Shown here: one piece after another, positions 1 through 64,000 of the stretch
Position numbering within the stretch: the first letter of the stretch is position 1
How the letters are laid out: each line of letters starts with the position of its first letter
Source: Scenedesmus sp. PABB004
Lineage: Eukaryota
Assembly: GCA_014905635.1 (NCBI GenBank)
Contig: CM026548.1
Span: forward strand, 310,001-374,000
Length of the DNA stretch: 64,000 nucleotides
Reading direction: 5' to 3'
Made by a program: the position numbers and the translations under genes
Notes under the pieces: generated by a model
The model's input: the letters and a program-made list of their open reading frames with translations, nothing else
The model's database searches: none
What the model was told of the DNA's origin: nothing

Positions 1-840
1 CCGTTGGCCGCCACGGCGAGCCCCGCGCCGCAGCCGCACTTGCGCGTCGCGGCCGCGCACACGCCGCTCCTGCAGTCGCTGCCGTTGCGGCAGGGCCCCT
101 CGCCGAGCGCGCAGAGCTTGCCGCCCGCCGCGCACGGCGGCCGCGGCTTGAGCGCCGCCGGCTTGACGTCCTGCACCGCGCCCGGGATCTGCGACGGCCT
201 GCAGCTCCGCCTGTCCGGCGCCGGCGCCGTGCCGGGCGGGCACGCGCAGCGCCGCGTGCCCGCGTCGCAGCCGCCCGCCGCGCAGTCGGCGTCGGCGCCG
301 CACGCCTGCGAGAGGGCGCAGCGCCGGCTGCAGGCGCCCCCGCAGTCGACGTCGGCCTCCCGGCCGTCGCGGCGGCCGTTGTAGCAGGTGGACTGCTCGC
401 TGAAGCACGCGCGCCGCGCCGCGTCGAGCGCGAGCCCCGCGGGGCAGCCGCACGTCGAGCTCGCGGGGTCGCACGTGCCGCTCTCGCAGTCGGCGCCCGT
501 GCGGCACGCCTGCAGCAGGCGGCACTTGCGGCTGCACTCGCCGCTGCAGTCCACGTCCGCCTCGCCGCCGTCGCGCACGCCGTTGGCGCACTGCCGCGCA
601 ACGTCCGCCTGCTCAGCAGGCAGGCGCGGCGGCGGAGGCGGCGGCGCTCGGCGGGCGCGGCACGACGGCTGCTGCACCGGCAACGGCCGCCGCCGGCGGC
701 GCCGATGCCCCCAGCACGCTCACCGCGGCGCGCGCCCCGAGCGCCTGGTGCGCCAGCAGCAGCGGCAGCAGCAGCAGCAGCGTCACCGCCGGCGCCGCGC
801 GCCGCCGGCGCGGCCCGCGCGCAGCCGCTGCCGGGGGCAT
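1..840 (-). CDS. Secreted cysteine-rich repeat protein (3' end runs off window)
   Basis: ATG 840. Exon 1 (840-724) encodes a signal peptide (VTLLLLLPLLLAHQALG). GT-AG intron 723-609. The frame is then open to position 1, with two repeats CANGVRDGGEADVDCSGEC and CYNGRRDGREADVDCGGAC, each followed by a Cys-rich unit. Confidence 0.85.
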
Positions 841-1100
841 GACCTTGAGCGCCCCCGGCTCAGAGCGCGGCAGCAGGCGTCATGGCGGCCGCCCTGCGAG
901 CGGCGTGGCGCATGCGCTTGCCCCGCCTGCCGCAGCGCGGTCACGGCGCGCGGCAGCGCCGGGCCCAGAGGTCGGGGCTGCGCCGGGGCAGCTGCAGCGC
1001 ACCTGCGCGCCGACGATCGCGCCCAGACGACACGAGGAGCGGCGCGCGGGCCCGCGGACGGGCGCACGCCGGCGCGCGTGGCGGCTCGAGAGAGGGAGGC

Positions 1101-1106
1101 TTTATA
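1101..1106 (-). promoter_or_regulatory. Possible TATA box (TATAAA) for the Cys-rich protein gene
   Basis: TATAAA on the minus strand in very GC-rich DNA, about 260 nt upstream of ATG 840. Confidence 0.45.
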
Positions 1107-1712
1107 CGCCGATGATGGAGGGAGCTGGGCGCGGGCGCGCGGTGGCCTGCTGCTGCGCGCCGGCTGCTGCTGCTGCACAGGCTGAGCGGCGCAGGCTGCG
1201 GTGTGTGTGCCTCCCCACAGTACGAGAGCGAGTCGGCGAATCAGCATGAGCGCGGCCGCGGTCTGGCATGCTGCCCTTGCGCCGCCGCGGACAACTGACG
1301 GCGTGCGCCGCTGCCGCAGGCCCAGCGCCGCGCACCGCCTCGCTCGCCACTTCCGGTGGATGCGTCTCGGGCGCCCGGGGGCGCCGTGCCCTGCCTGCAG
1401 GCTCTCCGCCAGCAGAGCAGCAGCGCCGCGAGCGCGCGCAGCAGCCCGCCGCGTGTGCTCCTGGCGAGCCCCTGATCGCCCGTGCGAGCTCCCGCTCGAT
1501 CGGCCTTTGCGGTCCCTCGCCCGCCGCTCGCGCGGCGCGCCCCCGCGGCGGCAGCGGCAGGCGCAGCTGCGGCGGTCGCAGCAGCGGCAGCGGCGGCCAA
1601 CCGCTCCGCTCCGCGCGCCGCGGCGGCGGCGGCATGCCGGCGACGGCGCCGCGCCCGCGGCGCGCCGCCGCGGCGGGCTGCGGCGGCGGCCGATGAGCCG
1701 CGGCGCGGCGCG

Positions 1713-3295
1713 ATGGCGGGCGACGCGGCGCGGGGCGCGGCGCGCTGGACCGAGCTGTTCCGCCGCGAGCACAACACGCTCTACGACGTCCTGCTCTGGC
1801 GCGGCACGCCGTGGCCAGCGCTGGCGCTGGGGTGGCAGCCGGGCGCGTGGGCGCCGCCGGCCGGCGTGGCCGGCGCCGCCGCCGCCGCGGCCGCCGACGC
1901 GGCGGCCGACGCGCTCGCGCGCGCCGCCGCCGACGGCGCGGACGGGCGCGAGGCGGTGGCGCTGCCGGGCGCGCACGCGTACCTGCTGCTGGGCGAGCAG
2001 ACGTCGGGCGGCGGGGCGGCGCACGTCGTGCTGCTGCGCGTCGCGCTGCCGGGGTCGCCGCCGCCGGGCTTCGACCCCGACGCGCAGCGCCTCGCGGTGC
2101 CCCGCGGCGAGATCGTGCCCGTCCTGGCGGTGGCGCACGGCCGCGTCGACGTCAACGGCCTGCACGCAATGCCGTCCAATGCTGGACTTGTGGCGACGTG
2201 CAGCGACGAGCCCGCCGTGCGCGTGTTTGACCTCGCCGCCGCAGCGGCCGCGGCGGAGCAGCGCGCGCAGCGGGCGGGGGGCGCTGGCGGCGGCGGTGGC
2301 GGCGGCGGCGGCGACAGCGACGACAGCGACGACGACGACGACGACGACCCCGACCGCGGCGCGGCCCTGGTGGCGCGCCTCGGCGGCCGCGCGGACGGCG
2401 GGTTTGGGCTGCAGTGGTCGCCCAGCCAGCCGGGGCTGCTGCTCGGCGGCGACCTGGCCGGCGGCGTCGCGCTCTGGGACGTGCAGCGCGCCGCCGGCGG
2501 CGGTGGCGGCCCCGCGGAGGTGCAGCCCGCCCACGCCTGCGCCGACTTGACGGGCGGCGCCGCCATCAACGCCGTGGCGTGGCACGCGAGCGGCGACCTC
2601 TTTGCCGCTGCGACCGAGCGGGGGGAGCTGGTGCTTCAGGACGTGCGCTGCCCCGGGCGGGCGGGGCGGCCGCGCGCGCGGGCCCCTTCGCGCCCGCCGC
2701 GCGCCGCGCCGGCATGGTGCACGTGCGCCGCGACCGCGCGGGGCAGCCCCCTGCGGCGCCCGACGCGCTGTGTGTCGCGTTTGACGGCGCGCCTGGCGGC
2801 AGGCACCGCCTCGCGAGCGGCGGGCGGGACGGCCGCGTCGCCGTGCTCGACCTGCGCGCGCTGGACGCGCCGCTTGAAGTGCTCTCCCTGCATGCCGGCG
2901 ACGTGCGCTGCGTCGCGTGGAGCGCCGGCGCGCCCGGCCTGCTCGTGAGCGCGGGCGAGGACGGGCATGTCCTGCTCTGGGACGCCGGGTCGATGCGCCA
3001 CGCGGCGGCGGGCGGCGGGCACGCTGGCAGCGGTCTCGGCCTAGCGCCGCGGCCGCGGCCGCGCGGCGCCGCGCGGCGCGTCGGCGCCGCGCTGGGCACG
3101 CTGGGCGCGCCGGGTCTGCTCTTCCCGCACCACGGCCACCTGGGCGCCGTCGACGCGGTCGCGGTGCACCCCGACCGCCCCTGGCTGCTCGCCTCGGCGT
3201 CGGCCGCGTCCGCGCCCGGCCCCGGCGCCGCGCCGGCGCAGGGCGAGACGCTCATGGTGTGGGAGGTCAACCGCTCCGCCGGGCTGCTGGGCTGA
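1713..3295 (+). CDS. WD40 histone-binding protein, MSI1/RBBP4 (CAF1C)-like, divergent
   Basis: N-terminal LYDVLLWRGTPWPALALGW resembles the CAF1C H4-binding segment. WD repeats include GFGLQWSP..LWDV, LASGGRDGRVAVLDLR, LVSAGEDGHVLLWD and LLFPHHGHLGAV. One frame break near 2655; no intron seen. Confidence 0.75.
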
Positions 3296-3522
3296 GCCAG
3301 GCGGCGGGGCAAGGGCCTTGCAGCGGCGGTTTGGGGCACAGCGTGTGACGCGCGCCGCGCGGCGGCGCGTTGCAACCGCGCGTGCGCCCGCCCGGCGGCC
3401 AGCTGCGTGCGCGCAGGGGCCGCCCGCCGTTCTCAACACAGCGCTGGCAGGCATGCGTCCCCCGCCCCGCTCGACGGCCTGAGGGCGCGCCCGGCGCCGC
3501 TGCCGCGGGCGGCGCCACAGCG

Positions 3523-6500
3523 ATGGCGGAGGAGGTGCTGGCGGAGGAGGTGCTGGAGAACCAGATTTGGATCGGACTGAGCATGTGGTGAGCGCGCGGG
3601 AGCGGGTGCCAGTGGCCGCGGCGGCAGCAGCGGCCGCGGCAGTTCGCGCCCCCAGGCGCGCGCTGGGGCCCCGCCCGCGCCAGAGGCGTCCGCCGGGACA
3701 CGCGGCAGCGACCACGCACCGCCACGCGCGGCGGCAGCCCTCCGCGAGCGCGCGCTGCAACAGCGTCGGGCGGCGCGCCGCTGCCGAGCTGGCGCCGCTG
3801 AGCGCTCTCTGCCCGCCGGCGCGGCGCGCGCGCGCCGCCAGGCGCGAGGCCTTCGTGCTGCCCTTCATCCCGGGGACCGTGCCGGGCTGGTCGGACGCGT
3901 GCTTCGCGCCCGTGGCGTGGGACGGCGGCGGCGACGGCGACGCCGCGGCCGGCCCGCCGCGCGCGGACGGCGACGGCGGCTGGCGCGTGGTGTGCAGCCC
4001 CGCGACCGACGGCGAGGGCTGGGTGTACGGCACGGCCTTTGAGCACCTGCGCGAGGACCGGCCTGGCGGGCGCGCCAGCAAGCGCGCGAACGACCGCGTG
4101 CGCAGCCGGCTCTGGCGCCGCGCGACGGGCAGCGGCGCGCCGCGGCGGCGCAGCCAGGCGGTGCAGGTGCGGCGGCGGGGGCCGGCGGTGGGGGCCGGCG
4201 GCGCGCGGCGCAGCAGCCGCGAGGGGCGCGCTGACGCGCGGCGCGCGCTGCCGCGCCCGTCGCCGCGCCGCAGTCCGACGCGGGCGGCCTGGCGGCGGCG
4301 GCCGGCGCGGCGGCCGCCGCCGCGGCGGACGGCACGGCCGCCGCTGGCCGCGCCGCGCTCAAGGGCGCGGCGCGCGCGGCGCAGGCGGTGCAGGCGGCGA
4401 CGGCGGCGGGCGCGGCCAAGAAGGCGAGCCTGTCGGGGATGTGGGCGACGTTCAGCCGCCTGCTGCGCGACGCGGCGGCGCGGCACAACACGTCGATGAT
4501 CACGCCAGACATATCGGGCTGGTTCTTTGTGGTTGGCGGCCACGCGGAGGAGCTCAAGCGCCAGCAGCTCGCCCAGCTCGCGCACCTGGTGTGGTTCAGC
4601 GGCGAGCCGGCGCTGCGCGCCGCGATGGCGCCCGCCGGGCTCGGCGCCAACGCGCCGGGCGTGGCGCTGCCGGCGGCGCCCGCGCTCGCGGCGGCGCGCC
4701 GCGCGGCGGCGGCCGCGGCGGCCGCGGCTGAGGGCGGCCCGCGGAGCAGCAGCGGCAGCGACGACAGCGCGGGGCGCGGCGCGCTGGAGCAGCAGCGCGC
4801 GCTGGCGGGGCTGCCCTTCCACGGCGTGATGCTCACCCTTGGGGCCGACAGCGGCGCGCAGGCCGCGCGCGGCGGCGCCGCGGCGGCGAGCGCGCCCGAG
4901 CCCGCCGGCGCGGGCGGCGGCGCGGGCGCGGCGGGGCTGCGGCTGCACGTCGGCTCGCTGCAGATGCTGGAGGAGCTGCTCGCGGGCGCGCGCTACAGCC
5001 ACGCCGCGTACGGCTACGTCGCCGCGGCGGGGCACATGAGCAGCGTGGGCAACGCGCTGAAGCTGCTCGCCACGCTGCCCATCTTTGACGCCATCACGGG
5101 TGCGTGGGCGTGCGTGCGCGCGTGCGTGCGTGCGTGCGTGCATGCGTGAGTGCGTGCATGCGTGAGTGCCTGCGTGCCTGCGTGCCTGCGTTGTCGCCGC
5201 CGGCCGGTCGTCGACGAGTCGAGCGCCGCACGCCGCCGCCACGCGCCGCCGCGCGCCGACGCACGCCGCCGCCATGCGCCGCTGCGCGGCCGCGCGGCCG
5301 CGCAGGCGTGTCGCTGCAGGCCAACACGCAGGCGCTCATGAGCCTCGCGGGCTTTGAGGCGGACGACGTGCTGCTCACGAGCTGGACCAACGACACCTTC
5401 CGGCCCTGCCACTACGTCGCAATCGACCGCGCCCGCCGCTGCCTGGTGCGGCAGCGCCGCGCCCCACGTGCCCGCGCGCGCCCGCCCCGCGCGCGCCCGT
5501 CGGCGGGCGCGGCCGCCTCAGCGCGCCGCCGCGCCCGCGCCCGCGCCCGTGCCCGTCTCCAGGTCATCGCCGTGCGTGGCAGCCTCGAGATGGGGGACCT
5601 GGAGACGGACGTCACCGCCGCGCCGCTCGCGTACGAGCTGCAGGGCGTGTCGGGCTGGGTGCACGAGGGCCTGCTCGCCGCGGCGGCGTACGTCGTCGCC
5701 AACACCGTCGACGCGCTCGCCGAGGCCGCGGCGCGCGCGCCGGGGTGGCCGCTCGTCGTCGCGGGTGCGCGGCGGCGGCGGCAGCGGCGGCGGCGGAGCA
5801 GACCCCGCCCCGGAGCTCGCGCCCGCCAAGCCCGTCCGCGCCGCCACGCCTCGCAGGCCACAGCCTCGGCGGCGGCGTCGCGGCGCTCGTGACGCTGCTG
5901 CTGCAGCAGCCCGGCGCCGCGCCGCGCGGCGTCGGCGGCGTGCGCTGCGTGTGCGTGGGCCCCGCCGCGGTGCTGAGCCAGGAGCTCAACGCGCTGTGCG
6001 AGCAGTACATCACGAGCGTGGTGGTCGGCGCAGACGCCATCCCGCGCCTCAGGCGCGTGCACGGGGCAGGGTCGGGACGTGGGGCGCAGGGCGCCGGGCG
6101 CGGGCGTGCCGCGCCGCGCGCCGCGCGGGCCGGCGCCGCCGCCGGCCGGAGCCGCACACTGACTGACGCGCCCGCCCGCCGCCGCGGGCCGGCGCCGCTG
6201 CTCGCGCAGCACGTTCAGCGTCGAGTCGCTGCTGCTGGACCTGGTGAGCGCGTCCATCAGCCGCCGCGTGACGAGCCAGCTCGCGGCGACGACCAGCTCC
6301 GTCGCCGCGAGCACCGGCGCGGCGCTCAGCTCGCTGAGCCAGGGCCTCACGCGGCTCGCCAACACCGCGACCGGCAGCGTCACGAGCGCCGCCGGCGCGC
6401 TCGCGGGCAGCCTGGCGGGCGGCTACCTCGGCGGCAGCTTCACCGGCCTCGCCAGCATCGCCGGCCTCGCCGCGTCCGGCTCGCCGCGCGCGCTGCCGGC

Positions 6501-9500
6501 CGCCGCCCCCAGCGGCGGCGACGGCGCGGCCCGGCGCAGCCTCGAGCTGACGCGGCGCGCTGGCCTGGAGCAGGCCGGCGACGCGGGCCTGCCGCCGCGG
6601 CAGGGGCTGCAGCGGCTGCACGACATCTTGAGGGACGAGCGCGAGGAGGAGATTCGGCGCCGCAGCTTCGACGCCGCGGCGCCGCCGGACGCCGCGGCGG
6701 CGCACGAGCGGCCGGCGCTCGACCCGCTGCAGCAGCAGCTGCCGGTCGCGCCGCCGCCGCCGCCGCTGCCGCAGCAGCAGCCGCAGCAGCAGCAGGGCAT
6801 CGCGGTGCAGGACGCCGCGGCGGTGGCGGCCGAAGCGACGGCGGCCCTGCGGCCGCCGCCGGGCGCTGGCCGGCCGCGCTGCCCGAGCCCACCCAAGCGG
6901 CCGGGGCGCGCGGTCGCGGTCGCGCCGCGCGACGCACCGGGCGGCTCGGGCGCGCCGGCCGCCGCAGGCCCCGCCGCAGAGGCGGCTGCGGGCGCGAGCG
7001 CGGGCGTCGCGGGGGCAGCCCCAAGGCGCCGGGGCAGCAGGGGGCGTCCATGATTTTCCCTCGCATGGACGACGCCAGCATCATCACAGGCATACAGGCC
7101 GCGTGCGCCGAGATCCGGCCGCGCGGCGGCGGCGCGCCCGGCCCCGCGCCGAGCACCGGCGGCGGCGCGCCGCGCTGGAGCAGCGGCAGCGGCAGCGGCA
7201 GCGGCAGCGGCGCCGACTCGCCCTTTGCGGCGGCGGCTGCGCGCCGCGGCGGCGGCGCCGAAGAGCCGCAGCAGGCGTCGGAGTTGCAGGCCCAGGCGTC
7301 GCTGCGGAAGTGCCCGAGCGAGTCGAGCCTGCAGCAGTGGGCGAGCGACGGCCTGGGCGCGCTGGGCGAGCCGTCCTGGGTGCGCCTGAGCCGGCCTGAG
7401 GCGGCGGCGAAGCAGGACACGCAGCAGCAGGACGGCGGCGCTGGTGGTGGCGGGCCCGGCGCGCCGCACGACGCCGTCAGCGCGCTCGAGTCGGACCTAA
7501 AGCGCACCGCGCGGCTCTACCCGCCCGGCCGGTGAGCGCAGCGCTGCGCCGAGCACCAGCGAGGGGCCACAAAGACCCTGCCGCCACCGCCAGCGCCGAC
7601 GCTGTCGCGGCGAGCGCCGAGGCTGTCGCTGTGTCATAACGCGCGCCCGCCGCCGCGCGCCCGCGCAGGATCCTCTGGGTGCTATCGGAGGACCTGGTGG
7701 GGCCCGCGGCGCACCAGCTGGTCACGGCCGTCGCAGCGCACCTGCCGCGCGCGTCGGCCGCGTCGGGCGCCGACCCGGCGGCCGCCGCCGCCGCCGCCGC
7801 GGCGGCGGCCGCCAGTGCCGCGCGCCGCAAGTCGGCGGCTGACGGCGGGGCGGTGCTGTCGGGCGACGGCGCCATGCAGGCGCCCGCGCCAGCCGAGATG
7901 GGCATGCCACCCAGCATCAGCAGCCCGCCGCAGGGCGGGCAGCGGCAGCAGCAGCTGGGGCCCCTGCAGGCGCAGGGGCCGGGGGAGCAGCAGGCGGCGG
8001 GGGCGCCGCCGCCGGCGCGCCTGGCGCGGCAGATCAGCCGGCGCACGGTCGCGCGCGACACCGCCACCGCGCACGCCGTGGCGGCGGCCAGCGCCATGCA
8101 CATCCTGGAGGACGTGCACAGCCTGGACGCCAAGCGCACGGCGGTCGCGGCGCTGCACGCGGCGCAGCACGAGCACCCGCCGCTGCACCTCGGCGCGGGC
8201 GGGCTCGACGCGCAGCTGCAGCACGAGCAGCGCCTGGAGGCGGAGGACGCGCGCGCCGCCGGCGGCGCAGGCGGCGCGGCGCCGCCGCAGCGGCAGCAGC
8301 CGCCCGCGGCGCCGGAGCGGCAGCCGCAGCGGCGCGGCCAGGGCGCGGCGTCGCTGCAGCTGAGCGCCATGGGCCGCTCGACCAGCACGCCGCTGGAGGT
8401 GGACGGCGCGGCGGCGGCGGCGACGGCAGGGCAGGGCCGGGGGCCGGACCCCGACCAGGACCTGCCGCCGGAGCTGCAGCAGCTGCTGGCCATCCTGGGG
8501 CGCCCCGCCGACGCGAGCGCCGCGCTGTGCATCGCGCACAAGCGGCAGCTGCTGCTGCAGCACTTTTGGCGCCAGCGCCGCGCCGACGCGACCGCGGCGG
8601 CGGAGCAGGCCGCGGCGGCGGCGGCGGCGGCCGCGGTGAGCCTCGGCCGGCGCGCGCGCACGACCAGCGACTCGGTGCTGATGCGGTATGAAGACATGAT
8701 CGCCTCCGTGGACGACGAGCTGTTTGTGAGCTCCGCCGACGAGGCGCGGCGCGCGGCGGAGCGGCTGGTCGAGCTCGCGGAGCGCAGCAGCCGCGGCAGC
8801 AGCGCGGCCGGCAGCGTGGCGGCGCCCGGCGAGCGGCCGCGCAGCGCCAGCCCGGGGCGCGGCCACGGCCGCAGCCTGTCGTGGTCGGGCGAGCGCGCGG
8901 CGCCCTGCGGCGACGGGCGCGGCCGGCCCGGCAGCGCGCGGGACAGCCGGCGGGGCAGCGGCGACGGCATGTGGGGCCTGCCGCACGCGCTCGCCGCCGC
9001 CGGCGCGGGCCAGCCCGCCGAGCCGCGGCCGGCGCCGGGGGCGGAGGAGCAGGTGCAGCTGGCGCTGCTGGCCGAGTCGGACGAGTACGCCGCCTGGGCG
9101 GCGCGGCAGGCGGCGGCGCACGCGCGCGCGGCCGAGGCCGGGGCGGCGCGGCGCGGCGCGCCCGCGCCCCCGCCCGCGCCGCCCGCGGCGGGCGCGCTGA
9201 GCCTGCAGGAGCTGGCGGTTGAGAGCTTCATCGAGCTGGCGCACCTGCCGGAGCGCATCGCAGAGTCGCTCGGCGCGATGACGCTCGGCGGCGGCGGCGG
9301 CGCCGACGACGCGACGCTCGCCGCGCTGTGCGCGCCCGCCGTCGCGCCCGCGGGCGGCGGCGGCGCCGGCGGCAGCGGCGGCGCGGCGGCGGGCGAGGGC
9401 GCCGCCGCCGCCGCGGCGCTGCCCGGCGGCAGGTGGGCCCACCGCAGGGGCTGCGCGGGCGCGCGCCGGGCGCGCGCCGCGGCCGCCTCACGCGCCCGCG

Positions 9501-9692
9501 CCGCGCCGCCGCAGGCTGCCAGTGGTGGTCATGCCGGAGCGGGACGTCTTTGGCCGCCTGCTGCTGCACCGCACCGCCGTGCAGGACCACCTGCCCAGCA
9601 ACTATGTGCGCGTGCTCACCGAGCTGCGCGACGCCTACGTCGGGCTGCCCGCCGCGCTGCAGGCGGCCGCGGCGGTGCCGCTCGCAGACTGA
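3523..9692 (+). CDS. Class-3 lipase (DAG-lipase-like) with N-terminal dysferlin (DysF)-like domain
   Basis: Spliced motifs VIAVRGS, GWVHEGLL, G|HSLGGG nucleophile elbow, DAIPRLS, LYPPGR|I and DHLPSNY. N-terminus has EVLENQ..W..WSD..DGEGWVYG..VRSRLWRR. Eight introns, one GC-AG (6053-6209). Frame break at about 6900-7020. Confidence 0.85.
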
Positions 9693-9759
9693 CGCGCCCG
9701 CGCCGCGGCAGCGCGGCGGCACGATCAAACGAATGAGCGGAGCTTTGGGGCGCCCAAAG

Positions 9760-9764
9760 TGTAA
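9760..9764 (+). terminator. TGTAA polyadenylation signal (lipase gene)
   Basis: Chlorophyte-type TGTAA about 70 nt after the stop at 9692. Confidence 0.6.
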
Positions 9765-9846
9765 CATTCAACTTGTGCGGCGGGACGTCCCGTGCGCGGT
9801 GCACAGCGTGGGGGCTCCTTCGCGGCGCGGCGCTGCCACGCGTCGC

Positions 9847-12542
9847 TCACGCCTCCTCGGCAGCCTCGTTGTCCAGCCGCTTCAGCTCGGCCACCAGCTG
9901 CTGCACGCGCGCCACCTCCGCCGCCTGCGCTTCCATCTGGCGCCGCACGCTCGCCGCGACGTAGCGCCCCACGCCCGCGCCGCTGGGCGCGCCGCCGCCG
10001 CCGCCACCGCCGCCGGCCTCGCCGCCGCCGCCGCCGCCGCCGCCGGCCGCCGCCGCCGAGAACAGCTCCGGGCCGCCCGGCGCCGCGGGCGCGGCGCCGC
10101 CGCCGGCCGCCGCCGCCGCGAGCGGGTCGTAGGCGTCGCCCATGATGCTGCGCATGCCGGGCAGCACGTCGGCCTGCAGGCCGAGCGCCGCGCTCACGAG
10201 CGCGTCCGCCTCGCCCGCCGGCAGCAGCCCCGGCGTCGTCGCGACCTGCAGCAGCACCTGGGCCGCCTCGGTGAAGTGGTAACCCAGCAGCTGCCCCGCC
10301 TCCACCGCGCCGTAGCAGCGCGAGACGTTGGCCCACGCGGCGGCGCAGTAGCGCAGAACCCAGCGCGCCACGCGGCGCGCCGTCTCGGCCGCGCGCGCCT
10401 GCTGCGGCGCGAGCGCCGGCTCCGCCGGCGCCGGCGCCGTTGGCGGCGGTGCCGCGGGGTTGATCTGGAGCGGCGGGCGGCGGCGGCGGCGGCTAGGTCG
10501 GAGAGCGGTCCCATGCTTGCGTTTGACCCCTCCCACACACGCACACACACGCACACACACGCACAAACACCACCACCACGCCGCGTCGCGTGCGCACCTT
10601 GAACTGCATTGCGGCCTGCTCCAGAACGCCGCAGTGCAGCTCCACGCCGATCAGCAGCAGCCGCCAGCTCGCCCAGTGCCTGCGCGTGCCGCGCGCGCGT
10701 GCGCGGCGGGCCGGCTCTGCGCGTGCGCTCGGCACAGCGCGTGGCGCCTGCGCCCGCGCGCGCACGCGCGCACACACCTCGGCCCGAGCAGGCGAACCAC
10801 GCCCAGCAGCCGGTCGTGCAGCGCCGACGGCTCCCTGCGGGCGGGCGCGCGCGGCGGCGGTCGGCGACGCCCAGGCACCGCGGGCATGTGCGCGCTGAAG
10901 CGTCAGGCCCTTGCCCGGACACCTCGGCGCCCGCGGCGCGGGCCCCGCGCCCACCTGATGAGCGGCGCGGTGTCGAGCGAGTCGTCCAGCCGGCTGACCC
11001 AGGCCTCCATGTCGCCCTCGATCGTGGCATGCGACCGCGTGTAAAACCTGGGGCGCGGCGCCGCGGCGCGCCGCGTGGCCGGCGGCTCCGGACCGGGCGC
11101 GCGGCGGCAGCGGCGGCGGCGGCAGCGCGCGGCGCGGGCGCGAGGCATGAGCACGCGCGGCGCGCGCCTGCCCCAGAGCTCCGTCGTGTCGTTGGCGAAG
11201 GTCGCACCGCACACGTCGCAGGTCCACGGCGCGGCGTCGCCCGCGGCGAGCGCCGCCACGTCGCAGTAGATGTACCCACACTCGCCGCCGCCCGCCTCGC
11301 CGCCCGCCTCGCCGCCCGCCTCGCCGCCGCCCCCGGCCGCGGCCGGCGCCGCTGCCGGCTCGGGCAGCGCCACCTCCTCCTTCAGCAGCTTGTCGGCCGC
11401 CCGGAAGGGCCCCGAGCACGCGGGGCAGGGGATGCCGCGCGCGAGGTCGCGCTCGCGCGTGCACCTGCGGCGGCCGCGGCGGCCGGGGGCGGCGGCGCCA
11501 CGCGTGAGCGCGGCGGCGACGCGGTGGCGGGCCGGCCGGCCCGGCGGGCGGCAGCGCGCGGCCGTGGCCATGCGGCCGCCGCACCGGTCGCAGGTGCACT
11601 TGAACAGGAACTTGTCGGCAAGCAGGCGCTGCCGCGCGGGCGTAGACAGCAGGCGCTTGTGACCCGCGCCGAGGTAGTTTGTCGTCAGCAGCGTGCCGGC
11701 TGGGATGGCCGCGGTCGCAACGTGGTACCCCGCCGGCGCGGCGCCCGCGGCCGCGCCGGGCGGCAGGCCGCCGCTCGCGCTGCCGCCGGCGTCGGCGGCC
11801 ATGCCGTGCACGGGCGCGGCCGCGCCCGCGGACGTGCGGTAGGCCGTGTTGGGCGCGGCGCACACGTGCGTCAGCTTTGAGCCGTGCTCGAACAGCGCGG
11901 AGCCGAGGCGGAAGCTGTGGCCATTCGTCACCCAGGTCAGCCAGAGGCGGACGAGCAGGTCAAACGGGGACAGCGGCGGCTGCGCGTGCGCGCCCGGCGG
12001 CGAAAACGGCGCCGCCGTCGCGGCGCGCAGCTCCGGCGTCGGCGGGTGCTCCAGCAGTGTCGACGCGAACAGCCGCGCCTGGCGCACGACGGCCGCGTCG
12101 GCGAACGCGTCGGGGCAGGGGCAGCAGCAGCCCAGCACCGCCGCCTGCGCGGCGGGGTCGGCTGTGAAGAAGGCGAGGAGCTTGAGCACCACGCTCGGCG
12201 GGATGCCGTGCGCCTCGAAGTACGCCTGCAGCGGCTTGCAGAGCGGGTTGCTCGGCTTGAGCTGCGGGACGTGCAGCAGCGGCTGCTCGTGGACCACCAC
12301 GTCGCCTGCGCGCGTCGCGGCGGCGGGCGGCGGGGCGCGCTCGGCGGCAGCGGCGGCGGCGGCGGCGGCGGCGGCCGCCCGCCCGGCTCGCCCGCCGGCG
12401 CGCCGCGCTCGGCAGCAGCAGCAGCCGCCGCCCGCCCCGCTCGCCCCGGCGACGGACCTGGCGAGAACGCGCGCTCCGCTATGAGCACATTGCCCAGGCC
12501 ACTGCGCGCCTCCACACGCACGCTGCCAGGGCCTGGCTGCAT
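9847..12542 (-). CDS. SET-domain protein lysine methyltransferase, SMYD-like
   Basis: GLGNVLIAERAFSPGDVVVHEQPLL; FEHGSKLTHVCAAPN; AIPAGTLLTTNYL; post-SET FKCTCDRC; further CPAC..CDVC; helical C-terminus. Six introns, one GC-AG (11167-11048). Confidence 0.85.
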
Positions 12543-12831
12543 CGCAGGCGGCGGCGGCAGGCGGCGGCGTGCGCCGGTGGCGCCGACAAGCGAGAGTCTG
12601 CGGGCGTCGGCGGGAGGTCGCTTTGCGACGTGACACACGTTGTGGCCGCGCGGGGGCGGGCGCGCGGGGCTGGCGCGCCTCGCCGGCGGCCCAGCAGCGC
12701 CGCTGCTCGCGGTTCTGCGGAGCCGCGCCACGCGCCGCGGCGAGCTCCAGGGGCTCGTGCGCGGCCGCCATACGCTCCGCCTCTTGTCTCAGAAAAGTCC
12801 CGTTCACTGTGCGCGCTCGCCGTCCCCCCGC

Positions 12832-12833
<2 letters not shown>

Positions 12834-12871
<38 letters not shown>
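12834..12871 (+). repeat. (CAG)n microsatellite upstream of the CDK start
   Basis: Run of CAG units seen directly. Confidence 0.9.
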
Positions 12872-12920
12872 CGCGCGCCGCTCTCGGCGGCGGCGCGGCC
12901 GCCGCGCATGCGCGCCGCCC

Positions 12921-14881
12921 ATGGGCGACCACGGGGCTAGCGCCCGGTCGCGCCGCAGCGACGTGAGCAGCAGCGTGCCGAGCAGCCCCGCGCCCGGCGC
13001 AGGCGACGGCGGCGGCGGGCCGCTGCCGGTGCTCGACCCGGTGCAGGAGTATGAGAAGCTCCACCGCATCGGCGAGGGCACCTACGGCGTCGTCTACAAG
13101 GGTGGGCGCGACTGGCGCAGCCCCGCTGCAGCACGCGGCCGGCAGCCGGCCCGCCGCGCCGCCGCGCTCACGCGGCCGCCCGCCGCCCGCGCCCGCGCAG
13201 CCCGGCACATCCCGACTGGTGAGATCGTGGCGCTAAAAAAGGTGTGCTGGCGAGCATCTGTGTGTGTGTGTGTGTGTGTGTGTGTCTGTGTGCGCGCGCG
13301 GGGCGCGGCAGGCAGCGCGCGGCGGCGACCACCCAGCCGCGAAACGCCCGCCGCAGGTGCGCTTTGACCGCTCGCGCGAGGGCGTGCCCGTCACGAGCGT
13401 GCGCGAGCTGGCCATCCTGCAGGCGGCGCGGCACCCCAGCATCGTGCGCCTGCTGCGCGTCGTCACGGGCAGCCGGCCCGACAGGTGCGCGGGCTGCCCG
13501 GCCGCGTCGCCGCCGGCAGCGCGCCGCCCGAGACAGGGCCAGGGCCGAGCCCGCCCTGCCTCACCGCACCACTCCGCAGTGTGTTTCTTGTGTTTGAGTA
13601 TGCGGCGCACGACCTCGGGCGCCTGCTCGACGCCCACCCGCGCGCGTTCAGCGAGGCCGAGGCAAAGGGGCTCTTCCGCCAGCTCGCCGCCGCGGTGCGC
13701 GCCCCGCGCCGGCGGCCCCGCGCCGGCGGCAGCGCAGGTGGCCCGCGCCGACCTCGCGCCGACTCGCGCCGACCTCGCGCGCCGCCGCGCGCCGCAGGTG
13801 GCGTACCTGCACGAGCGCTGGGTGCTGCACCGCGACCTGAAGCTGTCCAACCTGCTGCTCAATGACGACGGCGAGCTCAAGCTCTGCGACTTTGGCCTCG
13901 CGCGGTGCGGGGCGCGGGGCGAGGGGCAGGGAGGTGGCACAGTGCCTGCCCGCGCGGGGCCCGCGGCGCGCGTGCTGCGCCGGCCCCCGCGGCGCGGGCC
14001 GCCGACGCGGGCGCCGACGACGCAGGCACTTTGCGCCCGGCGGCGGCCGCCTCACGCCGCGCGTGGTCACGCTCTGGTACCGCGCGCCGGAGCTGCTGCT
14101 CGGCGGCGAGCGCTACGGCGCGGCGATCGATGCGTGGGCGCTCGGCTGCGTGCTCGGCGAGCTGCTGCGCGGCGAGCCGCTCTTCCCAGCGAGCAGCGAG
14201 GCGGAGTGCATCCACATGCACTGCGCGCTGCTCGGCACGCCCACGCCGCGCATCTGGCCGGTGCGCGCCAAGAGAGCCGGCGCCGCCGCGTGCGCGCGCG
14301 GCCGCGCATCGCGTCGCGCCGCGAGCCCCGCGCCGCCCGCCCCGGGCGCAGGGGATGCGCTCGCTGCCGCACGCGGGCAACGTGCGCTGGCCGGAGCAGC
14401 CGTTCAACTTCCTGCGCCGCAGCTTCCCCGAGCTCTCCGACGCGGGGCTCTCCCTGCTCAACGGCCTGCTGACCTACGACGCGGGGCAGCGCCTCACCGC
14501 CGCGGCGGCGCTGCGGCACCCCTACCTCTCGGTGCGGCGGCGCGGCGCGCGAGCCTCGGGCGCGGCTCGCGGGCCCGCGCGCGACCCTCGCGCGCGCGCG
14601 CGCAGGAGCGGCCGTACCCACGGCGACCAGAGGACATGTCGCGCTTTGCGCTGACCAGCAGCAGCGTGCCGACCAGCGCTGTGGCGGCGGGCGCCAAGCG
14701 CGGCCGCGACGGCGGCGGCGGCGGCGCGCCGTCGGCCAAAGTCGCCGCCACGCAGCGCGCCGTGGACCGCCGCTTCGGCGAGGCGTTCGGCGGCGGCGAC
14801 GCGCGGCAGCCGCTCTTCGATCGCTACGACCTGCGCCCGGCCGCGCCCGACGCCGACGAGGACACCGGCGACGGCGCCTGA
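12921..14881 (+). CDS. Cyclin-dependent kinase, CDK10/CDK11-like
   Basis: [24 protein letters not shown] cyclin helix, [34 protein letters not shown]. Seven GT-AG introns. Confidence 0.92.
13259..13291 (+). repeat. (TG)n microsatellite at the 5' end of CDK intron 2
   Basis: Seen directly. Confidence 0.9.
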
Positions 14882-15136
14882 GCTGTTGCGCGTGAAGTGT
14901 TACATTTTTTCGAGTCGAGCTGTCGCTGCCGCCGGCAACCACGCACCGCCGCCAGAGGCCGCCGCGACTCGCCAGTCGCTCGACCAGCCGCCCTTGCGCA
15001 TACCCAACGTCGCCACCGCTCTCGCTGCCGCCTGGCACCGGGCGCGCCGCAGCAGCAGCGCCCGTCCCCGCCGCTCCCGCGCAGCCGCCCCCGATGGCCT
15101 CAGCGTGACGCCTTCTTCTTCCTCGCAGAAGCAGCC

Positions 15137-18100
15137 ATGCCCACGCCCGCGGCGGGCCGCGCGGGCGGCGGCGACCAGCAGCAGCGCACGCCCGGCTCGG
15201 GGCGCCACACGGCGGTCTCGCGCACGCCGACGGTGCGGCCGCCGCTGCTGTTCGCGCGCCTGGGGTCCTGGCAGCCGCCGTGGGCCAGCACCAGCACACT
15301 GGCTGCAGCGCCGCACACACCGCCCGCTGCCGCTGCTGCCGCTGCTGCCGCCGCAGTCGGCACTCACGCCCAACGACGATGCCGCGGAGCGCGCGAGCGC
15401 GCGCAAGCAGCGGTGAGGCGCCGCGCCAGCGCCGCGCCGGCGCCGCCCGCGCGCGCCGCGGACCCCCGCCGACCCCCGCCGACCCCCGCCGCGCGCAGGT
15501 GCGCGGGCGGGCTGCGCAAGTCGCTCGCCGGCGCGTTTGCCGGCGGCGGCGGCGACGGCGGGCCGACGCTCGCGCCCGAGGCGCTCGCGAGCATGTTTGA
15601 GCACTGCATCAAGCTCGCGGCAGAGAACAAGATCACCGACCGCAACGTGTGGCAGCTGGAGCTCATCCAGCACCTGCCCTCCATCGTGCGCAGCGGCCAG
15701 GTGCGGCGCGGCGCCGCGCGCGCCCCCCGCGCCGCGCCCGCCCCGCGCGCCGCGCCGCCGCGCTGCGGCGTCCGAGCCGTCGCGCCGCGCTGCATTGCCG
15801 CGCCGCGCCGCGCCGCGCCGCGTCAGGGCGCGCGCGGGGGGGTGCCGTTCAACTTCCAGAAGATGAGCGGCGGCCTGGACGCCGGCGTGACCATCTACTC
15901 CAAGCGCGTCGACCACACCTACAAGGAGGCCTTCCAGAGCCTGCAGGGCATGGGCGCCGCGGGGCGGGACGGTGCGCGGGGCAGCGAGGGCGGTGAAGGG
16001 AGGGGGAGGTGGCGGGTGGACAGGGATGGAGGGCCTGGGAGGCAGGCGGCAGGGCGCGGGCTGAGCCGCCGCGCCGGCGCCCCGCCGCGCAGACGAGGAG
16101 GAGGACGGCGACGGCGGCGACGGCGAGGGCAGCGACGGCGACGACGTCGACGACGCCACGGCGGCGGCGGCCAAGGCGGCCAAGGCCGAGCCGTCACGCG
16201 GCCGCGGCGCCAGGGGCGGCGGGGCTGGCGCGAGCGAGGAGGCGACGCTGGCCGCGCCCGAGGCGCTGCGCGCGAAGAAGGGCGACGCCACGTTTGGGGT
16301 TGACCCGCTCTTCCACAAGATGTCGGCCCTCTTTGACGAGGGCGGCGCCAAGGGTGCGGCCGTGCGCTGCGCGCGGCGCGCGGCGCTGCGCCACGCGCGC
16401 GCCCGCGGCGCCCGGCCGACCCGCCCCGCCGCCTGGGGCCGTCGTCTGACTGCTGCTGCCAGGCCTGCTGCTGCTCAACCGGAGCGTGTTTGACGGCGCG
16501 GCGATCATGACCGACCCCCGCGGCGTGCCAGAGGCGGCATTCCCCCTCGACCCGCAGCCCGCGCCCGACGCGCTCGTCGGGCTCACGCCGCTGCGCGGCG
16601 AGCTCGCGGCGTGCGCGCGCGCCGGCGGCGCCGCCGGCGCGGTCACCCCGGGCCTGGCGCAACTGCACGACCTGCTGCGCGCCGCGCTCGCGGCGGCGCC
16701 GCGCGGCCGGGATCAGGCGCAGGTGGCGGACGCGCGCGTGGACGTGTCGGCTGTGATGGCCGCCGCCACGCGTGAGTGCAGCGCACAGCGCCCCGGCGGG
16801 GCGGGCCGCGCCGCCCACGAGCGCGCGCTCTCACCCGCGCACGCGCATCGGCGCCCTGCCGCGCAGGGGGCCTCCCGCCAACGCCCATGCCCGAGCTGCG
16901 CAGCGGCGGCGCGCCGCCTGCGAAGCAGCCGGCTGCCCCGCCGGCGGCCGCCGCCGACGCCGGCGCGGCGCGCGAGGCTGCGCGCTCGGCGGCAGCGGCG
17001 CGGTCGTCGCCGCGTTCCTGGCCGAAGCGGCGGCGGCGGGCGACGCGGACGATGCCGCTGACGGCTGGGGTGGCGGCGAGCCGGCGGACGGCTCTGGGGA
17101 CGGCGAGGGCCACGCCGGCTACGGCGACGACGACAGCGACGACGGCGCCGCCGCCGACGCGCGCGGCGACGACGGCTGGGGCGCGCCGCGGCGCGAGCGC
17201 GGCGGCGCGTTTGGCGTGCTCGGCCTGGGCGGCGGCGCGGTGAGCGGGCGCGCGCCCCGCGCGACGCGCGGCCCGCGCGCGCACTCGCCGTGCCAGTGCG
17301 GCGCGCCGTGCCCGTCAACGCCCTCGCGCGGCTGCCGCCGCAGGGCCCCGACGGGGCGGCGGACGTGCTGGACGCCGACGCGCTGCAGCAGCTGCTCGGC
17401 GGCCAGGGCGGGGGCCGGCCCGGCGCCGCGCCGGGCGGCTGGGCGGGCAGCGCGTACTGGCGCTATCGCTCCGCCGCAGCCGCCATCGCGCGCCTGGGCG
17501 GCGGCGCGACCAAGGCCAAGTCGGCGGCCGGCGGCGCCGCGCGGGCGAGGTGGGCGGCGCCCGCGCGCGCGCCGGGCTGCTCGCCCCTGCTCGCACGTCG
17601 GGCTGCCCCGCCCCAACTCACGCGCCGGCGCCGCCGCGCGCCGCGGTGTGTGCAGGCCGTCGGCGCAGCGCATCGACTTTGAAAACCTGCAGGAGCTGCC
17701 GGCCGGCGCGCTCGCGCGCGGCAGCCGCAAACAGACCTGCCTCGTCACCGCGAGCGCGGGCAACACGCTGCTGCCGGTGGACCTGCGGTTCCAGGCGCGG
17801 CGCAGGCCCGGCGCTCGGCCGGCGCGCCCCGAGCCAGGGCGCAGCGCGTGCGCGGCCCGAGGTCGGTCAGGGCCGCACGCGCTCAGGGCCCGGCCCCGCG
17901 CCGCCCCGCAGGCGGCCAGCCTGGCGCAGCTGTCGCTCAAGCCCGCGCCGGTGGGCTTTGCGCGCGGCGCGGCCACCGGCGGCGCCGCCCCGGGCGCATG
18001 GGGCGGCGGCGACGACGCCGGCGCGAGCTGGGGCGACGGCTGCGAGAGCGACGGCAGCGACTGGGCGGCGACGGCGGCGACGGCTACAACGCCGGCGACC

Positions 18101-18662
18101 TCTCGCACGGCGACCCGGGCTTTGCCCCCGACGGCGGCCAGGCGGACGGCGGCGGCGGCGGCGCGCCGTCCGAGTGGTGGAGCCCCGAGCACGAGCTGCT
18201 CGCCGCGCCGAAGCGCACCGCGGGGCTGGGCGTGACCTACCAGCGCAGCGCCAAGCAGGCGCGGCGCCCCAGGGACCGGGCGCCGGGCGCGTCCGCGCCG
18301 CGCGTGCTCTGTCCACGCAACGCGCCGGCGCCGCCCCCGCGCCGCCGTGCCACCGCGCCGCCCAGGTCGACGTGCGCGCGCTGAAGGACCTGCTCTGGCA
18401 GAGCCTCGTCTCCGCCGACGCTGCCGACGCCGCGCGCGGGCGCGGCGGCGCGCCCGCCGACGCCGGCGCCGGCGGCGGCGTGCGGTTCCAGGACGTCGTG
18501 GCCGACGTGCCCGCGGTGAGCGCGGCGGGCCCCGTGGCCGACGTGAGCGTGCACATGTGCTTCATCTGCATGCTGCACCTCGCAAACGAGCGCGGCCTGG
18601 TCATCCGCGCCGCCGACGACCTGCGCACGCTGACCATCTCCAACGTGCCGGCGGGCCCGTGA
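15137..18662 (+). CDS. NCAPH: Condensin I kleisin subunit CAP-H (barren/Cnd2)
   Basis: NDDAAER; CIKLAAENKITDRNVWQLELI; NFQKMSGGLDAGVTIYSKRVD; VDPLFHKMSALFDEGGAKGLLL; AKQ|VDVRALK; CFICMLHLANERGL. Ten introns (GC-AG 17795-17911 and 18259-18365). Frame breaks near 17000 and 18064. Confidence 0.95.
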
Positions 18663-18732
18663 GCGTCGATGAGCACGGCGCCGAGGCGGAGAGCGGCTGG
18701 CGCGGCGCAGTGATGAAACCTCGCGCCGCGAG

Positions 18733-18737
18733 TTACA
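18733..18737 (-). terminator. TGTAA polyadenylation signal (probably GSH1)
   Basis: TTACA on the plus strand about 500 nt beyond the GSH1 stop. Confidence 0.45.
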
Positions 18738-19242
18738 GCGAGCGCCGCGCCGCCCGCCCGGCGGCGCCGCCGGCTCCTCGCAGTCGATGCCGCATCGCTG
18801 CGCCCGGGGTTGCGTTTCGCCCGCACCGCTGCCAGGCGCTAGCAAGAAAAGAAAGAAGAAGGATGGCGCGCCGTGCGCGCTGCCGAGCGGCGGCAGCGCG
18901 CGCGTCCGGAGTGCTGCCGTGCGCGTGCAGAAGAGAGGACCCGTCCCCGTCGGCCCAACACCAACTCCCCGGCCCCGCGCCGGCGCCGCGCCGCCCGGCG
19001 GCAGCGCCCTCGCTGCCGCGCGGCGCGGCGCCGCACGCAATCCCCGCCCCGACCGCTGCCGCTGCTGCCGCGCTGCCGTCCCGCCGCCGCCCCGCGCGGC
19101 CCGCTCCGACCGACCCGCGCCGCGCCACCGGTCGGCCCAGTGTGCACACCGGCTCCTCCTCCTTGGCGTGCGACGCGCGGCGGGGCGGGGCGCGCCAACG
19201 CGCATGCAGCACGCAAACTATCACAAACGCTATCACATAAGA

Positions 19243-21934
19243 CTAATACATAAACTCCTTGAACAGCGGGTCGACGCTGCGCCCCCACGCGCCCGCGTAG
19301 CGCTCGAGCAGGTGGTCCGCCGGCGTGAGCCCGCTCTCGGCGATGACGTGCAGCTGCTTGAGAAAGTGCGCCTCGTCGTGCCCCCGCCGCTCCAGGCCGC
19401 CCGTCGCGATGGCGAGCACCTTGAGCGCGACGTCCCGCACCGTGCCGCCCTTGAACGGCGTGGCCAGGCCCTTGCGGGGCACCTCTGCGCGACCACGCGC
19501 GGCCGGCGCGGCGCGCGGTCAGCGCGGCGCACGGTCGGCGGCGGAGCCCGGCGCCCGGCGGCGCGGCCGCGCCGCGCCGCAGGGCGGCGGGCTGCGCCCC
19601 GCGCGGCCGGCCGCCGCGCCCCGCGGGAGGCCCCTGCGCACCCGCGCGCAGGTAGTCCCGGTCGTCCTGCGTCCAGGGCGCGATGAGGTCGGCCGCCTCG
19701 GCCTGGGCCTGGGGGTCGTAGATGAGGCCCACCCACAGCGCCGGCAGCGCGCAGATGAGCCGCCACGGCCCGCCGTCGGCGCCGCGCATCTCCAGGAAGC
19801 GCTTCAGGCGCACCTGCGCGTGTGTGTTGAGGCAAGGGGGGGGGGCACAGGGCGGCGTGTGGGCAGGGCGGCGCGCGCGAGGGCGGCGGGCGCGCGTGGC
19901 GGCGGAGGAGGGAGGGAGGGACTCGGGGGCGGTGCGGTGTGGCGCGGCGCGGCGTCGCGCTGCGCTGTCGCGTGCCTCTGGGAAGATGGTCGTGAGGTGG
20001 TTCTCCCAGTCGCCCATCGTCGGCCGCTGCCCCGGCAGCGCCGGCAGCTTGCCCTGCGCGGCGCGGCGGCGGGGTCGGCGGGGTCGGCGGCTGCGCTCGC
20101 CCCGCGCCCAGCCACACACCCACACCCGTGCCCGCACCACCACCACGCCCGCGCCCGCACCCGCACAGCCAGCCGCGCGCGCGCCGCCGCACCTCCATGA
20201 AGTCCCTCCAGCTCTGCCCCAGCGCGTTGATGTACTGCCCCTGGCGGTACACAAAATACATGGGCACGTCCATCGCGTACTCCACGTACCGCTCAAAGCA
20301 CATGCCGCGCTCAAACACAAACGGAAGGTTGCCCGTGCGCGACGCGTCGACGTCGGTCCACACGTCGCCTGTCGCGCGGCGCGGCGCGCGTCAGCGAGAG
20401 CGCGCGCGCGAACGCGCGGCGGCCGCGGGCGCGGCGGCGCGGGCGCCGCGCCGCACCGCGCGTGCTGACGAGGCCGGTGGGCTTGCCCTCCACGAACGGC
20501 GAGTTGGCGAAGAGCGCGACCGCGACCGGCTGCAGCGCGAGGCCTATGCGGAACTTCTCGACCATGTCCGCCTCGCTCTCAAAGTCAAGGTTGACCTGCG
20601 GGCGGGGCCAGGGCCGGGGCCGGGGCCAGGGACAGGGGCGCAGGGCGGCGGCGGCGCGGGGGGCGAGGTGAGCCAGTGCCGCGCGTGCGTGAGCGCGTGA
20701 GGTCGGCGCCCGCGGCGGGGCGCGGCGCGGCGCCGCGCGGCGTGTGGTGCGGCGTGGTGTGGCGCGGTGCGCGCCGCGGCGGCGGCGGCGCGCCTGGATG
20801 GTGCAGGTGCGGAACATCATGTCCAGCCCCCGGCTGCCGACGGTGGGCATGTAAGACTTCATCAGCCGGTACCTGGGTTCAGGGTTCAGGGGCGGCGCGC
20901 GGGGTTCAGGGTTGTGAGGTTGCAACTTGGTTCCAACGCGTCACGAGGGCTCGCTTTGTGTGCGAATGCGCGCGCCGGGTCGCCGCCGCGGTGTGCATGC
21001 GCGCGTGCCTGTCCTTTGGCATGACCGGGATGTCCTTGATGGCCCACTTGGGGTCAAAGCCGACGCCCAGGAAGCCGATGCCCAGCTCCTCGCCGATGGT
21101 CTTCACCTGCGCGCGTTGCCACACGCCCGGGCGGCGCGGCGGCGGCGGCGCGCGTCTGCTGAGAGCGGCCGCCGCTGCACCTGCCGCTGCACCGGCCGGC
21201 CGCTGCCGCGCTGGGGCCGCCCGCCGCCGCGGCAGCCTCATCGCGCGCCTGGTAGAGGTGGCTGTTGACCTCGGCGCACGTCTGGTGCAGCGTCGCGAGC
21301 GGCGCGCCGCTCAGCTCAAACTGGCCGCCCGGCTCGAGCGTGACGCTCTGGCCGTCGAGCTTGCACCCGATCGTCAGCCCCGCCTCGGTGATCGGCTGCC
21401 AGCCAAAGCGCGACTGCAGCTTCTCGAAGACCTGGCTGATCTTGTCAAAGTCCATGCTGCGGCCGCGGCGGGCGGCCGTCGGCGGCCACAGCTGCGGGCG
21501 CCCGCCCCGCCGCCGCGCCGCCGCCCCGCCGCGCACCGCGTGTTGTCGGCGAGGTTGAAGCCCAGCTTCTCGTGCTCCGTGCCGATGCGCCACTGCTCGC
21601 GCGGCCGGCAGCCCGAGCGCAGGTGCGCGACGAGGTCGTCGCTGCGGCGGCGGCGGCGCGCGCGCAGCGGCGGCGCCGTCGACGGGGCGCCGCGGGCCGC
21701 GCTGCGCGCCGGCGGGCCCTGCGCCGCGCCCCGAGGCTTGCCCGTCCCCCGCTGCGTCCGCGTCGGCGGGCCTCACCGCGTCACGGGCTCCGTGCTGCCC
21801 TCTGAGGGCGCGTTTGCTGCTGGCGGGCGCGGCAGCAGCCGCGCCCCGCGCGCCACGGCTGCGGGCGCGGGCCCGTGGATGTGCGCAGGCGCCTGCGCCC
21901 CTGGGCGCCGCGTCGCGTTGGCGCGCGCCTGCAT
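19243..21934 (-). CDS. GSH1: Glutamate-cysteine ligase, plant/plastid type
   Basis: [76 protein letters not shown]. Transit-peptide-like N-terminus; start choice uncertain. Nine introns, four GC-AG. Confidence 0.97.
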
Positions 21935-22274
21935 CGCGGCGCGCGTTGCTGTGATGGCCGTGTGCGGGCCGTGGAGCGACGCGCAGCAGCCGGCGCCGGT
22001 GTCGGTGTGGCACAGGGGATGCCACGCGCCGGGAATGAGTGCGCAACCGCTGCGAAAATGACAAGGAGTCATGGTGGCGAAGCAGCTTCTTCTTCTTCGA
22101 GGGCAGGAAGATGCCGGACGCCGTTCACACCCTCCCGGGACGTGCACTCCGCTGCCTGAGCTCTCGGAGCCGGCGGGCACGCGGCGCGGGCGGCGCGCCG
22201 CCGGCGAGCGGCGCGAGCGGCAGCAGCGAGCGCGCTGCCAATCGGCGCGCGCCGGCGCCGGTTCAGTTCAAGCC

Positions 22275-25200
22275 ATGGCGGCCGCGCAGGAGGCGGCGGT
22301 GATAGAGGCGACGAGCCAGGTGCGGCGCGCCGCAGTCGGGTGTAGCCAGCCGCCGCTGGCGGCGGGGCCAGCGGCGCGCAGCCGCTGCCGCCGCGCGAGC
22401 ACGCGAGCGCCTGCCGCCGCGTGAGAGCCCCTGCCGCCGCCGGGTCGCCAGGTGAGCCGGTTCCACATGGAGACGCTGGAGACGACGTCGCGCCGCGACC
22501 TCGCGCTGGCGGCGGTGCAGCTCTCGGTCGGCGACGCCGTGCTGCTAAGCGACGCGACGCTGGCGCTCAAGGCGGGCGTGCGCTACGGCCTCATCGGCAG
22601 GTGCGCCGCGATGCTCGTGGCGGCGGCGGCGCGCCCGCCGTGCGCGCCCCGGTCGCGCTGGGGCGGCGCAGCACGGCCGCTGCGCCCGGGCGCGCGCGTC
22701 GGGGGCGCCGCCCGCCCCACACGCCCGCCCACGCGCGCCCGTGCGCGCACCGCCAGGAACGGGGTCGGCAAGACGACGCTGCTGCGCGTGCTGGGCGCGC
22801 GCTCGCTGATCGGCTTCCCCCGCTGGCTGACCTGCCTGCACGTGGAGCAGGAGGTCCAGGGCAGCGCAGAGGGCAGCGCCATCGACGCGGTGCTCGCCGC
22901 CGACGCGCGCGCAGCGGCGCTGCAGCGGTGCGGCGCGGCGCGGCGCGGCACGGCAGCGCGCGGAGGCGCGCGGCGGCGGCTGACGGGCCGCTCACACCGC
23001 GCCGCACGCCGCGCGCCGCACGCCGCGGCAGCGACGTGGACGCACTCGAGGCGGCGCTGGACGGCGGCGACGAGCAGGAGCTGGCGGCGGCCGTGGCCGC
23101 GCTGCGCGCCGCGAGCGCGGCGGCGGAGGCCTCCGCCTCCAACGCGACCGCCGCGGCGCGCAGCGGCCGGCGCGGCGTCGCGGCGCGCAAGGCAGCGGTC
23201 GCGGCCGAGGCGGCCGCGTCCGCCGCCGCGGGCGCCGCGCCGCTGTCTGGCGCCGACGTGGCGGCGGCGGCGCAGGAGCTGCTGGCGGAGCGCTACGCGC
23301 AGCTGGCCGCGCTCGAGGATGCCGACGCTGCGGAGGGCCGCGCGCGCCAGATCCTGGCCGGCCTGGGGTTCAGCCCGGTGCGCCGCGGCGAGCACGGTGC
23401 CCGCGCCCGCGCCCGCCGCCGCGCAGCGGCCGACGCGGCGGCGCCGCGCCCGCCGCGCCCGTCGCGCAGGAGCGCATGGCCGCGCCGACCGCGACGCTGA
23501 GCGGCGGCTGGCGCATGCGCGCCGCGCTCGCCGCCGCGCTGTTTGCGGCGCCCGACATTCTCTGCCTGGACGAGCCGACCAACCACCTCGACCTCGAGTC
23601 CATCATCTGGCTGCAGGCGCGCGTGCACGCGCTGCTGCGCGCGACCGGCGGGCGCAGCTCAGCGTGGGCCGCGGCGGCGCGGCGACGCGCCGGCCGTCGG
23701 CGGCGACGCGCACGCAGACGGCGCGGCCACGTGCGCGGCGCTGCGCGTTCTCGCAGGAGTACCTGTCGACCGGCACGGAGGGCCAGACGCTGCTGCTAGT
23801 TAGCCACGACCGCAACTTCCTCGCCGCCGTCACGCAGGAGACGGTGGAGCTCAAGGACCGCCAGCTCAGGCGCGCAGCCACCGCCACGCCGCGCGGCGCG
23901 GCGGCCGCCGCCGCCGGCGGGCTGGGCCGGGCGGGGTCGTGTGGCCCTCTGCCCGCCGCGCGGCGCGGGCCCACGCGCAGCCGTCTGCTCTGCCCTGCTC
24001 TGTGCGCGCGCCCGCGCCCCGCTGGGCCGCCCAGGTACTTCTCCGGGCCGTACGACGCCTACGTGGAGGCCAAGGCCGCCGCGGCGGTCGCGGCCGGCCG
24101 CCAGGCGTCGGCGCTGGAGCGCCAGCGCCGCCACCTGCAGGACAGCATCGCGGCGGCCGAGCGCCAGGCGCGCCAGGTGCGGCGCCCGCCGCCGCCGGGG
24201 CGCCGCGCCCGGCCGCCGCTTGGCGCGGCCCTGCGCCCGCGCGCAGCAGTCCCGGCCGCGCCGGCGCCGCGGGTCGCACGTGCCGTGGGCTGCCCAGCCG
24301 GCCGCTCTGTGCCACACACGCGCGCAGTCGGGCGACGACAAGAAGCTGCTGCAGGCGGCGTCGCGCAAGAAGAAGCTGGTCGAGCGCAGCGGCCTCGACC
24401 GCAGCGCGGCGGGGCACCGATTCAAGGCGAGCGCACGCGCAAGTGCACGGCGCTGTGGGCGCCACCGCAGCGGGCGCGCACGGGCGCCCGCGGGGCCGCG
24501 CGCCGAGCGCGTTCCGACCGCGCGCGCTCCGTCACCGCCGCCGCCGCCGCCGCCGCCTTGGCGCCCGCGCTGTCGCAGCTGAACCGAGACCTTGTTGGCT
24601 ACTTCGAGTCGCGGCGGCCCCAGGTGGTGCTCGAGGCGCCGGACAAGCCCGTCGAGCTGCTCCTGCCGCAGCCCGAGGCGCTGCGCGGCGGCGGGCCGCT
24701 GCTGCAGCTGCGGGGCGTGGGCTTCACCTTCCCCGGCGCGCCGGCGCCGGCGCTGCACGTGAGCGCGGGGTCGGCAGCGTGCGCAGCGCCTGTGCGGCGG
24801 CGCTCTCTTTCGTGTCGTTGAGCCGCCGCCGCCGCCGCCGCCGCGGCCGTGCACTCGGCAGGGCGTGACGCTGGACATCACCCCCGCCAGCCGCATCGCG
24901 CTGCTGGGGCCCAACGGCGCGGGCAAGTCGACGCTGCTGCGGCTGCTCGCCGGGCAGCTCGAGCCGACGCCGCCGCCGCCGGGCTACGTCCCGCCCGCTG
25001 CGCCGGCGGCAAAGGCCGGCGCCGCGGGGCCGGCCGCGAGCAAGAAGCAGCTCAAGGCGGCGCGCGGGCTGGCGGTCGACGCCGCCGCGCTGCCGTCGGC
25101 GCGCGCCGCGGCGGCCGCGGCGGCGGCCGGCGGCGCGGCCGGCAGCGTCGAGCGCGCGGCGGCGCTGCGCGTGGGCCTGTTTGGCCAGCACTGCGTCGAC

Positions 25201-26033
25201 GAGCTGGCAGTTGAGGAGACGGCGCTCGCGCGCGTCATGGGTGCGCCCGCCCCGGCCGCCGCGCTGGCACGCGCCTCGGCAGCCTAACCAAGGCGGCGCG
25301 CCCAGCCGCGCGGCTGCGGCGCCGCTCGGCGCTGCAGCGACCCAGCCCGCTGCCGCCGCCGCCGCCGCCGCTGCCGCCGCCGCCGCAGCCGCGCACCCTG
25401 GGCTGGCGAGGGAGCAGGACGCCCGGGACTATCTGGGCGGCTTTGGGCTCGGCGGCCGCCCCGCGACGCTGCCGATGCGCGCGCTCAGCGGCGGCCAGAA
25501 GGCGCGCGCCGCGCTCGCGCTGCTGCTCGCGACGCGGCCGCACCTGGTGAGCCGGGCACACGGCGGCGGCGGTCGACCTCTGGGGGGCTGACAAGGGTCC
25601 AGCGCTCTCCCGTGCCGCCCGCCCACGCCCCTGCCGCCGCCGCCGCTGCCGCCTCCGCCCCGCCCCGCCCTGCCAGCTGCTGCTGGACGAGCCGACCAAC
25701 CACCTCGACCTCTTGACCGTCGAGGCGCTCGCGCGGGCGGTGGCGAGCTACGAAGGCGCCGTGGTCGTCGCGAGCCACGACCTGCGCTTTGTGTGTGACG
25801 TCGCCGGCGGCGGCGGCGGCGGTGGCGAGGCCGGCGGCAGGAGCAGCAGCGGCGGCGGCGGCGCCAGCGGCGGGGCCGGCGGCGAGGGCGGCGGCGGCGG
25901 CGAGGTGTTTGTCGTCGCGGCGGGGCGCAGCGGGCTGCAGCGCCTGGAGGGCGGCGCCGAGGGCGTGGCCGCGTACGCGGCGCGCGTGCGCGAGCGCGTG
26001 CTGCGGCGCCAGGGCGCGCTGCTGCGGCGGTGA
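22275..26033 (+). CDS. ABC-F family ATPase (GCN20/ABCF3-like)
   Basis: Two nucleotide-binding domains and no TM domain: [33 protein letters not shown]; then [29 protein letters not shown]. Eleven introns, three GC-AG. Confidence 0.95.
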
Positions 26034-26166
26034 CGCGGTGGCGGTCGGCAGGCGGCGGGCGGGGGCGCAGGATGCTGGCGCGGCGCAGGCGGGCTCGCAC
26101 TCGGGCGGCGAGCAAGGAAACGTACGGTTGACCGCACCAGCGCTCGCGCCCAGCCGCCGCAGGGGC

Positions 26167-28774
26167 TCACCCCGCCGCGCCCGCGCCCGAGAGCTGCGGC
26201 TGCTGCTGCTCCGCCGGCTGCTGCGCCGCGCTCGCGCCGGCGTCATCTGCGCCAGCGCGCGTCGGCGGCGCGACGCGTGCGTCGGCGAGCGCGGAGAGCG
26301 CGCTCTCGAGCGCGAGCGCCCAGTGCGTCCAGTGTGTGCCGCCCTGACAGTACACCACAAACGGCGGCCGCAGCGGGCCGTCCGCGCTCAGCTCGGCAGT
26401 GCTGCCGTCGATGAACGTGCCATCGGCAAAGATGACCTCATCGCCGTAGCCCGCCGTCACACCTGGTCGGGGGTTCGTGAGAGGGGTTTGTGAGAGGCGT
26501 TCAGGGCTGTCGGTCGCGGCGCGGACGCGGGGCGCGGCCGCGCGCGCGTCGATGCTGCTGCTGCGGCCACGCCCGCGCGCACCCGGCTCGGGGCGGATGT
26601 AGCTGCCCACGGGGCACGCGAGCTGCACGCCGCGGCAGAACGCGGCCATGCCCTCGCGGCTGCCGAGCGTGACGGCGGTGATCATGCTCGGCGGCTGCGG
26701 CAGCGCGCCGCCTGGCAGCGGGCCGGGCGTGGCCGCGTAGCCGAGCCGGGTCATGACCTCGGCCACGAGCCGCCCGCCCTTGATCGCCTCGCCCGTCGTC
26801 TGCGGCGCCAGGAACAGGCCTGCGGCGCGGATGTCGGCGCGGCGCGGCCGTCGGCAGGCGGCGGCGGCGGCGGCGGCACGAGCACGTGCGCGGCTCGCCG
26901 CAGCCGGGGCGCGGCGCCGCTGCGAGCGGCGCACCCTGGAACAGCGTGCGCAGCGTGGAGCCCGGCACGCAGCCGGCGTCGGTGCCGATGCCGGGCGCCG
27001 CGAGCCGCGCGCCGACCGCGGCGACCAGGTCGGCGCGCCCCGCGACGTAGCCGCCGCCCGGCGCGAGCGTGCCGCCCGCGTTCTTGATCAGGCTGCCCAT
27101 CGCCAGGTCTGGGGCGAGAGGCAGCGGAGCAGCGCGGGGTCGGACGCGTCGAGCAGGCGCGGCAGGCGCCGCGCTGCGCTGGGCCTGCACGCGCGCGTGC
27201 GGCTCACCCGCGCCCACGGCCGGCGGCTCCAGCTCCTCCGTGAACTCCCCGTAGCAGTTGTCCACCAGCACCAGCACGCCGGGGTCCTGCGCCTTGATGA
27301 CCTGCCGGCGGGCGCAAGCAGGCATTGGCGGCACGCTGAGCCGCGCCGCCGGGCCGCTGCGCGGTCGGCGCGGCACGACAGGGCGGCGGCCAGCCCCCGC
27401 CCGCGCGCCGCCGCGCCCCGCCGGCCGCGCCCACCTGCACGGCGCGGCCGATCTGCTCGACCGTCAGCGTCGGCCGCAGCGCGTAGCCGCAGGAGCGCTG
27501 GATGTGCGCCACGCGCGTCTTTCCCGGCACGACCGCCGCCGCGAGACCCTCCCAGTCGATGCCGCCGTCGCCCGCCAGCGGCAGCTCCCTGCGCGGGAGA
27601 GCGTTCGCGTGTGGGCGTGGGGCGAGCGCCGCTCCGCGCCGGCGCCGCGCCCGCCGCGCGCGCCGCGCCGCCGCCGCGGGGCCCCGAAATGGATGGACAG
27701 GGCGGGGCGGCACCTGTATGTGATGCCCCACTCCATGAGGCTGCCGTGCCCCGGCGTGCCACGCAGGCCGATGACCTCCTCCATCGTGTCGTACGGCCTG
27801 CGGGCGCAGGGCGCGGGGTCGGGCGGGGTGGGGCGGGCGGCTGCGAGCCCCGGCCGCGCCGCGCGGGCGCGCCGGCGCGGCCGGCTATATGGCCCGTGGC
27901 TCGCCCGCCGCGCCGCCACGCACTTGCCGGCGACCGCGAGCATCTCGTCGCCGGGGCGCAGCGCCGCAAAGAGCCCCGCCGCGATGGCGTGCGTGCCCGA
28001 CATGAACTGGATGCGCACCAGCGCCGCCTCGGCGCCCATGACGTCAGCCATGACCTGCGGCGGCGCGGCGGGGTGGCAGCGCGGCGTCAGCACGGGGTGG
28101 CGGCGCCGACGGACTCAGGCAGGCAGGCCGGCCGGCGCCGCGCGTCTGCCGGCGGTGCGCGGCGCGGGCTCACGGTGTCGAGCGCCTCCCGGCCGAGGTC
28201 ACCGTGGCCGTAGCCGGTGGAGCCGGCAAAGTGGTGGGGCCCGACGCGCGCGCGGCGGAACGCCGCCTGCACGCGCGCGAGGTTGGCCGCGACGCGGCGG
28301 TCGACCGCCGCAAACAGCGGGCCCAGGTCCGCCGCCGCGGCCCAGACCTGCGGCGCGGCGCGGCGCACGGGGAGCTCGGGCCAGCCGGCACGGCAGCTGC
28401 CGGCGCCGGGCCAGGGGTGCAGCCAGCGGCCGCGGCCGCGCGTCCGGCGCCGCCGCCGCTGCGAGCGCGCGCCGCACCAGCTCGTGGGCACTCCCGGGCT
28501 GCTCCCGCTGCTGCTGGGCCGAGCTGCCGGCCGGCGACGGCGCGGCCTGCGAGCGCGGCGGCCCGCTGGCCACAGCAGCACCTGGCGCCGCCGCTGCGCC
28601 CTGCTGCTCACGCGGCGGGGGTGCGCCGCCGCTGGCCCACTTGCTGCGGTTGGCGGAGCGCGCCTCGCCCGCCGCCACGGCCAGCGCGGCGCGGCCCGGC
28701 CGGGCGGCGCGGCCGGCGGCTGCTGCCGCCGGGCGGCGCCGCTGTGCTGCGCCCAGCTGGCGCTGCGCCTGCAT
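26167..28774 (-). CDS. PLP-dependent YnbB / 'aluminium resistance' methionine gamma-lyase-family protein, probably plastid-targeted
   Basis: STGYGHGDLGREALD, QFMSGTHAI, QRSCGY, VDNCYGEF, GSLIKNAGG (PLP Lys), GTFIDGSTAELSADGPLR. Eight GT-AG introns. Arg/Ala-rich N-terminal extension. Confidence 0.92.
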
Positions 28775-29139
28775 CACGGAAATTCTCCACGCGGCCCGGG
28801 GGAACTGCCAGAGGCAGCGGCGGCGCCCAGGCGGCACTCGGCGGCACTCGGCGGCGCCCGCTGCTCGCGTCGCTCCACTGGGCGCGCTGCCGGTCGCGCG
28901 AGGGGTGCGTTTGGCGCGCCCGAGCTCGCGCGACAGCTGGGGTGACCCGGGGCCGCGCCGCGCTGCGGCGCGGAGCGACGACGACGCGTGACGCCGCGGC
29001 CGCGAACGCAGGGAACCCGCGCCGCGCCCCCAGGCACCCCCAGTCCGGCGCCCACGACCCACCCTCCCCAAGCCCCGCCGCCGACGCCCGCCAGCCGCGC
29101 ACACGCCCGCACCGCGCGCGACGACTCCCGGGCGCCGCA

Positions 29140-30478
29140 ATGCAGGCGCTGCGCGCGTACCAGCGCCGCCGCGCCGTCGGCCGGGTGCGGGGGCGCTGAT
29201 GTCGATCGCCGCACGCGCCGCGCGCCGCGTGCGCGCGCCGCCGCCCACGCACGCCGCCGCGGCCGCCGCCCGCGCGCGCCGCGCCGCGCCGCCACTCGCC
29301 ACAGGTCAAGGCGTCCGCGGGCGTCAAGCGCGGCCGCACGAGCGGCCGCCTCGCGGCGCGGCCGCGCGAGGCCGCCGCGGTGCACGGCCTGCTCGCCGAC
29401 GACGCGGCGCCGAGCCTCGCCGTGTGGCTGATGTACGAGGAGGCCGCCGCGTTTGAGGGGATGCTCATCGAGCTGCGCGCGCAGCTGGAGGAGGTCGGCG
29501 ACGCGACCGACGGTGAGCCGGCGGCGGCGGGTTAACCCGTTGGTGCCGCCTGCTGCGCGGCGGCCCGCGCGCCCGCCCGCCGCCTGCCCGCCGCGCGTGC
29601 CCTCACCCCCGCCGCCGCCGCGCCTGCGCCCCGCGTGTGCCTCGTGCAGACTTCCTGGAGCGCCTGCAGCCCATGCTGCGCGCGCCGCTGCCGCGCGTGT
29701 GGGACGCGGTCGAGGGCGGGCTGGCGGAGCCGACGCGCGCCACGATCAGCCACCGCCACGCGCACACCGTCGGCGGCGACGCGAGCGTCGCGGGCCTTGA
29801 GGAGGCGCGCGCGGAGATGCGCGGCCGCCTGCACGCCCAGCTGCTGCACCCGCTCGAGCAGTGGTCCGAGGCGCTCGCGACCGCCGAGGTGGTCGGCGGG
29901 CCGCGGCCGGGCGGCGCATGCACGCAGGCCACCGCCGCCGCCGCCGCGCGCGCCGCCGCCTTGCTTCCCTGCGCGCACCGACCGCCGCCGCCGCCGCCGC
30001 GCGCCGCCGCCGCCGCAGGCGCGCCTGCCCGAGCTCAACCGTCTGCGCGCCCAAGTGATCAAGCAGAGCCGCGGCGTGGCGCGCGCGAGCGACGCCTTCA
30101 AGCGCAAGGAGCGCCACGGCGGCCCGCGCGAGCCCGGCGGCGCGGGCGCGATCGTCTCCGCGTCGCGCCGGCCCGCGGGCATGCGGTGCGGCCCGCCGCG
30201 CGGGAGAGCGCGCGCGCGCGCTCGCTCAGGCGGGGCGCTGCCGCGCCGCGCGTGTGCGTGCCAAACCCGCACCGCCGCCGCCGGCGGCGGCGCGCCAGGG
30301 GCCTGCTCGGCGCGTGCGCGCGCCCGCGCGCCGGCGCGGGCCGGCGCCGCGGCGGCGCGGCGGCCGGCGGCGACTACGGCGACGAGGCCTCCAGCAGCGA
30401 CGAGTCGTCGGTGGAGAGCGAGGTGCAGCGCCAGGTGGCGAGCGAGGAGGCCGGCATGAAGGTGGGTTTGCTGTGGCG

Positions 30479-30509
<31 letters not shown>

Positions 30510-32435
30510 GGGGGACCTGCCAGGGGGGACGGCGCCCCCGGCTGACGCCGGGCCGCGCCGCGCCCTCTCTCAGTCGCGCCCCGCACCCGCCCGCCGTGCC
30601 GCAGCTCAACTTCAGGCACCGCAAGCTCATGGGTGGGCGGGCAGGGCGCGGCAGCTGTCGTCAGCACGCGCACGCGCGTGCTGCGCACCTCGCGCGCTGG
30701 ACCGACGCCCGCGCCGCCGCGCCCGCACCGCCGCGCCTGCGCTTGCCACAGCCGCGCGCGGCGACTACGCCGCGCTGGAGGGCCTGCTCACGGAGGAGCT
30801 CGCCGGCCTCGCGCGCGACGCGGCCTGGCTGAAGAGCTACATGGTCGCCGCGCTCAACCTCGGCAAGGAGGCCATGCAGGCGCGCCGCGCCTGGCCCATG
30901 GGCGCGCGCGGCCTCGCCACGCCGGCCGCGCCGCGCCGCTGCCCGCCGCGCTGCTGCCTGCCACGCGCCGCGCCGCGCGCCGCCGCCCGAGCCCCGCCCC
31001 GCCGCGCCGCGGCGCGCCGCGCAGATGGCGGTGGTGAGCCTCGGCAACACCAAGCAGCCGCTGCCGGGCTTTGCCGACCGCGCCGACGTGCGCCTGCCGG
31101 CGCACGAGCACGGCGTGCTGCGGGACAACATAGCCCTCGTCGCGGGCCTGCCGCCGGTGAGCCCTGGGGCGCGTGGCGCGCGCGCGTGGGGTTGCGACAG
31201 GCCACGCGCGCCGAGCAGGGGGAGGAGGCTCCGAGGCACGCGCGCGGCCGGCCCACCCGCGCGCGCTGCCGCCGCCGCGCAGCACCTGGGCCTGCCGCAG
31301 CACCTGCGCGGGCGCGAGGCCGGCGCGCGCGGCGCCGGCGCCGCGCTGCTGCCGACGGCGGGCGTGCACGCGCACCGCGCGACCGCGGCGCCCATGGAGC
31401 TCGCGGCGCGCCCCGGCGCGGCCGCGCTGGACTGGGTCGGCCCCGCGCCGCGCGGCGCGAGCGAGGTGCCGCTGTCGGCGGTCGAGGCCGCGGGGCTCGC
31501 GCCCGCCGGCGCGGCCGCCGCCGCCGGCAGCGGCGCGCGCGGCAGCGAGGCGATCGCGCCGCCCGGCCGCGTGCTGGGCGGCGCCGGCGGCGAGGGCCCC
31601 GCGCAGGCGGGGCCGGGCGCGTTCGGCGAGCTCAGGCAGGCCGTCGCCGCGGGCGAGGCCATGCCGGCGGCCGGCGGCGACGCCCTGGCGGGCGGCAGCG
31701 CGGGCGCGCGCCGCCCCGTGCTCGGCGGCCGCCGCGACGTGGGCGGCAGCTACGAGGGCCGCGAGGCCGGCGCGGCCGAGCACGGGCGCGTCGCCGGCTG
31801 GGAGGCGACGCGCGGCCGCGGCGGCGGCGGCGGCGTGGTTGGCGCGATCACCGGCGCCGCGGCGGCCGCGGGCGACGCGCTCGGCCTGACTGGCGGCGCC
31901 GGCCGCGACCGCGCCGCCGGCGGGCCTGGGTGGGAGACGCGCAGCGGCGCCGCCGGCCTCGCCATGGCCGCGGGCGGCGAGGAGGTGTGCGGGCGGCGCG
32001 AGTTCACAGAGGTGGAGGACCGGCCCGTGGTGGTCGAGCGCGTGACACGCGTGGTGGAGCACCAGCCGGTGGAGAAGCGCTTCGAGACCACCGTGCGGTG
32101 AGCAGCGCGGCGCGCGGGGCGGGGCGCGCGGGGCCGAACGTTCAGGCGCCCGCCCGGGCGCCAGGCTGCGGGCGCCGGCCGCGCCCAGCTGACGCGCGGC
32201 ACGCGCCGCGCCGCCGCCCGCGCGCCTGTCGCGCCGCAGGTTTGTGGGCGAGCAGGCGCTGCCCGGCGGCGGCGCAGAGGTGCTGGGCCCCGGCGAGACG
32301 CGCGTGGTGTCGGCCGCGGCGCCCGGGCCCAAGTGCCCCGCCGGCGTGTGCGGCCCCGACGCCGCGTGCACGCACCAGGAGGGCCTGCAGGCAGGCGCGG
32401 CCGCGGGCGCGCCGCTCGGCGTGGCGGCGATGTGA
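29140..32435 (+). CDS. Hypothetical protein: helical BAR-like region plus compact C-terminal motif
   Basis: Eight introns join a coherent protein (GC-AG 30880-31024): LRAPLPRVWD, RLHAQLLHPLEQW, LARDAAWLKSY, and C-terminal EEVCGRREFTEVEDRPVVVERV. Frame break at about 30120-30340. The BAR call is inference. Confidence 0.65.
30479..30506 (+). repeat. (GT)n microsatellite at an intron 5' end
   Basis: Seen directly. Confidence 0.9.
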
Positions 32436-32547
32436 GGCGGCGGCGGTGTGAGGCCTTGCGGCGGCGGCGCGTTGCGCAGACGAGTTGGCGAGTTGCCGTT
32501 GGCCGCGCTGCTGCGGCGCGCGAGCAACCAGACCAGGCAACGAGCAG

Positions 32548-32552
32548 TTACA
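32548..32552 (-). terminator. TGTAA polyadenylation signal (Mak21 gene)
   Basis: TTACA on the plus strand about 30 nt beyond the stop at 32581. Confidence 0.55.
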
Positions 32553-32580
32553 GCCGAGCGCCGGCCTGCGCCGCCGCCCG

Positions 32581-35500
32581 TCACCGCCGCGCGCGCTTCT
32601 GCTGCTGCTTCTGCTGCGGCCGCGGCCGCCGCCGCGCGGCGCCGCCGCCGGCCGCCGCGTCGGCCGCCTCCGCCTCGGCCGCGGTCGCCGCGAGCTTGTC
32701 CCACTCCTGGAAAAACTCGGAGTAGCCCTCAGCCGCCGCAAACAGCCCGCCGCCGCCGGCGCCGCCGCCGCGCTTGCGCTTGGGCTGCGGCGGCTGCTGC
32801 TGCCGGCCCTTGGCCTTGCCCCTGCCGCCCGCCGGCGCGCCGCCGTCGTCGTCCTCCTCCTCCTCCTCCTCGTCGCTGCTGCCGCCTCTGCCGTCGCTGC
32901 CGCCGGGCAGCATCTCGGCGGCCTCGTCGTCCTCGCTGGCGCTGCCGCCGATGATGTCGCCGAGGTCCAGCTCGAGGTCAGACTCCTCCTGCGCCGCCTC
33001 CTGCGCCGCCTCCTGCGCCGCCTCCTGCTGCTGCTGCTGCTGCTGCTTCTGCTTCTTGCGGCCCGCCTGCTGCGCGCCGGCGCCGTCCTCGCTGCTTCCC
33101 GGGCTGGCGAGGTCAAAGGGGTTGACCGCCTCCAGCTCGGCGTCGCCTGCGGGGGCGCCCTTGCGCTTCTTCTTGCCGCCGCCGGCCGCGTCGGCGCCCT
33201 CCAGCATCACCCAGCCCTCGCCGTCGCTGTCGCTGTCGGAGTCGTCGCCGTCGCCGCTGCTGCTGCCGCCGCCGGGCTCCTCGTCGCTGCTGCCGAGCGC
33301 CTCGCTGCCGCTGCCGCTGCCGGGCTCCTCGCCCTCCTCCTCCTCCTCCTCCTCCTCCGACTCGGCCGCCTCCTCCTCCTCCTCCTCCTGCTCGCTGTCG
33401 CCGGGCGCGCCCTCGCTCCCGCTGCCGCTGCCGCTGCCGTCGCCGCCGTCGCCGTCGCTGCCGCTGCCGCTGCCGTCGCCGCCGGCCATCGCCTCGAGCA
33501 GCTGCTCATAGTCCCAGCCCACGTCGGGGTCGCCAAGCTCGTCGTCGCCCACGCCCTCGGCCGCCGCGAGCGCGCGGTCCACCTCGCGCTCGTCCAGCTC
33601 GTCGTCGCTCGGCACGCGCCCCGCGTCAAACTCGCCGCCGTCGTCGTCGTCGCCGCCGTCCGCCTCGAGCCCGGCGAGGCCGCCGAGGCCAGCCGCCGCG
33701 GACGACGCGGCGCGCGAGCGGCGCGCCGCGGCCGCCGCGGCGCGGGCCTTGACGCTCTGGAGGTTGAAGAAGCGGTGAAAGAACAGCTGGTCCGCCGAGA
33801 CGTCGGCCTCAGCGAGCGCCGAAAACGCGGCGCCGCCGAGCGCCGCGACGTCGGGCCGCGCCGCGTCGGCCGCGGCCGCGGCGCTGCCCGCGCCGATCGC
33901 GGCCGCCGCGAGGCCGGCCGCCGGCTGCATGAGGCTCGAGCCGCGCGGCGCCGCCTGCGCAGCAGCGCATGGCGCAGCGCGGCGGGCGGGGCGGGCGGGG
34001 CGTGGGTGGGCGTGCTGCGCGCGCCGCAGGCGTGCAGCCCTTGCGCGCCCTGCACTCTTGTGCGCTCTGCAACCCTTGCCCTTCTGATCTGACACTGAGC
34101 CCCTGTGGCCTCACCTTTGGCTTCTTGGCCACAAACTTGTCCAGGAAGGCAGGCAGCCCCAGGTCGCGCAGCGGGTCGCCGCCATACTCAATCGGCGCGC
34201 CCGCGAGCAGCGACCGCGCAAATGCGGCGACGCTCGGGTGGCTGTGCCGCGACAGCAGCGACAGCTCCCACCAGCAGCTCGTCTCCGCCAGGGCGTAGAG
34301 CGGCTCGCTGCGGCGGCGGGCGCGGCGCGGCGCGGCGGGGGCGGCGGCGGGCGCAGCGGCGAGGGGCGCGATGAGCAAGGCAGCGCAGCAGGATGAGCAC
34401 AGCAGCGGCGCGATGAGCACGGCAGCGGCGCGATGAGCGCGGCGCTCCCAGCCCAGCCTCACCGCTTGCGCATGTCGTAGTAGCCCTCGCGCGGCCACTG
34501 CGCGTCGCCCGGCGGCGGCGCGGGCTCGCCCGCGGCGGGCGCGGCGCGCGCCTTGGCGGCGCCGCCGCGGCGCGGCGGCGCGGCGGGCACGCCGTTGGCG
34601 GCGGCCGGGCGCGCCGGCGGCGCGCCATCGTCGTCCGAGTCGGGCGCGTCCCGAAACACCTCCTCCTCGCTGTCGCTGCCGCCGCCCGCGGCCGCGGCGC
34701 CGCCGCCGCCGGCCTCGCTGTCGCCGGGCGCGTCGGCAAAGGCCTCGCCGCCCGCGGCGTCCTCGGGCTGCTGCAGCGCCGCCCAGAGCGCGGGCTGGCC
34801 GCGCAGGACCTCGCTCAGGACCAGCAGCGCGCCGGCAGCCCAGTTGGAGGGCGCGTGGCAGGCGACCTGCGCGGCGCCGAGGCGGCGCGCGGGCGTCGGC
34901 CGCCGCGCTGCGCCCGCGGCGTGCCCGCCGGGAGCCAGGGCGGCCCTGCAGCCGAGCTGCGGACGCCGCGCTGCACACGCACCTGCAGCAGGCGCTTGGC
35001 GAACGCGGCGACGCGCTTGACGCTCACGTCGCCGCGCATCGACTTGACCAGCAGCGACAGGAACTGCGGCGCGCGCGCGCCTGGCGGCAGCGGCAGGGTT
35101 GATGGAGGCAGGCCGCCGCGCCGCGCTGCGTGGTGGGCGGCCGGCGAGAGCGGGCCGCGCCGCCGCCGCGCTGCGCCGCGCCGCGCCGCGCCGCGCCGCA
35201 CCCGCCGCGCCGCGCGCGCCCTCGGTGAGCAGCACTGCGTAGAGGGCGCGATAGAAGCGCTCGCTCACCGCCCCGCGCCCCGACAGCAGCTGGTGCATCA
35301 GCATCAGCGCCTGCGCGCCGACAGCGCGGTGTCAGCGGCCGCGGCGGCGGGGCGGCGTCAGCAGCCGCGGCGGCGGTGGCGGCGCGGCACCACGGCGGCA
35401 GCGGCGGCGCCGGGCGTCACCTGGAGGCCGACGGTGAATGGCGCGGTGTGCACCAGCTTGAACAGCTGCTCCCCGTGCGAGTCGACGAGCGGCTCGACCT

Positions 35501-38062
35501 GCGCGGCACCGCGCGGCGCGGCGCCGCGCTGAGCCCGCGCGCGCAGCGCAGCGGGCGGCCCGGCGCGCGGCCACACGGCGGGGGGCCACGGGGCTGGCAG
35601 CGCCGCTCTGAGTGCCGCCCACCTGCTCCGCGTCCACGTAGGGGAAGGCGCGGCGCACGCCGGTGATGAGCGCGCTCAGCATGCGCGCGTCCAGCTCGCC
35701 CGCGTCCGCCGCCGGCTCGCCGTCGCCCTCGTCGTCCGCGCCGGCGTCGCCGCCGCCGCGCCCGCGGCCGCGCCCGCCGCCGCGCCCGCCGCGCCCGCCG
35801 GCGCCGCGGCCGCCGCCGCGCGCGCCGCCGCCACCGCCGCGGCCGCGCCGCGCCGCCGCCGCGGCCGCGGCGGCCGCGTCGCGGCGCGCGGCGGCGTTGC
35901 CGAGCTTTCCCTGCATGAGCAGGCGGAAGAGGCTGAAGTATATGTCCACCAGCTTGGCCGCGAGGCCCGGCCCGCCCTCGCCCTCGCGGTGGCTGAGCGG
36001 CAGCTGGTTGAGGAAGGTCACCGCGTAGTAGCGCGCGCGCTCGGCCAGGCCCGGGCGGAACACAAAGCGCTCGACCTGCGCGGCGCGCGCGCGGCCGGGC
36101 GCGGCGGCGAGGCGGCGGCGGCGGTGGCGGAAGGTCGGAGGCCGGGCGGGGCGGCGAGGCGCGGCGCGGCGGCCGGCGCGACGCGTGGCGCGTGACACGC
36201 CTCGCGCACGACGACGGGCTTCATCGCCGGGTGCTCGAGCAGCAGCGAGGACAGCAGGTACGCGGCGTCGCTCGCGAGCTTGCGGCTCGGGTCGCCGAGC
36301 TTGTTGACGAGCGCGGCCAGCAGCGCGGCCTCGCCCTCGGGCTTGGCCGCCAGCAGCGCCGCGATGGCCTTGGTCGCGCGCTCCTTGATGAAGTCGAGGT
36401 TGTCGGTGCTGCGCGCAGGGTTGGCAGGGTTTACAGCAGGGTTTACAGCAGGGTTCAACAGTTGGGACGGGGCGTGCGGGGCGATGGGGACGGGGGACGC
36501 GTGTGGCCGCCAGCGCGGCGCGCGCAGGGCGGCGGTCCCTGAGCGAGCCGGCCACGCCGCCGCTGCCGAGCAGCAGCCGCGCGCGGGACGGCGGCGGGCG
36601 CGCGCGCGCACCTGCACTTTTCGAGCAGGGTGACGTACTGCCTGTACCGCGCCTTGACCGCGTCCTCGACCGCCCACAGCAGCAGGCAGCGCTCGCCGTC
36701 CTTGCCCGCCGGCAGCGCCTGCGCGCGCCGCGCGCGGCCAGCGGACGCGCCCGCGGGCTGGGCGCGGGGCGCCGCACGGCGCCACGCGGCGCGAGGCGGG
36801 GCGCGCGGGGCGCGGCGCCGCCGCGCGCGACGCGCCGCCGCACCTGCAGCGGCTGCTGCTCCAGCACGCGCAGCTTGCGATCCGGCAGCAGCGCCGTGAG
36901 GAACAGCTCCTGTGTGTGCACGCGGCGCACGCGGCGGCGGCGGCGGCGGCGGCGGGGCGTGAGGCTCCGCGCACAGGGGGCCGGCCGCCTTTCGCAACCC
37001 CTGGTGCTGCGCGGCGGGCGCCACGCCGCGGCCGCGCAGCGCGGCGCGGCGGTCCGCGCCTGCAGCGCCTCCATCGCCGCGACCACGAGCTGCCGCCCGC
37101 CGCCGCTCTTGGCCATCATTCCCAGCAGCCCGTCCAGGCTGCGCACGTTGGCCGTCGCGCTGCTGCTGACGAGCAGGGCCATCGCGGCGACCTTGTCGGC
37201 GGTCGTGCCGCTGCGGCGCACCTGCGCGAGCCAGCGCGCGTCCGCGGCGTTGCGGCCCGCCATCTCGCGCTCGTACAGCGCCGCCTCGCGCTCCAGCAGC
37301 GCCTCCGCGCGGCCGCGCAGCGCCTCGGCCGCCTCCTCGCTCAGCGGCGGCGCGCCGCCCGGCCGCGGCGCCGGCAGGCCCGCCGCGGCCTCGTGCCACA
37401 CGGCCGGCTCGTCGCGGCCCAGCAGGGAGCGGCCACGCGCCTCGCCTGCGTGCGCGCGTGTGTGCGTGCGTGTGTGTGTGGGGGGGGGGGGGGCAGGGAG
37501 GTGCAGCGCGGCGGGCGGCGCGCCGCAGCGGGCGGCACCGGCGACGGCCGCGGCTGCTGCTGCCAGGTCGAGCCGCCGCCCCGCGCGCCTCACCTGGGCG
37601 CGGGCCCACGCTCTCGGTCCAGGTGCGGCTCCGCACGACGTCCAGGTTCTGCTCCTGCTTGCTCAGGGGCTCCGCCGCCGCCGCCGCAGCCGCCAGCTGC
37701 TGCTGCTGCCGCCGGCCGCCCTTCTGCTGCTGCGCCGCCGGCTGCTGCTGGCCACCTGGCAGCTGCTGCTGCTGCTGCTTGGCATGCTGCTGCTGCGCCG
37801 CCCGGCCGGCAGCCTTGCCGGCGGCGGCGCCGGCCGGCGCGCCGTCGAGCTGAGCGCGGCCGCCGGGGCCCGCCTTGGCTGCCTTGGCCGCCTTGCCGCC
37901 TGCCGCGGTGCGGACCGCCTTCTCCGGCGCGAAGTCGTCGTAGTCGAAGGCGCCGCCGGACGCGGGGAAGCCCAGGCTCGACGCGAACGCGGCCACCTCG
38001 GCGCGCAGCGCGGCGCCGTCCTCCGCGGGCGCCCCGTCGGGCTTGGCGCGTTCTTTACCCAT
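32581..38062 (-). CDS. MAK21: CBF/Mak21 family ribosome-biogenesis factor (Noc1/CEBPZ)
   Basis: SGTTADKVAA, KPEGEAALLAALVNKLGDP, HPAMKPVVVREVERF, RAFPY, RFYRALY, YDMRKREPLYA, HSHPSV, DPLRDL..FLDKFV, then an acidic tail. Eleven introns, three with GC donors. Confidence 0.95.
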
Positions 38063-38395
38063 GATGGCGAACGCGCTACGCGACCGTGTGCGCGCCCGGG
38101 CGGCGCGGCGTCGCCTGGCGCGGCAGCAGGGCGCACCGCTGGGAGTTTGCTGCGCCCTGCGCCCTCGCGCCGGCCGCCCCGACCCCCGCGCCCTCTCCAG
38201 TCGTGCGCCACCACTACGCCGCGCCATACAAGCTCCCGTAGCGCGAGCGACAGCGCCACCGGCAGCAGCGGCGGCAGCAGCAGCGGCAGCACGCCGCGCC
38301 GCGCAGCCCGCGCCAGCCCCGCCCGCCGCCCGCGCGCGCCCAGCCCACGACCGCGTGGGCGCCGCCAGATCGCGCAGCGGGCCGTCGCTGCGGCC

Positions 38396-38736
38396 ATGTC
38401 GCTGCGGACGCGGGCGAGCAGCTTCCTGGCGGGCTTTGCCGTCGCGGGCGGCGCCGCGTTCTACCAGCTTCACCGCGACCTCACCTCCAGCAGCGAGTAC
38501 CTCGCCGCGCAGGTGTGTGAGGCGGGGAGCGCGGCACTGCGCGCGATCGGGCGCCCGATGATCGGCGGCGCGCGAGAGCAGCGGCGCACGCCGCCCGCAC
38601 GCAGGCGCGCGAGGCGCGTGAGGTGCTGGAGGGGCGCGTCGCCGCGCTGGAGGCGATCGTGGCGGGCATGCAGCCCGCGGTCAGCGCGGCGGTCGCGGCG
38701 GCCAAGGAGGACACGCCGCTCGAGGACGCGAGCTGA
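38396..38736 (+). CDS. Small single-TM protein with coiled coil (uncharacterised, possibly mitochondrial)
   Basis: MSLRTRASSFLAGFAVAGGAAFYQLHRD..AQ|AREAREVLEGRVAALE. GT-AG intron 38513-38604. TGTAA at 38899-38903. Confidence 0.75.
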
Positions 38737-38741
38737 CGCGC

Positions 38742-38769
38742 GGGGGGGGGGGGGGGGGGGGGGGGGGGG
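38742..38769 (+). repeat. Poly-G tract (about 28 nt) just after the stop codon
   Basis: Seen directly; length is unreliable. Confidence 0.85.
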
Positions 38770-39129
38770 CGAGCGGCGGCGGCGGGCGAGCGGCCAGCAG
38801 CCGACCGAGCGGCGGCGGCGGGCGGCGCCTGGCCTGGCAGAGCCTTGGGCGGCGCAGCAGCGCATGCGACTGGTCGCGTGCACGCATCTGTGAGCGACTG
38901 TAACCAGCAGACCGCTGCCCGCCGGCCCGTCGCAGGGCCGGCACGCCGCTCGCGAGCGCAGACGCCCGCCAGAGAACTGCACGCTGGGTAATGTACACGC
39001 AGCTGCTGCGCCGGTGCGGCCGAATGTGCCCGGCGCCCGCCTGCCCGCCGCGGCGCCTGCCGCCGCCCCGCCCGCTGCGCCGCGCACGTGCGCGGGGCGC
39101 GCGGGGCGTGGAGGGCTGCTCCGCCCACG

Positions 39130-41954
39130 CTAGTGGTGCCCCGGCCGGATAAACCCGATCAGGCCCGCCACCTGCAGCACGCCGATCACCACCTGCGGCG
39201 GCGCCGGCGGCGGCGGGCCGGGTCGGCGTCCGCGCGCCGCCCGCGCGCGACCCGCCCCGCCCCGCAACGTGCAGGGTTCAGCCGCCCCCTGAGCCCTTGC
39301 GCCCCGGGCCCCCGCACCGCTGCCATGATGAGCCAGATGACGATCCACTCCAGCCACGACATGTGCTGGTTGTTCTGGGGGAGGGAGGGAGGGCGGGGCA
39401 GGGAGAAGGAGGGGAGGGAGAGAGGAGGCCGGCGTGGGCGCGGCGGCCGCGGGCAGGACCAGCCGCCCGCGCTCGGCGGCGGCGCTCTGCCAGCACGCCG
39501 CGGCCGCACCTGGTGGTCCCGCAGCATCTCCAGCATCTCCGCCAGCACGCCGTACCTGGCGGCGGCCGCGGACACGGCGGCGGCGGCGTCGGCGGGCGCG
39601 CGCTGCAGCGGGCCCGTGCGGCGGCGCGCAGCGCGCAGGGGCTGCGCGCGGCAGCGGGCCGGCGGCGGCGCGGCGCTCACCGCGTGTTGAGCACCTCCAC
39701 GCGCGTGTCCAGCTCCAGGTACTCGCACACGCGCTTGTACAGCACCTGCACGCGCGCGCGTGCCGCAGCACGCGCATCATGCGCGCGCGCACACGGCGCG
39801 GGCACGGGCGTCACGCCGCGGCCCCGGCGCGGCCGGTGTGGCGCGCTGGCCGCAGCCCCGCCAGGGCCCGCACGCGCCGGCGCGGCGTGCGCCGCGCCTG
39901 CAGGTGGTCCGGCGCGCTCCAGAAGAACTCTGGCACGTCGAGCACCACGCCCAGCAGGTTGACCGCGGAGCGCTGCAGGAAGACCTGCGCGCACGCGCAA
40001 GCGCGAGGGCGAGGCCGGGAGCGGGTGAGGAGGGGGCGAATGCGCCGTGCCGGGGCGGCCGTGTACGCGCGCACGCGCGTGCAATCACGCCGCCCACCTG
40101 GCCGATGAGGCGGGCGACGGCCTTGCGACTGATATCAACCTTGCCGTGCTCCGCCAGCGCCTCGGGCAGGTCCTTGGTGCAGTCCACCAGGTCCTGCGGC
40201 GGGCGGCGCGGGCGGCGCGGCACGGGCGCGGCGTCGCGGGCGGGGCGCGGGCGGCGCGTGCGCGGGAGGGTCGCGGGGCGCCCAGCGCGCGCGCGCGGCT
40301 GCGGCGCGGGGTGCGCGCCTGCAGGCGCTCCTCGTAGCACCCCAGCAGCGTGCTCTGCGCGAGCGCGTGGCTGATCGCCAGCTTGACCTGCGCGGCGCGG
40401 CGCGGCGCCGGCGCTCGGCCCGCCCGCGCTCGCACGCCCGCTGGCCGCCAGCGCGCCGCGGCCCTGCGTTTGGACGCCCGCCCGCGTGCCGCACGCGGCC
40501 CACGCCGGCCCGCCCCACCCCTGGCCCGCGCGCGCCTGGTGGTCTGCGGCGTAGGTCTTGTTTATCGTTATGACGTCGTTCTGTATGTGGGGCGGTTCGA
40601 TGGTGCTGTAGTGGAACGTGAACCTGGCGGGCGGGCGGCGGGCGGGCGGGCGTTCTAGTCAGCCCGAGGGTTTGTGTCCAAGGGCTAACGCGAGTGGCGT
40701 TTGAGGGGCGGCGCAGGCGAACGGCGCCGCCGCCGCTCGACGCGCGGATGCCCCGGCCCGGCCTCGCTCACTCGTCAATCTCCACCTCATGCAGGTCCAG
40801 CGGCTCCTGCGCGGCGGGCGCGCGGCGCGCGGCGGCGCGTGATGGTGTGAGTGTGACGGCGGCGCGAGCCGCGGCGAGCAGCAGTGCTGGTCCCGGGGGC
40901 CGCGCCTGCTTGCAGGGGTTGACGATGCTCAGCATCACCGCCTGCTCGTCCGCCGCGCTGATGCCCCAGAAAACCACGGTGCCGTACTGCCAAAGGGGCG
41001 GCGGCGGAGGGGCGTCAGCGGCGAGCGGCACCCGCACGCCACGCCGCCGCCGCCGCCGCCGCCGCCGCTCCTCCCCTCGCTGCCATCTCCCGCCGTCCCT
41101 GCCCACCGTCCCTCCCCGCATGCCCCCCCCCTGCCCCTCACATCAAAAAAGAAAATGTCGCCGCTGCTCGGGTCGTCCAGCTTGGGCGTCGCGTGCACCA
41201 CGTCCTGGTACGTGTGCGTCTCGAGCTTGGGGTACCGGGCCTTGAGCAGCGCCTCAACCTGCACGCCGCGCGGGCGGGCGGCGCGTCGGCGTGGGTGAGC
41301 AGCACGGCGCGCCGCGCGGGCGAGCGGCGCGCGGCGGCGTGGGTGAGCAGCGCAGGGGGCGCGCCTTCTTGCGGTCGAGCCCCTCCGCCACGGTCATGGC
41401 GGTGATGCGGCCCTTGCTGCTCGAGCCCTCGCCCTCGAGGTCCTCAAAGATGGTCGGCGCGAGCGGCGCGCGGCCGCCGCCGGGCGCCGCGGCCGCCGCC
41501 GCGCCGCCGCCGCCGCCGACGTGCTCGACGCCGCCGCCGCGCTGCGCGGTCGTGAGCGGCGCGACCGGCCAGTCGCCGCTCGGCGGCGCCGGCGCGGCGG
41601 GCGCGCCGAGCGGGACGAACTTGTCCTTCTGCCGCGCCGCCGCGGGCACCTGCGCATGTCGCCGGCGCGCAGGTCCGGCGGCGGCCGTGAGCAAGCAGCG
41701 GACGTCGCGCCGAGCGTCGGCGCCGCCCCACGCCCTCGCACCGAGCCGATGACCGTGGGACCTCGACGCAGGTCGATGGCTGGGCTGTTTGTGCGGGGCT
41801 TGCCCGTGGATCGCGGGCGCCCGCTGCCGCTGCGCTGCAGGCTGCTCGGCCGCGAGCCGCCGCTGAGCAGGGGCGCGTTCAGCGCCGCGCGCTCGCTGCC
41901 CGGGTCCGCCCCCGCGCCGGAAGACGCGGTCGGGTCGCTGTCCTGCCGCCGCAT
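39130..41954 (-). CDS. RMD1/RMND1 (DUF155) family protein
   Basis: DIFFFD|YGTVVFWG, KLAISHALAQSTLL, VNLLGVVLDVPEFFWS, YLELDTRVEVLN, LEWIVIWLI. Twelve introns, five GC-AG. Confidence 0.93.
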
Positions 41955-42897
41955 GGCGGCGCCTGCGCTGTTCGACCGCCGCTCCCGCTGCTGCCCGGCC
42001 TGCCGCGATCGTGCCGGCGCCTCTCCCGCAGCTGCCTGCGCTGCTACTGCTCGTGGGGGTGGCGTGGGAGTGGCTGCGCCGCCGCGGCGCGGCCAGCCCG
42101 TCGCGGGAGAGCGGCGGTCGCCGGCCAGGGCTCAGGGCAGCGGCGCCGAGAGCCCCGGGCGCGGCCAAGCTGTAGGGCGACCACGGGGGCTGTTGTGCTC
42201 GAGGGCGGGATTACCGCGGCGTCGCCGCCGCGCGGACGCCCGTTCGTCGCTCACCGGCGCAGGACGCAAGCCGGGCGGTGCCTTGGCCACGGCCGCCACC
42301 CCCGCCCCACGCCCAGCGCGGGCCCAGCGCATTCATGGCCGCAACCGCGGCCACCCGCCACGGCGGCCGGCGTCGCACGCGCGCGGTCAAGGAGGGCTGT
42401 GCAGCTCGCCGTGCCCCGCCGTGCCGCGGCGGTGCACGATGGCGCGAGCTGCGCATGCGCGGCCCTGTCGGCCGGCCGCGCGACGCCTGCAGCGGCACAA
42501 GGCTGCGCGTGAGCGTGCACGGCGGCGGCGGCGGCGGCGGCGGTGGCGACAGCGCTGCCAGCGCGGCCAGCGGCCGCCCCACCTGGCACGGCGGGCGCGC
42601 TCGCCGCGCCAGGGTTCCTGGCAGGCGGCGTGCCGCCTGCCCGCACGGGTGGTGATGAGGCAGGCCACCGCCGCTGCGCCGCCGGCGAGGCCACCACCAG
42701 CCGCGCCAGGGGCGCTGGCGGCGCTCGCCGCCGGGCACGGCGGCGCGCTGGACCGCGCGGCGCGGCGCGCCGCGCGCTGCCGCCGGCCGCTGGCGGCGCT
42801 GCCGCCGGCCGCTGGCGGCGGCTCAGGGAAAGGGAACAGCGCTCTCGTGGCCCGGCGCCTCAGGGGCGCCGCCGCCGAGCGCGCTCATGCGCGTTAA

Positions 42898-43397
42898 CTA
42901 AAAAAACATGTCCTTGGCCATGGCCTTGCCATAGAAGCGCTTGTAGTGCTCTCGGTTGAGCCGGCGCGCCTCATCCGGCGACACGCTGCCGTCGGCGACG
43001 CTGCGCGCAGCGGCGGCGGGCGGCTCGGCGCGCGGCGCTGCCGGCCGTCGCACCACGCAGCGCAGCGGCTCGCCCGTCCCGCCGCCGCGGGGCCGCACCG
43101 CGCGCCCTTGTCGCCGCCCGCGCCAGGGACGAGCTGTCCCTCGCGCAGCACGTAGCTGCCGCCCTCGAGCGCCTCGCCCGGCCGGCGCGGGGTGGTGATG
43201 CGCAGGAAGCTGATGCGCGACACTAGCTCCTTGAGGTGCGCCAGCCGCGCCTCGGGGTCGGCCTCGTCGCGCCGCAAGCGCAGCGCCGCCGCCACCTCCG
43301 CGCGGCCCGCCGCCGCGGCGTCCGGCTCCAGCCGCCGCAGCAGGCGCAGCAGCTCGCGGTAGCGGGCCAGCACCTGGGCGCGATGGGCGCCAGGCAT
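42898..43397 (-). CDS. LYR-motif (Complex1_LYR)-like small protein
   Basis: QVLARYRELLRLLRRL..ISFLRITTPR. One GT-AG intron. Ends HYKRFYGKAMAKDMFF*. Confidence 0.7.
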
Positions 43398-43664
43398 GGC
43401 TGGCTCGAGCGCGGGCGTGCGCGTGGCGGGCGGCGCTGGAAGCGGCCAGCGCCGCTGCTGCGGCGCCGGGCGGAGCGCCTGCCTGGCCTGGCTGTCTGGA
43501 TGACTGCGATGCCGGCGATCACAGTGCGTGCGGGCTGCGAAGAGGCGGGCGTGTTACAGCCGCGCCGCCGCACCGCCGCTGCTGACGACGCGGGCGGCAC
43601 GAGGCGCGGCACGGGGCCTCCGTGCTCCCACTGCCTCCTCCTCCCTGACACACCGACCCGCAGC

Positions 43665-44637
43665 ATGGCTACGATGACGCAGGCGCGCACCAGCCGAGGC
43701 GCGGCAGCGGCGCCCGCCGCTGCGGCGCAGTCGCCCGGGCGGCCACCTGCCCGGCGGCGCTGCGCGGTGGCCGCAACGGCGCCCGCCGCTGCTCAGCCGC
43801 TGTGCGTGCCCGGCCGGAGAGCGCCCCGGCGGCGGCGCGCGCGGTGGCAGCAGCCGCAGCCGCTGCCGCCGACAGCGGCGCTGGCGCTGCTGCCGCGGCG
43901 CCGGCGCCGCTGCCGGCGCTGCTGCGCGCCGCCGCCGACGGGCCGCTCGCCGCGCTCAAGGAGTGGGCGCCGCTCTGCGCGGCGGTGGGCGCGGGGGAGC
44001 AGACGCTGCTGCTGCGCAAGGGCGGCATTCGCGAGCCGACGTTCGTCCCGCGCGCCCGGGAGTTTGTGCTGCTGCCCACGGCGTTCCACACCGACGCGCA
44101 GCTGCTCAAGCCGGGCGTCGCCGAGCGCTTCGCAGACGTGCGTGCGCGGCCGCGCGCACGGCGTGCGCGCGCGGCGCCGGCCGACCGCACGGCGCGCGGC
44201 GCCGGCCGACCGCCGCGGCGCCGCGCGCGCAGGCGATGGCGCTGGAGCCGCGCGCGGTGGCGGCGCTGCCGCTGGGCGTGTGGGCGCGCGTGACGGGTGC
44301 GTGGACGACCGCCGACGCGCGCGTGCTCGACGCCGTCGCGCCGCTCGTCGTGACGGGCCCGGGCTTTTTTGACGTGCGGCTGAAGTGGCGGTCGCGCGAG
44401 CCGCTCACGCTGCTCGAGCTGCGCGCGGCCGTGCTGGCGCCGACGCTGCAGCTGCCCGCCAGGGAGGAGTATTTTGGCTGCTTCAGCTGGCTCCAGCTGG
44501 CGCCCGACGAGCTGGCGGCGGCGGGGGACGAGTGGCGGCTGACGCCGGCGCTGAGTGATGGCGCGTTCGCGGACCGGCAGCGGCAGCTGCGCGACGCGCT
44601 CGCGGGGCTGGACGTCGCGCCGCTGGCGCTGCCGTGA
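43665..44637 (+). CDS. DUF1802 family protein, probably plastid-targeted
   Basis: ALKEWAPLCAAVGAGEQTLLLRKGGIRE, FVLLPTAFH, EEYFGCFSWLQL, PALSDGAF. Intron 44138-44232. The N-terminus needs a frame break or an extra intron near 43800. Confidence 0.85.
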
Positions 44638-44768
44638 GTGGGACGCGCGGAGCTGGAACCGGCGGTCGGGGGTGCGACCACGCGGCGGCGCAGCGCGCCT
44701 CCGCCGCCGGGGCACAGCTGAACCGGCGCCGCTCGCAGCTCCCTTTTGGGCAGCAGCCAAACCCTCGA

Positions 44769-44795
44769 CACACACACACACACACACACACACAC
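44769..44795 (+). repeat. (AC)n microsatellite, intergenic
   Basis: Seen directly. Confidence 0.9.
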
Positions 44796-44919
44796 GCGAG
44801 CGGCCGCGGTCCATCTCCCGACCGCAGCCATCGCACAGGCCTGCGCGCCCGCATTGGCCGCCCCGACCGCCCAGGCGCCAGTCGCTCGGCGCCCGGCCTC
44901 TGCGAGCATCCTGCGCGGC

Positions 44920-45879
44920 ATGGCAGCTAGCTGCGCAGCGCGGGCGCGCGCCGGCGCCGCCGCGCCGCGCGCCGCTGCTGCTGCTGTCGCCGCGCCGAGG
45001 CCCGGGCAGGTGAATTGACGCGCGCGCGGGCCCCCACGCGCGCGGCGGCCGCCTCAGGCGCTCGCCTGCACAGCGCAGCCCAGCTCACGCGCCCACTCGC
45101 CCCCGCAGGCCCGCCGCGGCGCGGCCGCGCTGCCCCGCAGCAGCAGCAGCAGCAGCGGCGGCAGCGGCGCCGGCCTCAGCAGCAGGCCCGCCGGCGTGTG
45201 CGGCCGGCCAGCGGGCACGGCGCGGCGGCGCGCCGTCGCGGTGGCCGCGGCCGACGACCGCGCGCCGCCGGGCGGCTCCAAGGCCGGCGGCCTCGCCGCG
45301 CCCAAGCTCAACCCCGTGTACCTCGCCATCATCGGTGGGTCGGGGTTTAGGCTCCCCAGGGCCGGCCCAGGGTTTAGCAGGGCGTTTTCTGGACACGTCC
45401 CGCCGGCGGCGGCGCGGCGCGGGCTCGGCCGCCGCGCACCCGCGCACGCGCGCGCCCGCGCACCCACCCACGCGCGCGCGCCGCGCGGCCCTCCTCCGCG
45501 CGCGCGCAGGCGCGTACGCGGCGCTGCTGGCGTTCCGCAACCCCTACATCTACGCCGTGCTCACCGTCCTCACCATCCTGCCCCAGAACAGCAACGTCAC
45601 GAGCCTCAACAACCTGGTGCGACGCCGCCGCTGCTGCCCCGCCGGCGCGCGCGGGGCGCGCCCCGCCGCGCGCCCAGCACCACCGCCGCCGGCCCGCGCG
45701 CGCCACGCCTGCCCCCCTGCCCCCCTGCCCCCTCCCACACACACACGCGCCCGCCGCAGGTGCTGCTGTTTTACGAGAGCGGGCTGTTTATGAACTTTGC
45801 CGAGGCGGTCACGTGCGTGCGGCTCGTGACGTGGCTGTCGATGGCCTTCATGGTCGGCAGCTTCGCGGTCTTCAAGTGA
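44920..45879 (+). CDS. Small multi-TM hypothetical protein with transit-peptide-like N-terminus
   Basis: Three GT-AG introns (45010-45108, 45335-45509, 45617-45759) join an in-frame protein: RRRAVAVAAA..LNPVYLAIIGAYAALLAFRNPYIYAVLTVL..WLSMAFMVGSFAVFK*. Confidence 0.7.
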
Positions 45880-46741
45880 GACACGCGCTCGCTCACAGCC
45901 CGGGGTGCGATGCACACGTGGTGGCCTCGGCGGCCCGCCCGCCGCGCGCGGCGAGCTGCTGGGCGGCGCCGGCGCCGCCGCCTGGGCGGGGGCCGCGCAG
46001 CGGGAGCGGGCTGGGCCTGTGCGGCAGGGCGGCCGAGGCGCGGGCGCTTTGCGGCAGAGACGAGGGGGGGAGGAGCGCGGGCGTCGTGTGGCTTGTTAAC
46101 ACAGTGCAGGGAGCACAGCAAGTCGCGCGGCAGTGCACCGGGATGATGCGATGAGACCAACCAACCTAAGGCGAGGAGCCTCGCAGCACAGTCCATGCGC
46201 CGCGCCGCCGCCAGCCTGCACGGCGCCAGGTCCGCCAGGCCGCGGGTGCCCGCCGACGCCTGGACGCAACAGAGCTCATGGGGCGTGGATTGCCGAGATA
46301 ACCACCACCACCAAGTCAATTGTGCGGGGCCGCCCCATATTCAGACGGGGCGCGCCGCCCGCCGCCACGCGCACGCCAGGCGGTCGCCCGCACGCCAGCG
46401 CCGACGAGGCCGGAAGCAACGGCGTTGCCGGGGCCAACAGAGTGGAGGCATGCAGGAAGCAGGAAGGCAGCAAGTTTGTGGGGCGCGCTGCTGCCACGCG
46501 GCACAGGGCGGCGGTGACACTCGAGGTTGACACGCGAGCGCGCGCGCAACGCCTAAACCAACAACCCTCCCCCCCTCCCCCTCCCCAGACCGCCCTCCCT
46601 CCTCACAGACGGCCAGACACCTGGTCGCACAGCCGAGAATGGCGGCAAACGTGGCCCACTGGGTCAAGCCTAGTAGTATAATATAGTCCCTCGTTGCCTG
46701 TGCACGCTGCAGCCACTGTTGTTGCGTGCCGCCCGGCAGCA

Positions 46742-48870
46742 TTACGGCCGCCGCTGCTGCTGCTCCTGCTGCAGCGGCGCAGACGCGCGGCGCTCGCGCC
46801 GCTTCGGGGCGCGCTCGGCCGCGCGCGGCGCCTCGGGCGGCCCGGCCAGCTGCGCGGAGGCGCGGCGAGGGTCGCGCTGGCCCGGGTGCTGCGGCGGCGC
46901 CGACACGCGCCGCATCCGGCCCTCGTTCGCGGCCAGCGCCGCCGCGTCCGGCTGCAGCAGCTGCTGCTGCCCGCCGAAGCCACGCAGAACGCTGCCCGGC
47001 GCCGGGCTGCCCAGGCTGAAGCTCTGCGGCGCCTGCAGCTGCGCCAGCTGCGCGGCTACCTGCGACGGCGCCCACGCCTGCGAGCCCGGCGGCATGGAGG
47101 GCAGCCCCGCCGAGCTCGCCGCGGACGAGCCGCCGCTGCCCAGGGTGCCCAGGGCGCCAGGCTGCGCGCCCGCCGCGCCGGGCTGCGCGCCCGCCAGCCC
47201 GCTGGTGCTGCCAGGCCGCGCAAACGCCATCGGCGGCGCCACTTGCGCCTTGGCCGCGTCCGCGATCTGCGCGAGGAGCTGCAGCTGCGACGGGTCGAGC
47301 GCCGCCAGCTCGCCGGACTGGCCGCCCGCCGCGTGCTGCAGCCAGTTGGCCGCGTGGCGGGGCGCGGCGCCGCCGCTGCTGGCCGCCTGGCTGCCGTCGC
47401 CCAGCCCGCCGGAGGGGCTGCCCTCCAGCAGCGTGCCCATGCGGGTCGTGGTCGACCCCAGCTGTGACGCGCTCACCACCTTGCGCGGCCCGCTGCGCTG
47501 CTGCACGTAGTGCCGCGACAGCGCCATCGGCGGCGAGCGCGTCTGCGGCGACGAGCGCCCAAACGCGCCGCCCAACGGCGGCGAGCGCGCGAGCCCCGCC
47601 GGCGAGCCGGGCCGGCTGCGGCCGGCCGGCACCGGCACGGCCGCGGCGCGCGGCGGCGCCGCGCCCATGCCGGCAAAGCGCCCGCGCGCGCTCAGGGTCT
47701 GGCGCGGCGGGGGGGGTGCACCGCCGCGCCCATCGCCGCGGCCGGCAGGCGACCGTTGACAGAGAGCCGCCCGCCCTCGCCGCCCAGTGCCTGGGCACCT
47801 GCCGAGTGGCTGCGCGAGTCCAGCGACAGCCGCGGCCCAAACATGGCGCCCGGCGCCGGCGGCGGCACGTGGCCGCCGCTAACCGCTGCGCCGCCAGTGC
47901 CAGAGGCGGCCGCCGAGCTGACAAACTGCAGCGGCTGCGAGCTGAACGCCGTGCCGCCGCCCGTGCTGCCGGGCCGCGGCAGCGCGCCCGCCGACGTGTC
48001 GAAGCTGGCGCGCTGGCGGGCGGCGGCCGCCGCCGCCGACAGCGAGGCGCCCGACGTGCCCGTCGGCAGGTTGATGCTCGCGCGCTGCTGCGGCACGGCG
48101 GCCGACATGGCGCGCTTGGCCAGCGAGGCCTTGAGCAGCATGACCGCAGCGAGCGCCGCTGCAGAGCCGGTGTGCGCGCTGCCGCCGCCGCTGCGGCTGG
48201 CGCCGGTGCCCGAGCTGTCGGACGGGTCCAGCACTCCGCCGCTGCTGCTGCTGCCGACCGAGGAGCCGCCGTCGTCGTCGTCGCTGTCGGCCGAGAGCCG
48301 CCGCGGCGGCGGCTGGCGCGCCGGGGCCTGCTGCGGCCGGCGCGCGCCCCCGCTGCTGCTGCCCGCGGCGGGCTCAGCCCTCGGCTGGCGCTTGGGCTCC
48401 TCCTCTTCGGGCTGCAGCTGCCAGCGCAGCTTCTTCTGCTGCTGCCGCACCGGCTGCTGCTGGCCCGCGCCCCCAGCCGCCGCCGCGAGCGCCGGCACCG
48501 GCAGCACGTCGCTGTGCGGCAGCGCCGCGCTGTCGACGGCCGCGGCGGTCGCGCCGCCCGCTGTCGCCGAGCCCACGGTCGGCGCGCTCTGCACCGCCGC
48601 GCTGTTGCTGGGCCGCAGGAGCTTGCGCGCCGCACTGCTCAGTCGCTTGCCCATGCTGCCGACGGAGCCCGCCGAGCTGCCAGACTGCAGCTCCAGCTTG
48701 CGCTGCGCGCGCGTCTGCGCCTCCACGTCGCTCGAAGGCTCGCTGTTCCGGCTGCTGCCCGCCGTCGACGGCCGCGCCGCCGGCGGGGCTGGTCCGGGCT
48801 CGCCGGGCTCGCCGGGCTCGCCGGCCGCCGAGCTGAACGGCGTGGCGGTGGCCGCGCTGTGTGCGCTGAG

Positions 48871-48909
<39 letters not shown>

Positions 48910-49614
48910 AGGGCTGCCTGGCGAGACAGGGCTGGGCCCGTGCAGCGCGCCGCCGCCGCTGTAGCTGCCGCCGCCGTGGCCGCCTGGCTGTGGCGAGGCC
49001 GCGTGCTGCGGCAGCACGAGCGCGTCCACCGTGCTGGCAGTGATGCTGATCTGCAGCAGCAGGTGGTCGGGGATGCTGCCGTGCTCCCTGCTGTCCTGCT
49101 GGCCGGCGGCGGCGGCCGCGGCGGCGGCCGCGGTGGCGGCCGCGGCGGCGGCCGCGCGCTGCGCGGCGTCCGCAGGGTGGTGCCGCTGGCGGTGCCGCGC
49201 CAGGTGCTCCTGCTGCTGCTGCTGCTGCTGCGCCAGCGTCAGCGCCGCCGGCCAGGCCGCGGCGCCGCGCGCGGGGGTCCCGCCGGCGCCGCGGCCGCGC
49301 CGTGCGCGGCCGCCTCCGCCACAGGCGCGCTGGCGGCGCTGGCGTCGAGGTGGTGCGCGAAGCTCGCCTCCGGGCCGGGCGCCTGCCCTGCGGCGGAGAC
49401 CGAGCCGTCGCCGCTCTCGGCGCCGTCGGCCGCGCCTGCGCTGCGCGGCCGCGGCTGGGACGGCGAGCCGCCGCCGGTCTCTGCCAGTGGCGTGACGGAC
49501 GTTGCAGACCCCATGATCGCGGAGCCGCTGTCGTCCGCCGCCGCGAGCATCTGCTGCGCCATCGATCGCTGCTGCGACGGCCGCGCCGACGCCTTGAGCG
49601 GCGCCTGCTGCTGC

Positions 49615-49671
<57 letters not shown>

Positions 49672-49713
49672 AGCGGCGGCGGCGGCGGCGGCAGCGCTGG
49701 CTCCTGCTGCTGG

Positions 49714-49746
<33 letters not shown>

Positions 49747-51958
49747 GGCGGCGGCGGCGGCGGCTCCGCCGCAGCGCGGCTAGCAGCGGCAGCGGCAGTG
49801 GCAGTGGCAGTGACAGCGGCTGCCGCCGCTGGGGCCGCCCCGCCACTGCCGGGCAGGCTCGCGGTGCTCACGGCACCGCTGACGGGGTCGGCCAGCGTGG
49901 TGGCTGAGCTCGACGCCGCCGCCGCTGCAGCCGCCGCCCAGGCGAGGCGCTCCCGCATGCGCGACAGCTCGCTCAGAATCTCCTGGAAGGACGGCCGGAT
50001 GCTCGCGTCGCTCTCCCAGCACCTGCGGCGCGGCGCGGCGCGGGACGGCGCGCGCCGTCAGCGCCGCGCCGCCGCCGCGGCCGGGCCCTGGCTGCCGCGT
50101 GACTTGCGTCCCCGCGCGCGCCGCCGCGCTGCGCCGCGCCTGCAGGCGAGCAGCTGGAAGTCAAAGGGACTGTTGTCCGGGAATTGCGGGCGACGCTGGC
50201 GGTACGCGACCTCGTGGCCCAGCAGCGCGCGGGGGACGCCCTTGAACGCGTGGCCGCCGGAGTAGAGCTCCCACAGGAGCACGCCAAACGCGTACACGTC
50301 GCTGCCGCGGCTGAGCTTGCCCTGCAGCATGACCTCCGGAGCCATGTGCGTCATCGTGCCCTGCGCGCGGCGGGAGCGCCAGGGAGCGCGCGGGCCGCTC
50401 AGCCGGCGGCCCGCGGCGCGCAGCCGCGCGTGCAGCGCGCCGCGGCGCCGCCGCGCACCTGGAACACGTTTGACACGTGCGTCGCGGCGGGGTCGATGCG
50501 CATGCTCAGCCCAAAGTCGGCGACCTTGGCCACAAAGGGCCGCCCCTCCGCGCCGCCGCTCGACTTGAGCAGGATGTTGCGCGCCTGCCGGGGCGGGCGG
50601 GCGCGCGCGCGGGCGACGGCGCGCGCTCGGCGGCGGGCGCGCGATCGGCGGCGGGCGCCCGCCGGCCCGGCCCGCGGCGCGGGGCGGCCCGTGGCGCCCA
50701 CGGCGCCCCGGGTCCCTCCCTCCCGCCCGCGCGCGTGCGCGTGCCTTGAGGTCGGAATGGATGATGTTTTCGCTGTGCAGGTGCACCATCGCGCGCGCGA
50801 CGTCCAGCGCGGTGTCCAGGATCAGCTGCATGTCCCGCCCCCCGTCTGCGCGCGGCGCGGCGGCGTGGGTCAGGGGCTCACGCTGCGGCTCACGGCTCAC
50901 GCAGCAGCCGGCCGGCGGCGCGCGGCGGCCGCGGCCGCGCACCCGGCAGCGTGAACGCGGTGCGGCTGTTGAGCAGCTGGCGCAGGCTCCCCTGGTCGCA
51001 GTACTCGAGCACGAGCTGCACCTCCCAGCTGTGCACGCTGTCGACGAGGCCCTCGTTGAGGAAGGCGGCGTTCATGGTGGAGTCGCCGACGCTGCTGCTG
51101 TCCAGCCTGCGCGGCGCGGCGGCGCGGCGGGGCGGTCGTCGGTCCGCGCCCGCGCCCGCCGCCGGCGCGGGGCGCGCGCGCCGCGCCGGCGCCGGCGGCG
51201 CGTGCCTGTGCGCCTCGCCGTCCGCGCCCGGCGTCGTGAGCGTCGCCTCGTGGCCGACCAGCACGGGGCGGAGGTAATAGGTGTACATCTGCACGATGTT
51301 GGGGTGGCTCAGCGACGCGCTGATCGCGGTCTCCATGATCGCCCTGCGCGGCACGCGGCACGCGGCGCGGCGGCGGGCGCGGCGGCGCGCGGTGAGCCGG
51401 GCGCGCGGCGTGATTCGCAGCGCGCGGCGAGCCGGGCGCGCGCCGCGCAAGAGCGCGGCGACGCGCGGCGCAAAGGGCGCGGCGCGGCGCGGCGCAAGCG
51501 CGGCGCGCGTGCGCACATCTTCTCGCGCTTCTCCTTGCCGCTCATGGCCGCGGGGAACATCATGGTCTTCACAGCGACCAGGGTGCCCTTCCAGTAGCCT
51601 GGCGGCGCGGCGCAGCGCGTGGCGCGCGTCGGGCGCGTGCGTGCACGAGCGCACAGCGCCCGCGCTGCGCGGCGGCGATGCCTCGCTCTGCCGCCCCGCC
51701 CGCGGGCACGCCGGCGCCACCGCGCGCCCACCTCTGAAGACCTTGCCAAACGTGCCCTCGCCAAGCACCGACTCGAGCACGAGCGCGTCGTGGCGCGCGA
51801 GGTCGCCCGCCGTCGTGCCGAGGCGCTTCCGCGCGTCCTCAAACACAGCCTGCTTGTGCTGCCCGCGCGCCTGCCCGCCGCCGCCGTCGGCGCCGCCGTC
51901 CTCCGTGATCGTCGTGGTGTTGCCGTCGGTCGCGCCGCCGTTGTACAGGCTCGTGTGC

Positions 51959-51989
<31 letters not shown>

Positions 51990-54900
51990 GCATCGAGTTG
52001 ACGCGGCCCTCGACCTCCAGCAGCCGCTGCTCGTACGTCTGCGCTGCGCCGGGCTCGCCGTCGGGGTGCGGCACGCCGCGGTTGGACGCGTCGCCGACGC
52101 TGCCCGGCGGCGCGCCCCAGCCGCGCTGCGAGCCGCCAAAGCTCGCGAGCCGCTGCGCGGCGGTGAAGCTCGGCCCCCGGCCGGCGTTGCCGCTGCTGGC
52201 CAAGCCGCCGCCGTGCTGGCTGGTGAGCGAGGCAAGCAGGCCCTCGTGGTCGGACGCAATCACGGCGCTGCCGGTCGAATAGTACGGCAGGACGTCGGGC
52301 AGGCTGCCCCCGCGGCCGCCCGCGCCGCCGTCCCAGCTCGGGAGCGGCGCGATCCAGCAGCAGCCGAGCGGCGTGGCCTTGGCGCCGCCGTGCTGTGCGC
52401 CGTCGCCGCAGCCGCAGGCGTAGCGCTGCCGCAGCAGCGCCGTGGCGATGAGCGCGCCGGCGAGCAGCAGCGCCGCGAGCAGCGAGCCGAGCACCACCGC
52501 GGCGATGCCGCCGGTCGAGAGCGGCCGCGCGCCGCTCCCGGGCGCGGCGGCGATGCTGGGGTCGCACATCAGCTGCGTCTCCAGGTAGCCGTAGAAGCTC
52601 ACGTTGCTCAGCGGCCCCGCGCCGGCAAACATCGACGGGTACAGCTCCGCGGCGCTCGGCCTGCGCGGCGGCGGCGGCGGCGGCGGCGGCAGCAGGTGGT
52701 GGGCGGCGGCGGCGGCAGCGGCAGCAGGCGGTGGGCGGCGGTGCCCGATGGGCGGCCGCGCGCGGCGGCCGCCGCGGGCGGCGCGGCGCGGGCGTTCATG
52801 GGCGCTCACTCTGTGAGCAGCAGGCGGTGAACCAGCGTCTGCTCGCTGTTCAAAACGGTCATGCTGCTCCCCGGCGGCGCCAGCCCGCCCACGCGCCGCC
52901 ACACTGCGCTGTCCGCGAGCTGCGCCGGCGAGTCGACGCGGCCCTGCACCAGCACGCCCTGCGGAGCGGCACAGCAGCAGCGGCAGCGGCGGCGTCGGGC
53001 GCCCGCGCCGCGCGGGGCGAGCACGGCGCACCGCAGCTGAGCCGCGGGCACAGGCGCGGCGCAGTGCGCACGTCGAGCTCCAGCGCGCCGCCCTCTGCCA
53101 GCTGGATCGGGGGCAGCAGCATCCAGCTGCCGGCCGCGCCGGCGTGGTCGGGCACGCCGCGCAGCGTGATGTCGCCCGAAATGCGCAGGAGCGCCGACAC
53201 ACGCAGCATGACCTCGCCCTGCGGCCGGCCGGGCGGCGCGGTGTGTGTGCGAGGCGGCGGCGGCCGCGCTGGCCGTCGCCCGCCGGCTGGCGCTGCCGCC
53301 GCCGCGGCCGCGATTGGCTTGCAGACCCAATCACCGTGAGCTTGCTGAAGTCAATCGTGTAGCGCCCGCCCGTCTCCGCGTCCGGGTGGCAGCCGCGCAG
53401 CTCCACGGGGCGGGAGATGTTGACCACGTCGACGTCGTTGCCGGGCGCCACCTGGTCGCGGCGGCGGCGCGGCGCCGCCCGTCACGCCGCCAGCGCAGCC
53501 GCCGCCGCCACCCCCTGCCCTGGCCCCTGCCGCCTGCCGCCTGCCGCCTGCCGCCGTGTCGCGCGCCCCTGCCGCACCTGCCAGCGCCCCGGGTGCAGCA
53601 TGACGTCGCGCGCGATCTGAATCATGGTCACGTCATCATCCAGCAGCAGCACCTGCAGCCCCGTGTCGCCGTCCACCACGTCCACGCCCGTCTCGCCGGG
53701 CGGGAAGCACGCCGCCGGCGCCTGCACGACCGTCACGCCCGACATAGTGAGCGCGGCGCCCGCGGCCGCGGGGGACGCGCCGCCCAGCGCGGCGCCGCTC
53801 AGGTCGTCGTCCCACGAGGCAACCACAAAGCCCGGCCCCGGCGCGCCCGCCGGCAGCGGCCCCAGGCGGGGCGCGCCGCCGCGCGCCCCCTCCAGCGCGG
53901 CGCGCGCCGCGGCGGCGTCGGGCACGCCCACGGTGACGTCCGTCAGCGCGAGCGCCGCGCCGGCGGAGACGTCCACCGAGCCGAGCAGCGGCAGCGCCGG
54001 CGCGCCGCCGCCCGGCGCGGACGGCAACGCCTGCAGCAGCTGCAGCCCGCCCCGCAGCGCCAGCGTCGCGCCGCGCTCCAGCTGGATCGCCTGGCGCAGC
54101 GAGTTGAAGTCCAGCGCCGTCGGCGCGCCGCCGCCGGCGCAGGCGCTCACGTTGGCGCTGCGCATTGGGCCCGCGCCGGCTGCGAGCGGCGAGAAGTGCG
54201 CCGGCTGCATCGTGACGTTGGCAAACACCAGCACCTCGCCGCCGCCGCTGCCCGGCGGCGCGGCCGACGCCTCGCGCAGCGCCGCCGCGAGGCTCGCGCT
54301 GTCCCACGCGAGCACCGCGCCGCCGGCGTAGCAGCTGGGCGCCGGGTCGAGCGCGAGCACGCAGCCGCTCATCGCCACGCTGCTGCTGCCGCCGTAGTAG
54401 CCGAGCTGCAGCGGCGCGAGCGGCACGACGCGCCGCACCGGCAGCGCCGCCGCCGCGCGCGCGGGCGCCGCCGCCGCGCGCACCGCCGGCACCGCCGCCG
54501 CACCGCCGCCGCCGCCGCCGCCGTCGCCGGCGCTTAGGGCGCCGCGCGCCGCCTGGGCTGACCAGAAGGGCATGCGCCAGGCGAGCGCGTCGAGCCCGTC
54601 GCGCACGAGCAGCGTGCAGGCGTCGAGCGACAGCGCCGCGCCCGCGGGCGCGAGGCCCACGCCCGCGAGCGGCGTTGCGCCCGTGGCCGTGGTGTAGGGC
54701 AGGGGCTCGGCGGGGTAGAAGCCGGCGACCACGAGCCGCGACAGCTCCAGCGAGCCGCCGCCGCCGACGCGCAGCAGCGGCGCCGCCGCGCCCCCAAAGT
54801 CCAGCAGCGACCGCCCGGGGCCGGCCGACGCGATGGTCACCGGCCGGGAGATGGTCAGCGGCGCGAAGGAGCCCGGCCGCAGGTGCACCGGCGCCACGAG

Positions 54901-55077
54901 CGCGACGCGGCGCACGCCGGCGTCCGACAGCGCCGCCGCCAGCTCCTCCGCGCTCGACACCACCGTCGCGTCCGGCGGCGACGCCCCGCTGCTCAGGGCG
55001 ACGCCGGCCAGCGCCAGCGCGAGCGCCAGCGCCAGCGCGCGCCGGGCGGCGCGGCAGCAGGGCCCCCGAGGGGCCAT
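46742..55077 (-). CDS. Receptor-like TKL Ser/Thr kinase (signal peptide, repeated ectodomain, TM, kinase, long low-complexity tail)
   Basis: Signal LALALALALAGVA; TM IAAVVLGSLLAALLLAGALIA; LGEGTFGKV, VAVK, HSDLK|ARNILL, DFGLS, GTMTHMAPE, DVYAFG. Eleven introns, three GC-AG. Tail has polyQ and frame breaks near 49290 and 47710. Confidence 0.9.
49609..49746 (-). repeat. (CAG)n polyglutamine tracts in the kinase tail
   Basis: (CTG)n runs on the plus strand that translate as polyQ. Confidence 0.9.
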
Positions 55078-55420
55078 GCCCGCTCCCCGCTCACCCCGAG
55101 CCGGGCGGTCCGCGTCTCGATGGCATCCGTGCTTTACCGGGTCCCGTACCGTGTCGAGCGCGCCCCCACGCGATGCGGCCGCCTCACGGCGCCGCGAGTC
55201 GATGTGCGAGGCTCGCAGCGGGACGGCTGGCGCGGGGCCGCTCTCAATGCGCGCTGATGTGTCACGTCTGATGCTGCGCTCTTCTCGGTAGCACCGGTTC
55301 GTCGGCGAGCGCGTGCTGAGCGTCCGCGAATTAGCTGCAGGGCCCAGGAGCTGCTGCAGGGGCACGCGCCCGACGGCGCCCGCCCCTCTCCGGCGCGGCC
55401 GCACAGGCCCAGCAGCAGCC

Positions 55421-58400
55421 ATGCAGACAGCGGGCGCCATGCGCGCACGGTGCGCGGCGCCGCTGCCGCGCTGCCGCGCGCGCCGCTGCCCCCCACCGCC
55501 GCCCCGCCCACCGCCGCCCCCCGCCTGCCGACCGCTCGGCAGGGCGGCGGCGCCGCGCCGCCGCACCGCGGCGGGCGCCAGCAGCGGTGCGGCCGCGGCG
55601 CGGCCACACAGCGCTCGCTCGCCGGCGGTCCCCGCGGCGCCCCGCCTCACCCCGCCGCCGCCTCCCCGCAGCGCCGCCTCGCGGCACGAGCAGGGCGGTG
55701 GTCATGCGCCCGCTCGGCGAGCCCGCCGGCGCCGGCGCGCCGCCGCCGCCGACCAGCGCCGCGCCGCCCGGCAGCGACGGGCGCTTCGACGCCGGCAGCC
55801 GCAGCGCCGGCGCGCCGAGCACGAGCTACGGCGGCGGTGGCAGCGGCAGCAACGGCACGGGCACGGGGCTCGTGCTCGCGCGGCAGCCGGTCTCGGCGCT
55901 CGCGGCGGTGCAGACCGCGGCGGCGGGCGGCGCGAGCTCGCTGCGCTCGCGCGACCGCATCGCGGCGGCCATCGCGGAGAGCAGCCAGGTGGGGCGGCGG
56001 GGGCGGCCCGGGCAGGCGGGGGCGCGGGCGCGTGGGGTGGGTGCGGTTGTGCAACCGCAGCGCGCTCACGCGTCGCCCGCCGTCCCCCACTGCCGCCCGC
56101 CGCAGCGCGACTTCCTGGGTGAAGCGGACTACAAGTGGGCCCAGGTGCGCGCCCGGCGAGCACCGCCGCCGCCCGCCGCCGCGCCAGCCACGGCGCGGGC
56201 CCGCGCGCGGCCGCGCGCCCGCCGAACACCGCGGCCGCCGAACCGCAGGACTCGTACAACGTCACGCAGCGCAACGTCGACACCTGGGCGTTCTTTGTCG
56301 TCTTCCGGACCCGCCTCTGGCTGCTCGACCAGAAGTGGAGCTACGCCGGCGGCATGACCGGTGCGCCGCGCCGCGGCCGCACGGCCCGCCCGCCGCCGCG
56401 CCGGGGGCGCTGCGCGGCGCGCGGCCGCCGCGCGCGAGCACGCTGCCGCCGACCGCCGGCCGCCCCCCCCCCCCCCCCCGGCGCGCCCGCGCGCGCGTGC
56501 GCAGACGAGAAGCGCTCGGCGCGTGCGCGGGGCCTCGCCAAGTACCTGCTGGAGTCGATCCTGCAGCTCGGCCCGTGAGCGCGCGGCGCGGCGGCGCTCG
56601 GGGCGGCCGCGGCGGCCGCGGCGGCGCGTGGCGCCGCGCCAGCCCAGCCGCCGCGGTCGCGCGCCGCGCCGCGCCAGCCCAGCCGCCGCCGCCGCTGCTG
56701 CTGCCGCTCGCAGGACGTTCATCAAGGTCGGGCAGCTCTGCTCCACGCGCAGCGACCTCTTCCCGGCAGAGGCGCGCGCTGCCGCCGCCGCCGCCGCCGG
56801 CTCTGCCGCCGCCGCCAGCTCCGCCGGCTCCGCCTCGAGCGTGCACGCCGTCAGCGCACGCGCCGTCAGCGCGCCCACGCCGCGCCCCGCCGCCGCCGCC
56901 GCCCGCAGTTTGTGGAGGAGCTGGGCAAGCTGCAGGACCGCGTGCCCGCCTTCTCCGCGGACAAGGCCGAGGCGATCATCGAGGCAGACCTGGGCCAGCC
57001 CGTGGGCAAGGTCTGCGCGCCGCGCCGCGCCGCGCGCCCCGCCGCCGCCCGGGCGCGGCGCCGCAGCGCCGCCGACGCCGCCGCCGCCGCCGGCGCCGCC
57101 GCGCGCAGCTCTTTCGCTCGTTCGACCGCCGCCCGATCGCCGCGGCGAGCCTGGGGCAGGTGCACCGCGCGGTGCTGCACAGCGGCGAGGAGGTGGTGGT
57201 CAAGGTGCGCCGCCGCACCACCCGCCCCACGCGGCCCCTGCCGCGCAAACGCCGCCGCCGCACCCCTTGCCGCCCCTGCCCCGCAAACGCCGGCCGCGGC
57301 CCGCGCCCGCGCGCGGGGCGGCCTGGCGCGCCGCGCCGCCGCGGACCCCCGCCGCCGCGAACGGCCCGCGCCGCGCGTCGCCGCGCCCGCGTGCGCGCGC
57401 CGCGCGCAGGTGCAGCGCCCCGGCCTGGCCGCGCTGTTTGCCATCGACCTCAATAACCTGAGGATCCTCGCGGAGCAGCTCGACAAGGGGGACGACAACC
57501 GGGACTTCAAGGCACGGCCGCCGCCGCCGCACCTCCGCGCCGCCGCCGCTGCTCGAGCGCGTGTCGCCGGGGCGAGGGGCGCCCGCGCGCAGCAGCACGC
57601 GCCCGGTCGCGAGCCGCCGCCCGCCCGCCCGCCGCCCCCCCCCCCCCCGCCGTCCGCCGCGCGCGCCCTGCAGGGCATCTACCAAGAGTGCGCGACGGTG
57701 CTGTATGACGAGGTGCGCGCCGCGCCACCGCGCTGCCGGGCCGCGCCACCGCGCTGCCGGGCCGCGCACGCCGCGCCGCCCCCGCCGCGCGGCGCGGCGC
57801 CCGGCCGACAACGCGCCCCCCGCCGCCCGTCCCTGTGTGTCTGCCCGCCCGCTCCCTCCCTCCCTCCCTCCTCTCTCTCCCTCGTGCCAGATCGAGTACA
57901 TCAAGGAGGGCCGCAACGCCGACAAGTTCAGGCGCAACTTCAGGTCCGGGGCCGCTGGCGCGAGCCCTGCGAAGATGCATCATCATCGCCAAGGCCGTTG
58001 ACACGTGCCTGCACACGCACCCGCAGGGACACGCCCTGGGTGCGCACGCCGACGGTGCACTGGGCGTTCAGCTCGCCGCGCGTGCTCACGCTCGAGTACC
58101 TCCCGGGTGCGCGCCGCGCCGCCGCGCCGCCGCACCCGCCCGACCGCGCCGGCGCTGCGCCGGCGCTGCTCGTGTGATTTGCCTCCTGGCGCCGCGCCGC
58201 GCCGCGCCGCGCCGCGCCGCGCCGCGCCACGCCCGACCACGCCCGCCGGCCGCCCTCCGGCGCTGTCTTGTTCCGCCCCGCCCCGTGCCGCGCCGCGCCG
58301 CAGGCGTCAAGATCACCGACGCGGCGCGCCTGCAGGCGGCCGGCATCGCCACCGACCTCGTGGCGCGCCGCGCGACCGAGGCGTACCTCATGCAGGCACG

Positions 58401-60950
58401 GCGCCGCGCAGGAGGGGGGGGGGGCGCAGGCAGGGGGGCCAGGCCGGCACGGCGGCGGGGCGCGGCCGCGCAGGGGGGCGCCGGCGGCGCGCGGCCGCGC
58501 AGGGGGGCCGACGGGGCGCGGCGGCGGGGCACGGCGAGCTTCAGGCCCGCGACGAACGCTCGGCCCCGAAGCCCGCCGCGCCCCGCCGCGCGCCCCTGGC
58601 CTCCCGGCGGGCGGCAGCACGCCGGGCCGAGCCCGGGCAGCGCCCGAGCCCGGGCAGCGCCCGCGCCGCCCCGCCTGGCGCGCCGCCCCCCTCACTTCAC
58701 GCCTGCCCCACACACGCCCGCCCGCGCCGCCCACACACACAACAGGTGCTGCGCCACGGCTTCTTTCACGCGGGTGCGCGGCGTGCAGGGGGCAGGCACA
58801 CGCGCGGCGCCCCCGCGGCGCGCGTGCGCCGCGCCGCCCCTCACTGGGCTCGCGCCACCCGGCCCCGACGCGCCGCCGCCGCCGCGCGCCGCGCCCCGCC
58901 CCGCGCGCCGTCCGCCGCGCGCCGCGCGCCGCGCGCCGCGCGGCAGACCCGCACCCCGGCAACGTCTCGGTCGACGCTGCCGGCCGGCTGCTCTTCTACG
59001 GTGCGGCCCGACGCGCCGCCGCCCGCCCGCCCGCCCGCCCGCGCGCCCGCCCTGCCTCGATCTCCCCGCGCCGCCGCCGCCTCGCCGCGCCGACTCCCCT
59101 TACTCAACCCCGCCCTCGCTCGACCCTCAACCCCCTAAACCCCACCCTTCATTGAACTAAACCGCTGCCAGACTACGGCATGATGGGGACCATCCCCGGC
59201 AACGTGCGGGAGCGCCTGCTGGACGTCTTCTACGGCATCTACAAGTGCGGCGGGGCCCTGGTTTAGGGCAGGGTTTAGGGCAGAGTTTAGGGCAGGGTTG
59301 AGGGCAGGGTTGAGGGTTGAGGGCTCCTGGGGAGGTTGAGGTTGTGAGGGGACTCTGCACAGCGCCCGCGGCAGCAGCGCTTCGTGCTGCACCCTCGCGG
59401 CGCCCCACCCGCGCCCGCGCCGCGCGCGCCGCGCGCCGCGCGGCGCAGGAAGGACGCGGGCGGCGTCGTGCGCGCGCTGGTGGAGCTGGGCGTGATCACG
59501 CCGACGGGGGACATGCTGAGCGTGCGGCGGGCGATTGCCTACTTCATAGACAACATCACGCGCCAGACGGAGCGGCAGGAGACGATCGCGGTGCGTGTGC
59601 GCGTGTGCGTGTGGGGGGGGGAGGGGGGGGGGCAGAGGTTGGCTACGCCGGGGGAGGGGGGGGGCAGGGCGCTCCCTGCGCGAGCGAGCACCCTCGCACC
59701 CGCGGCGGCGCCTGGCGGGCGGGGGGCCGGCAGCGCGCGGCCCACGCGCCCCCGCGCCCCCGCGCCGCAGGCCATCGGGGAGGACCTCTTCGCCGTGGCG
59801 CTGGGTGCGCCACCGCGCGCCGGCGCGCCCGCCGCCCGAGCGCGCCCCTCCCTCTCGCCGCCGCGCCGCCGCGGCCCGGGGCGCCCACCCGCCGCCCGTC
59901 CGCCCGCCGCGGGGCCCCCGCGGCGCGCCGCGCAGACCAGCCGTTCCGCTTCCCCGCGACCTTTACGTTTGTGCTGCGCGCGTTCAGCACGCTCGAGGGC
60001 ATCGGCAAGACCCTAAACCCCGCCTACAACTTCAGCGAGGTGGGCACATGCGACATGGGGCCGGACACGGGGGCGGACACGGGGGCGGCCCCTGGCCTTC
60101 CCGCGGCGGCGCGCGCGAGCGGGCGGGCACCTGCGGCCCCGCCGCGCCGACGCGGCGCCGCCCGCGCGCGCGCCGCCGCCGCGCAGGTCGCCACGCCGTA
60201 CGCGCAGGAGCTGCTGGCGCTGCAGGTGCCCGGCGCCTTCGCCGCTGCGCCGCCGGGGCGGTCGCAGCAGCACGGCAGCCCGCGCGCGCGCGCCGCGTGC
60301 CTGCTGCCCTGCCCGCGCTGCTCGCGGCCCACGCCGTCGCCGCGCGCGTCCGCCGCGCCCGCGTCCGCTGCTTCCTTGCAGGAGGGCGGGCAGCAGGGGT
60401 TCATTATCGAGCAGCTGCAGCAGCAGGCGACCGAGGTCACGCAGGCCGCGGCGGCGATGCCGCTGCGCGTCGCGCGCATCGACTCCACGCTGGAGCAGCT
60501 CGAGACGGGCGACCTCAAGCTGCGCGTGCGCGTGCTCGAGGGCGAGCGCGCGGCGCGGCGCGCGGCGTGCTGCAGGTGCGCGCCGCCGCGCCCCTGCGCG
60601 CCGCGCCTGGGCGCGCCTCGCGAGCGCCGGCGGCTGCTCCCACTGCCCCACCTGCTGTCGCTGCGCGGCCCCCGCTCGCGGGCCCCCGGCCGCGCCCGCG
60701 GCGCACGCCGCTGACCGCGCCGCCGCCGCTGACCGCGCCGCCGCCCCCGCCCTGCGTCCAGGTCGCGACCATCAACACCGTCGCCACGGTGGGCCTGCTC
60801 AACGTCGGCACGCAGCTCGCGCTGCACGGCGGGCTCGAGGCCGGCGCGGGCGCGTGCTTTGCGCTCGCGGGCTTGTCGGCGGTGTTTGTCGCCCTCGGCT
60901 TCAAGCGCGTGCAGCGCCTGGACAAGTTTGAGAAGGAGATCCGCGGCTGA
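55421..60950 (+). CDS. ABC1K7: ABC1/UbiB atypical kinase, ABC1K7 (SIA1)-like, plastid
   Basis: LQLGPTFIKVGQLCSTRSDLFP, IAAASLGQVHRA, VVVKVQRPGL, GFFHADPHPGN, YDYGMMG, AIGEDLFAVALDQPFRFPATFTFVLRAFSTLEGIG, PYAQELL. Twenty-one introns, three GC-AG. Frame break near 60563. Confidence 0.92.
59260..59350 (+). repeat. Degenerate telomere-like minisatellite (GTTTAGGGCAGG / GTTGAGGG units) in an ABC1K7 intron
   Basis: About five 12-nt units containing TTTAGGG or TTGAGGG. Confidence 0.85.
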
Positions 60951-61652
60951 GCTGCGCGCCGCGCGCTGACCCGCGGCCGGCGAGAGCTGTGAGAGGCTGA
61001 CCTAAACCCGCGCCTGACCCGCGGGCGGCGCGCTGGGCCGATCCGCGCGGCGCTGAGAGCTGAGAGCCGGGCGAGGCTGGGCAGAGCAGAGCTCTGGGCG
61101 GGAAGAGTGCAGTGTTAAATGAGCGGCGTGAGTAGACGGTGTCGTGGCCGCTGAGCGCGGCGCTGTGGCCGTGCATATACGTATGCATCTGAACACCCCG
61201 CAAGCTCCCCACGCGCCCGCCGCCTGCACACTGCGCGCCGCCGGCAACCGCCGCACCACACCCTCACCCCCGGCCACGCCCGCCCGCGCCTGCCGCCGCC
61301 GCGGCCCATGCGCCAGCGGCGGCAGCACCTCGCCCGCCCCTGCGCAGGCGCGCGCGGCGGCGCGTCCGCACAGTGGCGCAGCCGTCGGCAGCAGGACACT
61401 GTGGCAGCGGCCAGCAGCAGCACGCACCAGCACCCACACACCGCGCGCAAGTGATGCAACAGAATGCTCGGCCGCTCACGTCGAGGTCAGGCTTGCAAGC
61501 CGCTTGATCACCAGGGGCGCTGAGCTTTGAAGCGCCGCTCAGGCACCGCGTACGTAGAAGCACCGGACAGGGCACGCGTCCCGTCCCGCCTCCCTCCGTT
61601 CCTCCGCCGCCTCCTCCTCCCTCCTCGCCTCCCAGCCGCACCCTGCTGTTTT

Positions 61653-61657
61653 TTACA
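61653..61657 (-). terminator. TGTAA polyadenylation signal (fasciclin gene)
   Basis: TTACA on the plus strand about 50 nt beyond the stop at 61704. Confidence 0.6.
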
Positions 61658-61703
61658 CGCCAACCTTGATGGCGCCGCCGGCGTCGGGCGCAGCCGCGCT
61701 GCC

Positions 61704-64000
61704 CTACAGCAGCATGCGGCGGCCGTTCGGGACCATGGGCTTGGACGCCATCATCTCCGGCTTGGCCATCATCGTCGTCGCGGCCATGGGCTTGGCCGCG
61801 GGCATGGCGGCCATCGCCGGCTTGGTCGTGGGCATGGGCATGGCGGGCTTGGTCGTGGGCATGGGCATGGCGGGCTTGGCGATGGCGGTCTTGGCCGCGC
61901 CCTTGGGCATCAGCACGCGGTCGATGATCTGGAACGTGGACTGGACGCGCGGGCGGGCCGGAGCGCCGCGAGGGAGGCAGGCAGGCGCAGGGCGAAGCGG
62001 GCGGAGCGCGGGTCGTTAGGCGGCGGCGCGGGCGCGCGCTTGGCGGGGAGTGGCGCTGCAAGCAGGGAGGGCGCGGGGAGCGCGGCACGGCAACCCGAGC
62101 GCACCTTGGAGATGAAGACGTTGGGCTGCATGATCGTCGCCTTGTTGCCGTTGGCGTCGGTCACGTACGCCACGCCGACGGCCATGCCGCTGCGCGCGTT
62201 CTTCTCGCCGCTGCGCGCGCGGGCGGGCGCGGAAGGGCGGCGGCGCGTGAGCGCGGGCGCGGGGCGCGTCGGGAGCGCGGCTGGGCGGTGGCGGCGGCGC
62301 CGCGCGGGCGCGGGCGGCGGCGCGCGCGCGCAGGCGCGGCGGCGCGGGCACGCAATCAGCGGCGGCGTGCGGGCGCGGACCTGGTGGCGAGGGTGATGGT
62401 GATGTCCTGGCCCTGCAGGGTCTTCAGCTTCTCGCCGGACGTCACGCCGCCGGGGATGATGCGCGCGCCGCGCACGACGTGGTACTTGAGCACATCTGCG
62501 GGGAGGGCGCAGAGGGCGGCGGGCACGGCGCGTGTTCGTCGGAGAGAGGGGGAGCCAGCGGCCGCGGCGCGCGCGGGCAGGGGCGAGGGCGGGGCGGCGG
62601 CGGCGGCGGCGGCGCGGCGCGGCGCGCACCGGCGATGTCGGCGGCGGGCGCATCGAGGGATATGCCGCTCGCCTTGAACGCGGCGTTGGTGGGCAGGAAC
62701 ACGGTGTCGGCGAAGCCCTTGGCGGTGATCGTGGCGGCCACGCCGGCCTTCTCGGTCGCCTTGAGCGCGGTGGAGAAGTAGCCGGGCAGGATCTTGGCCA
62801 TGGTCTTAAAGTTTGCCCAGTACGCGCCTGGCGCGTCCAGGGCAGGGGGAGGAGGCAGGGGCGAGCGGTTAGTGGAGGGTGGCGGGAGAGGAGTGAGGCC
62901 GGGCGGCGGCGGCGGCGGCGGCCGCGCGCGCGCGCCCTGGTGGGTGGGCGGGGCAGCACGCGCACGGCGCAGCACACGCAGCGCGGCCCGGCGTGGCCCG
63001 CGCACCCGACATGAGCACGCGGTCGATGACGTGCACGTTGTGGGAGCCGACCTTGGCGAGGTTGGCCTTGACCACGGTCGCGGTGTTCTTCTGGAAGTCC
63101 TCGACCATCACCTTGCCGTCGGGGCCCTCGGACAGGATAAGGTCCCACGGCGCGACCGCGGTCTTGGCGATGACGCGCTTGCTCTGCGCGCGTGCGTGTT
63201 GGCGGGTGCCGGCGGGTGAGCGAGGGAGCCGTGCTGCGGCGGCGCGGCGGCGCGAGGGCGGTGCGGGCGCGGGGCCCGGGCGCGCGAAGAGGGGGCGGGA
63301 GGCCGCGCGCCGGAGAACCCCAAAACGCTCGCCGCCCCGCGCGGTGCGGGGCCGCTCGGCGGCCGCCCCGCGCGGCGCGCGCCTTTGCGAACATCGCCTC
63401 CTTGGTGAGCGAGTCGCCGACGATGAGGTGGTAGCCCAGCACGGCCTTGCAGAGCGCCTCGTTGGCCTTGAGCTCGTCAATGGTGAGGCCCATCTCCTTC
63501 AGGAACGCGTCCATGGCCTGCGGCGCGGCGGGGACGCGAGCGCGGCGGCGGGGTGTGGCGCGCAGCCCTGCGGCGCAGTGCGTGGCGGCGCCGCCGCCCG
63601 CGCCCGCGCCGCTCACCGCGTTGGTGGGCGCCAGCACGGTCACGACCGCGTCGTCGGCGGCGAGGGCCTTTTCGGCGCCTGCGAACTCGGCGAGGTGCTT
63701 GAAGAGCGAGAGCTGGGCCTTGGTGATGTCGTCCATCGCGTTCTTGCCGTCCTGGGCCCTGGCCTGCGCAGAGGGACGACGTCGCGCGGCGTGGGCGCGG
63801 GCACGACCGGCGGAACGGCCGCGGCGAGGCGAGAGTGGCGTGGGAGCCGCGGCGAGCGGCGTGCATGGGCGGCAGCAGCGAGCGCCGGGTGCGAGCGCTG
63901 GATCACCGCGCGCGCGCAACGCAAAGAGCCGATCGCGTGGCAGGAAATGCATTGCAGCAGTGCAGGGCCCCCACCGTCGCGGCCAGGGCGAGCAGCCCGA
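61704..64000 (-). CDS. Secreted fasciclin protein with two FAS1 domains (5' end runs off window)
   Basis: Signal peptide end GLLALAAT|ARAQD (intron 63974-63764). Domain 1: TVLAPTNA, VLGYHLI, VHVIDRVL. Domain 2: TVFLPTNAAF, VLKYHVV, FQIIDRVLMP. Met/Pro/Lys-rich tail. One GC-AG intron (63382-63184). Confidence 0.92.

Follow-up and report, generated by a model that had tools for sequence, protein, structure and literature searches.

Frequent GC-AG introns in GC-rich algae are already known, having been published in 2011, when Iwata & Gotoh (PMC3033335) reported GC-AG shares of 39.6% in Aureococcus anophagefferens, 22.2% in Micromonas pusilla CCMP1545 and 7.7% in Chlorella sp., and found the U1 5' end of Aureococcus and Micromonas pusilla to be canonical. 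In Emiliania huxleyi, GC-AG accounted for 56% of 241 hand-mapped junctions, with GC and GT donors at about 60/40 (PMC4028052), and in the pelagophytes Aureococcus and Pelagomonas about 14-17% of introns were predicted to be GC-AG, against 0.32% in a lower-GC relative (bioRxiv 10.1101/2024.10.30.620910). All three sources name high GC content as the likely cause of the abundance, while GC-AG introns of the ordinary kind make up about 1.2% in plants and animals (PMC6310983).

Here we analysed a single 64-kb stretch of the genome of Scenedesmus sp. PABB004 (the window), whose G+C content of 79.3%, like the 78.5% tabulated for the genome (PMC12571836), lies above the ~65% that marks a GC-rich genome. 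The assembly may have small errors, as there is a probable 1-nt indel at ~60560-60575. In this window, 26 of about 126-136 introns (19-21%, a share that may differ genome-wide) are supported as real GC-AG introns, with junctions deduced from coding periodicity and homology; at this level of evidence, the frequent GC donors (about 20%) noted in a preliminary description of the same DNA are confirmed, and its caution that other GC-rich algae show elevated GC donor use is justified by PMC3033335 and PMC4028052. That description had named 27 donors. All 27 read G-C at intron +1/+2. Position +5 is G throughout and +4 is C in 25 (A at 24427, T at 36200), and an exonic AG at -2/-1 precedes 26 of the donors, the exception being 35219 on the minus strand (GG), which is also the one site refuted by homology. 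The acceptors of the 26 introns are AG, mostly (C/G)CAG. For 19 of the 26, removal of the intron restores a conserved reading frame across the junction, as judged from Pfam profile coordinates, orthologue alignments or PDB chain coordinates (in the following, ^ marks the splice junction, and paired numbers are the profile positions on its two sides):

19814..19975, minus strand: GC-AG intron of GSH1 (GCS2), splitting TIFPE^VRLK, donor GAG^GCACGCG; GCS2 coordinates continue at ~243/244
20596..20793, minus strand: GC-AG intron of GSH1, splitting CTIQ^VNLD; Pfam GCS2 129/130
20873..21008, minus strand: GC-AG intron of GSH1, CAG^GCACGCG; the originally described donor gives GCS2 ~102/104
21107..21248, minus strand: GC-AG intron of GSH1, CAG^GCGCGCG; GCS2 70/71 at the exon ends
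23617..23756, plus strand: GC-AG intron of the ABCF gene; abcF4 exon end at 23616, no gap against four homologues
23870..24034, plus strand: GC-AG intron of ABCF; used by abcF4
24427..24578, plus strand: GC-AG intron of ABCF, AAG^GCGAGCG (+4 A); used by abcF4, gap-free junction against Tetradesmus obliquus
36076..36200, minus strand: GC-AG intron of a NOC1/SWA2-like (CBF domain) gene, GAG^GCGTGTC with atypical +4 T; homology
36910..37059, minus strand: GC-AG intron of the NOC1/SWA2-like gene; no gaps against four homologues
39746..39897, minus strand: GC-AG intron of RMND1/DUF155; no gaps against three close orthologues, one transcriptome-derived
40194..40318, minus strand: GC-AG intron of RMND1; Pfam DUF155 94/95, no gaps against orthologues
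40388..40535, minus strand: GC-AG intron of RMND1; no gaps against orthologues, GT-only model gives unrelated sequence
40807..40905, minus strand: GC-AG intron of RMND1; no gaps against orthologues, GT-only model loses 6 residues
41259..41364, minus strand: GC-AG intron of RMND1, AAG^GCGCGCC; no gaps against orthologues, GT-only model loses ~50 residues
50023..50139, minus strand: GC-AG intron near the kinase-domain end of a large kinase gene; PDB chain 4uya_A coordinates
50585..50744, minus strand: GC-AG intron in the kinase catalytic loop, splitting HSDLK^ARN; Pfam PK_Tyr_Ser-Thr 129/130
56772..56908, plus strand: GC-AG intron of an ABC1/UbiB-type kinase gene, GAG^GCGCGCG; no gaps against five homologues, GT-only model inserts 23 residues
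57512..57673, plus strand: GC-AG intron of the ABC1 gene, AAG^GCACGGC; no gaps against five homologues, GT-only model reads through the intron
58396..58745, plus strand: GC-AG intron of the ABC1 gene, CAG^GCACGGC; no gaps against five homologues, GT-only model drops two exons

Pfam coordinates are contiguous over the junctions that split TIFPE^VRLK, CTIQ^VNLD and HSDLK^ARN, motifs that the preliminary description had singled out as invariant. In GSH1, 19975 has no in-phase GT alternative and the best GT model at 21248 is 7.8 nats worse, and at 50744 no GT lies within 20 nt. On 4uya_A, the codon at the 50139 junction corresponds to residue 268, with 267 matching the last complete residue before it, in the upstream exon, and 269 the first one after it, in the downstream exon. 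A protein search of the ABCF gene retrieved abcF4 [Scenedesmus sp. PABB004] (P0001) at 100% identity, and this public protein already uses all three GC donors of the gene. The GT alternative to 23617, at 23623, adds 2 residues present in none of four homologues, the GT-only model at 23870 inserts 23 residues missing from all four, and at 24427 it leads to an insertion and mismatches against Tetradesmus obliquus. The 36200 donor retains the residues VRE, as in T. obliquus and M. neglectum, and C. vulgaris and a plant also have a three-residue stretch there. At 37059 the GT-only model drops 29 conserved residues, while at 39897 it adds 8 and the Pfam DUF155 coordinates are concordant to within 1. 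For ABC1, all 35 homologues compared give the GT-only model the lower score, with a mean deficit of 90 bits.

The remaining seven introns are predicted from coding periodicity and from the phase consistency of a blind gene-model procedure (labelled DP, in dynamic-programming style), which puts a 3-nat penalty on GC donors and whose PWM rewards G at -1. The exon ends cited with them come from a splice-agnostic 7-state HMM that uses codon-position composition only and yielded 135 exon segments in the window:

6053..6209, plus strand: GC-AG intron of a Lipase_3-domain gene, CAG^GCGCGTG...GCGCAG^; DP choice
11048..11167, minus strand: GC-AG intron of a zinc-finger-like gene, CAG^GCGCGCG; DP, best in-phase GT model 7.2 nats worse
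17795..17911, plus strand: GC-AG intron of the condensin Cnd2 gene, CAG^GCGCGGC; HMM exon end at most 1 nt away, DP
18259..18365, plus strand: GC-AG intron of Cnd2, splitting AKQ^VDV; HMM exon end exact, no GT within 20 nt
30880..31024, plus strand: GC-AG intron of a gene without Pfam match; HMM exon end exact, no GT within 20 nt, DP
51107..51205, minus strand: GC-AG intron within a variable insert, in the large kinase gene that also has 50139 and 50744, CAG^GCACGCG; DP, no in-phase GT alternative
63184..63382, minus strand: GC-AG intron of a fasciclin-domain gene, AAG^GCGCGCG; DP, GT alternative 63392 (GTTCGCA) a poor consensus fit

The Pfam Lipase_3 match stops exactly at the exon end before 6053 (profile position 135 of 140), and a GT that would keep the phase, at 6071 (GTCGGGA), is a weak match to the donor consensus. 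At 17795 the acceptor is uncertain (17911 or 18057); the best competing model with an in-phase GT falls short by 8.0 nats and relies on a poor motif. The exon downstream of 18259 aligns to yeast Brn1 from VDVR on and to positions 664-763 of Pfam Cnd2, and the upstream exon, searched on its own, gave no match. At 30880 the best GT model trails by 10.4 nats.

Across the window, DP called 138 introns (99 GT and 39 GC) and retrieved 24 of the 27 described GC sites. When GC was permitted as donor, 39 alternative-donor introns arose, 25 of them after an exonic AG, with a gain of 281 nats, whereas seven decoy dinucleotides yielded 9-32 such introns, 0-5 after AG, with gains of 23-148 nats. The AG^GC class thus stands far above background; the 14-15 GC calls that do not follow AG do not. 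DP made 15 GC calls beyond the described sites, all but one after exon ends other than AG, and on the strength of this control they were set aside as background. Among them, 20975 (the DP choice in GSH1, with which both exons cover GCS2 profile positions 97-112), 35217 and 60553 are clearly contradicted by homology, as are, with less certainty, 35853 and 34551; the other ten may include some GC donors that lack an exonic AG. The DP choice of a GT at 36209 in place of 36200 was likewise rejected, as it loses the VRE residues. A GC donor at 35217 or 35219 (minus strand; the latter was the least sure of the preliminary description) deletes 11 residues that are identical to those of T. obliquus, at a place where C. 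vulgaris and a plant have residues too; a GT model restores them, with a Pfam CBF gap of ~9 positions concordant:

35081..35201, minus strand: GT-AG intron, CGG^GTGCGGC, replacing the claimed 35219; homology

The curated set of 26 GC and 100 GT donors (98 GT introns for phase) shows that GC donors are under tighter constraint than GT donors. An exonic AG precedes 26/26 GC but 37/100 GT donors (P = 1e-9), in keeping with the described tolerance of GT donors for other exon ends; put differently, 26 of the 63 AG-ended exons take GC donors, and none of the 63 other exons does. This rule may be partly circular, in that GC donors might have been taken only after AG in the preliminary description and the PWM favours G at -1. 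G at +5 is found in 26/26 GC against 91/100 GT donors, C at +4 in 24/26 against 62/100 and A at +3 in 6/26 against 1/100 (P = 3e-4), with +3 being G or A in all 26 GC donors. Phase 1 is absent from the GC introns (0/26) but occurs in 23/98 GT introns (P = 0.004). In ordinary plant and animal GC-AG introns, too, the other donor positions are closer to consensus. The rest of the GC donor matches the U2-type consensus of the species and offsets the lost +2 pair: Watson-Crick pairs to the canonical U1 5' end (consensus per PMC3033335, assumed for Scenedesmus sp. PABB004) average 5.04 for GC and 5.06 for GT donors. None of the 26 resembles a U12-type donor, (A/G)TATCC (ATATCC in PMC3033335), as all read GC(G/A)(C/A/T)G.

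We consider it likely that these are ordinary U2-type GC-AG introns, made common (about one fifth here) by GC-biased substitution in a nuclear genome of ~79% G+C. Mutation bias and/or biased gene conversion would drive T to C at +2 (C/(C+T) is 0.85 in intron interiors), and the C might be kept only where the remaining 5' splice site pairs adequately with a normal U1 5' end, namely where the exon ends in AG (often CAG), where +5 is G and where +3 is A more frequently. Since third codon positions are ~97% G/C, an exon before a phase-1 intron can hardly have A at -2, and GC donors would therefore be confined to phases 0 and 2; judging by the counts, their share would be capped near the fraction of AG-ended exons. 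The GCRCGS consensus, described as distinct, is probably for the most part the species' GT consensus GTGCG(C/G) with its T changed to C, giving GC(G/A)CG(C/G); what stands of the distinction is the extra A at +3.

The preliminary description had instead proposed relaxed or rewired 5' splice-site recognition. On such a reading, changes in the U1 5' end, in the sequence or modification of the U6 ACAGAGA box, or in U1C, LUC7 or PRP8 would make +2 C and +4 C intrinsically acceptable. C at +4, unpaired with canonical U1, in 62/100 GT and 24/26 GC donors would suit this proposal, as would a GC use some 10-20 times the 1.2-1.3% of plants and of 61 eukaryotes (PMC6310983, PMC3033335) and the suggestion of base modifications or U1 snRNP proteins made for Aureococcus and M. 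pusilla in PMC3033335. Yet GC donors occur only with the full exonic AG and +5 G (26/26), so that they are stricter than GT donors, not more relaxed, the equal pair counts are what an unchanged U1 predicts, and the U1 5' end of Aureococcus and M. pusilla is the unchanged consensus (PMC3033335). The proposal is thus not supported by our data, and we regard it as improbable. The 64-kb window has no Rfam match and no snRNA gene.

It is more doubtful still that the GC donors are a gene-modelling artefact of 79% GC DNA, with true donors at nearby GTs or with coding sequence taken for introns. DP does accept 9-32 false alternative donors in the decoy control, 35219 and several extra DP calls were wrong, and in-phase GT alternatives lie at most 18 nt from 6053, 23617, 36200 and 63382. 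Against this, homology fixes 19 junctions at or near residue resolution, where by sequence comparison an artefact is already refuted, with the nearby GT explicitly worse at 23617 and 36200; the public abcF4 protein uses three GC donors; and the motif is enriched at exon ends called independently of any splice model. On both strands of the window AG^GC(G/A)CG has 89 copies, 14 of which fall, on the correct strand, at most 2 nt from the 3' end of an HMM exon, where 0.47 were expected (P ~7e-17), and for many of the HMM exon ends near AG^GCRCG, as for many of the sites, the nearest GT is more than 20 nt away. Base errors in the assembly, with a true T shown as C at +2, seem the least credible source: the probable indel speaks for such errors, but random T-to-C changes would not cluster at +2, after exonic AG and with extra +3 A, and GC-AG introns of the GC-rich E. 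huxleyi were confirmed by RT-PCR and Sanger sequencing (PMC4028052).

The GC-AG introns of Scenedesmus share with those of the algae of Iwata & Gotoh, two of the three being green algae as well, a very high nuclear G+C, an AG acceptor and, as counted in our window, a frequency some ten times the usual 1-2%. Scenedesmus belongs to another class (Chlorophyceae, Sphaeropleales), a canonical U1 is assumed for it but was checked in Aureococcus and M. pusilla, and its GC content is more extreme (78.5%) with a share that, counted in one 64-kb window, is not higher (~20%). As this share does not exceed the 22% of Micromonas pusilla at 66% GC, GC content alone does not seem to set the level, and PMC3033335 concurs. 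With E. huxleyi they have in common high GC as the probable cause and junctions that GT-biased ab initio models mispredict; E. huxleyi, however, is a haptophyte in which GC is the majority donor, a minority in our window, and its junctions have EST and RT-PCR support, whereas ours are deduced from sequence. The pelagophytes show a similar share, likewise ascribed to genome GC content, but are stramenopiles with few introns per gene, while the Scenedesmus genes in the window have up to 20 each. The GC-AG introns of plants and animals, finally, are also U2-type with an AG acceptor, but they are about 15-20 times less frequent than those of the window, and the compensating consensus in Scenedesmus is GC-rich (GCGCG or GCACG) rather than GCAAGT.

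The GC content of the PABB004 genome lies near the upper limit for eukaryotes, and the window reaches 79.3% G+C over 64 kb with zero N. Three-base periodicity is very strong in the window, and ~97% of coding third codon positions are G/C. Owing to the rarity of stop codons (119,774 of ~128,000 six-frame codons, ~94%, sit in open frames of at least 50 codons), ORF lists are useless here and exons have to be defined by periodicity together with homology. An Rfam scan of the whole window at the gathering threshold gave 0 matches. According to the table in PMC12571836, the genome (GCA_014905635.1) has 39.8 Mb, 78.5% GC and 7,092 genes; the strain is named Scenedesmus glucoliberatum PABB004, and its genome paper is J Appl Microbiol 132:2004 (2022), doi 10.1111/jam.15311.

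The preliminary description had listed 27 introns with GC donors, and the sequence does read GC at intron positions +1/+2 at 27/27 of them; the flanks are also as described, with exonic AG at 26/27 (35219 on the reverse strand has GG), G at +5 in 27/27 and C at +4 in 25/27. Since strings of the form AG/GC[GA]CG (the slash marks the exon end) are common in DNA of 79% GC, with 89 copies on both strands of the window, exon ends were defined first without a splice model, using a coding HMM that was trained on the window and has 7 states (three codon positions for either strand and one non-coding state). This model gave 135 exon segments in the window, with an exon end no more than 2 nt from the claimed donor at 16/27 sites, many of which have no GT within 20 nt. 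Among the motif copies, 14/89 lie no more than 2 nt from a same-strand HMM exon 3' end, against 0.47 expected (P ~7e-17). The antisense of the coding strand is partly coding-like here, and the HMM misassigned the exon at 20797-20876 of GSH1, a GCS2-family gene, to the wrong strand.

Gene structures were also parsed by dynamic programming (DP), scored by coding log-odds and by weight matrices for both splice sites, derived from 48 high-confidence GT introns, with +2 unscored and GC donors permitted at a penalty of 3 nats. Run blind, the DP called 138 introns (99 GT and 39 GC) and recovered 24/27 claimed donors, the misses being 21008, 35219 and 36200. Permitting GC gave 39 alternative-donor introns, 25 with exonic AG, and improved on the GT-only parse by 281 nats, whereas the decoys GG, GA, CC, CG, CT, AC and TC gave 9-32 introns, 0-5 after AG, and gains of 23-148 nats. 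The AG/GC class is thus far above background, and the remaining GC calls of the DP, being at background level, were not counted. These calls beyond the claimed sites number 15: 20975, 35217 and 60553 are contradicted by homology, 35853 and 34551 appear to be no intron at all, 13072, 14545 and 16770 each lie a few nt from a good GT donor, and 7132, 8249, 9122, 17394, 17960, 49586 and 49006 were left out of the counts.

Homology across the junctions was followed gene by gene, through Pfam scans of single exons, each lengthened by 10 codons at either side, and through alignment of joined gene models, in GC and GT-only versions, to homologues. The GC donors fall as follows.

21248, 21008, 20793 and 19975, reverse strand: GSH1 (GCS2 family); Pfam coordinates continuous at 70/71, ~102/104, 129/130 and ~243/244
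23617, 23870 and 24427, forward strand: ABCF gene; exon ends of the public protein at 23616, 23869/70 and 24426, four homologues gapless
41364, 40905, 40535, 40318 and 39897, reverse strand: RMND1/DUF155 gene; gapless at 5/5 in three close orthologues, 1/3 transcriptome-derived
37059 and 36200, reverse strand: NOC1/SWA2-like gene; four homologues
50744 and 50139, reverse strand: large kinase gene; Pfam 129/130, PDB 4uya_A 267/268/269
56772, 57512 and 58396, forward strand: ABC1 kinase gene; five homologues gapless
6053, 17795, 18259 and 30880, forward strand, and 11167, 51205 and 63382, reverse strand: sites placed only by periodicity, consistent phase and fit to the donor consensus

In 6 genes, GT-only models drop or scramble conserved stretches of the protein. 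For ABCF, the GT-only model adds 2, 23 and 2 residues found in none of the homologues compared (Tetradesmus, Raphidocelis and two bacteria); the exon search returned a 100% identical public protein, abcF4 [Scenedesmus sp. PABB004], and through this protein the public annotation already includes three or more of the GC donors. The GT-only RMND1 model results in deletions, insertions or unrelated sequence, and that of the ABC1 kinase scores lower against 35/35 homologues, with a mean deficit of 90 bits. In the NOC1/SWA2-like gene, 37059 is confirmed by 29 conserved residues that the GT-only model loses, and 36200 is superior to the nearby GT chosen by the DP, as it retains three residues common to T. 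obliquus and M. neglectum; C. vulgaris and plant homologues also have a three-residue stretch at this junction position. The 50744 intron interrupts the kinase catalytic loop, and the junction codon at 50139 falls between 4uya_A residues 267 and 269, to which the two flanking exons map. In GSH1, the DP donor 20975 would make two exons span the same profile positions, and 21008 is therefore correct. The GC donor at 35219 was rejected, as a GT intron from 35201 to 35080 regains 11 residues identical to T. obliquus. Per-exon PDB searches were uninformative for 51205 and for the exon upstream of 18259. Altogether, homology validates 19 GC sites and refutes 1, and the remaining 7 are those of the last list entry. 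In the genes with homology-tied junctions, which include a methionine gamma-lyase gene, 19/68 junctions are GC, in a subset that is biased because it was the presence of claimed sites that led to the selection of most of these genes; over the whole window, with junctions taken from periodicity and homology, the share is 26 of ~126-136 introns, in line with the ~20% originally proposed. Frequent GC donors are confirmed in the window at the level of sequence.

Several observations on these and neighbouring genes are recorded here. No identical protein was found in the search with the RMND1 exon 41365-41577 (reverse strand; top match 56% identity) or with the NOC1/SWA2-like exon 37060-37443 (reverse strand; top match 64% identity), and both genes may be absent from, or modelled differently in, the public annotation of 7,092 genes; the RMND1 alignment matched at least 55 metagenome loci at 29-47% identity, with no close relative among the matches listed. 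In the ABC1 kinase at 60540-60580 (forward strand), ~8 residues of the homologues appear only after a one-base frame shift, just before a good CAG/GTGCGCG donor at 60576, and the DP spanned this break with the false GC intron at 60553; a 1-nt assembly indel in a G/C run at ~60560-60575 is the probable cause, the alternative being a real frameshift. In the Cnd2 gene (forward strand), coding periodicity stops at ~17407 within 17388-17430, where neither an AG/GC motif nor, within 20 nt, a GT is present, and the DP pick 17394 (GCTCGGC) fits the consensus poorly; at 16765-16780, a textbook-looking CGC/GTGAGTG donor (16772) does not share the phase of the DP acceptor, the DP took GC two bases upstream instead, and a small frame problem or a different acceptor may be involved. 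The zinc-finger-like gene at 9847-11802 (reverse strand) has three 120-nt phase-2 introns, with donors at 11584, 11167 and 10954. That these are paralogous copies differing at +2 was rejected, since 67% mean column identity at ~80% GC is no real similarity, and their equal length looks coincidental. Microsatellites of (GT)n lie directly 3' of exon ends at ~10540-10580 (reverse strand) and 30474-30500 (forward strand) and supply many alternative GT donors at these two introns. In the large kinase gene, long poly-glutamine and poly-alanine coding runs lie 3' of the kinase domain at 49000-49750 (reverse strand), where the DP called putative GC donors at 49586 and 49006.

With 35219 removed, the curated set of 26 GC and 100 GT donors compares as follows.

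Exonic AG at -2/-1: GC 26/26 (ten further non-AG GC calls of the DP left out), GT 37/100, P = 1e-9
C at -3: GC 18/26, GT 50/100
A at +3: GC 6/26, GT 1/100, P = 3e-4
C at +4: GC 24/26, GT 62/100
G at +5: GC 26/26, GT 91/100
Phase 1: GC 0/26, GT 23/98, P = 0.004
Phase 0: GC 20/26, GT 47/98, P = 0.014

GT donors, as had been noted, tolerate other exon ends. GC is used at 26/63 (41%) of AG-ended exons versus 0/63 of all other exon ends, a rule possibly inflated by site picking, through both the preliminary choice of sites and the matrices. Codon bias accounts for the absence of GC donors from phase 1: the -2 base of such introns occupies a third codon position, and A makes up ~1% there.

Given these features, the GC donor site is under tighter constraint than the GT site rather than relaxed. 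The preliminary description had seen in it a distinct consensus and a sign of rewired 5' splice-site recognition. The pattern itself is real, and its consensus is mostly the species' GTGCG(C/G) in which C replaces T, together with the extra A at +3. A rewired spliceosome behind the GC donors is not supported, since they keep the exonic AG and the G at +5, and have equal Watson-Crick pairing to U1, counted against the U1 5' consensus quoted in PMC3033335 (mean pairs: GC 5.04, GT 5.06; with wobble included, GC has slightly fewer, 5.81 vs 6.31). The counts made in the window need no such rewiring, nor do they indicate a novel mode of splicing. Instead, the pattern is as predicted by unchanged U1-based recognition, with the U1 5' end assumed canonical here, in which loss of the +2 pair would be tolerated only with all other U1 pairs present.

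In intron interiors, C/(C+T) is 0.85, as compared to 41% C at +2 after AG, and selection thus still favours T at +2 even after AG; at non-AG exon ends, with 0/63 GC, T at +2 is absolutely favoured. Here we speculate, with a confidence that falls somewhat short of even, that GC-donor use has reached a mutation-selection ceiling whose height depends on both U1 pairing and codon bias. With such a ceiling, a T-to-C change at +2 would be nearly neutral given an AG-ended exon (41% already GC) and lethal without exonic AG (0/63), and phase-1 introns would never be eligible, third codon positions being ~97% G/C. If true, the species would represent a natural titration of minimal 5' splice-site complementarity, and it would be explained why the GC-AG share does not climb further with GC content, the origin of abundant GC-AG introns having been termed an enigma in PMC3033335.

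Gene finders restricted to GT-AG would mis-model about 1/5 of introns in this alga, and probably in GC-rich relatives too. Raphidocelis subcapitata has 71.5% GC, and Tetradesmus obliquus 57%. Two details may be new, namely the strict requirement of GC donors for exonic AG and, as its consequence, their absence from phase 1, and together they would offer a simple, testable account of the limit on GC-AG use. No report of GC-AG use in Scenedesmus or any Sphaeropleales was found in the literature searched, most subscription journals being outside its coverage. For Monoraphidium neglectum, a GC-rich sphaeroplealean, the supplementary table of PMC6310983 puts the major non-canonical introns at just 19 out of 67,746, and our guess is that this low figure is a product of GT-only gene prediction. 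The same source gives a plant mean of 1.2% GC-AG. Raised GC-donor use in other GC-rich algae, as the preliminary description had noted, is already published: Iwata & Gotoh 2011 (PMC3033335) gives GC-AG shares of 39.6% for Aureococcus, 22.2% for Micromonas pusilla and 7.7% for Chlorella sp. and describes a canonical U1 5' end in Aureococcus, M. pusilla and the reference strain Micromonas RCC299, PMC4028052 gives 56-60% GC donors for E. huxleyi, part of them RT-PCR-confirmed, and bioRxiv 10.1101/2024.10.30.620910 gives ~14-17% GC-AG for pelagophytes. This alga, richer in GC than any green alga examined before it, extends the series that links genomic GC content to GC-AG use.
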